Positions 1 through 41,249 of a stretch of 41,249 nucleotides of DNA are shown here, piece by piece; the first letter of the stretch is position 1; each line of letters begins with the position of its first letter. The stretch comes from Candidatus Binatia bacterium (GTDB taxonomy: Bacteria; Desulfobacterota; Binatia; JACPRU01). The DNA lies in contig JBEVNX010000217.1 of NCBI GenBank assembly GCA_040507895.1, forward strand, positions 1-41,249. Reading direction: 5' to 3'. Under the pieces are notes generated by a model that had not been told where the DNA came from, made no database searches, and saw only the letters and a program-made list of their open reading frames with translations. The position numbers and the translations under genes were made by a program.

Positions 1-676
1 AGAAGCTGCGCAGTGCGCCGCGCTCGATCAGGCGCAAATACTCCGGTGTCTGCGATCGGATATAGACGATCCCCTGGACGTCAGCCACCGTCAAGACGTG
101 ATCCATGAACTGCGCCGGCTGCAGAAAAGGGGCCAACGGAATGTAGTTGTACGCCCACACCAAGACTACCCAGAGATGTGCGCCGACGAACGACGTGATG
201 AGGAAGCTCTTGGTCTTCATCAACGTCCAATCCAAGATGATTCCCGCGCACACCGTTGAGATCGGCCACACGAAATTCATCGGATAGGCCTCTGCCACAT
301 GCCAATTGAAGTAGCGCCCGATCCAGGCGCACATGAAGAAGCAGACAGACGTGTAGGTGGCTCCCGTCGGGAATCGCCAAGCTACCCACTGAATGTACTG
401 CAGAGCTGATGGAATGATGATGGTGGCAAAGGCCGTGATCACCGGCCACCACTGAGGGTCCTTCCAATCCGTCCAGAAGTCCCAGTCGCCCGCGAACAAT
501 TGCTTCGTGATGTCCGCAGCCCCTCCAACGACGAAGATGGCCGTGACCCAAAACACGAGGTCCCAGCTGCGATCGATCCATTTATACGGCTTCTGCAGCA
601 GTGCCTTGAGCTCGAGCCGCTTCTGGATCTCAGCGGCGTCGGCAATGGCTGCTACCGTGCCTGCTTCTGTGGCCAT
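1..676 (-). CDS. pmoA: CuMMO subunit A (PmoA/AmoA/HmoA family), 3' end truncated by window edge
   Basis: Not in ORF track. Manual translation from ATG at 676 (RBS GGAGG): MATEAGTVAA...FAGDWDFWTDWKDPQWWPVIT...RFPTGAT...WIGRYFNW...YPMNFVWP...YIRSQTPEYLRLIERGALRSF, open to position 1. GDWDFW.DWKD and TPEY.R.IE.G.LR.F are AmoA/PmoA hallmarks. Confidence 0.95.
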   Translation of the reverse strand, partial: MATEAGTVAAIADAAEIQKRLELKALLQKPYKWIDRSWDLVFWVTAIFVVGGAADITKQLFAGDWDFWTDWKDPQWWPVITAFATIIIPSALQYIQWVAWRFPTGATYTSVCFFMCAWIGRYFNWHVAEAYPMNFVWPISTVCAGIILDWTLMKTKSFLITSFVGAHLWVVLVWAYNYIPLAPFLQPAQFMDHVLTVADVQGIVYIRSQTPEYLRLIERGALRSF

Positions 677-754
677 GCCTCCTCTCCTCCTCTAGGAACG
701 CTTCGCGTGCCGCGGAAACAAGGCGAGTTCTCGTCCTTGCCGGCCGTCAGTGGA

Positions 755-1603
755 CTAGTCCGCCACGATGTGTGGCCGGAGGGGAGCGCTTGCATTCGCT
801 GCTTCTTCGGCTTTTTCGATCTCGAGCAGTCGCAGGATGGTCTCCCCCCACACGGCGAACATGCCACTGGCGAGCCATCCGTAGACGATGAACGGCCAAT
901 GGAACGGTACCGCGAAGATCTCTTCGGAGATCCACAAGCTATGGCCCCACTCATTGGCGGCGACAGCCATGCATTCGAGCACGGCAGCGCTGATCAGCAG
1001 GAAGAAGGACCAGGGAAAGCCCTTGTCTGCGCCGTAGACGGCGGGGATACGGAATCGGCCGTAGAGGTAGGCCCCTACGGCGAGTATGGAAGAGAGCGGA
1101 AAGAAGAAGTAGAACATCGGAATGTGCGTTGGAGTCAGCGCGGTGTCCCGCACCATGGTCTGATGCCAAGAGCCGTCCCAGTTCGGCCAGAAGCTGGCTT
1201 CCATGTAAATCGAGAGACTGGTGATCCCCACGATGCTCCATAAGATGGCGATCCGCCGTATCTCTTCCGCGCGCTCGCAGGGTTTGCCGACCATGGCGCG
1301 TCCCGTCCGGATGAGCCATCCGAACCAAGCGCCGGCAAACACGCCCAGCGTGATCAGTTCCCCCCAGAACAGGGAACGGTAGTAGCGAGAGAATTCCACA
1401 CTCGCGGAGTTCAGTCCGGCCGAGAACATGAAATTGTAGTTCCAGAACCAGAGAAAGACATCGGCCGCGATGACCAAGGCGGAGCCCCAGAGCAATGGCT
1501 TCCACCCTACCGTCCAGTGAGTCGGCTTGACGGAACGTACGTTCGTCGTCGTGGTCTGGCCATTTTCCTGAAGCGCTCGGCGCACTGCTTGTGATTGAGC
1601 CAT
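755..1603 (-). CDS. pmoC: CuMMO subunit C (PmoC/AmoC family)
   Basis: Motifs DGSWHQTMVRDTALTPTHI..FY and NEWGHSLWISEEIFAVPFHWPF; several TM helices; RBS AAGGGGAG; directly upstream of subunit A. Confidence 0.95.
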   Translation of the reverse strand: MAQSQAVRRALQENGQTTTTNVRSVKPTHWTVGWKPLLWGSALVIAADVFLWFWNYNFMFSAGLNSASVEFSRYYRSLFWGELITLGVFAGAWFGWLIRTGRAMVGKPCERAEEIRRIAILWSIVGITSLSIYMEASFWPNWDGSWHQTMVRDTALTPTHIPMFYFFFPLSSILAVGAYLYGRFRIPAVYGADKGFPWSFFLLISAAVLECMAVAANEWGHSLWISEEIFAVPFHWPFIVYGWLASGMFAVWGETILRLLEIEKAEEAANASAPLRPHIVAD

Positions 1604-1615
1604 GAGTGCTCCCCC

Positions 1616-2386
1616 TTAGGCGAATCTGTTGGACCGTCTCGATGCCCATGCCGCCAGCGACTCGTTTGGTCGGGCGGCCGCATAGTAGCGAATGACGGAC
1701 ATCGCAATGAGCGCGAGCAATCCGACGACGAGCAACGAGGGCACCAACATTGCTCGATACCACGCCGCTACGCGAATGGGAAAAACCAGCACATCCGATT
1801 TGCCCTGGCCTCCCATTTCAAGCAGGACACGCACCCGGTAGTCGTTCCCTTCGTTCAGAAGAGCTTCCGTGTCGGCGACTCCGAGCTCATACGTCTTCGC
1901 CGGAAGCGACAAGACGGTCTGCGACTGACCCGAGAGTGCCGTTTCAATCACTTCGAGGCTCACAGGCGTTTGCCGCAGCTCGCCAGCAGTGAAGTCCACG
2001 ACCACGATCGTTTTCCCGGCACGCGGAACTTCTTCACAATACTCGCCGGCAGGGTCGAACTGCGGTTGATAAAGGGTGAGATGAAGGAGGGAATTTCCGA
2101 TCTGTCGTCGGCAAGGGTCGTCGGGTCCTCGATCTCGATGCGCCCACGCTTCGACAGTCGTGAGCCAGCCGACCACCGCGAGGATGATGACACAGCGGAC
2201 CCCGAAGCTGCCCCAAGGCATCTGCACGACCCACGCCGCGCTCCGGCGCATTCTGGGCGCGGAGAGCCGTTCCCGCTCGGCCGGAACGAGGTCCCGAACC
2301 AGGAGGCTCCGGTGCTGCTGGCTGCCGTCCGGGATGATCAGCAGCTGTCCAGCGATGCACCGCAGAAGCTGACCGAGGAATGCCAC
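1616..2386 (-). CDS. pmoD: PmoD/AmoD-like periplasmic accessory protein with C-terminal membrane anchor (true start uncertain)
   Basis: Signal-like segment ending AWA-H, then H...DDPC...LHLTLYQP...EYCEEVP..GKTIVVVD and a C-terminal TM helix; ends 12 bp before pmoC. GTG at 2386 has GAGGAG upstream, but a later ATG (MPWGSF) is also possible. Confidence 0.8.
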   Translation of the reverse strand: MAFLGQLLRCIAGQLLIIPDGSQQHRSLLVRDLVPAERERLSAPRMRRSAAWVVQMPWGSFGVRCVIILAVVGWLTTVEAWAHRDRGPDDPCRRQIGNSLLHLTLYQPQFDPAGEYCEEVPRAGKTIVVVDFTAGELRQTPVSLEVIETALSGQSQTVLSLPAKTYELGVADTEALLNEGNDYRVRVLLEMGGQGKSDVLVFPIRVAAWYRAMLVPSLLVVGLLALIAMSVIRYYAAARPNESLAAWASRRSNRFA

Positions 2387-2638
2387 GACCTACTCCTCGC
2401 GCACCGTTTGTAGACAGGAACCGCAAGCTTGCCCACCGCGGCCCTCGCGGAGGGCAGCTTCCGGTGGAATCGGCACTCCCGGACCAGGGTTTGCGGGGTC
2501 CCATTTCGAGTTATCGCCACCGCTTCCGTTTCCATAGCTGGATGGCCTTCTCGTCGCGCTCCGACGCTCGCCCTAGAGCTCCAGCGCACGCGGCGCGCTG
2601 GATTTCCCGTGGTCAGCGGCGACCATATGTTCCGCCCC

Positions 2639-2685
2639 TGGCACTCTGCTTGTCTTTTGTCAATCTTTTTCAAGCCTTGCATTCA
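2639..2685. promoter_or_regulatory. AT-rich divergent promoter region between the CuMMO operon and the GMC dehydrogenase
   Basis: Perfect TTGACA on the minus strand (2663-2658) without a clear -10; imperfect sigma54-like TGGCAC-N5-TTGT on the plus strand (2639-2653). Confidence 0.35.
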
Positions 2686-2863
2686 GCTGCTCATGGGAGT
2701 TTGATCAGGCGGCCGGAACACCCGTGCCTGTAGCTTCGATCCAAGACGACGGAGACTTTCACGATGTTTTCCGCCTGCTCGAAGACCTGCCCGAGTCGAG
2801 GAGCGAGAGCCGGCATGCCTGGTTGAGATGTGGCTCGGTGGTCGAGAGGAAGGGACCCACCTC

Positions 2864-3400
2864 ATGAGCGAAAAGGGCATCAATCGCCGTCAATTCCTGC
2901 ACACGAGCGGGCTGGTCGTCGCCAGTGCAGCCGTGGCGAGTGGTGGTGGGCCGCTGTTGTTCCGTCCTTCGATTGCCTGGGCGATGTCGTTCCACACGCT
3001 CGACGAGCACACCGCTAAGACCTTGCTCAAAATGAGTCGCCATCTCTACCCAAGTCAGTCCATCGAGGACGATCAGTACGCGAGGACCATCGAGGGATTC
3101 GATGCGAAAGCCAAGACGGACCGTGCCTTTGCCAAGTTGCTGCAAGACGGTGTCGCCTCGCTCGATCGCGCGGCGCAGGGGAAGTGGCTCGACGCCAATG
3201 ATGAGGTGAGCCTGCAAACGCTGAAAGGCATGGAAGCCACGCCGTTCTTCCAGACCGTGCGCGGCACGCTGATCGGCGCCGACGGTCCCTACAATCTGCC
3301 GGAGGTATGGAAGAAGTTCGGCTATGAAGGCTCGTCCTGGCAATTCGGCGGCTATCTAAGCCGCGGCTTCGGCGACATCACGTGGTTGCCCAAGGATTAG
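2864..3400 (+). CDS. Tat-exported small subunit of a flavoprotein dehydrogenase (gluconate 2-dehydrogenase subunit 3-like)
   Basis: Twin-arginine signal INRRQFL; FFQTVR...Y....VWKKFGYEG motif; immediately upstream of the GMC gene. Confidence 0.8.
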   Translation: MSEKGINRRQFLHTSGLVVASAAVASGGGPLLFRPSIAWAMSFHTLDEHTAKTLLKMSRHLYPSQSIEDDQYARTIEGFDAKAKTDRAFAKLLQDGVASLDRAAQGKWLDANDEVSLQTLKGMEATPFFQTVRGTLIGADGPYNLPEVWKKFGYEGSSWQFGGYLSRGFGDITWLPKD

Positions 3401-3414
3401 CGAGAGAACGACAC

Positions 3415-4983
3415 ATGGCGAAATACGAGCTCACAGACGATGGCGTCGTGGTGATCGTCGGCTCCGGAGCCGGCGGCGGCACCCTGGCGAACGAGCTCTG
3501 CCAGAAGGGCGTGAAGGTCGTTCTCCTCGAGGCGGGGCCGCGTATCGAGATCAACGACTTCGTCAACGACGAATGGCCGATGTTCAACAAGATCGCTTGG
3601 CTCGATAAGCGTACCACCTCGGGCTCGTGGCGCGTGGCGAAGAACTTTCCCAACTTGCCGGCTTGGACCGTGAAAGCCGTCGGCGGAACGACGGTACACT
3701 GGGCCGGCGCTTCGCTGCGCTTCAAGGAGGGGGAGTTCAAGGCGCGAACGGTATACGGCAACATCGCCGGCGCGAACTTGCTCGACTGGCCCATCACGTT
3801 GCCTGATCTGGCGCCGTACTACGAGCGCGCCGAGGACAAGATGGGCGTCACCGGGACCCACGACATTCCCCGGTTGCCCGGGAACAACAACTTCAAGGTG
3901 CTCGCCGCCGGAGCCGGCAAGCTGGGTTACAAGAAAGTTCACACCGGCAACATGGCGATCAACTCGCAACCGCGCGACGGACGGAGCGGCTGCCTGCAGA
4001 TCGGCTTCTGCTTCGAAGGCTGTAAGAGCGGCGCCAAGTGGTCGACGCTGTACACGGAGATCCCGAAAGCAGAAGCCACCCGCAAGCTCGACTTGCGGCC
4101 GCAGAGCCAAGTGCTGCGCATTCTCCACAATGCCAAGGGGAGAGTTTCAGGCGTGGTCTACGCCGACAAGGTCGGCAAGCACGTCGAACAGAAGGCCCGC
4201 GCCGTGTGCGTGGCCGCGAACTCGATCGAAAGCGCGCGCCTGCTGCTCAACTCCGCCTCCAGCACGTTTCCCAACGGCCTGGCGAATTCTTCCGGGCAGG
4301 TCGGGCGGAACTACATGCGCCACATGACGGCGAGCGTCTATGCCGCCTTTCCGCAAGCGGTGCACATGTATCGCGGCACGACGATGGCCGGAATCGTCGA
4401 GGACGAGGCGAGAAACGATCCGGCTCGTGGCTTCGTGGGCGGGTATCACATGGAGACCATCTCGCTCGGTCTTCCGTTTCTCGCGGCCTTTCTGGATCCC
4501 GGAGCATGGGGACGCGACTTCGCCGGATTGCTGGATCAGTACGACAACATGGCCGGGATGTGGCTCGTCGGCGAGGACATGCCGCAGGAGACCAATCGGG
4601 TCACCCTCCATCCGACGGAGAAGGATCCGTTCGGCTTGGCGATTCCGAACGTACACTTCGACGATCATGCGAACGACGACGCCATGCGTGCCCACGCTTA
4701 CAAGCAGGGGTCTGCGGTGTATCAGGCGGTCGGCGCGACGAAAGTCATCGAGACGCCCCCCTATCCCTCGACGCACAATCTCGGGACGAACCGCATGAGC
4801 GAGAAGCCGCGCGACGGCGTCGTCAACAAGTGGGGCCAAACGCACGACATCGCGAACTTGTTTGTTTCGGACGGTAGCCAATTCACCACTGGCGGGGCGT
4901 CGAATCCGACCTTGACGATCGTGGCGCTCGCCATCCGCCAAGCCGAATACATCGCCGATCGGCTAGGCAAGCACGAGATCTGA
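3415..4983 (+). CDS. GMC family FAD oxidoreductase large subunit
   Basis: VIVGSGAGGG FAD fold, VGGTTVHWAG, Cys cluster CLQIGFCFEGC, HNLGTNRM and NPTLTIVALA motifs. Confidence 0.93.
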   Translation: MAKYELTDDGVVVIVGSGAGGGTLANELCQKGVKVVLLEAGPRIEINDFVNDEWPMFNKIAWLDKRTTSGSWRVAKNFPNLPAWTVKAVGGTTVHWAGASLRFKEGEFKARTVYGNIAGANLLDWPITLPDLAPYYERAEDKMGVTGTHDIPRLPGNNNFKVLAAGAGKLGYKKVHTGNMAINSQPRDGRSGCLQIGFCFEGCKSGAKWSTLYTEIPKAEATRKLDLRPQSQVLRILHNAKGRVSGVVYADKVGKHVEQKARAVCVAANSIESARLLLNSASSTFPNGLANSSGQVGRNYMRHMTASVYAAFPQAVHMYRGTTMAGIVEDEARNDPARGFVGGYHMETISLGLPFLAAFLDPGAWGRDFAGLLDQYDNMAGMWLVGEDMPQETNRVTLHPTEKDPFGLAIPNVHFDDHANDDAMRAHAYKQGSAVYQAVGATKVIETPPYPSTHNLGTNRMSEKPRDGVVNKWGQTHDIANLFVSDGSQFTTGGASNPTLTIVALAIRQAEYIADRLGKHEI

Positions 4984-5030
4984 CGTTCGATGGGCGCTAT
5001 TCGGTGACGCTCTCGTCGAGAGAGCTCGAG

Positions 5031-5384
5031 TCACGGCGCGGCAAGCTCCTTCACGTACTGAACCACGCGCTGCACCTGCGCCTCGTTCAAGATGCCCTTG
5101 TAGGAGGGCATGAGGGGCGATTTGCCTACGCTCGGTCCTCCCTCGGTGATGAGCTTGGTGAGGTACACGTCACTCTTGTCCCTTACGATGACGGTCAAGT
5201 CGGGGGGTTTGGGTTGAAGCGACTGACTCGTCGGCCCGTCGCCCTTGCCGCCTGTCCCGTGGCACATCGCGCACGTTTGCTCGTAGAGCTGCTTGGCCTC
5301 CTGCCCGTAGGCCGGAAGGGCAACCACGTGGGTCAGGACGAGTGCGGTGGTCATCCGAGCCGTCTGGAAGAAGCCTTTTCGCAT
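5031..5384 (-). CDS. Monoheme c-type cytochrome
   Basis: Signal peptide, CAMCH heme-binding motif, G.GDGP, distal Met in SPLMP. Confidence 0.9.
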   Translation of the reverse strand: MRKGFFQTARMTTALVLTHVVALPAYGQEAKQLYEQTCAMCHGTGGKGDGPTSQSLQPKPPDLTVIVRDKSDVYLTKLITEGGPSVGKSPLMPSYKGILNEAQVQRVVQYVKELAAP

Positions 5385-5576
5385 TCAAGAAACCCTGATC
5401 ACGAGCCAAAGACCGTCGGATGGAACCCGTTCGAAAGATCTCGAGAGGGATCATCCTAGCTCTGAGGACAGGCGCAGGATAGCCGGCGCACCCGCGCGGG
5501 CGGATCGGCGGCGCGATCGAGCACCTTTTTCCGAACCACAACGTTCGGACCTGCCTTCCCGCGAGGCAATGGCTGC

Positions 5577-6512
5577 TCAGCGCTGCAGCCGGGGCTCCGG
5601 CAGGTCTCTCGGCACCAAGAATTCGAGCGCTTTGGGGTTGATCGTCAGCTCGATCGTCCCAGCCGGCTTCGGCTCTTCACCTTCGCGCGGCCAGACTTTG
5701 TCGTCGATGTGAACCGGAAATCCCTTCCACTCGATCTCGAGGTGCGCGCCCTGCCGGGTCATGAACTCGGCCGGCCATAGGGCCCCCTCCTGCCAGGTCG
5801 CCAGGTGCTCGTGCAGTTTCTCGCGGTCATGATCGTGGACCATCACGACGTCGAACATCCCGTCATCGAGAAGTATGTTCGGCGCAAGGGGCAGGTTCGG
5901 GCCCATGAACTGCGTCAGCATCGCCTCGAACAGCAGGTAGCGCCCCGAGATGTTCTCGCCGTCCAGCGTGCCCTTCACTTCAGTCGCCGGGCAGTTGTCC
6001 AGGTATTCGCGCAGGAGCTGCACCGTGTAGGTAACCTTGACCTCGACGTCGGCGATCTCGGCCATCGTCTCGTTCGCATCGATGTGGGGGACCGCGCGCG
6101 GGAACAGTCCGGTACCGACGCCCTCGATGAAAGACCGTTTGCCCCAGGGACCTTCGGCCAGGCCCGCGTCGAACGGCACGCGCTGCCCCTTCGCCCAGGA
6201 CGCGATCAGCAACGTGATCGGCAGGTGAGCGATGCCGAGCGTCCGCGAGATGTTGTTTGCGGTGCCCATCGGCAGCACCGTGAGCGGGACCTTTCCACCG
6301 ATCACCCGCCGCGCGACTCTCCCAATCGCCCCGTCGCCACCGGCCACGGCGATCAAGTCGGCCTCTTTCTTGAGCGCTTTCGACCAACCGTCTTCCTTGA
6401 CGGACTGGTAGCGCACCTTGTGCCCTGCCTCCTTGATCAGAGCCTCGAGCTGACCGCGAGTCGGTTTAGTCTCGTCGCCCGCTTCCGGGTTATGAATCAA
6501 TGTTACGCGCAA
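5577..6512 (-). CDS. Diacylglycerol/lipid kinase family protein
   Basis: IHNPEAG, AGGDG and LPMGTANN motifs. Confidence 0.88.
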   Translation of the reverse strand: MRVTLIHNPEAGDETKPTRGQLEALIKEAGHKVRYQSVKEDGWSKALKKEADLIAVAGGDGAIGRVARRVIGGKVPLTVLPMGTANNISRTLGIAHLPITLLIASWAKGQRVPFDAGLAEGPWGKRSFIEGVGTGLFPRAVPHIDANETMAEIADVEVKVTYTVQLLREYLDNCPATEVKGTLDGENISGRYLLFEAMLTQFMGPNLPLAPNILLDDGMFDVVMVHDHDREKLHEHLATWQEGALWPAEFMTRQGAHLEIEWKGFPVHIDDKVWPREGEEPKPAGTIELTINPKALEFLVPRDLPEPRLQR

Positions 6513-6521
6513 GCGCGACTC

Positions 6522-6573
6522 GGAACGAACCGGCTGTCCGTTGGTTAGAACACGGCATGCGAATCTTGGTTTC
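6522..6573. promoter_or_regulatory. Two overlapping divergent ECF-type promoters (surE and DAG kinase)
   Basis: Plus strand GGAAC-N17-GTT at 6522-6546; minus strand GAAAC-N17-GTT at 6573-6549. Confidence 0.6.
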
Positions 6574-7363
6574 CAACGACGACGGCGTCTATAGCCCCGG
6601 AATCGCTGCGCTCGCCCGCGCGGCAGCCGACTTCGGCGAAGCGCGCGTCGTCGCGCCGGACGTCGAGCGCTCGTCCGCCGGGCACTCGATTACGTCCTCT
6701 CGCCCGCTGTCGTACAAGCGCACGCACCAACTTCCGGTCGAAGCTCACCGCGTGAACGGCACGCCCGCGGACTGCGTCGCGCTCGGCATCTCGCAATGGG
6801 ACAACGTCGACGTGGTGCTGTCGGGGATCAACCTGGGTCCGAATCTCGGCAACGGCATCTGGCATTCCGGGACGCTCGCGGCCGCCAAACAGGCGGCGCT
6901 GATGGGCCTGCCCGGGATCGCGCTCAGCATTTCCCTCCGCAAGGACGAGCCTGACTTCGAGGCGTTGCGCCCTGCCCTCTATGAAGTGCTTTCGCTGCTG
7001 CTGCCGAAACCGCCGTCGTTGTTGCTGAACGTGAATTTCCCGAACGAGCATCCGAAGGGAATACTCTGGACGAAGCAGTCCGTGCGGTTCTACGACGGCA
7101 AGGTCGTGCCGGGTCGTGACCCCATGGACCGGCCGCACTTCTGGTTCACGGTGGTACCGATCACGGAGACGGAGGAAGGCACGGACCGATGGGCCGTGTC
7201 GCGAGGCTTCACCTCGATCACGCCGCTCCGCCTCGACCTCACGGACCATGACGAGCTCGAGCGCGCCATCGCTCGGCATGGCAACGCCGAGGCCGAAAAG
7301 GTCAGGGCCGAACCGCCGAGCGGTGCGGACGAGCCGGGGGTCGTGGATCTGAACGCCAAATGA
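6557..7363 (+). CDS. surE: 5'/3'-nucleotidase SurE
   Basis: MRILVSNDDG, GTPADCV, SGINLGPN, SGTLAAA, SITPL motifs. Confidence 0.95.
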   Translation: MRILVSNDDGVYSPGIAALARAAADFGEARVVAPDVERSSAGHSITSSRPLSYKRTHQLPVEAHRVNGTPADCVALGISQWDNVDVVLSGINLGPNLGNGIWHSGTLAAAKQAALMGLPGIALSISLRKDEPDFEALRPALYEVLSLLLPKPPSLLLNVNFPNEHPKGILWTKQSVRFYDGKVVPGRDPMDRPHFWFTVVPITETEEGTDRWAVSRGFTSITPLRLDLTDHDELERAIARHGNAEAEKVRAEPPSGADEPGVVDLNAK

Positions 7364-7453
7364 AAGCGCGATTGGCCTAGGCCTAGCCGAGCGTTCGAGC
7401 GAGCAGCGTCTTCAAGAGGCAAACGGGGAGGCCGCGTTCGAAGCTCGGCTGCG

Positions 7454-9285
7454 TCACGAACCGCCACGATCGACCGTACTGGCCTCGCGGGTGCGCGCTG
7501 CTCCCGAACGAGCGCCCCCTGCCGAGATGGCCTTCTCGAGGTTCCACGCCGTGTTGATCAAACCGACGTGAGAGAAGGCCTGCGGGAAGTTTCCCGTCAG
7601 ACGTCGAGCGCTCGGATCCCATTGTTCGCTGAGGAGACCCACGTCGTTGCGCAAGCGGAGCAGGCGCTCGAAGAGCTCGCGGGCCTCATCGAAACGCCCT
7701 TGGAGCGCGAGGTTGTCCGCCAGCCAGAACGTGCAGATGATGAACAGCCCTTCCCCAGGCGGCAATCCGTCCACCCGTTGGTGCGTCCTGTACCGAGCGA
7801 CGAGGCCGTCGACGAGCAGGCGCTCCTGCACCGCTCGCACCGTCCCGAGCATGCGAGGATCCGTCGCCGGCAGAAATCCGACCAACGAAAACAAGAGCGA
7901 GCTCGCATCGACGTCCTTCGCTCCGTAGTACTGCACGAACGAGCCGAGCTCGGCGTCGAATCCCTCGCGAAGCACTTCTTCGCGAATCGTGTCGGCGAGC
8001 GACACCCAGCGATCGAGTTGTCCCGCACGCCCGCTTCGGACGGCTCTCACCGCGCGGTCGACCGCGACCCACGCCATCACCTTGGAGTGCGTAAAGTGGC
8101 GCCGGGTACCGCGTACCTCCCAGATGCCCTCGTCCGGCCGCTGCCAGTCGGACTCCAGGAATCGAACCATCGCCGCCTGCACACGCCATGCATTCTCGCT
8201 CGGCTCGAGGCCGACTCGCGCGGCGAAATCGATCAAGCCGGCGACCTCGCCGCCGATGTCCAGCTGTCGCTGAGCGAACGCGGCGTTGCCGATGCGCACT
8301 GGACGCGCGCCCTCGTAGCCGGGAAGCCAGGGAACGTTGAACTCGGTCAGCCGGCGTTCGCCGGCCAGGCCGTTAGACGGTCTGAGTTTCGGACGGCTTA
8401 CCGGCGACTGCGCGCAGCAGCCATTCCCGCCATGCGCGGGCCTCCTTGACATAGCCGCCGATCATCAGTGCATGCAGCGCAAAGGCGGCGTCGCGGAGCC
8501 ATAGCGATAGTCCCCATTGCGCATGCCGCCGAGCTGCTCGGGAAGCGAGGTCGTCGCCGCTGCGCAAATGCCTCCCGTGGGTGCGTACGTGAGCGCTTTG
8601 AGGGTGATCAGCGAGCGCTGCACCGCGTCCCGCCATGCGCCCTCGTAGCAGCAGCGTTCGGACCAGTCTCGCCACCAGTCCTCGGTCTCCCGCAGACTAT
8701 CGAGCGAATCCCGGGGCGCAGGCGCGCGTAGGTGAGATGGGTACCAGGTCAGTGTGAATGGCACTCGCTCGCCGGCTCGAACCGAAAAGTCGGCGCACGT
8801 TTGGAAGTTCTCGCCTCGGAGCTCGACATCGGTCGTGAAACGGATGGTCTCCGGACCGGCGGTGGCGCGGATGCCCCCGTCGATGCGGCGGACCCAGGGG
8901 GACGACCGAGCCATAGTCGAAGCGGATCGCTAGCTCCATCCTCGTCGTCACCTGTCCGCCGAGTCCCTCGACGATGCGGACGAGGTCAACCGCCTCCGAT
9001 CGCGGAGGCATGAAGTCGATGAGGCGCACCGCGCCAGTGGCGGTCTCGTACTCGGTCTCCAGCACGAGCGTTCCCGGCCGGTAGGGCTCGCCGAGTCGCC
9101 GACACACGATTGGCCGCTGGGGGCCAGCATCCATCGACCGTGCTTCGGAGAACCGAGCAGCGCGGCAAAGCACGCCCCGGAGTCGAACCGAGGCAAGCAC
9201 AGCCAGTCGATCGACCCGTCGCGCGCGACCAGAGCGGCCGAATGGCAGTCGCCGTTCAGCGCGTAGTCTTCGATCCTGGAGGCAT
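7454..9285 (-). pseudogene. Glycoside hydrolase family 15 (glucoamylase/trehalase-like), multiply frameshifted
   Basis: Consecutive GH15 motifs lie in different frames: RIEDYALNGDCHSAALV..DGSIDWLCLPRFDS; TLVLET..RFDYG; AAATTSLPEQLGG.RN.DYRY; WLRDAAF; PDEGIWEVRG..HFTHSKVMAW..GNFPQAFSH. The likely ATG at 9285 is itself out of frame. Confidence 0.88.
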
Positions 9286-9373
9286 TCTTCGGGTTCAATC
9301 GGTATGAACCGCGGAGCGCGGGCGGCGTCGCGAGCGTCTTCGCGACCCTCGCCGACATCACGTGTTTAGGGCG

Positions 9374-9398
9374 GCAACGGCGAGTCCTGCCGGGGGTT
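9374..9398 (+). promoter_or_regulatory. ECF-type promoter GCAAC-N17-GTT, 5 nt before the ATG at 9404 (possibly leaderless); the reverse reading TGAAC-N17-GTT faces the GH15
   Basis: Sequence gcaac ggcgagtcctgccgggg gtt cacct atg. Confidence 0.6.
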
Positions 9399-9403
9399 CA
9401 CCT

Positions 9404-9781
9404 ATGGTCTCGAATCCTGGTCTTCCAGAGCAACCATCGATGATGAGCGCGGCCGAGCGGGTACTTTCGGCCAGCCAACAGCTCGTCGTCGATCGGATCG
9501 ATCTTCTGATCCTCGAGGCCAAGGCGGCGATGATCCGTGGACTGGAGGCCGCGGTCATCGCCGGCATCGCGGTCGGAGTGTTCTTCTGCGGCTGGCTTTG
9601 CATCAACGCTTCGCTGGCCTTCTTCTTCAAAGCGACCGCGTCCCTCTCGGGAATCCTGGCCGTGCTCGCCGCGGTCAATCTGGGTGTCGGCCTCTTCGCG
9701 ATCGCGGCCGCTCGCCTGCTCGCGACGCCAAAGCGCAATACGGAGAGCAGCCGACCCGATTCACAGGGGGGCGGAGCGTGA
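9404..9781 (+). CDS. Two-TM membrane protein, YqjE/phage-holin-III-like
   Basis: N-terminal amphipathic RIDLLILEAK followed by two TM helices; first gene of a yqj-like small-protein operon. Confidence 0.6.
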   Translation: MVSNPGLPEQPSMMSAAERVLSASQQLVVDRIDLLILEAKAAMIRGLEAAVIAGIAVGVFFCGWLCINASLAFFFKATASLSGILAVLAAVNLGVGLFAIAAARLLATPKRNTESSRPDSQGGGA

Positions 9782-9978
9782 GCGCGGACGATCCGATCGA
9801 GGAAGAGAAGGAGCGGCTTCGCGAGGCAGCGGCGAACAGTGCGGAGGAGCTCAAGGAGGCCGTCGGCGAGCTCGCGGCGGCGGCGCAGAGTCAAGCGAAC
9901 GGAGTGATCGAGACCAGCCGTTGGGTGTGGCTCTATGCCGGGTTCTCGGTGGGCTTGTTTTTCGGCCTTCGACGCTGA
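9778..9978 (+). CDS. Small tail-anchored coiled-coil protein (YqjK/DUF3618-like)
   Basis: GTGA overlap with the previous stop; acidic coiled coil, then C-terminal TM ending GLRR. Confidence 0.6.
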   Translation: MSADDPIEEEKERLREAAANSAEELKEAVGELAAAAQSQANGVIETSRWVWLYAGFSVGLFFGLRR

Positions 9979-10009
9979 GACAGAAAACACTTCGCAAAGG
10001 ATCACCACG

Positions 10010-10171
10010 ATGACCGAACAAACGAGCGAGCGGCAGAAGGTCAAGACCCGGACGGGAGAGCCTGACGCGGCGAAGCAGATCCAGCAATTCGTCGATGACT
10101 ATCCCTTGCTTTCTCTCGCCTTCGTGGTCGCAGCGGGCTACGCGATCGGCCGTATCATCTCCAAGCTCTAG
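10010..10171 (+). CDS. Small ElaB/YqjD (DUF883)-like tail-anchored protein
   Basis: FVDDYPLLSLAFVVAAGYAIGRI matches the V.e.P..s...a...G..iG C-terminal pattern; RBS AAGGA. Confidence 0.65.
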   Translation: MTEQTSERQKVKTRTGEPDAAKQIQQFVDDYPLLSLAFVVAAGYAIGRIISKL

Positions 10172-10181
10172 GAGCTCGAAC

Positions 10182-10472
10182 ATGAGCAGCGCTTCCAGTC
10201 GGGTCGTCCCGCCGCGCCGAGCGGCCTCCAGGCCGAGCTTCGCCGACCTCGTCGGCGAGCTCGAGGATGCCCTGCGTCTGCGGCTGAGAGAAAGCCCCGC
10301 CCTGACCTTCGCCGTTGCGGGTGGGGTTGGTTACGCTCTCGGCGGCGGCTTGACTGTCGGGGTGTTGGCTCGTGCGTTGCAGCTCGGGCTTCGTGCCATC
10401 GTGGCCAATCGCGCGGAACAGATCCTCGCCGATTGGGTGACGATGAGTCGTCGGACAGAGGATGCTCGATGA
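10182..10472 (+). CDS. Small membrane protein with DUF883-like TM motif
   Basis: RESPALTFAVAGGVGYALGGG; RBS AGGAG. Confidence 0.6.
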   Translation: MSSASSRVVPPRRAASRPSFADLVGELEDALRLRLRESPALTFAVAGGVGYALGGGLTVGVLARALQLGLRAIVANRAEQILADWVTMSRRTEDAR

Positions 10473-10773
10473 GCCTCGAATCGAGGCGCGGGAGACTCAA
10501 AAGATGAACCTTCGTGATTTCACTGACCGCCTCTCCACTCAGGAGCTTGCCAGGCTCTTCCGAGCCGAACCGGACCGTTCACAGTCCGAATCGCTGCTCG
10601 GCTCCTTGGCACTGCTAGGCGCCGGCGCCTTGATCGGGGCGGCGGTGGCACTCTTTCTGGCGCCAAAGCCGGGGGCCGAGCTCCGCGAGGAGCTGCGGGA
10701 TCAGCTTCGTTCCACGGGCGAGACGCTCGCCAGCGTGGCTGGGGTCCGGACCGCGAAGCCTCACGAAGGCTGA
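10462..10773 (+). CDS. YtxH-domain general stress protein
   Basis: GALIGAAVALFLAPKPGAELREEL is the YtxH signature. Confidence 0.8.
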   Translation: MLDEPRIEARETQKMNLRDFTDRLSTQELARLFRAEPDRSQSESLLGSLALLGAGALIGAAVALFLAPKPGAELREELRDQLRSTGETLASVAGVRTAKPHEG

Positions 10774-10820
10774 GCCTTCCGATACTCGCCAGGATCGACT
10801 CCGTCCTATAGCGTGTGGGG

Positions 10821-11252
10821 TCACTGGCACGCGGCCGCCAGCCGAGAGACGCTCCTCCTGCGTCGATCGATCTCCAGAGCCTCGCGGACGCTGCTCACCA
10901 GCCGCTCTGGATCCACCGGTTTGACGAGTAGGTCGACGGCCGTTGCGCGTAGCGCGTGCGCGAGACGCGAAGAAGGTTTATCGTCGGCGAGGATGATGGT
11001 CGGCGGTAACACGGCTCCACGAGCGAAGTCCTCCACGGCCTCCGGTCCGTTCGATCCCGGCATGGTGAGGTCGAGGAGCAGACAACCCGGCCGCGACGGG
11101 TCGAAGGCGGCTACGAACAGGTCCGGACGATCGTAGACGACTACCTCGACTCCGAGATGCCCTTTGAGAAGAATCTGCAAAGGCTCGGCGGCGATCGGGT
11201 CGTCATCGACGATAAAAATCGTGCTCCGGTTGTCGATCCCCATTTCCTTCAT
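10821..11252 (-). CDS. Stand-alone FixJ-like receiver-domain response regulator
   Basis: IFIVDDD, GCLLLDLTMPG, KPVD; no output domain; start is 11252 or 11243. Confidence 0.8.
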   Translation of the reverse strand: MKEMGIDNRSTIFIVDDDPIAAEPLQILLKGHLGVEVVVYDRPDLFVAAFDPSRPGCLLLDLTMPGSNGPEAVEDFARGAVLPPTIILADDKPSSRLAHALRATAVDLLVKPVDPERLVSSVREALEIDRRRRSVSRLAAACQ

Positions 11253-11386
11253 TCCAACACCGCCGCCTGCGAGAGAGACCGTTCTTCGTAGCGAATCTTG
11301 TAAAAATCGGTGCGCCATGGGACCGTGGCGGGCGCTCAACGCGGCGAATCTTTAGAGATTGCTACTGAGTTTGCAGCTACGAACCC

Positions 11387-12961
11387 ATGGAGCGGCGCGA
11401 TCGAATCGTGGAACGGATCGTCGAACAGTGTTTCGAAGAGGTTCCGGTCGGTCTCCTGCTGTTTGACGAGAACGGATGCGTGGTGAGGTCGAATCCGGCC
11501 TTCCGCGAGCTTTTTCCATCGACTCCGCCTGACGCCGCCGCGCTCGAGCGCCAACTCGGCGATCGTTTGCCCATCGTTGACGCCGTGCGGCGTGCGCTCG
11601 AAGGCGAGCGAGTGCGACTCGGTCCTTCCGGGTGCGACTCCCGGACCTCTGGGGAAACGAAGCAGCGCATTTCGGTATCGGCGACTTTCGTCCCGGTCCG
11701 GTCGCCGCTCGATGACGCGCGCTACGTGCTCGGCCACTTCCACGCGGAGACTGCGCTGGGCGAGAGCGATGTCGTCTTGGAGCGCTTGGCGCGTGTGGAA
11801 GAATCGAATCGCGCAAAGGACGATTTCTTCGCCGTGCTCTCCCATGAGCTGCGCTCGCCGCTCAATGCGATGTCTATGTGGGTGCATCTGCTCCGCCGCG
11901 GCATGCTCGACAGCACCAAGACGGCTCACGCGCTCGACGTCATCGACCGCGCCATCGCGTTGCAAGCTCGATTGATCAACGATCTCGTCGACATCTCGCG
12001 AATCAGCGCCGGAAAGCTCGTAATGGAGAACCGCTGGCTCGACCTCGCCGCGGCCGCCAAGGAAGCAGCCGAGCTCGCTCGCGGCGACGCCCAAGCGAAA
12101 GGATTGACGTTCGACGTACACATAGAGCCTGGCAGCATGCCGGTCCGGGGCGACCGAGGTCGAATCCAGCAGATCGTCGGCAATCTCCTCTCGAACTCGA
12201 TCAAGTTCACTCCTTCGGGGGGACGGGTCGAGCTGGAAGTTCGCGTGGCGAACTCTCTCGCCCGCATCGTGGTTCGCGACACGGGGGTCGGCATTGATGG
12301 CGGCCTACTGCCCCACGTGTTCGAACGCTTCCGGCAAGCCGATACGTCGATCACGCGAAAGCAAGGCGGGCTCGGCTTGGGGCTCGCCATCGCCCGTCGC
12401 TTGGTCGAGCTCCACGGTGGCTCGATCTCGGCGGAGAGCCCCGGAGCGCAGCAGGGAGCAACCTTCACGGTCTCCCTACCCCTCGGGCCAGCCGACCAGC
12501 CGATCGGTGCCGAGCGCGCCCGCGAGCGCGAGACGCTGCCCTTGCTCGCCGACCTAAGCGTACTGGTGGTCGACGACGACGTCGAAGCGCGAGGCAGCGT
12601 CGCAACGGTGCTCGCGTCTCGCGGTGCGGCCACACAGAGTGCCGCTTCCGCGCGCGAGGCTGTCGAGATCTTTTCGGCGAGCCGGATCGACGTCGTGTTG
12701 GTGGACATCGCCATGCCCGACGAGGACGGCTATGCGCTGCTTGCCAGGCTCCGCGAACAAGATCGCGCGCGAGGAAGCAGGCAAACGCCGATCATCGCGC
12801 TGACCGGCTTTGCCGACGAGGATCATCGCAAGCGCGTCGTCGAGGCCGGCTTCGATCTTCATCTGACGAAGCCGGTACCCCTCGACGAGCTGGTGATCGC
12901 GGTATCGATGGCAGCGGGAGGGCATTCCGTACGGTTCGCTCGAGAGCGGACGGATACCTAG
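11387..12961 (+). CDS. Hybrid sensor histidine kinase (PAS-like, HisKA, HATPase, REC)
   Basis: H-box SHELRSPL, NLLSNSIKFT, DTGVGI, GLGLGLAI; receiver VVDDD...DIAMP...KP. Confidence 0.93.
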   Translation: MERRDRIVERIVEQCFEEVPVGLLLFDENGCVVRSNPAFRELFPSTPPDAAALERQLGDRLPIVDAVRRALEGERVRLGPSGCDSRTSGETKQRISVSATFVPVRSPLDDARYVLGHFHAETALGESDVVLERLARVEESNRAKDDFFAVLSHELRSPLNAMSMWVHLLRRGMLDSTKTAHALDVIDRAIALQARLINDLVDISRISAGKLVMENRWLDLAAAAKEAAELARGDAQAKGLTFDVHIEPGSMPVRGDRGRIQQIVGNLLSNSIKFTPSGGRVELEVRVANSLARIVVRDTGVGIDGGLLPHVFERFRQADTSITRKQGGLGLGLAIARRLVELHGGSISAESPGAQQGATFTVSLPLGPADQPIGAERARERETLPLLADLSVLVVDDDVEARGSVATVLASRGAATQSAASAREAVEIFSASRIDVVLVDIAMPDEDGYALLARLREQDRARGSRQTPIIALTGFADEDHRKRVVEAGFDLHLTKPVPLDELVIAVSMAAGGHSVRFARERTDT

Positions 12962-13090
12962 CGGTCGCGCTTCCCTTCAGTCAGGCTGGATTTGCGGGTC
13001 GCTTTCCACGCTGGTGCGCTTTGCGATCGTCATAGCGGTCGTCTGGTCAGACTCCACGGCGACCGTTCCGCACGGTAATGTTGTGCAACC

Positions 13091-13294
13091 TCAGCCGTTG
13101 AGACGCGAAGCCCAAGTGTCGATCTCGCGCTCCGCCCTCTCCTTCTCCATTCCGTATGCCTCCTTCAGGGCGCCGACCAGCTGATCGCGCTTGCCCGCGA
13201 TGACGTCGAGCTCGTCGTCCGTGAGCTTGCCCCACTTCTCCTTCACCTTCCCGCGCAAGCGATCCCATTTGCCTTCGATCTGTTCCCAATTCAT
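13091..13294 (-). CDS. csbD: CsbD family general stress protein
   Basis: MNWEQIEGKWDRLRGKVKEKWGKLTDDEL..I.GKRDQLVG; RBS AAAGGAGG. Confidence 0.93.
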   Translation of the reverse strand: MNWEQIEGKWDRLRGKVKEKWGKLTDDELDVIAGKRDQLVGALKEAYGMEKERAEREIDTWASRLNG

Positions 13295-13405
13295 GACGAT
13301 TCCTCCTTTACGAATCTGCGGTCTCGAAGTCGGCGCGAACCACGCGCGCGCACCGTGAGCTGCACTCGCTCGCCGGGGGGACGTCGTCCCGACTTCTTTC
13401 ACGCA

Positions 13406-13430
13406 AACAGCCGGGTGGTGCCCAAGTTAC
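13406..13430 (-). promoter_or_regulatory. ECF-type promoter GTAAC-N17-GTT upstream of csbD
   Basis: Minus strand gtaac ttgggcaccacccggct gtt. Confidence 0.6.
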
Positions 13431-13466
13431 GGGCGCGTCTTCGATTCGCCGAGCAGACCTTCTCCG

Positions 13467-14183
13467 TCACGCCTGGGCGACGCGCCTCGCAAGGCTCTTC
13501 CCGAGCCAGCCTCGAGTGGCCGGGCCGAACGCGAAGTCTGTTTCCTTGTGTTCGCGCCGGCCACGACGGCTACGCCTCGTTGGCGGTCTCGGCGAACACT
13601 GCTCGCCATTCCCCTCGTTCATGGCTTCGCGCAGCGTACGCGTGGCGCGGAACACGAGGCTCTTCACCGCAAACTCGGAGACGCCGAGGCAGCTTGCAAC
13701 CTCGCGGTGGTCGAACCCTTCCACGCGAGAGAGCAGCAGCGCGGCCCGCTGCTTGAACGGCAGGTCGAGGACCTTGTCGGCGATGCGGGAGACGATCTCC
13801 CGATCCATGACCAAGTGGTCCGGCGCCTGCGTTGTGTCGTCGGCCAGCAGTCGAGTCTCCCCCGGAACGGTCTTCTCGTGATCGAGCCGGCGGATCTCAT
13901 TCAGACAGTTGTTGGTGACGACCCGATAGATGTACGTGGAGAATCGGGCGCACGGAGTGTAGCGGTCACGCGCGCGGTAGATCTGTAGGAACGCGTCCTG
14001 AACGAGCTCCTCCGCACGCCAGCGATCACGGACGATCCGGTAGGCGAAGCTCACGAGCCGCTTCGCGTATCGCTCGAAGAGCTCCGAGAATGCCGCGTCA
14101 TCACCCGCTTTCGTTCGTAGCATGAGCTCGACGTCGAAATCGTTTCCATCGAGCTGAAGTTCTGCTGTCGCTGGATTGGTCAT
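13467..14183 (-). CDS. ECF (sigma70 group 4) RNA polymerase sigma factor with basic C-terminal tail
   Basis: Region 2 GDDAAFSELFERY..AEELVQDAF..FSTYIYRVVTN; region 4 LP.KQRAALLL...EVA..LGVS..AVKSLVFRA; RBS GGGAGG. Confidence 0.92.
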   Translation of the reverse strand: MTNPATAELQLDGNDFDVELMLRTKAGDDAAFSELFERYAKRLVSFAYRIVRDRWRAEELVQDAFLQIYRARDRYTPCARFSTYIYRVVTNNCLNEIRRLDHEKTVPGETRLLADDTTQAPDHLVMDREIVSRIADKVLDLPFKQRAALLLSRVEGFDHREVASCLGVSEFAVKSLVFRATRTLREAMNEGNGEQCSPRPPTRRSRRGRREHKETDFAFGPATRGWLGKSLARRVAQA

Positions 14184-14253
14184 TAGTCGCCTCCCTGAAG
14201 CAGCGTTGGGAGACTTCAAAAGCAAATACCGGTCCGAATGCGCGTAGATCGAC

Positions 14254-14278
14254 AACTATCCGATTTTTCTGAGATTAC
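14254..14278 (-). promoter_or_regulatory. Putative autoregulatory ECF promoter GTAAT-N17-GTT
   Basis: Minus strand gtaat ctcagaaaaatcggata gtt, about 70 nt upstream of the ECF start. Confidence 0.5.
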
Positions 14279-14311
14279 AGCGAAGAGAAGGTGGGGACTC
14301 TCAAGCAGAAT

Positions 14312-14398
14312 GGTAAAATTTACCGAACCGCCTGTGTAAATCATTCAAAGACACGCGCCGCCGTGTAAATTCTACAAACGACAAATCGAAAAATTACA
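14312..14398. promoter_or_regulatory. Four 13-bp palindrome-like operator sites, consensus about TGTAAA-N-TTTACA
   Basis: GGTAAAATTTACC (14312), TGTAAATCATTCA (14335), TGTAAATTCTACA (14364), TCGAAAAATTACA (14386) within an AT-rich intergenic stretch. Confidence 0.55.
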
Positions 14399-14526
14399 AA
14401 TTCCGGGGTTTTTTCGGGAAGCGGAGGCAAAAACTCCCAAGAAAATCCAGATGAGACGCACCTGAGTCGGCTCGGACTGCTTCTTGCTGTCCTCCGCTGC
14501 GCCGATCAAGCTCAGGGGGTGGCGAG

Positions 14527-14799
14527 ATGGACATCGACCGGGCAAGCCGCTGGCGTAGGCGAGTCTTGGGGGTGGCGAGCGTAATCCGCAACAGCCCGAA
14601 CCACCGTTGGGACACGATAGAGCTCGCGCTGGAGTGTGGCCACCGTCATGCCATCCTTCGACTCCACAAGGTGCAAGAGCGGATCTCGGTGGCGCAGAGG
14701 CCCACCTGGAGCGGCGGTGACCTGCCTTGCACCAAGTGCATGAGCCTCCATCGGATCCGGGGGAAGCTACGACGTACGCCGGACCGGGTCGCCGGCTGA
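14527..14799 (+). CDS. Small putative Zn-binding protein (LECGH...CxxC; DUF3565-like)
   Basis: LECGHRH and CTKC motifs; G-rich RBS-like sequence; overlaps the 3' end of the convergent gene by 33 nt. Confidence 0.4.
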   Translation: MDIDRASRWRRRVLGVASVIRNSPNHRWDTIELALECGHRHAILRLHKVQERISVAQRPTWSGGDLPCTKCMSLHRIRGKLRRTPDRVAG

Positions 14800-16170
14800 G
14801 TTGGTCGACTTTCCCGGGGTGCCGCTATTCTCGCCTTGGTAAGAGCTCAATCGGGTATAGAGTGTCTTCAGGCTGATGCCGAGAAGCTCGGCGGCCTTAC
14901 GCTTGCTGCCCGAGACGTGTTCCAAGGTGGCGAGAATGAGTCGCCTCTCATTCTCCGCGAGCGACGAGCCGACTTTGAGGTAGAGCCCTTCCCCGCCCTG
15001 CGCAGCCGCGCGCCCGTGGATCTCCGGTGGTAAGCAGTCGGGCGCGATCTCGTCTCCGGCCACGATGAAGGCCCGCTGAATGGCGTTCTTGAGCTCGCGG
15101 ACGTTGCCCTTCCATGGATGGGCATGGAGAAACTCGCGCGTCTCTTTCGCCAGGCGCTTCTCGGTTTTGTACTCCCGCTGGAGTTGGGCGACGAAGTAGT
15201 CCGCGAGCAAATCGATGTCGTGCTCGCGCTCGCGCAGCGGCGGCAGCGTGATCCGAAAGGAGCTCATGCGGTAGAGCAGGTCGTGTCGCAACTTGCCGGC
15301 CGCGACGGCCGATTCCGGATTCGCATTTGTGGCAGCGACCAGACGCACGTCGGTCTTGATCGCCTGCTCGCCTCCCACGCGGGTGATGGTGCTGGTCTCG
15401 AGCGCCCGCAGCAGCTTGACCTGGGACTCGGGCGGCATCTCCGTGATCTCGTCGAGGAACAACGTACCGCCGCTCGCTTGCTCGAAGAGCCCCTTGTGCT
15501 GTCGGGTGGCTCCGGTGAAGCTCCCCTTCTCGTGCCCGAAGAGCTCGCTCTCGATCAAAGTCGGGGACACGGCGCCACAGTTGACCGCCACGAATCGACG
15601 CCCACGACGCGCGCTGAGCGAGTGGACGACGGTCGCCACCTCCTCTTTGCCGGTACCACTCTCACCGGTCAGGAGCACCGAAACGTCCGTCGGCGCGACC
15701 TTGCCCACCAGGTCGTACACTTCCTGCATCGCCTTCGACGCACCGATCAGCGGACCGAAGCTGCCCAGCTCGAACAGCGCGCTGCGCATGGCGTCGAGCT
15801 CGCGCTTTAGCTCACTGGCCCGAGCGACGCTCAGGAGAATCGTCTTGAGCCGGTCGGCATCGATCGGCTTGGTCAAATAATCGGCGGCTCCGAGGCGCAG
15901 CGCTTCCACCGCGGAATCGACGCTCGCACTGCCGGTAATCAGAACGATCTGCGTCGACGCGCACGACTGGAGCTGCCTCATGATTTCGAGGCCGCTCCCA
16001 TCCGGGAGCATGAGATCGAGCAAGGCGACGTCGGGCGTTTGATGCTGTGCTACGGCTCGAGCTTCGGCGAGGGATCCCGCGGGCAGCACGCGGAAGCCTT
16101 CCGCCTCCACGATCTCCACGAGCGCCGCGCGCGAAAGCTCGTCATCCTCGAGGATGAGTGCGCAGAGCAT
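14767..16170 (-). CDS. Sigma54-dependent response regulator (NtrC/AtoC family: REC, AAA+, Fis HTH)
   Basis: REC domain; GESGTGKE; ESELFGHEKGSFTGA; LFLDEI; WKGNVRELKN; HTH AAELLGISLKTLY. Confidence 0.95.
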   Translation of the reverse strand: MLCALILEDDELSRAALVEIVEAEGFRVLPAGSLAEARAVAQHQTPDVALLDLMLPDGSGLEIMRQLQSCASTQIVLITGSASVDSAVEALRLGAADYLTKPIDADRLKTILLSVARASELKRELDAMRSALFELGSFGPLIGASKAMQEVYDLVGKVAPTDVSVLLTGESGTGKEEVATVVHSLSARRGRRFVAVNCGAVSPTLIESELFGHEKGSFTGATRQHKGLFEQASGGTLFLDEITEMPPESQVKLLRALETSTITRVGGEQAIKTDVRLVAATNANPESAVAAGKLRHDLLYRMSSFRITLPPLREREHDIDLLADYFVAQLQREYKTEKRLAKETREFLHAHPWKGNVRELKNAIQRAFIVAGDEIAPDCLPPEIHGRAAAQGGEGLYLKVGSSLAENERRLILATLEHVSGSKRKAAELLGISLKTLYTRLSSYQGENSGTPGKSTNSAGDPVRRTS

Positions 16171-16209
16171 GCCGGTTTCTTGGGCCTGAGAGCCTATAAA
16201 GTAAATAGC

Positions 16210-17085
16210 TCAAAAGCGCCCGGGCCGACGCCGTTGCGACCGCTTCGCAGGCGGGCCGCTCACCCGCGTCGACTGCTGGCCCGTATACACCAGTGCCACG
16301 GCTGCTTCCGGCAGCAAGGCTCGGAAGGTCAGGCTCTCCAAAAGGTACAGCTTCACGGTCGCGGAGTCGTGTGAATCATAGCCGACCGAAAGGTCCTGCC
16401 CGACCGTCAGCTCGAAGAATCCCGGCCGCGTCCCGAGCACGACCGCGCCGTCGACGGCGGGCGCCCAAATCGCGGGGCCGTCGAGGAGCTTGTGGACGAG
16501 CTCCATCACCGGCCAACCGCCACGCGCGGTCGCTTGCATGAGCCCTGCAAAGCAGCGCGGTCCGAGCGCGATCGCGTACGGCCCGTCGACGCCGACAGCG
16601 CGCAGCACGCGCGTCGCTTCCGCGACCGTGCCGGGGTACTGCTCGTAGCTCTCGGAGATGGGGAGCGCCGAGTGGGGGCTCGCCTCGCAGATGCCGCGGA
16701 TCTTACCCGCTGCGTAACCCTGGAACACGACCTCATCCTCGGCGTGGGCGATCCGAGTCGCCGCTGCGATCAGTGGCTCGAGGTCCGCGTCTGCCGCGCC
16801 TCGGCCGAATGCGTCGAGCTCGGCGCGCGCCAGCTCGAAGGTCGTTCGCAATTCGATGAGGGGCTGGACGACACGCAACGCCGCCTCGACTCCCTGCTTC
16901 GGGCCCGAAGGAAGCGGTTGCAGACGGCCGACGTTGACGGCGCCACACTTCCAGCCGAGCGGCCCATGGAAGTCCACCAGACGGCGCGCGGCGAGGTTCG
17001 CTTTCAAAACGCGCGTCGCCTCGGCGTCGAGAGCCGACCACGCGTCCGAAGAGATCGGCGCCAGCTCGCGATGGAGATCGTTCAT
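16210..17085 (-). CDS. Family 1 encapsulin shell protein (Linocin M18-like)
   Basis: MNDLHRELAPIS..AW......A......LAARRLVDF.GPLGW, AEDEVVFQGY, GVDGPY, ELTVGQDLSVGY, ESLTFR. Confidence 0.95.
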   Translation of the reverse strand: MNDLHRELAPISSDAWSALDAEATRVLKANLAARRLVDFHGPLGWKCGAVNVGRLQPLPSGPKQGVEAALRVVQPLIELRTTFELARAELDAFGRGAADADLEPLIAAATRIAHAEDEVVFQGYAAGKIRGICEASPHSALPISESYEQYPGTVAEATRVLRAVGVDGPYAIALGPRCFAGLMQATARGGWPVMELVHKLLDGPAIWAPAVDGAVVLGTRPGFFELTVGQDLSVGYDSHDSATVKLYLLESLTFRALLPEAAVALVYTGQQSTRVSGPPAKRSQRRRPGRF

Positions 17086-17447
17086 CGATCGTTCCGTAGG
17101 CTACCGATGCCCAACGAGCCGTCGCCGGTCGAGGCTTCGGCGGCCTCGACCTCCCTTTCCCTGTCGACGATCGAGCCCTCGGAGAACAGATAGAGGCGAA
17201 GCGCCGACTCGATGGCGGAGTCTCTCCGCCGCAGCCATTCGAGCACCATCGCGGCGTGCTCCTTCTCCTCGTCGCGGTTGTGCGCGAGTATTTGCTTCAG
17301 CTCCACGTCCTCGGCGGCATCGATTCGTTGATCGTACCAGTCGATGGCCTCGAGCTCCTCCTGAAGAGAGGAAAGAGCGCGGTGGCGATCCATCGTTGCG
17401 CGGTCGAGACGATCCTCGGCTTCGTGAAGCCCGACGCTGTTGGCCAT
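17082..17447 (-). CDS. Encapsulated ferritin-like cargo protein (EncFtn/Flp) with cargo-loading peptide
   Basis: HRALSSLQEELEAIDWYDQR...HNRDEEKEHAAM.LEWLRR; C-terminal DGSLGIGSLR targeting peptide; ATGA overlap with the shell gene. Confidence 0.95.
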   Translation of the reverse strand: MANSVGLHEAEDRLDRATMDRHRALSSLQEELEAIDWYDQRIDAAEDVELKQILAHNRDEEKEHAAMVLEWLRRRDSAIESALRLYLFSEGSIVDREREVEAAEASTGDGSLGIGSLRNDR

Positions 17448-17508
17448 GGTCAGTCCTTTCTTCCCGGCGTCTCAAACCCGAAACGCCGATGCGGTGGCGC
17501 TTCGAGAC

Positions 17509-17534
17509 GTAACCTCATCCTGTCCCAGTGTTCA
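17509..17534. promoter_or_regulatory. Symmetric ECF-type element between the divergent SOD and encapsulin operons
   Basis: Plus strand GTAAC-N16-GTTCA; minus strand TGAAC-N16-GTTAC. Confidence 0.55.
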
Positions 17535-17560
17535 GACATATCGTGAATGAGGAGACAGCC

Positions 17561-18187
17561 ATGGCCAACGATTCATATCGAGTGAAAGAGTTCAACCTTT
17601 CTGGGTTGACCGGCATCTCCGATAGGACCCTCGAGACCCACTTCAAGCTCTATGAGGGCTACGTCAAGGAGACGAACCGGCTCAACGAGAAGATCTCCGA
17701 GCTCATTCGGCACGGCAAGGTCGATCGCGAAGAGATGCCGGAGTATTCCGAGCTCACCCGGCGCCTGGGGTTCGAGTACAACGGAATGACGCTTCACGAG
17801 TACTACTTCGGCAACCTACGGCGCGGCGGCTCCGGCGACCCGGAGCGCACTTCGCGTTTCGCGAAAGCCGTTCGGTCGTCGCTCGGCAGCTATGCGATCT
17901 GGAAGGCGGAGTTCGCCAGCATCGGTCAAATGCGCGGCGTCGGCTGGGCGATCTGCTACGAGGATCCCGAGAACGGCCGGCTCTCGAATCACTGGATCAC
18001 GCTGCATGAGGTCGGCAACGTCGCGGGCTTCCGGCCGATTCTGGTGATGGACGTCTGGGAGCACGCCTATCTGCTCGATTACAAGCCCTCGGAGAAGAAC
18101 AAGTACATCGAGGCGTTCTTCGCCAACATCGACTGGGGGGCGGTCGAAGCACGGCTCGAAGCCGGCGGTACCCGACGCGCCGCTTAG
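17561..18187 (+). CDS. sod: Fe/Mn superoxide dismutase family protein
   Basis: ETHFKLYEGYV, LHEYYF, GWA, MDVWEHAYLLDY; RBS GAGGAG. Confidence 0.9.
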   Translation: MANDSYRVKEFNLSGLTGISDRTLETHFKLYEGYVKETNRLNEKISELIRHGKVDREEMPEYSELTRRLGFEYNGMTLHEYYFGNLRRGGSGDPERTSRFAKAVRSSLGSYAIWKAEFASIGQMRGVGWAICYEDPENGRLSNHWITLHEVGNVAGFRPILVMDVWEHAYLLDYKPSEKNKYIEAFFANIDWGAVEARLEAGGTRRAA

Positions 18188-18243
18188 GTCTCCGACCCGA
18201 GCGCGGGCGGAAGCGAACGGCGAACAAATCAGGAGAACTCGCG

Positions 18244-18432
18244 ATGCATTGGGCTAGGATCTTGAGCGTGACCCTGCTGGCGACCGGCCTCTCGATTGCA
18301 GCCTGCCACTCCTCGGCGAACAAGGGCCCGGCGCAGCGCGCCGGCGAGAAGGTCGACACGGGCATTTCGAAGCTCGGCGAGAAGATGGAGGAAGGGGGCC
18401 AGAAGCTCCAGGACAAGGCGCACGGCGACTAG
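18244..18432 (+). CDS. Small lipoprotein
   Basis: Lipobox IAAC followed by GPAQRAGEKVD; RBS AGGAG. Confidence 0.75.
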   Translation: MHWARILSVTLLATGLSIAACHSSANKGPAQRAGEKVDTGISKLGEKMEEGGQKLQDKAHGD

Positions 18433-18530
18433 CGTAACGTGCGCAGTCCTGGCAGCCCGCTCATACCATCTCCGCCGCGACGGGCCGATCGCTTCGGGCG
18501 CCAAGCCGAAAGAGTCGAATCTCTCACCCG

Positions 18531-21209
18531 ATGGTCACGTCGAACGCGAACCCCGGTCGGCTAGTCCGCTCGGCGACATACCGCGTTCAGCTCCGCGCCG
18601 ACTTCACCTTCGACGATGCCGCCGCGATCGCGGACTATCTCGCCGCACTTTCGATCAGCCACTTGTACTGCTCGCCGTACTTGCAGGCGGCCCCGGGCAG
18701 CACGCACGGCTACGACATCGTCGATCATTCCACGCTGAACAAGGAGCTCGGCGGTGCGCCGGCGCACGCTCGTTTGGCGGAGCGCCTCGCCGCCATGGGT
18801 CTCGGCGAGGTGCTGGACATCGTTCCGAACCACATGGCTTTGGCCGGTCGCGCCAACTCCTGGTGGTGGGGGGTGCTCGAGAACGGCCCATCGAGCCGCT
18901 ATGCCGTGTACTTCGACATCGACTGGAACCCGCCGGACCCGAGACTTTCCGCGACGGTGCTCGTGCCGGTTCTCGGCGACCACTACGGCCGAATGCTCGA
19001 GGCAGGAGAGCTCAGGATCGAGCGCGAAAATGGCTCGTTCGTCGTACGCTACCAAGATCACGAGGCGCCGCTCTCACCACGGAGCCTGGACGATCTTTTG
19101 GACCGAGCGGCCGATGAGGCAGGCTCCGCGGAGCTCGGGAGTCTCGCTCGTGCGTTCGGCGATCTGCCCCACGCCGTGCTGACGCATCCCGATTCCGTCG
19201 AGGAGCGCCATCGCGGCAAGGAATTCTTGCAACAACGGCTGGCGGAGCTCTGCGAGGCTCGCCCGCACGTAGCGGCGGCGATCGACGGCGTGATCGACCG
19301 CATCAACCACGATGCAGACGCGCTCGACGCGCTACTGCGTAGGCAAAACTACCGCCTCGCATACTGGCGCACCGCCAGCGAGGAGCTTTCGTATCGCCGA
19401 TTCTTCAACATCGACACCTTGGTCGGTCTGCGGATGGAGGACGTACGAGTGTTCGCCGATACGCATCGGCTGATCCTCGACCTCGTCGCCGGGGGAATCG
19501 TCGACGGATTGCGTATCGACCACGTCGACGGGCTCCGCGATCCGGAGACCTACCTTCGTCGACTGCGCAACACCTCGGAAAGCACCTACGTGGTGGTGGA
19601 GAAGATCCTCGAGACCGGTGAGAGATTGCCGGAATCGTGGCCCGTGGCAGGGACGACGGGGTACGACTTCCTGAACCGGATCAACAATCTGTTCATCGAC
19701 TCGAGGAACGAAGCGGCGCTCAGCGCTTGCTACGTTCGCTTCAGTGGTGGAAACGACGACTACCGGGACATCGCGTACCGCGCCAAGCTGCAGATCATGA
19801 GGCAGGAGCTAGCGGCCGAGGTCGAACGTCTCACCACGATCTTGGCAGACATCTGCCACAATCACCGGCGGCATCGCGACCACACTCGTCGGGATCTGCG
19901 AGACGCGCTGCGCGAAGTCATCGCCGCTTTCCCGGTCTACCGGACGTACGTCCAGCCCGGCGGGCGCATCAGCGATTCCGACCGCATCTACGTGCAAACA
20001 GCCGTTTTTGGCGCCCAACAGCGGCGTCCGGACCTGGACGGAGAGCTCTTGAGCTTCATCGGCGAGCTGCTCGTCCTCGCCCACAGCGGGAGTGCCGAGA
20101 CCGAGTTCGCGTTGCGCTTTGCTCAGCTCACTCCGCCCGTCATCGCCAAGGGCGTAGAGGACACGGCATTCTACCGCTACCATCGCCTGATTTCTCTCAA
20201 CGAAGTCGGCGGCGATCCGTCGCTCTTCGGCGCACCCCTCGAGGACTTCCACCGCGCGACGGCCGAAGCAGCCGAGCGCTGGCCGGAGGCGATGCTCACG
20301 CTCTCTACGCACGACACCAAGCGGAGCGGTGACGTGCGGGCGCGGCTCAACCTCCTCTCCGAGCTCCCGGACGCATGGGAGCAGGCGGTACGGCGCTGGA
20401 CGGAGCGGAACGAGGCGCGCAAACGGGGCGAATGGCCCGACGCCAATACGGAGTATCTACTCTATCAAACTCTGCTCGGGGCGTGGCCGATCACGGCAGA
20501 GCGCGCCCGAGCGTTCATGGCGAAGGCGACCAAGGAGGCCAAAGTCCACACGTCCTGGATCAATCCGAACCCGGAATACGACGAAGCGCTGCAGCGGTTC
20601 GTGATGGACGTGCTCGGCGACCAAGACTTCGTCGCCGACCTCGAGGGTTTCCTCCGCGAACACCGCCTCGTCGAACGCGGGCGGATCAACTCGCTTTCGC
20701 AAACCGCGCTGCTGCTCACCTGCCCGGGCGTTCCCGACATCTACCAGGGAACCGAAGTCTGGGACTTTTCGCTGGTCGACCCCGACAACCGCCGAGCCGT
20801 CGACTACGACTATCGGCGCCGCCTGCTCCAAGATCTCTCCGGGGCGGGCCCCGAAGTGGCGCTGGACAAGGCCGAGGAAGGCGGACCGAAGCTGTGGCTG
20901 ATTCACCGCGTGCTCGGCCATCGGCAACGGCATCCCCGAGCGTACGGGCCGTCCTCTCGCTACGAGCCGCTTCGCGCCTCGGGTGCGAAAGCGGAACACC
21001 TCGTGGCGTTCGAGCGTAGCGGCGGTCTCGTCGTTCTCGTTCCCCGCCTGCTCGTGCGACTCGGTGATGATTGGAACGGCACGACCGTCGCACTCCCGCG
21101 CGGGGCGTGGGTCAACATCCTCTCCAACGAATCCGTAGACGGCGGGGATGTCGCCGTCCGCGCTTTCCTCCGTCGGTTTCCCGTGGCCGTGTTGGCCCGT
21201 GACGACTGA
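18531..21209 (+). CDS. treY: Maltooligosyl trehalose synthase
   Basis: ATYRVQL, GSTHGYD, DIVPNHM, YRRFF, GLRIDHVDGL, AKGVEDTAFY, STHDTKRSGDVRAR, LVDPDNRR. Confidence 0.97.
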   Translation: MVTSNANPGRLVRSATYRVQLRADFTFDDAAAIADYLAALSISHLYCSPYLQAAPGSTHGYDIVDHSTLNKELGGAPAHARLAERLAAMGLGEVLDIVPNHMALAGRANSWWWGVLENGPSSRYAVYFDIDWNPPDPRLSATVLVPVLGDHYGRMLEAGELRIERENGSFVVRYQDHEAPLSPRSLDDLLDRAADEAGSAELGSLARAFGDLPHAVLTHPDSVEERHRGKEFLQQRLAELCEARPHVAAAIDGVIDRINHDADALDALLRRQNYRLAYWRTASEELSYRRFFNIDTLVGLRMEDVRVFADTHRLILDLVAGGIVDGLRIDHVDGLRDPETYLRRLRNTSESTYVVVEKILETGERLPESWPVAGTTGYDFLNRINNLFIDSRNEAALSACYVRFSGGNDDYRDIAYRAKLQIMRQELAAEVERLTTILADICHNHRRHRDHTRRDLRDALREVIAAFPVYRTYVQPGGRISDSDRIYVQTAVFGAQQRRPDLDGELLSFIGELLVLAHSGSAETEFALRFAQLTPPVIAKGVEDTAFYRYHRLISLNEVGGDPSLFGAPLEDFHRATAEAAERWPEAMLTLSTHDTKRSGDVRARLNLLSELPDAWEQAVRRWTERNEARKRGEWPDANTEYLLYQTLLGAWPITAERARAFMAKATKEAKVHTSWINPNPEYDEALQRFVMDVLGDQDFVADLEGFLREHRLVERGRINSLSQTALLLTCPGVPDIYQGTEVWDFSLVDPDNRRAVDYDYRRRLLQDLSGAGPEVALDKAEEGGPKLWLIHRVLGHRQRHPRAYGPSSRYEPLRASGAKAEHLVAFERSGGLVVLVPRLLVRLGDDWNGTTVALPRGAWVNILSNESVDGGDVAVRAFLRRFPVAVLARDD

Positions 21210-22945
21210 TGCACGAGTTTCGCGTCTGGGCACCGCGGCCCAAGCGGGTCGATCTCTTGCTCGGCACACGACGCCTCCGTATGGAGCCGTTCACTCGCGG
21301 GTGGTGGCGCCTCGCCGTCGAGGACGCAGCGCCAGGCACGGACTACACCTTCAGTCTGGACGGCGGGCCGCCTCGGCCCGATCCCCGCTCGGCGTTCCAG
21401 CCCTCCGGCATCGACGGTCCTTCGCGGCTCGTCGACCACGACGTCTTCGAGTGGCGAGACGGCGGCTGGAGAGGCGTGACCCTCTCGGGAGCCGTCCTCT
21501 ACGAGCTCCACGTGGGCACGTTCTCGGCAGCGGGCACGTTCGACGGCGCGATCGAGCATCTCGAGCACCTCGTAGCGCTCGGCGTCGACATCATCGAGAT
21601 CATGCCGGTCGCGGAATTCTCGGGTGACCGAGGTTGGGGCTACGACGGGGTAGACCTCTTCGCTCCTCATCACCACTACGGCGGTCCTGATGGGCTCAAG
21701 CGCCTGATCGACGCTTGCCACGCGCGGGGGCTGGGAGTGGTCCTGGACGTCGTCTACAACCACCTCGGCCCCGCCGGAAACTACTTGGCAGAGTTCGGTC
21801 CCTACTTCTCCGATCGCCACCGAACGCATTGGGGCGAGGGCGTAAACTTCGACGGGCCCGGCAGCGAGGAGGTGCGCCGCTTCGTGATCGACAATGCGCT
21901 CATGTGGCTGCGGGACTATCACTGCGATGGGCTGCGCCTCGACGCGGTGCACGCAATCGTGGACGAGTCGGCGACGCACGTCCTTGAAGCGCTGGCAGCC
22001 GAAGTCGGCGCCCTCGCTGCCCACTTGCGGCGGCCACTCTCGCTCATCGCCGAAAGCGATCGCAACGACCCGAAGCTCGTGCGTAGCCGCGACGCGGGAG
22101 GCTTCGGTCTCGACGCGGCATGGGCCGACGAGTGGCACCATGCTCTGCATGCGGTCCTGACGGGCGAGCGCGGCGGGTACTACGCGGATTTCGGTTCCAT
22201 TCCACTTCTGGCCAAGGCGCTTCGCCAGGCCTGGGTCCATGATGGCATCTGGTCGGAGTACCGCCGTCGCGTGCACGGGCGACCGCCAATCGGTCTGTCC
22301 GGACGACAGTTCGTGATTTCCATCCAGAACCACGACCAGGTCGGGAACCGCGCGGCCGGCGAGCGCGCAACCAGCTTGATGAACGACGGGCGACGGCGGG
22401 TCGCTGTCGCCTTGCTCCTCACCTCTCCCTTCGTGCCGATGCTCTTTCAGGGTGAAGAATGGAGCGCCAGTACGCCGTTTCAGTATTTCACCGACCACGC
22501 GGACCCGGAGTTGGCTCGGACGGTCAGCGATGGGCGCCGAAGCGAGTTCGCAGCATTCGGCTGGAAACCCGAAGACGTCCCCGATCCGCAGGACCCTGCT
22601 ACGTTCGAACGATCGAAGCTCGATTGGTCCGAAGCTACACAAGGCGCGCACGGCGATCTGCTCTCCTGGTATCGAGAGCTCATCGCCTTGCGCCGTCGCA
22701 TCCCGGATCTCAGTGACCCGCGTCTCGATCGCATCGAGACACGCTGCGATGAGGCAGGCGGAGTGTCGATCGAGCGCGGACCCGTGACGGTGGCGGTCAA
22801 CTTGAGCTCTCGTAGCCGCGCGATCGAGCTGAACCCTCGCGCCGAGCTCGTGGCCGCCTCGTCAGTGGACGTGGAGCACACCGGCCAGCGGATCGTGCTG
22901 CCGCCGGACACTGTCGCCATTCTCGTCGACGAGGCCGCGCCATGA
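21209..22945 (+). CDS. treZ: Maltooligosyl trehalose trehalohydrolase
   Basis: FRVWAP, YELHVGTF, WGYDGV, DVVYNHLGP, GLRLDAVHAI, QNHDQVGNRA, PDPQDPATF; TGATG coupling to treY. Confidence 0.97.
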   Translation: MHEFRVWAPRPKRVDLLLGTRRLRMEPFTRGWWRLAVEDAAPGTDYTFSLDGGPPRPDPRSAFQPSGIDGPSRLVDHDVFEWRDGGWRGVTLSGAVLYELHVGTFSAAGTFDGAIEHLEHLVALGVDIIEIMPVAEFSGDRGWGYDGVDLFAPHHHYGGPDGLKRLIDACHARGLGVVLDVVYNHLGPAGNYLAEFGPYFSDRHRTHWGEGVNFDGPGSEEVRRFVIDNALMWLRDYHCDGLRLDAVHAIVDESATHVLEALAAEVGALAAHLRRPLSLIAESDRNDPKLVRSRDAGGFGLDAAWADEWHHALHAVLTGERGGYYADFGSIPLLAKALRQAWVHDGIWSEYRRRVHGRPPIGLSGRQFVISIQNHDQVGNRAAGERATSLMNDGRRRVAVALLLTSPFVPMLFQGEEWSASTPFQYFTDHADPELARTVSDGRRSEFAAFGWKPEDVPDPQDPATFERSKLDWSEATQGAHGDLLSWYRELIALRRRIPDLSDPRLDRIETRCDEAGGVSIERGPVTVAVNLSSRSRAIELNPRAELVAASSVDVEHTGQRIVLPPDTVAILVDEAAP

Positions 22946-25050
22946 ATGACGCGATCGAGACTTGGCCCGGTCGGCCATACCCGCTCGGAGCCGTCTATGA
23001 CGGAGCCGGCACGAACTTCTCGGTCTTCTCCGAGGTCGCCGAAGCCATCGATCTCTGCCTCTTCGACGAAGACGGCACCGAGCACTCCGTCGCTCTACGA
23101 GAGATCGACGCCTACTGCTGGCACGCCTACCTGCTCGGCGTGACGCCCGGGCAACGCTATGGTTACCGCGTTCATGGGCCGTGGGCGCCCGAGCAGGGAC
23201 AGCGCTGCAATCCGGCGAAGCTGCTTCTCGATCCCTATGCGAAGGCCGTCGAAGGCCTGGTCGACTGGGACCAAGCCTGCTTCCCTTACACCTTCGGCGA
23301 CGAGAGCGCGCGCAACGACCAGAACAGCGCGCCGCACGTTCCGAAGGCGGTCGTTCACAATCCCTACTTCGACTGGGGCAAGGACCGTTCTCCGAACGTG
23401 CCGCTCAACGAGTCGATCCTCTACGAAGTTCACGTCAAAGGCTTCACCGCGCGCCATCCAGCCATTCCCCACAGACAGCGAGGCACCTATGCGGGCTTGG
23501 CTCATCCGGCGGCCATCGAATATCTGGCCGCGCTCGGTATCACGGCCGTCGAGCTGCTACCCGTTCATCAGTTCGTCCACGACGCGCACCTGGTGGAGCG
23601 CGGGCTTCGCAACTACTGGGGCTACAATTCCATCGGGTTCTTCGCTCCCCACAACGAATACGCGTCGACCGGACAGGCCGGCGAACAGGTGACCGAGTTC
23701 AAGACCATGGTGCGGACGCTGCACGAGGCCGGGATCGAGGTCATTCTCGACGTGGTCTACAACCACACCGCCGAAGGCAATCACCTCGGGCCGATTCTCT
23801 CGCTGAAAGGAATCGACAACTCGGCCTACTACCGCCTCGTCGCCGACAACCGCTCGTTCTACTACGACACCACCGGTACCGGAAACAGCCTGAATGTTCG
23901 CCACCCCCATACACTGCAACTGATCATGGATTCGCTTCGCTATTGGGTGACGGAGATGCACGTCGACGGCTTTCGCTTCGATCTGGCTGCGAGCCTCGCC
24001 CGACAGTTCCACGAAGTCGACCGGCTCTCCGCGTTCTTCGACCTCATCCAGCAGGACCCGGTCGTCTCCCAAGTCAAGCTCATCGCCGAGCCCTGGGACA
24101 TCGGTGAAGGCGGCTACCAGGTGGGCAACTTTCCCGCTCTGTGGTCCGAATGGAACGGCCGCTACCGTGATACGGTTCGCGATTTCTGGCGCGGAGAGTC
24201 GGCGACTCTGGGCGAGTTCGCGTCCCGTCTCACCGGCAGCTCCGACCTCTATCAGGCCGACATGCGCCGCCCCGGGGCAAGCATCAACTTCGTAACCGCC
24301 CACGACGGATTTACTTTGGAAGATCTGGTCTCGTACAACGAGAAGCATAACGACGCGAACGGGGAAGGCGGTGCCGACGGCGAGAGCCACAACCGTTCGT
24401 GGAACTGCGGGGCCGAAGGTGGGACGGAGGACGCCGCCGTCCTGACCTGCAGAGCCCGCCAAAAGCGGAACTTCCTCGCCACCCTTCTGCTCTCGCAGGG
24501 AGTGCCGATGCTGCTCGGCGGTGACGAGGCCGGGCGCACCCAAGGCGGAAACAACAATGCTTACTGTCAGGACAACGAGGTCTCTTGGTTCGATTGGCAA
24601 AACGTCGACGAGGCCCTTCTCGCATTCGCCAGGCGATTGATCGATCTGCGCAAGCGCCACCCCGTTTTCCGCCGCCGGCGCTGGTTCCAAGGACGCCCGA
24701 TCCGCGGCACCGTCGACCTCGGCTGGTGCAAGCCCGACGGTGCGGAGATGAGCGACAACGACTGGGAAGTGGGCTTCGCCCGCTCCGTAGGCGTGTTTCT
24801 CAACGGATCGGGCATCACCGATCGCGATCGTCGCGGCCGGCGAATCACCGATGAGTCGTTTCTGCTGCTGTTCAACGCCCACGACGAGCGGATCGATTGG
24901 ACGCTGCCAAGACAATGGGGAAAAGAGTGGACGGCCATCTTGGATACTGCCGATGACGCACGGGCAGCACAGACGGTGGCCGGGGGAAGCGTCGCAGCAA
25001 TCTCCGGCCGGTCGGTAGTGGTGTTCCGTCTTGGCGCAACCGGGCACTGA
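22942..25050 (+). CDS. glgX: Glycogen debranching enzyme GlgX/TreX
   Basis: PGRPYPLGA, KLLLDPYAKA, NYWGYN, DVVYNHTAEG, DGFRFDLA, AEPWD, NFVTAHDGFTL, GNNNAYCQDN. Confidence 0.97.
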   Translation: MNDAIETWPGRPYPLGAVYDGAGTNFSVFSEVAEAIDLCLFDEDGTEHSVALREIDAYCWHAYLLGVTPGQRYGYRVHGPWAPEQGQRCNPAKLLLDPYAKAVEGLVDWDQACFPYTFGDESARNDQNSAPHVPKAVVHNPYFDWGKDRSPNVPLNESILYEVHVKGFTARHPAIPHRQRGTYAGLAHPAAIEYLAALGITAVELLPVHQFVHDAHLVERGLRNYWGYNSIGFFAPHNEYASTGQAGEQVTEFKTMVRTLHEAGIEVILDVVYNHTAEGNHLGPILSLKGIDNSAYYRLVADNRSFYYDTTGTGNSLNVRHPHTLQLIMDSLRYWVTEMHVDGFRFDLAASLARQFHEVDRLSAFFDLIQQDPVVSQVKLIAEPWDIGEGGYQVGNFPALWSEWNGRYRDTVRDFWRGESATLGEFASRLTGSSDLYQADMRRPGASINFVTAHDGFTLEDLVSYNEKHNDANGEGGADGESHNRSWNCGAEGGTEDAAVLTCRARQKRNFLATLLLSQGVPMLLGGDEAGRTQGGNNNAYCQDNEVSWFDWQNVDEALLAFARRLIDLRKRHPVFRRRRWFQGRPIRGTVDLGWCKPDGAEMSDNDWEVGFARSVGVFLNGSGITDRDRRGRRITDESFLLLFNAHDERIDWTLPRQWGKEWTAILDTADDARAAQTVAGGSVAAISGRSVVVFRLGATGH

Positions 25051-25115
25051 GGGCCGTGTTTGATTTTGCAGTCCGCAGTTTGGCCGAGCGCGCAACGCGC
25101 ATGACGTAGAGCGTT

Positions 25116-25145
25116 GTCGCGAAGAGTAGGGTCGCGAAGAGTAGG
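25116..25145 (+). repeat. Perfect 15-bp tandem duplication
   Basis: gtcgcgaagagtagg repeated twice. Confidence 0.85.
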
Positions 25146-25181
25146 AGGGGCGATGTTCCACCGTCCCGTATGAAAAGCCGC

Positions 25182-25206
25182 GTAACGACAGAAGCTCAAT
25201 CGGGTT
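25182..25206 (+). promoter_or_regulatory. ECF-type promoter GTAAC-N17-GTT upstream of the DUF3309-like gene and stressosome operon
   Basis: gtaac gacagaagctcaatcgg gtt; a second copy GCAAC-N16-GTT lies at 25092-25115. Confidence 0.6.
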
Positions 25207-25250
25207 CTAGCTAGCCGAGCGACGCACGAGCGCGCTCGCCAGGAGGCCCT

Positions 25251-25397
25251 ATGTCCCCTCTGCTATTGATTCTGATCTTGCTCTTGCTGTTCGGCGGTGG
25301 CGGTGGCTACTACGCGTACGGACCAACGGGTGGACTCGGAATCGGCGGGATCATCCTCCTCGTCTTGATCGTGTTGCTCCTCACAGGACGATTGTAG
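25251..25397 (+). CDS. 48-aa membrane microprotein, DUF3309-like
   Basis: Not in ORF track. RBS AGGAGG; MSPLLLILILLLLFGGGGGYYAYGPTGGLGIGGIILLVLIVLLLTGRL. Confidence 0.85.
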   Translation: MSPLLLILILLLLFGGGGGYYAYGPTGGLGIGGIILLVLIVLLLTGRL

Positions 25398-25614
25398 ATT
25401 CGACGCATTCGACGCTTGCGAGCCCGGAGCGGAGGTGGGTCGGCCATCGACCCCTTCCGCTCCCCCACCCCAACTCTACAACCCGTTTCGCCTCCCTGCG
25501 GGCGGCAATCGGCGACCCTCCGCGGACGCCAAATTTGCAACTTGCGGCCCGTCCAGATCCATCCTAAGACCGGGAGTCCCCTGAGAGTGTGACTCGTCCG
25601 TTCGCGGAGGATCA

Positions 25615-26472
25615 ATGAGCGTCGGCAGAAGCACCACCCGAATTCCCGAGATCGTTCGCGACCACGAGCAAGATCTGCTCTCGAGATGGGTCAGCAACCA
25701 GATGGCCACCTCGAGCCTGCGTCCGGGCTTGATGAGCGAAAGCGATCTCCGCGATCAGTCGAGGAAGTTCCTCGGCTTTTTTCGCGCCGGGCTACAGAGC
25801 CAAGACGGGGTACTCGACGTCGATACCTCGGGCTGGAGCGAGGCTCGCGAGCTGCTGGGCGACATCTCGAAGGTCCGCGCCCGACAGGGATTCACCCCGA
25901 GCGAGACCGCCACCTTCGTGTTCTCGCTCAAGCAACCGCTCTTCGAACGGCTTCGGGTCGCATATGGCGAGGACGTCGACGGATTCGCCCGGGAGACCTG
26001 GACGGCGACGGTGCTGCTCGACAAGCTCGGCCTCTTCACGACCGAAGTCTTTCAGAAGGGGCGCGAGGAGGTGATCGCGCTCCAGCAGCAGGAAATGCTC
26101 GAGCTGTCCACTCCGGTGGTGCAGCTCTGGGAAGGCATCTTGGCTTTGCCCTTGATCGGCACCCTCGACAGCGCCCGCACGCAAGTCGTGATGGAGAGTC
26201 TGCTGCAAAGGATCGTCGACACTGGCGCGCAGATCGCCATCATCGACATCACCGGCGTGGCGACGGTCGACACGCTGGTCGCCCAGCACCTGCTGAAGAC
26301 CATCGCCGCGGCGCGGTTGATGGGCGCCGAATGCTACATCAGCGGCATCCGGCCGCAGATCGCGCAGACGATCGTTCATCTCGGCGTCGAGCTGAACGAC
26401 GTCGTGACGAAAGCGACGCTCGCCGATGCGCTGCGCATCGCGGTGGAGCGTAGCGGATTCAAAATCGTATAA
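25615..26472 (+). CDS. rsbR: Stressosome scaffold RsbR (N-terminal globin-like domain plus STAS)
   Basis: RARQGFTPSETATFVFSLK; ELSTPVVQLW...LPLIGTLDSAR; IDITGV..VDT.VAQHL; GIRPQIAQT. Confidence 0.93.
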   Translation: MSVGRSTTRIPEIVRDHEQDLLSRWVSNQMATSSLRPGLMSESDLRDQSRKFLGFFRAGLQSQDGVLDVDTSGWSEARELLGDISKVRARQGFTPSETATFVFSLKQPLFERLRVAYGEDVDGFARETWTATVLLDKLGLFTTEVFQKGREEVIALQQQEMLELSTPVVQLWEGILALPLIGTLDSARTQVVMESLLQRIVDTGAQIAIIDITGVATVDTLVAQHLLKTIAAARLMGAECYISGIRPQIAQTIVHLGVELNDVVTKATLADALRIAVERSGFKIV

Positions 26473-26503
26473 GGCCTGCTTCGATCGCTTGAGCGGGAGC
26501 TCG

Positions 26504-26893
26504 ATGGAGCGCATTCCTATCCTGCGAATGGGCGACTGCCTGCTCGTGACGATCCAGGTCGACATGCACGATCGGCTTGCGCTGACGCTGCAAACCGACC
26601 TCACCGAGCGGATCGCGGCGACTCGCGCCAAGGGGGTGCTCATCGACATCTCGGCGCTCGAAGTCGTCGATTCGTTCATCGGCCGCGTCCTCGGCAACAT
26701 CGCGGCGATGTCCCGTGTGCTCGACGCCAGCACAGTGGTGGTCGGCATGCGTCCGGCGGTGGCGATTACGCTCGTGGAGCTCGGGCTCTCCTTGCCCGGG
26801 ATTCGTACGGCGCTCGACGTCGAGAAAGGCATGGAGCTCATCCGCGCGACCCTTGCACGGCCGACGAGAACCAATGGCCGTCTTAAGGCATGA
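26504..26893 (+). CDS. rsbS: Stressosome STAS protein RsbS
   Basis: MERIPIL...IDISALEVVDSFI (phospho-Ser site)...GMRPAVAITLVELG. Confidence 0.95.
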   Translation: MERIPILRMGDCLLVTIQVDMHDRLALTLQTDLTERIAATRAKGVLIDISALEVVDSFIGRVLGNIAAMSRVLDASTVVVGMRPAVAITLVELGLSLPGIRTALDVEKGMELIRATLARPTRTNGRLKA

Positions 26894-27278
26894 GATTCGC
26901 CTCATCCGCGGCGACGAGGACGTCGTGGCGGCACGTCAGCTCGTGCGTGAGCTCGGCTTGCTCGTCGGCTTCAGTCTCGTCGACCAGACCAAGGTCATAA
27001 CCGCCGCCAGCGAGCTCGCCCGCAACGTTCTGCAGCACGGCGGAGGCGGAACGGTGGCCGCGTCGGCGCTAAACGACGACAAACGGCGCGGATTGCGCTT
27101 GGTCTTCGAAGACCAAGGTCCAGGAATCGCCGACATCGAGCTTGCGATGAGGGACGGGTACACGACCGGCAGTGGCCTCGGGCTCGGTCTAGGAGGCGCG
27201 AGGCGGCTCTCGAACGAATTCGAGATCGAGTCTACCCCCGGGGTCGGCACTCGGGTTACGATCGCGCGGTGGAAATAG
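26874..27278 (+). CDS. rsbT: Ser/Thr kinase RsbT
   Basis: DVVAARQ, TAASELARN, DQGPGIADIELAMRDGYTT, GLGLGG. Confidence 0.95.
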   Translation: MAVLRHEIRLIRGDEDVVAARQLVRELGLLVGFSLVDQTKVITAASELARNVLQHGGGGTVAASALNDDKRRGLRLVFEDQGPGIADIELAMRDGYTTGSGLGLGLGGARRLSNEFEIESTPGVGTRVTIARWK

Positions 27279-28267
27279 CCAGCGAACGGGCGGTTGCGGT
27301 CGTAGACCGCACTCAGATCGCCGAGGCTCGCCGCAAGGCGAGCGAGCTCGCTCGAGGCATCGGCCTCGACGAGAAGGCGACCGGTCGCGTCGCGATCGTG
27401 GTCACCGAGTCGGCCACCAATCTGGTCAACCACGCCGGCGGGGGCCAGATCCTGTTACAGGCGATCCTGCACGACGGCCGTCATTGGGTGGATGTGCTGG
27501 CGCTCGATCGCGGCCCGGGCATCGCGAACGTGGGCGAAGCGTTACGCGACGGCTTCTCGACGAAGGGGAGCCCAGGCACCGGTTTGGGCGCCATCGTGCG
27601 CCAGTCGGATCTCTTCGACATCCATTCCGCCGCCGGCGTCGGGACGGCGATGTTCGCACGGGTGTCGGACGGTACCGATGGACAGGACGTCGCGGTCGGC
27701 GGCGTCTGCGTGCCGAAAAAAGGGCAGGACGTCTGTGGCGACGGTTGGGCGGTGGCGCACGAATCGGGCCGGGTGCGCGTGCTCCTGAGCGACGGCCTAG
27801 GCCACGGACCGCCTGCGGCAGAGGCATCGGCACGGGCGAGAGAGGCGTTTCTAGCTCATCCACGGCTCGACCCGGTCGCCCTGGTCGGAATGATGCATGA
27901 CGCGCTTCGGCCGACGCGCGGCGCTGCCGTCGCCGTGACTGACATCGATCGCGGTCGCGGCATCGTGCGGTTCGCAGGGGTCGGCAACGTGGCCGGGGCG
28001 ATCCTTGCGGGGGCGGAATGCCGCCGCATGGTCTCCGTCCACGGCACGCTCGGCCACGACCTGCGAAGGACCCAGCAATTTGAGTATCCGTGGCCCAACG
28101 GTGCGCTGCTCGTCATGCATTCGGACGGGCTCGGCTCGACCTGGAATCTCGACCGCTATCGTGGTCTCGAGAGCCGCGCGTCGAGCCTGATCGCGGCGAT
28201 CCTCTATCGCGACTTCCATAGGGGCCGTGACGACACGACCGTAGTCGTGATGCGTGACCGACGGTGA
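27269..28267 (+). CDS. RsbT-like HATPase fused to a PP2C/SpoIIE phosphatase (RsbX-like)
   Basis: N-terminal TESATNL..H, DRGPGI, GTGLG; C-terminal CGDGW, SDGLGHG, GVGN, HSDGL, DDTT. Confidence 0.88.
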   Translation: MEIASERAVAVVDRTQIAEARRKASELARGIGLDEKATGRVAIVVTESATNLVNHAGGGQILLQAILHDGRHWVDVLALDRGPGIANVGEALRDGFSTKGSPGTGLGAIVRQSDLFDIHSAAGVGTAMFARVSDGTDGQDVAVGGVCVPKKGQDVCGDGWAVAHESGRVRVLLSDGLGHGPPAAEASARAREAFLAHPRLDPVALVGMMHDALRPTRGAAVAVTDIDRGRGIVRFAGVGNVAGAILAGAECRRMVSVHGTLGHDLRRTQQFEYPWPNGALLVMHSDGLGSTWNLDRYRGLESRASSLIAAILYRDFHRGRDDTTVVVMRDRR

Positions 28268-30390
28268 AGCCCGCGCTGCTGTCGCTGACGATCGCATCGG
28301 AGCGAGACGTCGTGGCGGCGCGCCAACGAGCCCGCCAGATCGCGGCGACGCTCGGGTTCGACACGCAGGATCAGACGCGCATCTCGACCGCCGTCTCCGA
28401 GATCGCGCGCAACGCCTTCGTCTACGCCAGCCGCGGCAGGGTCGAGTTCGTGGTCGAGGGGAGCACGGCACCGCAGCTCCTACTGATCTCGATCACCGAT
28501 GAAGGTCCAGGCATCGCCGAGCTCGGTCGCGTGCTTTCGGGAGAGTATCGCTCGGCCACCGGCATGGGTCTCGGCGTGATCGGAGCGGAACGCTTGATGG
28601 ACCAGTTTCACATCGATTCCAGCCCGCAGCGGGGGACAACGGTGGTGATGAAGAAGCTGCTGCCGCCCCGCGCGCCAATCGTGGGAACGCCGGTGCTCGC
28701 CAAGATCGGTGCCGAGCTCGCCCGTCAGGCGCCGCGGGACGTGCTGGAAGAGGTCCAGCAGCAGAACCTGGAGCTGATGCGCGCGCTTGCCGAGCTCGGC
28801 CGCCGCCAGGAGGAGCTCGCGGCGCTCAATCGGGAGCTCGTGGACACGAACCGGGGTGTCGTCGCCCTCTACGCCGAGCTCGATGAAAAGGCGGACCATC
28901 TCCGGCGCGCGGACGAGATCAAGGGCCGGTTCATCTCGAACATGTCCCATGAGTTTCGCACCCCCGTGAACTCCATCCAGGCGCTGACACAGTTGCTGCT
29001 CGAGGGCACGGACGGGGATCTTGCCCCGGAGCAGAAGCGTCAGGTGGCCTTCATTCGCAAGGCCGCCGATTCGCTATCGGAGCTGGTGAACGACCTACTC
29101 GACCTCGCCAAAGTCGAGGCCGGCAAGATCGTCGTCCGGCCCGTCGATTTCGAGGTGGAGACGCTGTTCGGAGCGCTGCGAGGAATGCTGCGACCGCTAC
29201 TGGTGAGCGACTCGGTCGACCTCGTCTTCGAGGAACCGACCGGCGTTCCGCCTCTGCATACCGACGAAGGCAAGATCTCGCAGATCCTGCGCAACTTCGT
29301 GTCGAACGCACTCAAATTCACCGACAGCGGAGAAGTGCGAGTCTCCGCACGACTGCTTGCCGGCCAGGACATGATCGCCTTTTCGGTGGCGGACACGGGA
29401 ATCGGCATCGCCGCAGAGGACCAGGAGCGAATCTTTCAAGAGTTTTCGCAGGTCGACAATCCGATCCAGCGGAAGGTCAAAGGCACGGGCCTCGGCCTGC
29501 CGCTGTGCCGCAAGCTCGCCGAGCTGCTCGGTGGCAGCGTCTCGGTGGAGAGCGCGCCCGGCGCCGGTTCGACGTTCACCACGAAGATTCCCATCCTGTA
29601 CGAGGCAACGAAGGCAGGGGAGCCACGCTGGAGCGTCGAGCCCGGCCGTGTCCCGGTGCTGGTCGTCGAGGACAACGCCGAGACGATCCTCATCTATGAG
29701 AAGTACATGGCGGCAGCCGGTTTCCAGGCGATCCCCGCGCGCTCGCTTCGAGAGGCGCGGGCCGCGCTCAGCGTCGTTCTGCCGCAGGCGGTGATTCTCG
29801 ACATCCTTCTTCGCGGCGAAGACGCGTGGGGCTTTCTCGCCGAGCTCAAGCGGCGCGATGACACGAAGGAGGTGCCAGTCGTGATCGCCTCCACGATCGA
29901 GGACGAGCGCAAGGGCCTGGCGCTCGGAGCCGCCGCCTATCTCGTCAAGCCGATTGATCGGCAGCGGCTGCTGCACACGCTGACCCGGCTGACCGCCGCG
30001 GAGACGGTGAAGCGCGTGCTGGTCGTCGACGACGAGGAGATCTTTCGCTACGTGCTCCGGCAACACCTGCTGGCTCCCAACCACCTGATCTCGGAGGCCG
30101 CCACGGGCAGTGACGCGCTTCGGCTGGCGCGCGCCGAGCCTCCCGACGTCATCTGCCTCGACCTGAAGATGCCCGACCTCGACGGCTTCGAGGTCCTACG
30201 CACGCTGAAGAGCGATCCCGCCACTCGCGAGATCCCCGTGATCATCGTGACGTCCAAACCGCTCAGCGAGGGAGAGCGGGAGACGCTCCGTTCACTCGGA
30301 ACGAGTATCGTCGCCAAAGACAGCGTCTCCCGGGAGAGCGCGCTGGCGGCCGTTGAAAGCGCGATGCGCGACGCCGAGCGCAGACTCTAG
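28264..30390 (+). CDS. Hybrid histidine kinase with N-terminal RsbT-like domain, coiled coil, HisKA, HATPase and two REC domains
   Basis: DVVAARQRARQ..TAVSEIARN..DEGPGI; TNRGVVALYAELD; SHEFRTP; SNALKFT; GTGLGL; two receivers. Confidence 0.92.
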   Translation: MKPALLSLTIASERDVVAARQRARQIAATLGFDTQDQTRISTAVSEIARNAFVYASRGRVEFVVEGSTAPQLLLISITDEGPGIAELGRVLSGEYRSATGMGLGVIGAERLMDQFHIDSSPQRGTTVVMKKLLPPRAPIVGTPVLAKIGAELARQAPRDVLEEVQQQNLELMRALAELGRRQEELAALNRELVDTNRGVVALYAELDEKADHLRRADEIKGRFISNMSHEFRTPVNSIQALTQLLLEGTDGDLAPEQKRQVAFIRKAADSLSELVNDLLDLAKVEAGKIVVRPVDFEVETLFGALRGMLRPLLVSDSVDLVFEEPTGVPPLHTDEGKISQILRNFVSNALKFTDSGEVRVSARLLAGQDMIAFSVADTGIGIAAEDQERIFQEFSQVDNPIQRKVKGTGLGLPLCRKLAELLGGSVSVESAPGAGSTFTTKIPILYEATKAGEPRWSVEPGRVPVLVVEDNAETILIYEKYMAAAGFQAIPARSLREARAALSVVLPQAVILDILLRGEDAWGFLAELKRRDDTKEVPVVIASTIEDERKGLALGAAAYLVKPIDRQRLLHTLTRLTAAETVKRVLVVDDEEIFRYVLRQHLLAPNHLISEAATGSDALRLARAEPPDVICLDLKMPDLDGFEVLRTLKSDPATREIPVIIVTSKPLSEGERETLRSLGTSIVAKDSVSRESALAAVESAMRDAERRL

Positions 30391-30392
30391 TC

Positions 30393-31973
30393 ATGTCTTC
30401 GGTGATCGATCCGCCGACTCTCGTTCTCGTCGTCGACGACAACGACACTGCCCGGTACGCCAAGTGCCGCATCCTGCGCCGGGCTGGGTTCGAGGTCATC
30501 GAGGCCGTGGACGGAACCAACGCCTTGCGACTCGTGGAAGAGCGCAAGCCGCGATTGGTCGTGCTCGACGTCCGGTTGCCGGGACTCGACGGGTGGGCGG
30601 TCTGCCGCAAGATCAAGGCGAACCCCCTGACGGAGGCCGTGCTCGTGCTGCAGATGTCCGCCACGTTCGTCAGCGAGGGGGACACCGTTCGTGCGCTCGA
30701 AGGAGGAGCCGACGGTTGCTTGACGGAGCCCTGCGATCCGACGGTTCTTCTGGCGACGATTCGCGCGTTGTTGCGCGCGCGTCTCGCAGAGGATGCGCTG
30801 CGCGAAGCGCTTTCCCGGGAACAGTCGCTGCGGACCGTCGCCGAGGCCGCGAACCGCGCGAAGGATGAATTCCTCGCTACGCTGTCGCACGAGCTGCGCT
30901 CGCCCCTCAGTGCGATTCTCACCTGGGTGAATTTGATGCGTGCCGGCCGACTCGACCAGCCGCGTACCGAGCGCGCCGTCGAGGCCATCGAGCGCAACTC
31001 GCGGCTTCAGCTGCGACTGATCGAAGACTTGCTCGACGTCTCGCGAATCATCTCTGGGAAGATGAAGATCGAGCTCACGCACGTCGATCTCGGAGCCGTG
31101 GTCGCGACGGCCCTCGAGAACTTACAGAGTGCAGCGATGTCGAAGCGCCTGCAGATCGATTCGTTCATCGATCCTTCCATGGGCCCGGTTTCGGGAGATG
31201 CGGCCCGACTGCAGCAGGTGGTGGGCAATCTGCTGTCGAATGCGGTGAAGTTCACGCCGGAGGACGGCCGCATCATGGTCAGCGTCAAGGCCGTAGACTC
31301 ATTTGCGCAGATCGAGGTCACGGACACCGGTATCGGAATAGACGTCGAGATGTTGCCACACATCTTTGAACGATTTCGCCAAGTGGACTCGTCGACGACA
31401 CGGACGGAAGGGGGCCTCGGCTTGGGGCTCGCGCTCGTTCGGCACTTCGTGGAGCTGCACGCGGGTTCCGTCGAAGCCAGGAGCGAGGGATTGGGCAAAG
31501 GGGCGACCTTCCTCGTGCGGCTACCGCTGGCGCCCGTACGCCCCTCCGCGAGCAAGGTCGGCGCCGTTCCTCCCCTGCGGGCAAAGCTTCCAGGCGTCAA
31601 GCTGCCGAGCCTCGCGGGCATTCGTGTCTTGGTCGTCGACGACGAATCCGACGGGCGTGAGGCGGTGGCTCTCGTCCTCGAGCACTGCGGCGCCTCCGTC
31701 AAGACGGCCGGCTCGGTCGCGGAGGCGATGTCAGCCTTCAGCAGCGCCGTATTCGACGCAGTCGTCAGCGACATCGCAATGCCCTCAGAGGACGGGTTCG
31801 CGCTGATCGCGCGATTGCGCGCTCACGGCGACACTCCGGCGCTCGCCTTGACCGGGTACGTGGGCCAAGAAGACCGGCAGCGCATTCTCGCTGCCGGATA
31901 CCAAACCTGCTTGACCAAGCCGGTCGCCGCAGCGGAACTGGGTGAAACCATCGCGAGGCTCGTTCAGAGCTGA
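30393..31973 (+). CDS. Hybrid histidine kinase (REC, HisKA, HATPase, REC)
   Basis: VVDDN..LDVRLP; SHELRSPL; NLLSNAVKFT; GLGLGL; C-terminal REC DIAMP. Confidence 0.93.
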   Translation: MSSVIDPPTLVLVVDDNDTARYAKCRILRRAGFEVIEAVDGTNALRLVEERKPRLVVLDVRLPGLDGWAVCRKIKANPLTEAVLVLQMSATFVSEGDTVRALEGGADGCLTEPCDPTVLLATIRALLRARLAEDALREALSREQSLRTVAEAANRAKDEFLATLSHELRSPLSAILTWVNLMRAGRLDQPRTERAVEAIERNSRLQLRLIEDLLDVSRIISGKMKIELTHVDLGAVVATALENLQSAAMSKRLQIDSFIDPSMGPVSGDAARLQQVVGNLLSNAVKFTPEDGRIMVSVKAVDSFAQIEVTDTGIGIDVEMLPHIFERFRQVDSSTTRTEGGLGLGLALVRHFVELHAGSVEARSEGLGKGATFLVRLPLAPVRPSASKVGAVPPLRAKLPGVKLPSLAGIRVLVVDDESDGREAVALVLEHCGASVKTAGSVAEAMSAFSSAVFDAVVSDIAMPSEDGFALIARLRAHGDTPALALTGYVGQEDRQRILAAGYQTCLTKPVAAAELGETIARLVQS

Positions 31974-31982
31974 TCGCGGGCG

Positions 31983-33386
31983 CTATTCAGGCGTCGAACC
32001 CGCGCCGATCTCGCGATCGCCTATGCAGGATCCCAGCGGGACGAAGCGGCGCAGCTTGCCGGTGCCGGGCTGCCGTTGCAGGCTCGGAACGGCTCGGACG
32101 CCGATGACCGGATCGGCGAGTCCCGCGTCAGCGAGCGCGACGCGCAGCCGTTCGCCAAGCCAAGCCGGATCCAGTCGTCCATCCGCAACGACGGCGACGT
32201 CGATACCGCGAGCCGTCTGCCGGACTTGATATTCCGCCACCGCTGGAGTCTTCACCATGACCGCGCGGATGGCGAGCGGGTGGATGCTCGTCGTTCCGTA
32301 GCACAGGATGTCGTCGGATCGCCCTTCGACCGTGGCCCGAAGATGCCCGCGGTCGCAACGTTCGGGCTCGCGAACGAAGCTGTCATCGAGGGCGTATCGA
32401 ATGAGGGGCTGGACGCGATTGTAGAGGTTCGTGACAAGGATCTTCGCCGACCGTACGCCGAGGGGAACCGGTCGGTCACGCTCGTCGACCAGCTCGACGA
32501 TGCAGAGGTCGCTCGCGAAGGTGAGCACGGTCTCGTTCGGCTCGCTGACGCCGACGAGGCCTTCGCTCGAGGCGAACGTATCGACGAGCGGCACACCGAA
32601 CGCCTCGCGGATCGCCGAACGCTGCTCGGCCAGAAGGGTCTCGCTGGTGCTGACGATCGTCGCCGGTGCGATGCACAGCCGCCCCGACCGGCGCTCGACC
32701 GCGAGCCGAGCGAGCATGCTCGGATAGCCGTAGAGCGCCCGCGGCTGAATGGTCTCGAGCCGATCCACGATCTCGTCGATGGGGAGTGTTGCAGGCGCCG
32801 GGACGAATTGGATCGGGCTTCCCCGCATGATCTGCGAGGCGATGCCGGTCGCATGTACCGCCGAGGCCGCGGCCACGAACGCGATTGTCACGCCCCCGAG
32901 CGGCGGGCCGCCGCCGCGGGCGATGGTCGGCCGCAGGATCGAGCCTGCAAACTCGACCATCGCTTCGCAATCGAGGACGAAGACTCCGCGCTGGCCGGAG
33001 CTGCCCCCGGAGGCCTGGCAAAGATATTCGCCGAGGAGAGCGATCGGCTTTTCGGCGGTGTTCGCGATCACCTCCTCGACCGCTCGCCGCGAGAGGCGAT
33101 GGTCGGTCAGTACATCGTCGAACTCGGCCATCATCTCCCCCTTCGTCATGATGGGCAGACGCGGCAGGTCGGCGAGCTCGAAGGCGCCGGGATCGACGCC
33201 CGCCAAGCGCCGCGCGTGGAACGGTGATCGACCGATCGCATGGGCGAGCAAGCTCCTGAGGCCGTCCCGCTGATGCGCGGCGATCCGTTCCCCGTTCCAC
33301 GTGAGGCGCTTCACGTGATCGGGTAACCCGGCGAACAGCCGTTGCTGGAAGCACGCACGCAACCGATCGAACCCGCAGTCCGTCAT
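31983..33386 (-). CDS. Phenylacetate-CoA ligase (PaaK)-like adenylate-forming enzyme
   Basis: LPIMTK, SGGSSG P-loop, GYPS, FASSEG, TNLYNRVQPLIRY, EGRSDD, TGKLR. Confidence 0.82.
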   Translation of the reverse strand: MTDCGFDRLRACFQQRLFAGLPDHVKRLTWNGERIAAHQRDGLRSLLAHAIGRSPFHARRLAGVDPGAFELADLPRLPIMTKGEMMAEFDDVLTDHRLSRRAVEEVIANTAEKPIALLGEYLCQASGGSSGQRGVFVLDCEAMVEFAGSILRPTIARGGGPPLGGVTIAFVAAASAVHATGIASQIMRGSPIQFVPAPATLPIDEIVDRLETIQPRALYGYPSMLARLAVERRSGRLCIAPATIVSTSETLLAEQRSAIREAFGVPLVDTFASSEGLVGVSEPNETVLTFASDLCIVELVDERDRPVPLGVRSAKILVTNLYNRVQPLIRYALDDSFVREPERCDRGHLRATVEGRSDDILCYGTTSIHPLAIRAVMVKTPAVAEYQVRQTARGIDVAVVADGRLDPAWLGERLRVALADAGLADPVIGVRAVPSLQRQPGTGKLRRFVPLGSCIGDREIGAGSTPE

Positions 33387-33391
33387 GTCGA

Positions 33392-34057
33392 TCACCGCTT
33401 TCTGCCTGCTCCGGCACGCCGAGTCGCGTCGGACCGATCCGTGTCGGGCAACGCAGTACCGAGGGCCCGCGCGAGCATCGGGACGACGCTTTCGACAGGG
33501 AGCGCCCGGGGATTGGCCGTACGCTCGATCTCGACGCCAAAACCGAGAGCCAGGATGAACTCGGCCATGGTCACGGTCTGCAATGCAGGCTCGAGACCGG
33601 CTCGTTCGTGAACTTTGGCCAAGAGCCGTGCGAGCCGCTCGATCGTGCGAGCATGCACCTGGGCGTAGCGCTGGTTTAGCTGTGGGTCGCGCGCCGCCTG
33701 GACTCGGAACTCCGCGACCAACAACCCCCATTCGGGCTCTTCGACGAAACTGCGGTGGGCGAGCTGGATCAACGCGGTGACGCCCCCGGCAACGCTCCCG
33801 TTGCCGGCCGTCTCGGAGGCGACGCGCTCGTTCTCATCGGCTCGCTCGGAAATCCTTCGCTCCAGCAGGGCGAGAAACAGGTCCGCTTTGCTGTCGAACT
33901 GGGAGTAAACGACCCCCTTCGAAAAGCCTGCCTCCTCCGCGATCGCGTCGAGACTCGCGCCCGCGTAGCCCTTTTCCAGGAACACTCGCCGAGCCGCCTC
34001 CAGCACGAGCCGGCGGTTGCGCTCCACTTGCAGGTCGCGTCCCAGGCGCTTTCGCAT
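33392..34057 (-). CDS. TetR family transcriptional regulator
   Basis: VLEAARRVFLEKGYAGASLDAIAEEAGFSKGVVYSQFDSKADL HTH. Confidence 0.93.
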   Translation of the reverse strand: MRKRLGRDLQVERNRRLVLEAARRVFLEKGYAGASLDAIAEEAGFSKGVVYSQFDSKADLFLALLERRISERADENERVASETAGNGSVAGGVTALIQLAHRSFVEEPEWGLLVAEFRVQAARDPQLNQRYAQVHARTIERLARLLAKVHERAGLEPALQTVTMAEFILALGFGVEIERTANPRALPVESVVPMLARALGTALPDTDRSDATRRAGAGRKR

Positions 34058-34096
34058 ACCGTCGGTATTTAAATACCGTCGGTATCTCTTTGTCAA
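34056..34096 (-). promoter_or_regulatory. Tandem TetR operators overlapping a sigma70-type promoter and the start codon
   Basis: ATACCGTCGGTAT palindrome at 34056-34068 and 34073-34085; TTGACA at 34096-34091 on the minus strand. Confidence 0.8.
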
Positions 34097-34408
34097 GCGT
34101 TGCGAAAAGGAAGGAGACGAATACCGCGGGAGCACTCCGTGCGGAGCACCCTCCGCTCGGGACACGGATGGCCTTCGGTGCCGCGCTTCGAGTTCCGCAG
34201 CCGAATGACGACGGCCCGGAGCGTCTAAGGATAGCGGCGAGTGCTGCCTTAATCTCCCCTTCAGCGAGCTACCTGAATTGGATTTCTGGCAGCACCCTTC
34301 CGCTATCGAACCTTGCAAACACGCGCGGCCGCGCAGCGTCGCGACGAATTGGCCGAATGGATCCGGCCAACGCGCGACACCGCGTCGCGCCGCCAGTTCA
34401 ACGTTCAT

Positions 34409-34699
34409 ATGCCAGCGAAGTCGAAGACACCGGGGACGATCCCCTTGGCAGTGATGGCGGGCACTCTCCTCGGCATCGCCGCGATCGTCGCGCCCGCACG
34501 TTCCGAGCTGCCGTCTTCCGAGGTGCCCGGCAGCTCTCCCGCTGGGGCGGCGGCGACGCCGACGCCAGAAGGAGTGCCCACGCCTGCAGTCCGTGACCCG
34601 AACTTCCCGAAGCCGGAACCGATCGCGCCGCGCAGCAAACCCGACTCCCCGCCAAGCCTTCCCGGAAGCGGGCGGCAAGACACGGTTCCGGGAAGCTGA
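34409..34699 (+). CDS. Small secreted proline-rich protein
   Basis: Signal peptide-like N-terminus and a Pro-rich body; GCGAC-N17-GTT element at 34374-34398. Confidence 0.55.
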   Translation: MPAKSKTPGTIPLAVMAGTLLGIAAIVAPARSELPSSEVPGSSPAGAAATPTPEGVPTPAVRDPNFPKPEPIAPRSKPDSPPSLPGSGRQDTVPGS

Positions 34700-34749
34700 A
34701 GCCGTCGCGCAGACTCGAGTCGAGCGAGACTTGGCGGGCGTGGGGGGCT

Positions 34750-34950
34750 TCATCCCTTCTTTTTCGTGCTGCCTCCTCGCTTCCTCGGCACCTTCGCGCC
34801 CTCTCGCCGGGCCTCCGAAAGTCCGATCGCGATTGCCTGTTTGCGGCTCTTGACCGTCTTACCCGACCGCCCCGACTTGAGGGTGCCGCGCTTCCGTTCG
34901 TGCATCGCCTTGCGAACTATGGCCGAGGCCTTCTTGCCGTAACGTGCCAT
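34750..34950 (-). CDS. Small basic protein, DUF6496-like
   Basis: MHERKRGTLKSGRSGKTVKSRKQAIAIGLSEAR; RBS AGGAGG. Confidence 0.85.
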   Translation of the reverse strand: MARYGKKASAIVRKAMHERKRGTLKSGRSGKTVKSRKQAIAIGLSEARREGAKVPRKRGGSTKKKG

Positions 34951-35154
34951 CGCAAACCTCCTGAAGGCTCAAAGCGGGGTCAGGCAGTCGAGTTGCTTGA
35001 GGTTTCGAGGAAGCCGCGCGCATTTGGGACGGAAGACACCGCCGACGACGAAGCATCCGCGCGATGCCAAGCCCAGCTTTCGGGGTTTGAACGTTTCAGG
35101 TCCCTGCCCGTGTGTCTTGTTGCAACGATCGATCAGGGACGAGGAGGCCACCCC

Positions 35155-35646
35155 ATGAAGTCAATCACTTTGCTTCTCGCGGTCCTGCTAGCAGCGAGCG
35201 CGGGCGCAGAATCCCTCAAAGAGTGGAAGACGCCCGACGGGAAGACGTACTTCGGCGATCATCCGCCGGAGGGCAGCACGGTCGTCAAGACCGTGGACAA
35301 ACCGATCGGTACCGTCGAGACCCAGCCGGTCAGTCCACGAGAACGCGCCCCGCTGCCCGCGCCGCAAACTGTATGGCGCACCAACATCGCTTGCCAGGAC
35401 CTGAGCGTGACCGGCGTGAAGGAAGAGAGTTTCGACGGCATCAGTCGGCGCATCGTGCGCGGCACCGTGACCCATGATGGCTCCCATGTCGTGAAGGACG
35501 TCAGGGTCTGCGGGGGAGGCGTTTGCGACATAATGCGTGGCGGCAATCCCATGGCCCAAGGCGAGAGCGCGCAGTTCTATCTCGACATGAACACGGCCGA
35601 TCCGGTGTCGCTGAGAATCGAGTGCTCGGTCCGCGAACCGGCTTGA
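35155..35646 (+). CDS. Secreted protein with DUF4124-like N-terminus
   Basis: Signal peptide, WKTPDGKTYFGDHPP; RBS GAGGAGG. Confidence 0.75.
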   Translation: MKSITLLLAVLLAASAGAESLKEWKTPDGKTYFGDHPPEGSTVVKTVDKPIGTVETQPVSPRERAPLPAPQTVWRTNIACQDLSVTGVKEESFDGISRRIVRGTVTHDGSHVVKDVRVCGGGVCDIMRGGNPMAQGESAQFYLDMNTADPVSLRIECSVREPA

Positions 35647-35681
35647 GCCGGTTCGTCATCGAGAAAGGAGGGAGCAAGTTG

Positions 35682-35894
35682 ATGAAGCGCTTCAGCGTGG
35701 CCTTGGCCACGATCGGAGTCGGCCTGATGCTCGTCAGTTCTGCCTGTCATGAGGAAGGGCCAGCGGAAAAGGCCGGCAAGAAGCTCGACGAGACGATGGA
35801 GAACACTGGAGATGCAATGAAGAACGCCGGCGAGAGTATGGGTGAAAAGCTGGAAGACGCAGGAGAGAAGATGAAGGATGCCACCAGCCGGTAG
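35682..35894 (+). CDS. Small lipoprotein (paralog of 18244-18432)
   Basis: Lipobox SSAC followed by EEGPAEKAGKKLD; RBS AAAGGAGG. Confidence 0.8.
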   Translation: MKRFSVALATIGVGLMLVSSACHEEGPAEKAGKKLDETMENTGDAMKNAGESMGEKLEDAGEKMKDATSR

Positions 35895-35918
35895 GTTTCA
35901 CCGTCCCCTGCCTCGGCC

Positions 35919-35954
35919 CAGCGCGCCGCCATCCGGTTTGGCGCGGCGCGCTGC
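35919..35954. terminator. GC-rich hairpin between convergent genes
   Basis: Inverted repeat cagcgcgcc...ggcgcgctg; no U-tract. Confidence 0.35.
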
Positions 35955-37382
35955 TTAGAATGTGTGGCCGAACACCAAGTAGACCAGTCCCTTCTCTTCG
36001 TCACTGAACCCGACGTCGATACGCGCTACTAGCGCTTCGCCGAGGGCGATGCGTGTGCCGCCGCCGTAGCTGTACCGGAAGTCATTGTTGGTAGGCGGGA
36101 TGGTCGCGACCGGCTGGCCGAGGTCCACTGCGATGTCCTCGTCGCCGATGAATACCCGTCCAGCGTCCCCGAACACCACGCCGTCTATCTGAATGTCCCA
36201 GATCTTGAAGAAGCTGAAATCCAGCAGCTTCAAGCGATATTCGAGATTGGTGACCACGTTGCTCGTACCGAGAAAGCGATCCTCGAAGTATCCACGCAAG
36301 TCGCGCGAGCCGCCGAGCGAGGAGAACTCGTAGAAAGGCGCTCGACGCCGCTTGGTATCGATGTACTGGCCGCCGAGATGCAGCCCGAGCACCTGTCGGC
36401 GCCAGATCAACGGATAGAGGTAGCTCCCGTCGAGCGTGTAGCGCGTGTAGTGGAAATCGTTTCCGAGACCGTTCGGTACCCACGTCGCCTTGGCGATGAT
36501 GCTCCAGCCGCGCGTCGGCCGCGCCGCCTCCTGTCGATCGTTGAAAAGCACCGACAGCGAAAGCGGATTCGTCTTTCCCCCGTGGATGCCGACCAGATCC
36601 GGGAAGAGTGAAGCGGTCGACGGCACATCGTCCTCGAGATGACCGTGGCTGATCTGCACCTGGTTGTACGCTCCGGAAGCAACCACGGCGAAGCGCCGCG
36701 ACAGGCGAAGACCGAGAGCCAACGTTCCATAGAAGCGCTCGTAGCGGTTGGTCGACAGCTCGTCGGGCCCGACGTTGTTGTTGCCGAGGCCGAAGAATTC
36801 CTTGGTGGGGTCCGCGTAGTACTCGCCTTCCGCCAACATCAGCAAACGGTCGCTGAAGAACGACGGCGAGATCAGGATCGTATCGAGATGAAACTGGCCC
36901 CTCAGCGCCGCGCTGGCCGCCAGGTCGAGCGTCAAATGCAGCGGTGATATGTCGCGGTCCTTGAACTTGATGCCGCCGTTGGGGCCCTTCTCCGGCGTAT
37001 AGCCGATCTGCGGGAGAATTGCCCAAGACTTCTGCGGCTCGGCGGCAGGAGGCTGCTGCGCGCCCCCGGCGGGCTTTTCGGGCGTCGCACCTTCCACTTT
37101 CTCCGGCGTGCCCTCCTCGGCCTTCTTCGGCGCTTCCTCGGCTTTCTCTCCTTCGGCTTTCTCTCTTTCGGCTTTCTCTTCCCCTCCCTGCGCTTTGGCC
37201 TTCTCCGCCCGTCCGGCCTGGATCACGTCGATGAGGCTTCGCTCCGTAGCGATCGGATCCTGCTCCGCGTGCGCGGCGGCCACGAGCGCGCATGCCAGTG
37301 CCGCGGCGAGCCGTATTCGTCTAGCTCCGAAGACTGATAGCGTTCCTCTTCGCGAAAAAGCACCACTCCCAGCTGTGACCAA
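35955..37382 (-). CDS. Omp85/BamA-TamA family outer-membrane beta-barrel protein (start uncertain)
   Basis: Signal peptide ending AAHA; LGG..DLRGY..DRF loop-6 motif; NLEYR, FGDAGRV; terminal Phe (GHTF). Confidence 0.85.
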   Translation of the reverse strand: MVTAGSGAFSRRGTLSVFGARRIRLAAALACALVAAAHAEQDPIATERSLIDVIQAGRAEKAKAQGGEEKAEREKAEGEKAEEAPKKAEEGTPEKVEGATPEKPAGGAQQPPAAEPQKSWAILPQIGYTPEKGPNGGIKFKDRDISPLHLTLDLAASAALRGQFHLDTILISPSFFSDRLLMLAEGEYYADPTKEFFGLGNNNVGPDELSTNRYERFYGTLALGLRLSRRFAVVASGAYNQVQISHGHLEDDVPSTASLFPDLVGIHGGKTNPLSLSVLFNDRQEAARPTRGWSIIAKATWVPNGLGNDFHYTRYTLDGSYLYPLIWRRQVLGLHLGGQYIDTKRRRAPFYEFSSLGGSRDLRGYFEDRFLGTSNVVTNLEYRLKLLDFSFFKIWDIQIDGVVFGDAGRVFIGDEDIAVDLGQPVATIPPTNNDFRYSYGGGTRIALGEALVARIDVGFSDEEKGLVYLVFGHTF

Positions 37383-37711
37383 CTCGCACCTTTCGAGCTC
37401 GGCAGACCGAGGTCGGCCGTCTCCACTACAGACAAGTTTACCGGACACAGGGGTAAACTCCGCCGTGCGTCCAGGTTTCGCTGAGAGCTCTTGGCCAATC
37501 CCCATTGGTCCGTCGGCCGACGTCGATCTGCCGACGTTGCCGATCCATCGACACCCCCCACGGCCCAGTGCGTCGCAACGTTGGATCGCGCGGGTTGTTT
37601 CTATCCTATCGGGATTTAGATGCTCGCGCAGCTCGGCGCCGTGCGTGGATTGGCCGGCGCGACCAAGGATGCGTCCTTGCCATGCCGCGAGCGCAAGAAG
37701 GAGGTTCTCCA

Positions 37712-37909
37712 ATGATGTCCACCTCGAGATTCCTAGTGGCTATGGCTACGATCCTGGTTCTCCTCGGAGCCGCCGCCTGCAAGCAATACGACACGACCGA
37801 CACGACGCCCCCGGCGCCCAGCGCTTCGGTGCCGCGCGACAGCGAACGAGCGATGCCAGACGTGAACCGCCAGCCGCAATCCGAAAGACCCAATCCCAGC
37901 ACTCCATAG
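37712..37909 (+). CDS. Small proline-rich lipoprotein
   Basis: RBS AAGGAGG; lipobox AAAC. Confidence 0.7.
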   Translation: MMSTSRFLVAMATILVLLGAAACKQYDTTDTTPPAPSASVPRDSERAMPDVNRQPQSERPNPSTP

Positions 37910-37947
37910 AGCTGTGCGAATAAGCGACTAGATCAGCCGCGGTAAAG

Positions 37948-38115
37948 TCACAGTTTCATTACTACCTGGATCCCGATGACTACAGGTACTACTTTCGCGA
38001 AGGCTTTCACCGAGTATACGAGGACGGCTACAACGACAGGTACGAGTTTGGGTACCAGTCCGACGGGTCGTGGGGCGTCCTGGGCGACGTCTTGTTGCTC
38101 GTCCTGAATCTCCAT
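37948..38115 (-). CDS. Hypothetical small Val-rich membrane protein
   Basis: RBS GGAGGGG; MEIQDEQQ... followed by hydrophobic segments. Confidence 0.4.
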   Translation of the reverse strand: MEIQDEQQDVAQDAPRPVGLVPKLVPVVVAVLVYSVKAFAKVVPVVIGIQVVMKL

Positions 38116-38231
38116 CCCCTCCAGTGAGCCGGGCGTGCCCACGACGTGGGCGGCAACTCGCGCCGCGTCCGGGGAAACTCGGGAGGGCGCTCTCGCGCTC
38201 GTCGGGGGTAGGGAAGCGGGCGGGCGCCGGC

Positions 38232-38465
38232 CTACAGGCGGGCGGTTCGCGGAAAGCCGAGGCGCTCGAGGCTGCGGCGTATATCGGAGAGCTCCAGCTC
38301 GATTTCCTGTCGCCGTCGATACGAGGTCTCACTGACGAATCGGACCTGCTCGATCAAAAGCTCTTCCCGCTCGATCAGCGCGGCTGCCCGGATCGCCGCC
38401 GACGGGGGCACGGACAGCCTGCGAGTCTTCTCGGTCCGGTGTATGGTGGGCAGCCGGCTTGCCAT
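38232..38465 (-). CDS. Hypothetical small coiled-coil protein
   Basis: MASRLPT...IEREELLIEQ...EIELELSDIRRSLERLG; GGAAGGA upstream. Confidence 0.4.
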   Translation of the reverse strand: MASRLPTIHRTEKTRRLSVPPSAAIRAAALIEREELLIEQVRFVSETSYRRRQEIELELSDIRRSLERLGFPRTARL

Positions 38466-39160
38466 CGTTGAGAATCCTTCCCAAAACCGAACCAGCGAAG
38501 ACCGATTCGATTGAGCTACCGAGCCGGTTTCTCGACCGTCCGAGATTGAACGGCCTTGAATTTGCGCCCTTGAGCCAGGCTCTACATCCGGAAGTCGCCG
38601 CCATCCTGCAGGCCAACCGTTTCGCTCGCTTTCTCGCCAGGGGCACGCTGCCGCGGGTGCTCGATGATGCCGGAACGAGGCTCTGCGGGTGGTGCCGGTT
38701 CCCGCTCGACCGGCGGACCACCGCTTGGTGCTCCGACGAATGCGCGGACGAGTTCTGGATTCGGTTTTCCCGAACGCATGTGGCCCGGCTCGTTCATCGG
38801 CGCGATCGGGGTGTGTGCGCGATTTGTGGCCTCGATACCGAGCAACTTTCACGCATCGTGGGCCGGCTGCGGGATCGGTCCGATCGCAGGTGGTTGCGCT
38901 CCGGCAACTACCGCGATCCGACCGACCTCGACGCCGCGCGTTGGGAGCGGATGCGCTCCGAGCTAGCCAGTCGCGGTTTCGGGTTCGTCGACCGGTGGCA
39001 CACGCCGACCCTTTGGGAAGCGGATCACATCGTTGCGATCATCGAAGGGGGCGGATGCTGCGGGCTCGAGAACTATCGAACGCTGTGCGTTCCCTGCCAC
39101 CGTGGGGAAACCCGCTTGCTTCGCAAGCGCATGCGTCGCCAGGGGAGCTTCCGGCTGTAG
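38459..39160 (+). CDS. HNH endonuclease with Zn-finger motifs (true start probably further downstream)
   Basis: CGWC..WCSDEC, RDRGVCAICG, WEADHIVAIIEGGG..GLENYRTLCVPCH. Confidence 0.85.
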   Translation: MPSLRILPKTEPAKTDSIELPSRFLDRPRLNGLEFAPLSQALHPEVAAILQANRFARFLARGTLPRVLDDAGTRLCGWCRFPLDRRTTAWCSDECADEFWIRFSRTHVARLVHRRDRGVCAICGLDTEQLSRIVGRLRDRSDRRWLRSGNYRDPTDLDAARWERMRSELASRGFGFVDRWHTPTLWEADHIVAIIEGGGCCGLENYRTLCVPCHRGETRLLRKRMRRQGSFRL

Positions 39161-39220
39161 CCGCGCCCACGGGACGCACACCGCCGAAGCGTGACGGCGA
39201 GAAGCCAGCTTGCGCGGCGT

Positions 39221-39721
39221 TCACGCAGTTCGCGGGACGCTACGTCGCTGCTGGTCGTCGCTCCCGGGCCGAGCGACCGAATGCTGGCGATCCGCCTGCG
39301 GCTCGACGCCGACTCCGTGCACGAACACCAACTCCCCGCCGAGCCAGCCGCCGAACGCGAGCGGGAACAGACCAAGCACCGAAAGCGCCAGCGACCACGA
39401 GAACGGAGTCTGGATCAAGCGAGAGAGGAAGCTCATGGCGAACATGAGCAGCGCGAAGAGGTTCAACGCAACGTGCAGCAGCACCGTCCGGAAGATCGGG
39501 CTCTTGCGCAAGTACAAGCCGTCCATCAACCCCGGGAAGGCCGCAGCGGCCGCGCCCACGATGCCGCCACCCAGCGCGTAGCAGGCGGTCACATTCCAGG
39601 CGGGCGCTTTGGTGACCAGGAAGACCAGATCGCAAGCGAATGAGAACACCCAAAGTCCGATCGGGATCCCGACCAGCATGGGGTGCACCGGGTGGTGGGC
39701 GACACGGGCAGGAGTCCTCAC
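39221..39721 (-). CDS. DUF2231-like membrane protein
   Basis: HPVHPMLV..PIGL, PGLMD, H..LN, GGWLGGELVF.HGVGV; RBS AAGGAGG. Confidence 0.88.
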   Translation of the reverse strand: MRTPARVAHHPVHPMLVGIPIGLWVFSFACDLVFLVTKAPAWNVTACYALGGGIVGAAAAAFPGLMDGLYLRKSPIFRTVLLHVALNLFALLMFAMSFLSRLIQTPFSWSLALSVLGLFPLAFGGWLGGELVFVHGVGVEPQADRQHSVARPGSDDQQRRSVPRTA

Positions 39722-39742
39722 GAGTCACCTCCTTCCACTTCC

Positions 39743-39767
39743 AACAAGACCCCGCCGATTCGGTTGC
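39743..39767 (-). promoter_or_regulatory. ECF-type promoter GCAAC-N17-GTT
   Basis: Minus strand gcaac cgaatcggcggggtctt gtt, just upstream of the DUF2231 RBS. Confidence 0.6.
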
Positions 39768-39769
39768 AG

Positions 39770-40651
39770 TCAGCGCGCGGCGCGACGTCGCTGCTTCATG
39801 GCCGGTCTGCGCACAGCTTCCTTGGATCGCCGGGCCGGCTTTCGCTTGGCCGATCGCGACGATCCCTTCGCGGTCGCCGATGTCCGCGACAAGCTGGCCT
39901 TGAGAGCCTCCATCAGGTCGATGACCTGCGCGCGTCCGCGCGCCGGGGGTGAGACGATCACCTCTTCCCCTTCGGCCTTCTTCCGAATCAAGGCCCGCAC
40001 GCGGTCGCGGACCTCGTCCGGGTAGCGCTCGGGATGAAATTCATCATTTTCCGCTTGCTCGATGAGACGCTCGGCCAGCTTCAGCTCGGAGTCCTTCACC
40101 GCACCCTCGCCTTTCTGGAGCTCGACCGGCTTTCGCAGCTCGCCTCGATGATGGAGCTGATGCAAAACGAGCGACTCTCCGAACGCGCGAAGCAACACCA
40201 GGTATTGCTTTCCCCGAGCCGCATAGCGTCCGAGCGCCACGCGATTCGCTTTGCGCAGAGCCTGCGCAAGCAGCCGGTATCCCTTCGCCCCGGCTCTGTC
40301 GGGGCCTAGATAGTACGCCTTCACGAAGTAGATCGGGTCAATCGTCTCCGCCGGCAGGAACTCCTCGATCTCGATCGTCTGCGTTGACACTTGCTCGACG
40401 GCTTCGAGCTCCTGCGGCGTGAACGTTACAAAGCTCCCTTTCGCGACCTCGTACCCCTTCACCATCTCGTTGCGCGGAACGACTTCGCGATCCTTGGGGC
40501 AGAAGTATTGGATCCGGAGCCGCGAGCCGCATTTTTCGTGGAGCCAGTGGAACGCGAGCGTGTCGGCAGATTCCCCGGCCGGATAGAGCTTTACGGGTAT
40601 GGAGACTAGGCCAAAAGAAATCGTTGCAGATGCCAGGGCTCGCGTCGGCAC
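39770..40651 (-). CDS. ku: Non-homologous end-joining protein Ku
   Basis: ISFGLVSIPVKLY, VKGYE, IDPIYF..YYLGP, VIDLMEALKASL and a basic tail; RBS GGAGG before GTG. Confidence 0.95.
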   Translation of the reverse strand: MPTRALASATISFGLVSIPVKLYPAGESADTLAFHWLHEKCGSRLRIQYFCPKDREVVPRNEMVKGYEVAKGSFVTFTPQELEAVEQVSTQTIEIEEFLPAETIDPIYFVKAYYLGPDRAGAKGYRLLAQALRKANRVALGRYAARGKQYLVLLRAFGESLVLHQLHHRGELRKPVELQKGEGAVKDSELKLAERLIEQAENDEFHPERYPDEVRDRVRALIRKKAEGEEVIVSPPARGRAQVIDLMEALKASLSRTSATAKGSSRSAKRKPARRSKEAVRRPAMKQRRRAAR

Positions 40652-40744
40652 GGCTCCTCCCAAGACACAAACGCCCGACGGGGCGATCGGTCGCTCGCCC
40701 AGTGCCGTATCTCGCTCAATGCCGGCGGCGGCGGCAGCGCGACT

Positions 40745-41249
40745 CGACTATCGCCAGCTCCTCGTGAGCGGGCGTCGTCCCACCACGATCTCATGGGTTT
40801 CTTTCCGAAACCGGCAGTTCCACGGTGAACACCGAGCCGCCCTCTGCAGGACAGTCGACCGAAACACGACCGCCATGCCCTGAAACGAACGTTCGCACGA
40901 GAAACAACCCCAAGCCCGTGCTGTCGCCGCTTCGCACCTCGCCCAGGCCATAGCGGGTGAAGAGCGAGGCACGCCGATCGACCGCAATGCCCCGCCCTTT
41001 GTGCTTGCTCTCGATTGCCTTCGGATCCTCGATGACCACGTTTGAAGCATTCAGGAGATGAGCTCGGGGTCGCTGGTATCTCCAGGGGGCCTCGACCGTT
41101 TCCATCGTCGTCGACGAGCGTGCGGCGCCCGGATCGAATCTATTATTCGTCTTTCGCCCCCTCCCTGTCCGCACTGGGATCCTCGGGGAGGATGATCTCG
41201 CCTTTGCTCTTCTTCTCGGCAACCCGTTTCCTGACGATGTCCGCCGCCG
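40745..41249 (-). pseudogene. Degraded histidine kinase C-terminus followed by a receiver-domain remnant
   Basis: TGLGLFLVR..V..HGGRVSV....GGSVFTVELP (G2 box) with degenerate N/G1 boxes and no H-box in frame; the ATGA-coupled downstream start reads like a broken MR.VV.DD receiver. Confidence 0.55.

Follow-up and report, generated by a model that had tools for sequence, protein, structure and literature searches.

Copper membrane monooxygenases (CuMMOs) of Binatia are already known from metagenomes, as the 'Actinobacteria/SAR324-type' enzymes of Murphy et al. 2021 (mBio; PMC8262859) and as the 'Putative pmoA Binatales' of a preprint (10.64898/2026.02.02.703227). The locus analysed here belongs to the same lineage, with essentially no difference, and adds only a truncated example to it. 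Murphy et al. 2021 describe a 'CAxB' organisation with pmoD in some genomes, which agrees with the loci compared below, and two CuMMO copies within one genome are also reported there. A pmoD-first order, a near-universal x and a sister clade devoid of D and x are not stated in the portions of that text at hand, and figure 2c or the supplements may show some of these features. Literature searched by wording yielded no description of the pmoD-first order (pmoDCAB/hmoDCAB, or pmoD upstream of pmoC); Diamond et al. 2022 (PMC9038741) contains no text on pmoD or Binatia, and PMC13661901 nothing relevant.

Several described systems resemble the locus in part. The hmoCAB genes of Mycolicibacterium chubuense NBB4 (pMYCCH.01, NC_018022.1), Rhodococcus sp. 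WAY2 and Mycobacterium dioxanotrophicus belong to the same half of the CuMMO family, share the C-A-B sequence of genes and have an alcohol dehydrogenase gene (mdo) nearby, and the hydrocarbon monooxygenase (HMO) of strain NBB4 is reported to support growth on C2-C4 alkanes (PMC13058606; PMC12533140). They differ in forming a separate clade (42-44% identity in A, 42% for HmoA of NBB4), in having A and B adjacent and in lacking PmoD-like and x-like genes; no GMC dehydrogenase is annotated within 5 kb on each side in NBB4 and Rhodococcus WAY2 or within 4 kb in M. dioxanotrophicus. The C3 cluster of Methylacidiphilum sp. IT6 (gmcAB, gloA, pmoCAB3, pmoD; Awala et al. 2021, PMC8630023) likewise combines a CuMMO and pmoD with a two-subunit TAT-exported GMC dehydrogenase, a likeness of context only: its CuMMO belongs to another branch of the family, its pmoD follows pmoB, and our locus has no adjoining glyoxalase or lactate dehydrogenase gene. 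This closest published combination of CuMMO, pmoD and two-subunit GMC genes is described as oxidising acetone, not alkanes (PMC8630023). Canonical pmoCAB/amoCAB-D operons, including a second, C-A-B-D operon on contig C11 of the same genome, have homologous A, C and D (those of C11 are 45%, 34% and 34% identical to ours, respectively), and C also precedes A, but D follows B, they lie in the opposite half of the tree, and the C11 genes, unlike ours, pass the NCBIfam cut-offs. The pXMO operon pxmABC (Methylomagnum ishizawai plasmid NZ_AP019784.1) is similarly a divergent CuMMO beside a canonical copy in one genome and differs in its A-B-C order, its A (38.5% identical) and its clade in the other half.

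The window, by which we mean the whole stretch of 41,249 nt that was analysed, comes from an uncultured soil Binatia bacterium, and its left end carries the first three genes of a CuMMO operon, PmoD-type, C and A, all on the minus strand. Its relevant features are as follows.

1..676 (open reading frame 2..676), minus strand: pmoA/hmoA-like subunit A (Pfam AMO, PF02461), 3' end lost at the contig end
677..754, minus strand: C-A intergenic spacer, 78 nt, from the open reading frame coordinates
755..1603, minus strand: pmoC/hmoC-like subunit C, 282 aa, complete (Pfam AmoC, PF04896)
1616..2251, minus strand: PmoD/AmoD-family gene D1 (match to PDB PmoD 6cpd_A), start uncertain
2252..2827, no strand: non-coding stretch from D to the divergently transcribed dehydrogenase genes, without a convincing family-matched open reading frame
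2828..3400, plus strand: 190-aa small subunit that partners the GMC flavoprotein and bears a twin-arginine export signal (Pfam TAT, E 4.2e-04; TIGR01409)
3382..4983, plus strand: large subunit of a GMC-family FAD dehydrogenase, 533 aa (Pfam GMC_oxred_N and GMC_oxred_C)
5031..5384, minus strand: small c-type cytochrome, 117 aa (Pfam Cytochrom_C and Cytochrome_CBB3)

The three genes that the earlier note had read in tandem on the minus strand are all present (Pfam AMO and AmoC; 6cpd_A) and tightly packed, with 12 nt between D and C and 78 nt between C and A; A was missing from the open reading frame track because it is listed only when frames running off the source are included. Subunit A is represented by the first 225 of about 267 codons and is open at its 3' end. 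It matches Pfam AMO with E 1.1e-51 and 176.5 bits (cut-off 27.5) as well as solved PmoA structures, and it is 96% identical to the 267-aa A of a related locus, L006. Subunit C matches Pfam AmoC with E 1.9e-42 and 145.8 bits (cut-off 26.7) and PDB PmoC 3chx_C with E 1.7e-38. Judged on sequence comparison, the Pfam and structure matches of A, C and D are far beyond chance. Two blocks of C, WHQT..RDT..TP.H and NEWGH...P.H, are common to the canonical C of C11 and the solved PmoC 3chx_C, and D153, H160, N217, H221 and H235 are invariant among 24 relatives; we take these Asp/His and Asn/His/His blocks to be the ones that bear the metal ligands in pMMO. The NCBIfam equivalog cut-offs are not reached by A (TIGR03080/NF041557: 189 vs 290 and 161.2 vs 318, the truncated protein spanning 192 of 234 model positions) or by the complete C (TIGR03078/NF041641: 159.7 vs 319 and 136.6 vs 280.6), whereas the C11 genes exceed those of AmoA/B/C_BACT and TIGR0307x.

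The open frame of the PmoD-type gene extends over 1616..2386, and translation likely starts further in, with ATG 2251 (211 aa), GTG 2227 (the start in the ESM Atlas record) and ATG 2221 as candidates. Profile searches found no Pfam or NCBIfam family for its product, and the ESM Atlas returned 'hypothetical protein' clusters only, none with a Pfam family. The solved PmoD 6cpd_A is matched with E 3.5e-09 and both cysteines aligned, and identity to the L006 D is 81%. From the hydrophobic stretches at residues 8-38 and 161-193, with the signal peptide called by eye and hydropathy, the protein is predicted to begin with a signal peptide, continue as a cupredoxin-type domain in the periplasm and end in a membrane helix, an architecture that places it in the PmoD/AmoD family. 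We rejected the reading of D as a spurious long open reading frame, given its conservation, the match to PmoD and the presence of just one paralogue in the genome.

PmoD of Methylocystis sp. Rockwell (6CPD) shares with D the signal peptide, the two family cysteines, the C-terminal helix and the location in a CuMMO operon. In the PmoD/AmoD/AmoE family (6CPD; PMC6189053) the gene follows pmoB, and here it precedes pmoC. The metal-binding motifs differ too. The window D has C-x9-H-x14-C, and C-x9-H-x(10-20)-C occurs in 56 of 58 D proteins encoded upstream; the CuA-forming motif of 6CPD-type PmoDs, C-x7-M-x-H-xn-C, is absent from the window D, where leucine occupies the methionine position, and from 56 of the 58. 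Residues A37, H38, C47, H57 and C72 do not vary across 30 homologues, and an invariant histidine, a further difference from 6CPD-type PmoDs, directly follows the predicted signal-peptide cleavage site. PmoDs with the Cx9HxnC pattern are described as binding copper without forming a CuA site (Fisher et al. 2018, PMC6189053), and the role of PmoD is called still poorly understood (PMC13058606). In 15 loci the D frame runs on into an extra domain, which in the one locus examined is Sco1/SenC, of copper chaperone type.

Family placement rests on a careful tree of 44 A subunits. The window A falls in a clade of nine Binatia MAG sequences (support 100/99), nested in a clade of 16 (100/100) with Lentzea, Carbonactinospora, Egibacteraceae, Dormibacteraeota and Caldinitratiruptor. 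A half of 28 sequences (100/99) takes in these 16 together with HmoA of M. chubuense NBB4, and the opposite half holds the pMMO, AMO and pXMO sequences and the genome's own C11 copy. The four sequences of the NBB4/Rhodococcus/M. dioxanotrophicus clade (100/99) do not include the window, and the connection of the HmoA clade to the window's clade has support of 85/78 and is drawn open. No characterised HMO was found in a homology search from the Lentzea protein, and the named HMO references were taken from the plasmid collection. The PxmA reference forms a separate, starred clade in the other half, and with C followed by A rather than A-B-C the locus does not qualify as pXMO. By sequence and tree, the enzyme is a CuMMO of the hydrocarbon-monooxygenase half and not a pMMO, AMO or pXMO. 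This bears out the view of the earlier note that the operon is divergent; its A subunit does not nest in a characterised pmoA/amoA clade. The suggested novelty did not hold, as the host is a Binatia bacterium and its CuMMO lineage is in print (PMC8262859; 10.64898/2026.02.02.703227). The window A is 73-96% identical to the A of 80 related loci, 47 of them titled Binatia, Binataceae or Binatota and 23 carrying old delta-proteobacterial labels.

The complete gene order in these relatives is D-C-A-x-B. D precedes C in 58 of the 80 genome loci, or in 58 of the 76 whose contig extends far enough upstream; the same note had treated the D-first order as unusual and its being the norm of the clade as an outcome that would tell against its reading, and the norm it is. 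In 79 of 80 loci, L006 among them, A and B are separated by x, a gene for a small conserved membrane protein whose mature N-terminus begins with an invariant histidine. The earlier note overlooked this gene. Among metagenome loci with an A 76-85% identical to the window's, 23 of 25 carry x and 10 of 18 carry D, and the sister clade has x in none of 49 loci and D in none of 29. We are highly confident, taking both points jointly, that the window holds the 5' part of a D-C-A-x-B operon for a Binatia-type CuMMO of the HMO half and that the rest of A, x and B lies on DNA missed by assembly or binning.

That the missing genes lie past the left edge, as was proposed from the sequence, is supported by B following A in 77 of 80 relatives and by a DNA contig from another sample (run X2), which covers positions 2-833 with no differences and whose 31 letters past the window edge read on in frame into the residues that come next in the L006 A. 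A demonstrably continues there; the operon's own x and B were not found in the assembly (82.5% complete), where the sole B match (PF04744) is that of C11. The complete enzyme is for this reason reconstructed from the relatives. The C11 operon was considered as supplier of the missing B and rejected, being a complete C-A-B-D unit of another clade.

Across a non-coding stretch (2252..2827) that, from its position, presumably holds the promoters of both divergent units lie the genes of a two-subunit dehydrogenase. A sigma-70 promoter scan of positions 1-3000 gave no sites and Rfam gave no match over 1-6000. Two terminator-like matches were set aside; both lie inside pmoC, and their number does not exceed the 1.9 expected from shuffled sequence. 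The small subunit scores 21.3 bits with TIGR01409 (cut-off 16.7), and 37 of 80 related loci have its gene next to those of the CuMMO. Nearest among solved proteins to the GMC large subunit are FAD glucose dehydrogenase 6a2u_B (E 4.4e-52) and fructose dehydrogenase 7w2j_A. The large subunit is single-copy in the genome except for one paralogue of 28% identity; in 40 of 80 loci an orthologue and the CuMMO genes lie no more than 7 kb apart, the arrangement taking three different forms, and the other 40 have no GMC gene within that distance. The cytochrome gene stands beside the small-subunit and GMC genes in 29 of 80 loci and likely encodes the electron acceptor of the dehydrogenase. In the two other architectures sampled, the genes flanking the operon include alcohol dehydrogenases of the Fe, PQQ and Zn types; in one locus (L071) a Zn-type enzyme lies between B and the cytochrome/GMC genes. 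In the genome, two PQQ methanol/ethanol-family dehydrogenases score above the NCBIfam cut-off.

The best overall explanation, to which we would give about an even chance as a whole, is a Binatia CuMMO of the HMO half that acts on a hydrocarbon, with a copper role for D and product oxidation by the GMC dehydrogenase. From what is known of the family, A, B and C would form the membrane enzyme, and a copper centre on subunit C would draw two electrons from the quinol pool and, with O2, add a single oxygen atom to a small uncharged substrate. By analogy with the characterised actinobacterial HMO, a C2-C4 alkane or alkene is our first guess for that substrate, a tentative one that we hold at slightly less than even confidence, with acetone or another ketone following closely behind a short-chain hydrocarbon. 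D would bind copper without CuA and probably serves copper supply or enzyme assembly rather than catalysis. The conserved linkage suggests that the alcohol or hydroxy-ketone product would be oxidised in the periplasm by the TAT-exported GMC flavoprotein, which may hand its electrons to the small cytochrome c. Since D, x and the GMC genes are missing from loci of the NBB4 type, function may have shifted between them and the Binatia clade.

The main competing reading, which we consider somewhat unlikely, is a ketone (acetone or butanone) monooxygenase like PMO3 of Methylacidiphilum sp. IT6, in which the CuMMO would convert acetone to acetol, the GMC enzyme would convert acetol to methylglyoxal and 2-propanol to acetone, and PmoD would assist. 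The cluster induced on C3 substrates in strain IT6 comprises both GMC subunits (large and small) together with pmoCAB3 and pmoD (PMC8630023), and expression of the IT6 PmoD is reported to have enabled acetone-to-acetol conversion by another pMMO (PMC8764830). The same trio of a PmoD gene, CuMMO genes and TAT small subunit with GMC large subunit occurs in the window; the GMC linkage holds in half of the related loci, and the position of the Zn-type alcohol dehydrogenase in L071 fits a route from 2-propanol through acetone to acetol. However, the Methylacidiphilum A in our tree, one of its three copies, lies in the other half and does not group with the window A, glyoxalase and lactate dehydrogenase genes were not found near the operon in the window or in three loci scanned, and 27 loci with the order D-C-A-x-B-D have no GMC gene within 7 kb. 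A bolder version, which strikes us as rather improbable, sees the enzyme as a copper machine of five parts (D1, C, A, x and B) that evolved from a plain C-A-B ancestor and switched to ketones or other oxygenated volatiles together with the GMC dehydrogenase. In this version x would count as a genuine fourth subunit in the membrane, with an N-terminal histidine that resembles the PmoB histidine brace. D1 would be devoted to copper donation, without CuA and in concert with Sco1 (fused to D1 in some species), and acetone-type oxygenated volatiles would be oxidised instead of alkanes, methane or ammonia.

The hydrocarbon reading must also be set against more familiar substrates. Methane oxidation by an uncultured, possibly atmospheric, methane oxidiser is left open for this enzyme type by Murphy et al. 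2021, who report methanol dehydrogenase homologues in five of nine such genomes (PMC8262859), and the two PQQ dehydrogenases of our genome leave room for C1 metabolism. We nevertheless regard it as quite improbable: A stands outside every verified PmoA clade in the tree and below the pMMO/AMO equivalog cut-offs, the preprint 10.64898/2026.02.02.703227 groups 'Putative pmoA Binatales' with hydrocarbon monooxygenases and describes TUSC-carrying Binatia MAGs with incomplete or missing methanol-oxidation and C1-assimilation modules, and if any enzyme here oxidises methane, the canonical-type copy on C11 is the better candidate. An ammonia monooxygenase is the least probable of all, even though AmoA_BACT and AmoC_BACT are the best-scoring NCBIfam models and co-oxidation of ammonia is attributed to CuMMOs in general (PMC8262859). 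The scores fall far short of the equivalog cut-offs (by the numbers given above, 189 vs 290 for A and 159.7 vs 319 for C), the window lies far from the AMO-bearing half of the tree, and the name AmoA_BACT says little, since NCBI also gives it to methanotroph PmoA (Methylogaea, Methylocapsa). Hardly more probable is a dead or mis-binned fragment, either a truncated operon without B or a foreign contig. The operon does end at the contig end with no second B in the assembly, and G+C of the first 2 kb is 0.59, under the 0.61-0.69 of the remaining window. Against this, all three frames are open and retain the residues that are invariant in relatives, and contigs from two other samples match the window with 0 or 1-5 differences per contig, one of them extending A in frame. 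Furthermore, the 41-kb contig shares flanking genes with L006 at 85-88% DNA identity, and L006 has a complete operon. Our assembly is incomplete and contains no contigs shorter than 4.2 kb.

Binatia occur widely in soils, and their CuMMO genes are caught in pmoA surveys and have been read as signs of methane oxidation. Knowing that one genome holds a copy from the hydrocarbon half and a second, canonical copy helps to keep such surveys honest. Less explored is the accessory set of a PmoD placed first and a histidine-first x, conserved in the clade. Because the nearest relatives lack both D and x (0/29 and 0/49), the clade lends itself to a natural comparison between enzymes that have PmoD and enzymes that do not.

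RNA libraries (runs X16 and X17, whose uncovered parts carry no weight as evidence) yielded contigs identical to the window at positions 357-626 and 550-761. They hint weakly at expression of the operon and may stem from contaminating DNA. The second of them, a 212-nt contig from run X17 without differences, bridges the C-A spacer and is a weak hint that C and A are co-transcribed.

The left end of the window (1-2386, minus strand) holds three tandem frames, recovered with an ORF listing that includes open-ended ORFs. They correspond to a PmoD-type copper protein (D) and to subunits C and A of a copper membrane monooxygenase (CuMMO):

1616..2386, minus strand: D frame, 256 aa at maximal length
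755..1603, minus strand: C frame, 282 aa, matching Pfam AmoC (PF04896, E 1.9e-42)
2..676, minus strand: A frame, 225 aa, running off the contig end, matching Pfam AMO (PF02461, E 1.1e-51)

Pfam and NCBIfam scans assigned no family to the D protein, which matches 6cpd_A (E 3.5e-09), a PmoD structure from Methylocystis sp. Rockwell. Together with the three frames and the Pfam matches of A and C, this match bears out the minus-strand D-C-A tandem proposed in an earlier note on this DNA. Subunit A is missing from the ordinary ORF list because the contig end cuts the gene. D probably begins at ATG 2251, GTG 2227 or ATG 2221; read from ATG 2251, the protein opens with a signal-peptide-like hydrophobic stretch with A-W-A at its end, followed by H38, a soluble domain plus a hydrophobic helix at the C-terminus, approximately residues 161-193. 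We conclude that the window carries a real, truncated example of a known Binatia operon encoding a CuMMO of the hydrocarbon monooxygenase (HMO) type, with PmoD first.

Independent DNA shows that A runs on past the left edge. An 863-nt contig from sequencing run X2, a sample other than the likely source, spans window 2-833 with 0 differences and adds 31 letters beyond the edge, in which the minus-strand frame of A goes on for ten codons that match residues 226-235 of the 267-aa A protein of the closest related locus (L006). Position 1 of the window (a) differs from the X2 contig, whose alignment begins at 2; the codon is leucine either way on the minus strand, and the mismatch probably reflects either a silent variant or an error at the assembly end. 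The assembly holding the window comprises 254 contigs and 3.54 Mb and is 82.5% complete. A search of the whole assembly recovered neither the rest of the window A nor any B subunit besides that of a second operon on another contig (C11). As the smallest contig is 4.2 kb, a short piece with B and the small gene that precedes it in related loci (x) could have been lost from the assembly.

The second operon is complete (C11:1019-4406, loci L001 and L004) and has the order C-A-B-D, the homologue of the window D sitting after amoB/pmoB. Its proteins exceed the NCBIfam AmoA/B/C_BACT and TIGR cut-offs, and the window A and C fall under the AmoA/C_BACT and TIGR cut-offs; identities between the window and C11 copies are 45% for A, 34% for C and 34% for D. 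The genome contains only two PmoD homologues, one for each operon. The C11 A is 86% identical to a metagenome protein and 57-63% identical to its next relatives, the named ones (57-61%) being gammaproteobacterial and other PmoA-type proteins. Going by the literature, this operon may be the 'TUSC'-type copy of Binatia. NCBI applies the name 'bacterial ammonia monooxygenase, subunit AmoA' to PmoA of methanotrophs as well (P0349, P0352 and P0441, from Methylococcales, Methylogaea oryzae and Methylocapsa palsarum), and the AmoA_BACT label is therefore no sign of ammonia oxidation.

A maximum-likelihood tree of 44 A subunits separates into two halves with support of 100/99. One half contains Methylococcales, Methylogaea, Methylocapsa, Skermanella, Cycloclasticus, Methylacidiphilum, the C11 copy and a Methylomagnum PxmA that comes from A-B-C-ordered genes. 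The other half contains a clade of four rows (100/99), formed by Rhodococcus, M. dioxanotrophicus and HmoA of Mycolicibacterium chubuense NBB4, whose hydrocarbon monooxygenase (hmoCAB) is characterised and has been expressed in Mycolicibacterium smegmatis, and separately a 16-row clade (100/100) of Lentzea, Carbonactinospora, Egibacteraceae, Dormibacteraeota, Caldinitratiruptor and Binatia. Nested in the latter, the window A lies inside a nine-row Binatia clade (100/99); it is 42% identical to NBB4 HmoA. The order of the clades within this half has support of just 85/78, and the node is drawn open. Divergence of the window enzyme from pMMO, AMO and pXMO was thus correctly recognized in the earlier note, and its description as deep-branching and unknown was wrong, as the lineage is already published (PMC8262859; preprint 10.64898/2026.02.02.703227; PMC12533140). 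Murphy et al. (2021) place Binatota CuMMOs in two clades with the orders CAB, CAxB and CAxxB, and report pmoD in 5 of 11 genomes and two CuMMO copies in two genomes (PMC8262859). The 2026 preprint describes a 'Putative pmoA Binatales' clade from 81 MAGs, grouped with hydrocarbon monooxygenases (10.64898/2026.02.02.703227), and Binatota are counted among HMO carriers in PMC12533140. Over the CuMMO genes (window 1-2000) G+C is 0.59 compared with 0.61-0.69 elsewhere in the window, in keeping with the last of these papers, which proposes that HMO genes spread horizontally.

Searching one genome per species, we identified 80 loci with an A subunit 73-96% identical to that of the window. Record titles name Binatia, Binataceae or Binatota for 47 loci, delta-proteobacteria for 23, and other organisms for 10, some of them plainly wrong; the preprint 10.64898/2026.02.02.703227 gives the delta-proteobacterial label as an older placement of the Binatia group. 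Three Binatia-type operon contigs (L013, L014 and L015) stand under MAG titles 'Klebsiella pneumoniae' or 'uncultured Enterobacteriaceae' and are almost certainly mislabelled records. The closest locus, L006, has flanking genes in common with the window and with two further contigs of the same assembly (C110 and C148) at 85-88% DNA identity, and we accordingly regard the host as a Binatia bacterium. Near-identical DNA also occurs in soil metagenomes, where five runs from three studies, not counting the likely source, contain half or more of the words sampled. Contigs of one RNA library (X16) are identical to window 357-498 and 469-626, and a contig of another (X17) is identical to 550-761, reaching from the end of C into the start of A; these are a weak hint of expression, as such libraries can contain DNA.

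We surveyed how the genes are arranged in the 80 genome loci by tblastn, querying with D, C and A from the window and with C, A, B and D from C11. The orders were as follows:

DCAB: 27 loci
DCABD: 27 loci
CAB: 19 loci
DCA: 2 loci
DCABB, DDDCABBB and CABBB: 1 locus each, frameshifted
AB: 1 locus
CA: 1 locus

B follows A in 77 of the 80 loci, and the remaining three contigs stop less than 600 nt past the matched part of A. D stands ahead of C in 58 of the 80, and a D profile search of these loci found no D beyond the tblastn set. The 22 loci lacking D comprise four truncated at or within C or A, one with just 556 nt before C, and 17 others (L069-L085) that form the most distant subclade. In L006 the x gene lies between A and B (7811-8185). 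Its protein carries a signal peptide whose predicted cleavage site shows an invariant A-H (Ala-His), and further a short G-P-D-E-L-G-P-P-like stretch, a single membrane helix terminating in W-P, and a basic tail. With a profile made from 26 copies, x was detected in 79 of the 80 genome loci, the lone exception stopping right past A; x may be a fourth subunit.

For comparison with the sister clade, 80 metagenome loci were retrieved with a sister-clade alignment, 51 of which have an A subunit 57.5-69.1% identical to that of the window. D was absent upstream from all 29 of these sister-type loci in which C is preceded by over 1 kb, no D match was found anywhere in the 51, and x was absent from all 49 that have both A and B. 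Metagenome loci with A 76-85% identical to the window (n = 29) carry D upstream in 10 of 18 cases and x in 23 of 25. NBB4-type loci have neither D nor x. As judged by these gene contents, D and x are specific to the clade of the window, where the D-first order, which the earlier note had regarded as unusual, is the norm and a derived trait. In published running text we did not find it stated as either.

Five D residues (A37, H38, C47, H57 and C72) are invariant across 30 homologues, and 56 of 58 upstream D proteins contain C-x9-H-x(10-20)-C, the two exceptions being truncated or frameshifted. The predicted periplasmic domain of D spans residues 38 to about 160. Aligned to 6CPD, C47 and H57 of the window correspond to Cys41 and His51 of Fisher et al., and leucine takes the place of Met49. 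Fisher et al. (2018) report that CuA is formed only by PmoDs with C-x7-M-x-H and that PmoDs with C-x9-H, though they bind copper, show no CuA features (PMC6189053). The C11 D is likewise of the C-x9-H type, as are the D2 genes, second PmoD paralogues after B in 27 D-C-A-x-B-D loci (e.g., L025:9471-14289), whose mature end begins H-G-G. The upstream D frame stays open for 381-478 aa in 15 loci (L019 at 4771-6024, L020, L023, L024, L026, L028, L033, L038, L045, L052, L053, L054, L062, L063 and L068). In L019, the one scanned with Pfam, the added stretch is a copper-chaperone domain of the Sco1/SenC type (E 3.6e-19), which links D to copper handling.

Beside the operon lie the following genes:

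2828-3400, divergent from D: 190-aa protein with TAT signal
3382-4983, divergent from D: GMC flavoprotein
5031-5384, convergent, after the GMC gene: 117-aa cytochrome c

The GMC flavoprotein is nearest to large subunits of membrane-bound FAD glucose/fructose dehydrogenases (E about 1e-52 to 1e-50) and is single-copy in the genome save for one 28% paralogue. In 40 of the 80 loci an orthologue sits no more than 7 kb from the CuMMO genes, in one of three arrangements (same strand upstream, downstream, or divergent). In L025 an Fe-type alcohol dehydrogenase lies upstream of the operon, and D2 is followed by genes for a multicopper oxidase and for an alcohol dehydrogenase of the PQQ type; in L071 the operon has a Zn-type alcohol dehydrogenase, a cytochrome/GMC set and a sigma-54 activator as neighbours. 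This dehydrogenase context points to the oxidation of an alcohol-like product. A C3-induced cluster of Methylacidiphilum sp. IT6 combines gmcAB, pmoCAB3 and pmoD, and its PMO3 converts acetone to acetol and oxidizes neither methane nor propane (Awala et al. 2021, PMC8630023); IT6 PmoD moreover made another pMMO oxidize acetone (PMC8764830). By analogy with these results, the Binatia-type enzyme might oxidize a ketone rather than an alkane, and ketone oxidation therefore stands as a near contender to alkane oxidation.

Further along the window, three consecutive minus-strand ORFs (7454-8452, 8465-8914 and 8948-9361) all have GH family 15 or trehalase-like N-terminal matches and look like one glucoamylase/trehalase gene broken by frameshifts or stops. 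At 16210-18187, an EncFtn-like ferritin cargo gene lies immediately upstream of the gene for an encapsulin shell protein (Linocin_M18, E 6.5e-84) on the minus strand, and an Fe/Mn superoxide dismutase gene adjoins the set in divergent orientation. Three alpha-amylase-family genes in a row (18531-25050; 892, 578 and 702 aa, CBM48 on the last) resemble what we take to be a trehalose-from-glycogen set (TreY/TreZ/GlgX-like). At 25615-31973, a stressosome-like set comprises RsbR-type and STAS proteins, a fusion of a kinase-like ATPase with a SpoIIE phosphatase, and two hybrid histidine kinases.

Follow-up and report, generated by a model that had tools for sequence, protein, structure and literature searches.

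Our analysis points, on balance, to a local set of ECF-type promoters that would be read by the ECF sigma factor encoded beside them, whose own gene would in turn be under the control of sigma-54 and an activator; we regard this reading as somewhat probable. The stretch analysed (41,249 nucleotides, hereafter the window) comes from a MAG of an uncultured soil bacterium of the lineage Binatota, with a genome completeness of 82.5%. The observations that carry the reading are the excess and placement of a two-block motif, the conservation of two target promoters and of a -24/-12-like block and a palindrome upstream of the sigma factor gene, and the gene content of the region; from these we infer the functional steps, namely the pairing of sigma factor and sites, the binding site of the activator and the signal. 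A search of the literature on Binatota found no paper on sigma factors or the stress response, in line with the statement in a preliminary description of the window that no general stress regulon appears to be described in this lineage.

The preliminary description had listed thirteen sites of a recurrent motif, and all 13 are present with the letters and coordinates reported there. Their core is G[CT]AAC-N16/17-GTT, and its excess is far above chance. When all dyads made of a 5-mer (with one two-fold degenerate position), N16/17 and a 3-mer were enumerated in 35 upstream regions (5,104 nt), G[CT]AAC/GTT ranked first, with 7 seen vs 0.17 expected and a Poisson p of 6.9e-10. Among 300 Markov shuffles the lowest value was 1.2e-7, so that none of the 300 reached the observed one. 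Across the whole window, on both strands, GYAAC-N17-GTT occurs six times vs 0.86 expected, a number reached in 0/100 dinucleotide shuffles. The N16 spacing alone is not significant, as its two matches (0.95 expected) were equalled in 23 of 100 shuffles. Seven of the eight exact copies are intergenic and one (25036-25060) lies over the stop codon of a glgX-like gene; apart from this overlap all eight stand outside coding sequence, and no exact copy was found elsewhere in the coding sequence of the window, which bears out the placement upstream of genes. Two of the eight, 25036-25060(+) and 37575-37599(+), were missing from the earlier list. Copies with one mismatch number 12 vs 3.43 ± 1.86 expected from 500 shuffles, a count that includes three alternative-spacing shadows of sites already counted, and therefore several of them are probably real, though no single one can be called. 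We also considered a repeat element as the origin of the motif and rejected it, since no similarity between sites was found beyond the two blocks. The form of the motif, with AAC at -35, GTT at -10 and a spacer of 16/17, agrees with the ECF-promoter shape previously suggested, and the genes behind it are of kinds typical for general-stress regulons: csbD, sod, DUF3309, the yqjE-like operon and DUF2231. The sites and the features around them are collected in Table 1.

Table 1. Motif sites and associated features, in positions of the window.
Positions	Strand	Feature	Remark
6522-6573	.	surE (GGAAC, +) and DAGK (GAAAC, -) copies	doubtful promoters
9374-9398	+	GCAAC-N17-GTT	exact; 41 nt before yqjE-like operon (9440-10773)
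11338-11362	-	GCAAT one-mismatch copy	85 nt before single-domain receiver gene (10821-11252); candidate only
13406-13430	-	GTAAC-N17-GTT	exact; 111 nt before csbD (13091-13294)
13467-14183	-	ECF sigma factor, 238 aa	sigma-2 and sigma-4 domains (Pfam)
14221-14235	-	GGACCG-GTAT-TTGCT	putative sigma-54 -24/-12 promoter; 3' end 37 nt before ECF start codon
14254-14278	-	GTAAT-N17-GTT, ECF-gene site	weak ECF-type (feedback) promoter or IHF-like bend site
14312-14349	-	TTTGA..T.TACAC and palindrome GGTAAA-T-TTTACC (14312-14324)	conserved block, putative enhancer (UAS)
14767-16170	-	NtrC-like sigma-54 activator	receiver, AAA+ (GSFTGA, Walker A) and Fis-type HTH
17509-17532	+	GTAAC-N16-GTT	exact; 28 nt before sod (17561-18187)
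25036-25060	+	GCAAC-N17-GTT	exact; opens a tandem row of three copies before DUF3309
25092-25115	+	GCAAC-N16-GTT	exact; 135 nt before DUF3309
25182-25206	+	GTAAC-N17-GTT	exact; 44 nt before DUF3309 gene (25251-25397)
25615-31973	+	stressosome-type module, then two hybrid histidine kinases	context
34374-34398	+	GCGAC one-mismatch copy	GTT 10 nt before ATG of 95-aa Pro-rich ORF; doubtful
34972-34996	-	CTT in -10, one-mismatch copy	21 nt before DUF6496 gene (34750-34950); candidate only
37575-37599	+	GCAAC-N17-GTT	exact; 112 nt before 65-aa lipoprotein-like ORF (37712-37909)
39743-39767	-	GCAAC-N17-GTT	exact; 21 nt before DUF2231 gene (39221-39721)
40670-40694	-	GCGAC one-mismatch copy	18 nt before ku (39770-40651); AAC core broken; weak candidate

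The best-supported single assignment is that of the site before csbD as its putative ECF-type promoter. The sod site sits in a divergent region that sod shares with the EncFtn-encapsulin-activator genes, and the yqjE-like operon encodes five small membrane proteins (PF07332 match). Among the exact copies, CGTT occurs only in the middle one of the three before DUF3309 (1/8), and a direct repeat of 2 x 15 nt (25116-25145) comes right after it. No Pfam family was matched by the lipoprotein-like ORF, nor by a 128-aa version of the Pro-rich frame with a TTG start (34313-34699). At surE, 10 nt separate the GTT from the ATG at 6557, a start codon that the DAGK site overlaps; the surE GGAAC-N17-GTT is kept in genome G002 and lost in G006, and no ECF orthologue was found in these two genomes. 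Of the thirteen sites, those of surE, DAGK, the Pro-rich ORF and the ECF gene are doubtful as promoters.

The csbD promoter is kept in all four metagenome contigs (L039-L042) that resemble the window after the sigma factor orthologue. There it reads G[T/G/A]AA[C/T] or CTAAC, then N17 and CGTT, the second base of the -35 varying freely (T/G/A). One of these contigs (L041), the synteny of which with the window spans treY to the ECF gene, also keeps both GTAACC and AGTGTT of the sod site, with 5 of the 16 spacer bases changed. Two sites are thus kept beside orthologues of the local ECF, which speaks for the earlier suggestion that this ECF may be their reader. In a genome of the same genus (G001) the DUF3309 site is GCAAC-N15-GTT, with a spacer 2 nt shorter than in the window. 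The motif is absent before four of five DUF3309 copies in relatives, and at 9/10 csbD loci of relatives that have only the paralogue of the ECF described below; the tenth locus (L022 in G005) shows two loose matches of GAAAC type and no exact copy.

Genome-wide, the motif occurs 126 times, about as base composition predicts. Its intergenic copies number 28, seven of them on this contig, which makes up 1.17% of the genome. Outside the contig no clear peak at N16/17 was found in the genome (N16 = 5 and N17 = 7, vs N19 = 7 and N23 = 9), and the 12 genes behind these N16/17 matches look like ordinary metabolism. With no clear excess beyond the contig, the recurrence probably reflects a local regulon, and the counts do not demonstrate a genome-wide one.

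The ECF sigma factor carries a conserved basic C-terminal tail of ~45 aa, with a helix at its end, which was modelled at pLDDT < 50. Its relatives in the PDB are SigW/SigE/RpoE, and no specific equivalog was reached among NCBIfam models. No anti-sigma gene was found beside it: conserved non-coding DNA lies upstream and the csbD promoter downstream. Because the ECF is without a partner anti-sigma factor, its amount may depend on transcription. A search of its own genome with this ECF gave eight ECF-like matches. The paralogue on contig C221, 58% identical, does have an anti-sigma gene behind it, of zf-HC2 type.

What is new here is a putative arrangement of a sigma-54-type element, a palindrome and a neighbouring activator gene upstream of the ECF gene. 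The block GGAYCG-N4-TTGCT is invariant in all eight aligned orthologous regions (GGAYCG, TTTGCT). In the window it matches TGGCACG-N4-TTGCW at 9/12 positions with canonical GG/GC spacing, its -24 half being GGACC, which deviates from GGCAC; a match of this quality is common, as 114 sites score at least 9 against the sigma-54 consensus in 2,228 upstream regions. The genome has an rpoN gene, and six of seven exact matches to TGG[CT]A[CT]-N5-TTGC[AT] stand 30-133 nt before a same-strand gene, which indicates that this organism makes use of the canonical sigma-54 signal. The palindrome block lies ~85 nt upstream of the -24 element, and its columns are conserved in the aligned orthologous regions. 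Between the two lies the ECF-gene site, of which only two A's of the -35, one G of the spacer and one T of the -10 are invariant in eight sequences; its GTT is kept in six of them and TCAA-N4-TTR is present in four, and the -35 of the orthologues is GAAAn or GTAAn. In the orthologues, the site would fit an IHF-like TCAA-N4-TTR as well as an ECF promoter, and in the midst of sigma-54-type architecture the autoregulation that its earlier listing implied loses ground. The activator gene is the immediate upstream neighbour of the ECF gene; of the seven other contigs in which the sequence upstream of the sigma factor orthologue runs to 700 nt or more, three (L041, L046 and L049) carry this same activator gene there, and L043, L044, L045 and L050 lack it.

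Could the motif be an artefact of AT-richer intergenic DNA, chosen by eye? Only eight positions are specified, the genome-wide number is near the composition-based prediction, and the motif was picked after the sequence had been viewed. However, the enumeration, which was unbiased and corrected for composition, placed it at rank 1 with a value that no shuffle reached, and contigs that have diverged still keep the csbD and sod sites, so that chance is already largely refuted and we find it scarcely credible. We hold it very improbable that AAC-N17-GTT is an operator, with AAC and GTT as paired half-sites for a regulator that binds DNA as a dimer, and no promoter. AAC...GTT is self-complementary, the G[CT] prefix stands on the opposite strand in L040, and several sites are in divergent intergenic regions; yet the base after GTT complements [CT] in only 2/7 sites and the next base complements G in 1/7, and since the flanks are not the complement of G[CT], a two-block promoter is favoured over a palindromic operator. 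Moreover, all four sites between same-strand genes face the downstream gene, and the distances to start codons (21-135 nt) fit promoters.

Granted a true ECF-type promoter, another ECF, such as the C221 paralogue, might read it, the local ECF having other targets. The number of ECF-like proteins in the genome leaves room for this, AAC/GTT-type promoters are common to many ECF groups, and relatives conserve the paralogue form (56-59% identical to the ECF of the window). We nevertheless judge it unlikely, given that in metagenome contigs the csbD promoter accompanies the local ECF's orthologue, that the motif is mostly missing at the csbD loci of paralogue-only relatives and before the DUF3309 copies of relatives, and that the sites cluster around the local ECF gene. 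Alternatively, the ECF may be an EcfG-like, autoregulated general-stress sigma factor with a genome-wide regulon and GTAAT-N17-GTT as its own promoter. The AAC/GTT shape and a gene set resembling alphaproteobacterial general-stress regulons agree with this, as do a match of sigma region 4 to PF22233 at 33 bits and the retention of GTT at most ECF-gene sites, but the PF22233 match overlaps a stronger, generic Sigma70_r4_2 match, no clear excess is seen outside the contig and CGTT is rare among the exact copies. The -35 of the ECF-gene site varies within what looks like a sigma-54-type promoter, no NepR-like ORF adjoins the sigma factor gene, and PhyR was not found in the genome at its 82.5% completeness (best match to the PhyR model 41.2 bits vs a cut-off of 240). 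With neither an adjacent anti-sigma gene nor PhyR, the ECF does not appear to belong to an EcfG/NepR/PhyR system, and we consider the EcfG-type reading, suggested by the comparison drawn in the preliminary description, decidedly unlikely.

Under the favoured reading, in which the local ECF would serve the local promoters, a possible signal input is the stressosome-type module, which comprises an RsbR-like protein, an RsbS-like STAS protein, an RsbT-like kinase and an RsbW/PP2C fusion; ~9 kb separate it from the activator gene and ~11 kb from the gene of the ECF. Contig L045 has, next to its ECF orthologue, a hybrid kinase 46% identical to that encoded at 30393-31973. In Bacillus, an RsbR-RsbS-RsbT stressosome controls SigB; the module on this contig is of the same type, whereas the genes that follow it here are those of hybrid histidine kinases and not of an RsbV/RsbW partner switch. 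In four rhizosphere metatranscriptome runs, all from one study, csbD, the ECF gene and sod are covered by near-identical contigs. Those of sod start at 17556 and 17558, ~25 nt after the GTT of its site, a weak hint of RNA support for the promoters. The RNA contig X11 (13221-13670) crosses the csbD promoter; transcription of the ECF gene may thus also continue into csbD, or the library may contain DNA.

The layout has counterparts in known systems. In Pseudomonas syringae, hrpL is described as having a sigma-54 promoter controlled by the activators HrpR/HrpS, and HrpL (ECF32) as having no anti-sigma partner, its level being set by that promoter and an enhancer-binding protein (PMC8999054); the likeness proposed here, from sequence, lies in the invariant -24/-12-like block, the upstream palindrome and the neighbouring NtrC-like activator. 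The targets here are stress-protection genes, in contrast to the type III secretion system of HrpL, the activator has a receiver domain and the sigma factor a conserved C-terminal tail. The -10 of the targets is GTT, unlike the CCAC of the hrp-box. In Borrelia burgdorferi, an NtrC-like activator (Rrp2) and sigma-54 (RpoN) are reported to transcribe directly the gene of a stress or adaptation sigma factor (PMC2940757, PMC3037356, PMC4014564), much as proposed here, although that factor is RpoS (group 2) and not an ECF, and the organism and regulon are unrelated. Canonical EcfG promoters (ECF15) are described with AAC at -35 and CGTT at -10 (PMC8103513), and like them the sites here are of AAC/(C)GTT form with 16-17 nt spacing before general stress genes of csbD type. 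EcfG itself is described as exclusive to Alphaproteobacteria (PMC3892343); unlike in the EcfG-NepR-PhyR system, autoregulation is not evident here and control appears to be transcriptional, via sigma-54.

Taken together, a two-step sigma cascade may operate in this organism, from sigma-54 to the ECF to stress genes. A phosphorylated NtrC-like response regulator would bind the conserved palindrome and, across an AT-rich, IHF-like segment, switch on sigma-54 RNA polymerase at GGAYCG-N4-TTGCT. The ECF, which is most probably the reader of the local promoters and whose amount would be set by transcription, would then drive small stress-protection genes, namely those of CsbD, an Fe/Mn superoxide dismutase, DUF3309, the yqjE/ElaB-like membrane-protein operon, DUF2231 and a small lipoprotein, and perhaps also DUF6496, ku and the receiver gene; the trehalose genes treY/treZ/glgX behind sod may be driven along with superoxide dismutase.

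The preliminary description had listed 13 copies of an AAC-N16/17-GTT promoter motif (AAC as −35, GTT as −10) and proposed that they define an ECF general-stress regulon; all 13 sites read as described. In the window, G[CT]AAC-N17-GTT was found six times against 0.86 expected, a count reached in none of 100 shuffles, and the N16 form twice against 0.95 expected, which alone is not significant. As the motif had been picked after viewing the sequence, we ran an unbiased dyad search, in which every 5-mer with one two-fold degenerate position was combined with a spacer of 16 or 17 nt and a 3-mer across 35 upstream regions totalling 5,104 nt. Ranking by raw counts was dominated by GC-rich dyads and was therefore replaced by composition-corrected Poisson p-values. 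G[CT]AAC/GTT came out on top, being found in seven regions against 0.17 expected (p 6.9e-10), whereas p did not fall below 1.2e-7 in any of 300 shuffled sets. The exact EcfG pattern GGAAC-N16/17-GTT was also tried as consensus and rejected (two window matches, 1.86 expected).

All eight exact copies lie outside coding sequence, one of them overlapping a stop codon, in a genome that is 89% coding according to a simple GC3-based gene caller (3,546 genes, named from Pfam and NCBIfam). The four copies situated between same-strand genes all point to the downstream gene, and the distance from motif to start codon is 21-135 nt. The copies show no similarity outside the two blocks, and the G[CT] that precedes AAC has no mirror image in the bases that follow GTT; the motif thus looks like a two-block promoter rather than a repeat element or a palindromic operator. 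One-mismatch copies numbered 12 against 3.4 ± 1.9 expected, three of the 12 being shadows of counted sites; in an antisense control for them, divergent regions and the self-complementary AAC/GTT core acted as confounders. Some of these copies are probably real, none of them being callable singly. The sites before surE, the DAG-kinase-like gene and the Pro-rich gene are poor promoter candidates, because their GTT is 10 nt from the start codon or the start is overlapped.

Across the genome, the exact motif occurs 126 times, 28 of these being intergenic, and seven of the 28 are on this contig, which makes up 1.17% of the genome; this test is limited by the fragmented, incomplete MAG (3.54 Mb in 254 contigs, 67% G+C, 82.5% completeness). 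When the contig was excluded, 2,228 upstream regions contained five N16, seven N17, seven N19 and nine N23 matches, and the genes behind matches outside the contig were unremarkable. The comparison of upstream with coding sequence proposed in the preliminary description gave no clear N16/17 excess outside this contig, and we therefore read the motif as a local, contig-wide promoter set, a genome-wide regulon not being demonstrated. The form G[CT]AAC-N23-GTT, with nine sense and ten antisense matches in the upstream regions outside the contig, equals the N17 form in frequency there and may be a palindromic element.

In five same-family genomes the synteny of the island was not found, its pieces being scattered, and of the sigma factor the same-family GTDB genomes have no more than a paralogue at 56-59% identity; no ECF orthologue at E <= 1e-60 was found among 400 other sampled genomes of the class. 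Relatives without the ECF orthologue lack the exact motif before csbD and before most DUF3309 copies. Their csbD loci have no exact motif and nine of ten have no match of any kind; one (in G005) shows two loose GAAAC-type matches. By eye, no exact copy was seen at the sod orthologue of another relative (G004). A tblastn search with the DUF3309 peptide gave no matches because the peptide is of low complexity, and blastn was used instead. In the same-genus genome G001, adjoining segments of a single locus (L029, G001:C2:220500-223448) align to window 19573-19985 and 22415-22951, so that treY/treZ lacks about 2.4 kb there, at a contig end.

Orthologues were found in metagenomes: about 40 proteins in the protein database at 60-85% identity, C-terminal tail included, and 12 orthologous contigs in a metagenome scan. 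The csbD promoter is kept in the four contigs with window-like downstream sequence, as G[T/G/A]AA[C/T] or CTAAC followed by N17 and CGTT; the second base of its −35 is free to vary and differs even between two close relatives. In the contig that is syntenic with the window from treY to sigma (L041), the sod promoter retains GTAACC and AGTGTT despite changes in five of 16 spacer bases. We consider it fairly probable that the motif marks a group of related ECF-type promoters which the local ECF reads and which serve a compact set of stress-protection genes.

Near-identical RNA contigs, assembled from four runs of one rhizosphere metatranscriptome study, cover csbD, the sigma gene and sod in this way, and the activator, encapsulin and EncFtn genes in part. 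The sod RNA contigs start at 17556 and 17558, about 25 nt past GTT; one csbD RNA contig ends at 13379, below GTT at 13406-13408, and another (13221-13670) spans the csbD promoter. Transcript starts cannot be read from assembled contigs, the libraries may contain DNA, and the hint that these RNA contigs give is weak. Very high depth at csbD was ignored, as it stems from contigs of other organisms that are no more than 90-95% alike.

The local ECF is of a generic type: no NCBIfam equivalog cut-off is reached, the best-matching model is that of a generic ECF, and the closest solved structures are SigW, SigE and RpoE. Its nearest named relatives come from Candidatus Binatota and "uncultured delta proteobacterium" MAGs. 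Neither flank carries an adjacent anti-sigma gene, and a distant one may exist; a zf-HC2 anti-sigma gene does follow the 58%-identical paralogue elsewhere in the genome (contig C221). Across the 12 orthologous contigs only the activator and csbD recur as conserved neighbours, and the csbD promoter starts 36 nt past the ECF stop codon. One database protein (P0035) looked like a fusion of the sigma factor with a zf-HC2 anti-sigma. The genome matches its sigma part but not its N-terminal 235 residues, and we set its 1.3-kb contig aside as a chimera that does not speak for an anti-sigma.

The preliminary description had likened the system to alphaproteobacterial EcfG. As set out in section 6.2 of PMC8103513, the defining parts of EcfG-NepR-PhyR include NepR, PhyR and AAC/CGTT promoters. 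AAC and GTT occur in all eight exact copies, and a C before GTT in one of the eight in the window and in four of four orthologous csbD sites. The partners were looked for and not found: no NepR-like gene co-transcribed with sigma was found at the locus, and the PhyR model (NF006623) reached at best 41.2 bits against a cut-off of 240 in the genome, with no protein over the cut-off, although at 82.5% completeness a PhyR gene may have been missed; as a control, the model was over its cut-off in one of 14 named control genomes. The analogy was thus abandoned, since the ECF has no adjacent anti-sigma gene and the PhyR model stays far below cut-off.

The ECF carries a conserved basic C-terminal tail (residues 193-238), which the orthologues at 60-85% identity share and the 55% paralogues (206-216 aa) lack. 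With this conserved tail, the orthologue family may form an ECF group not yet described. Folding back of the tail onto the sigma domains was considered as well; AlphaFold pLDDT is below 50 for these residues, and therefore no fold-back can be claimed.

The ECF gene is preceded by 583 nt of conserved non-coding promoter DNA, in which we aligned the regions from eight contigs. The conserved far-upstream block ends in a palindrome, and the AT-rich conserved segment contains the GTAAT-N17-GTT site that the preliminary description had assigned to the ECF gene. Invariant bases in this segment are limited to a pair of A's within the −35 block, a single spacer G and a single T within the −10 block, and half of the orthologues read TCAA-N4-TTR, an IHF-like site. 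An additional ECF-type feedback promoter may lie there. The third conserved feature, GGAYCG-N4-TTGCT, is invariant in all eight regions, with its 3′ end 37 nt before the start codon. It has GG and GC at the canonical sigma-54 −24/−12 spacing and matches nine of 12 consensus positions, a degree of match that is common (114 sites in the 2,228 upstream regions), and its putative −24 half, GGACC, departs from GGCAC. The genome has rpoN, and six of its seven exact TGGCAC-N5-TTGC-type matches lie before genes. The gene next upstream of the ECF gene codes for an NtrC-like activator that has GSFTGA and a Fis-type HTH; among seven other contigs with at least 700 nt upstream, it is adjacent in three (L041, L046 and L049) and absent from four. 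Because of the invariant −24/−12-like block, rpoN, the adjacent activator and the IHF-like AT-rich segment, we read the ECF gene, with somewhat better than even confidence, as sigma-54/activator-dependent, a predicted cascade from sigma-54 to ECF. No RNA contig of the four runs covers 14209-14395, and contig ends and gaps cannot locate starts, which leaves the RNA undecided between the sigma-54 and ECF-type promoters of this gene. The consensus fold of the leader hairpin over eight orthologues is weak (−4.2 kcal/mol), with compensatory changes in three of six pairs.

By sequence layout, the locus resembles HrpL, described in section 3.1 of PMC8999054 as an ECF gene under sigma-54 and an activator, and the Borrelia cascade, where the second sigma is RpoS instead of an ECF. 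The main text of the ECF reclassification paper (PMC7826278), whose group neighbourhoods are in supplements, does not mention sigma-54, NtrC or enhancer.

Genes and other features of the window, in window order
Feature	Position (nt)	Strand	Placement and observations	Annotation
amoA/amoC-like genes (copper membrane monooxygenase; PF02461, PF04896)	2-1603	−	First, at contig start; amoA-like gene truncated by contig end	Pfam/NCBIfam
GMC oxidoreductase			After amoA/amoC-like genes	Pfam/NCBIfam
DAG-kinase-like gene, surE			After GMC oxidoreductase	Pfam/NCBIfam
GH15/trehalase-like gene, three ORFs	7454-9358	−	After surE; TREH_N part 8948-9358, GH15 start 8465-8914, remainder 7454-8299; split may reflect frameshifts or assembly errors	Pfam/NCBIfam
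yqjE-like operon, five small membrane proteins			After GH15/trehalase-like ORFs and divergent from them; 9374 motif region common to both	Pfam/NCBIfam
Receiver gene, hybrid kinase, then csbD			After yqjE-like operon	Pfam/NCBIfam
ECF sigma	13467-14183	−	After csbD	
Basic C-terminal tail of ECF	13467-13610	−	W-L-containing helix at end	
ECF 5′ leader hairpin	14189-14214	−	Short; GUCUCC(C) can pair with Shine-Dalgarno (G)GGAGGC	
−24/−12-like block	14221-14235		Upstream of ECF	
GTAAT-N17-GTT site	14254-14278		Upstream of ECF	
Palindrome GGTAAA-T-TTTACC	14312-14324		Upstream of ECF	
NtrC-like sigma-54 activator	14767-16170	−	After ECF sigma	Pfam/NCBIfam
Encapsulin, EncFtn	16210-17447	−	Directly upstream of activator gene, same strand; order kept in L041	Pfam/NCBIfam
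Fe/Mn superoxide dismutase, then treY/treZ/glgX, then DUF3309			After EncFtn	Pfam/NCBIfam
Exact motif copies beyond the preliminary list	25036-25060; 37575-37599			
Perfect 2 x 15-nt direct repeat (GTCGCGAAGAGTAGG)	25116-25145	+	Directly after 25092 motif; then Shine-Dalgarno-like sequence and 6-codon ORF	
RsbR/RsbS/RsbT-type (stressosome-type) module	25615-31973	+	After DUF3309; RsbR_N+STAS, STAS, RsbT-like kinase, then RsbW-like/PP2C fusion, then two hybrid histidine kinases (HATPase_c_2 at the N-terminus of one)	Pfam/NCBIfam
TetR, DUF6496, DUF4124, Omp85, DUF2231, Ku			Last	Pfam/NCBIfam
Small HNH endonuclease ORF	38858-39160	+	Between unannotated small ORFs and DUF2231-ku genes	

The stressosome-type module appears to signal onward through a phosphorelay, not through a partner switch. 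Its proximity, and a similar hybrid kinase beside the orthologue in one metagenome contig (L045), allow the speculation that module and kinases are linked to the ECF. A Binatota circuit of new design could then be drawn, which as a whole we regard as unlikely: the stressosome-type sensor and hybrid kinases would act on the NtrC-like activator, the activator with sigma-54 would turn on an ECF that has no anti-sigma but a conserved regulatory C-terminal tail, and the ECF would transcribe the clustered csbD, SOD, trehalose synthesis, ElaB/YqjE-like, DUF3309 and DUF2231 genes, perhaps also Ku. If true, this would be a third general-stress architecture beside RpoS/SigB partner switching and EcfG-NepR-PhyR.

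Binatota are, to our knowledge, widespread soil bacteria with no cultured member. Stress genes clustered with an ECF of their own, and a cascade from sigma-54 to ECF that stands in for the anti-sigma switch, would make a concrete circuit open to testing in a heterologous host. Compared with the motif, the probable cascade is the more interesting new point, and it would extend the design principle of HrpL and RpoN-RpoS to environmental stress protection.
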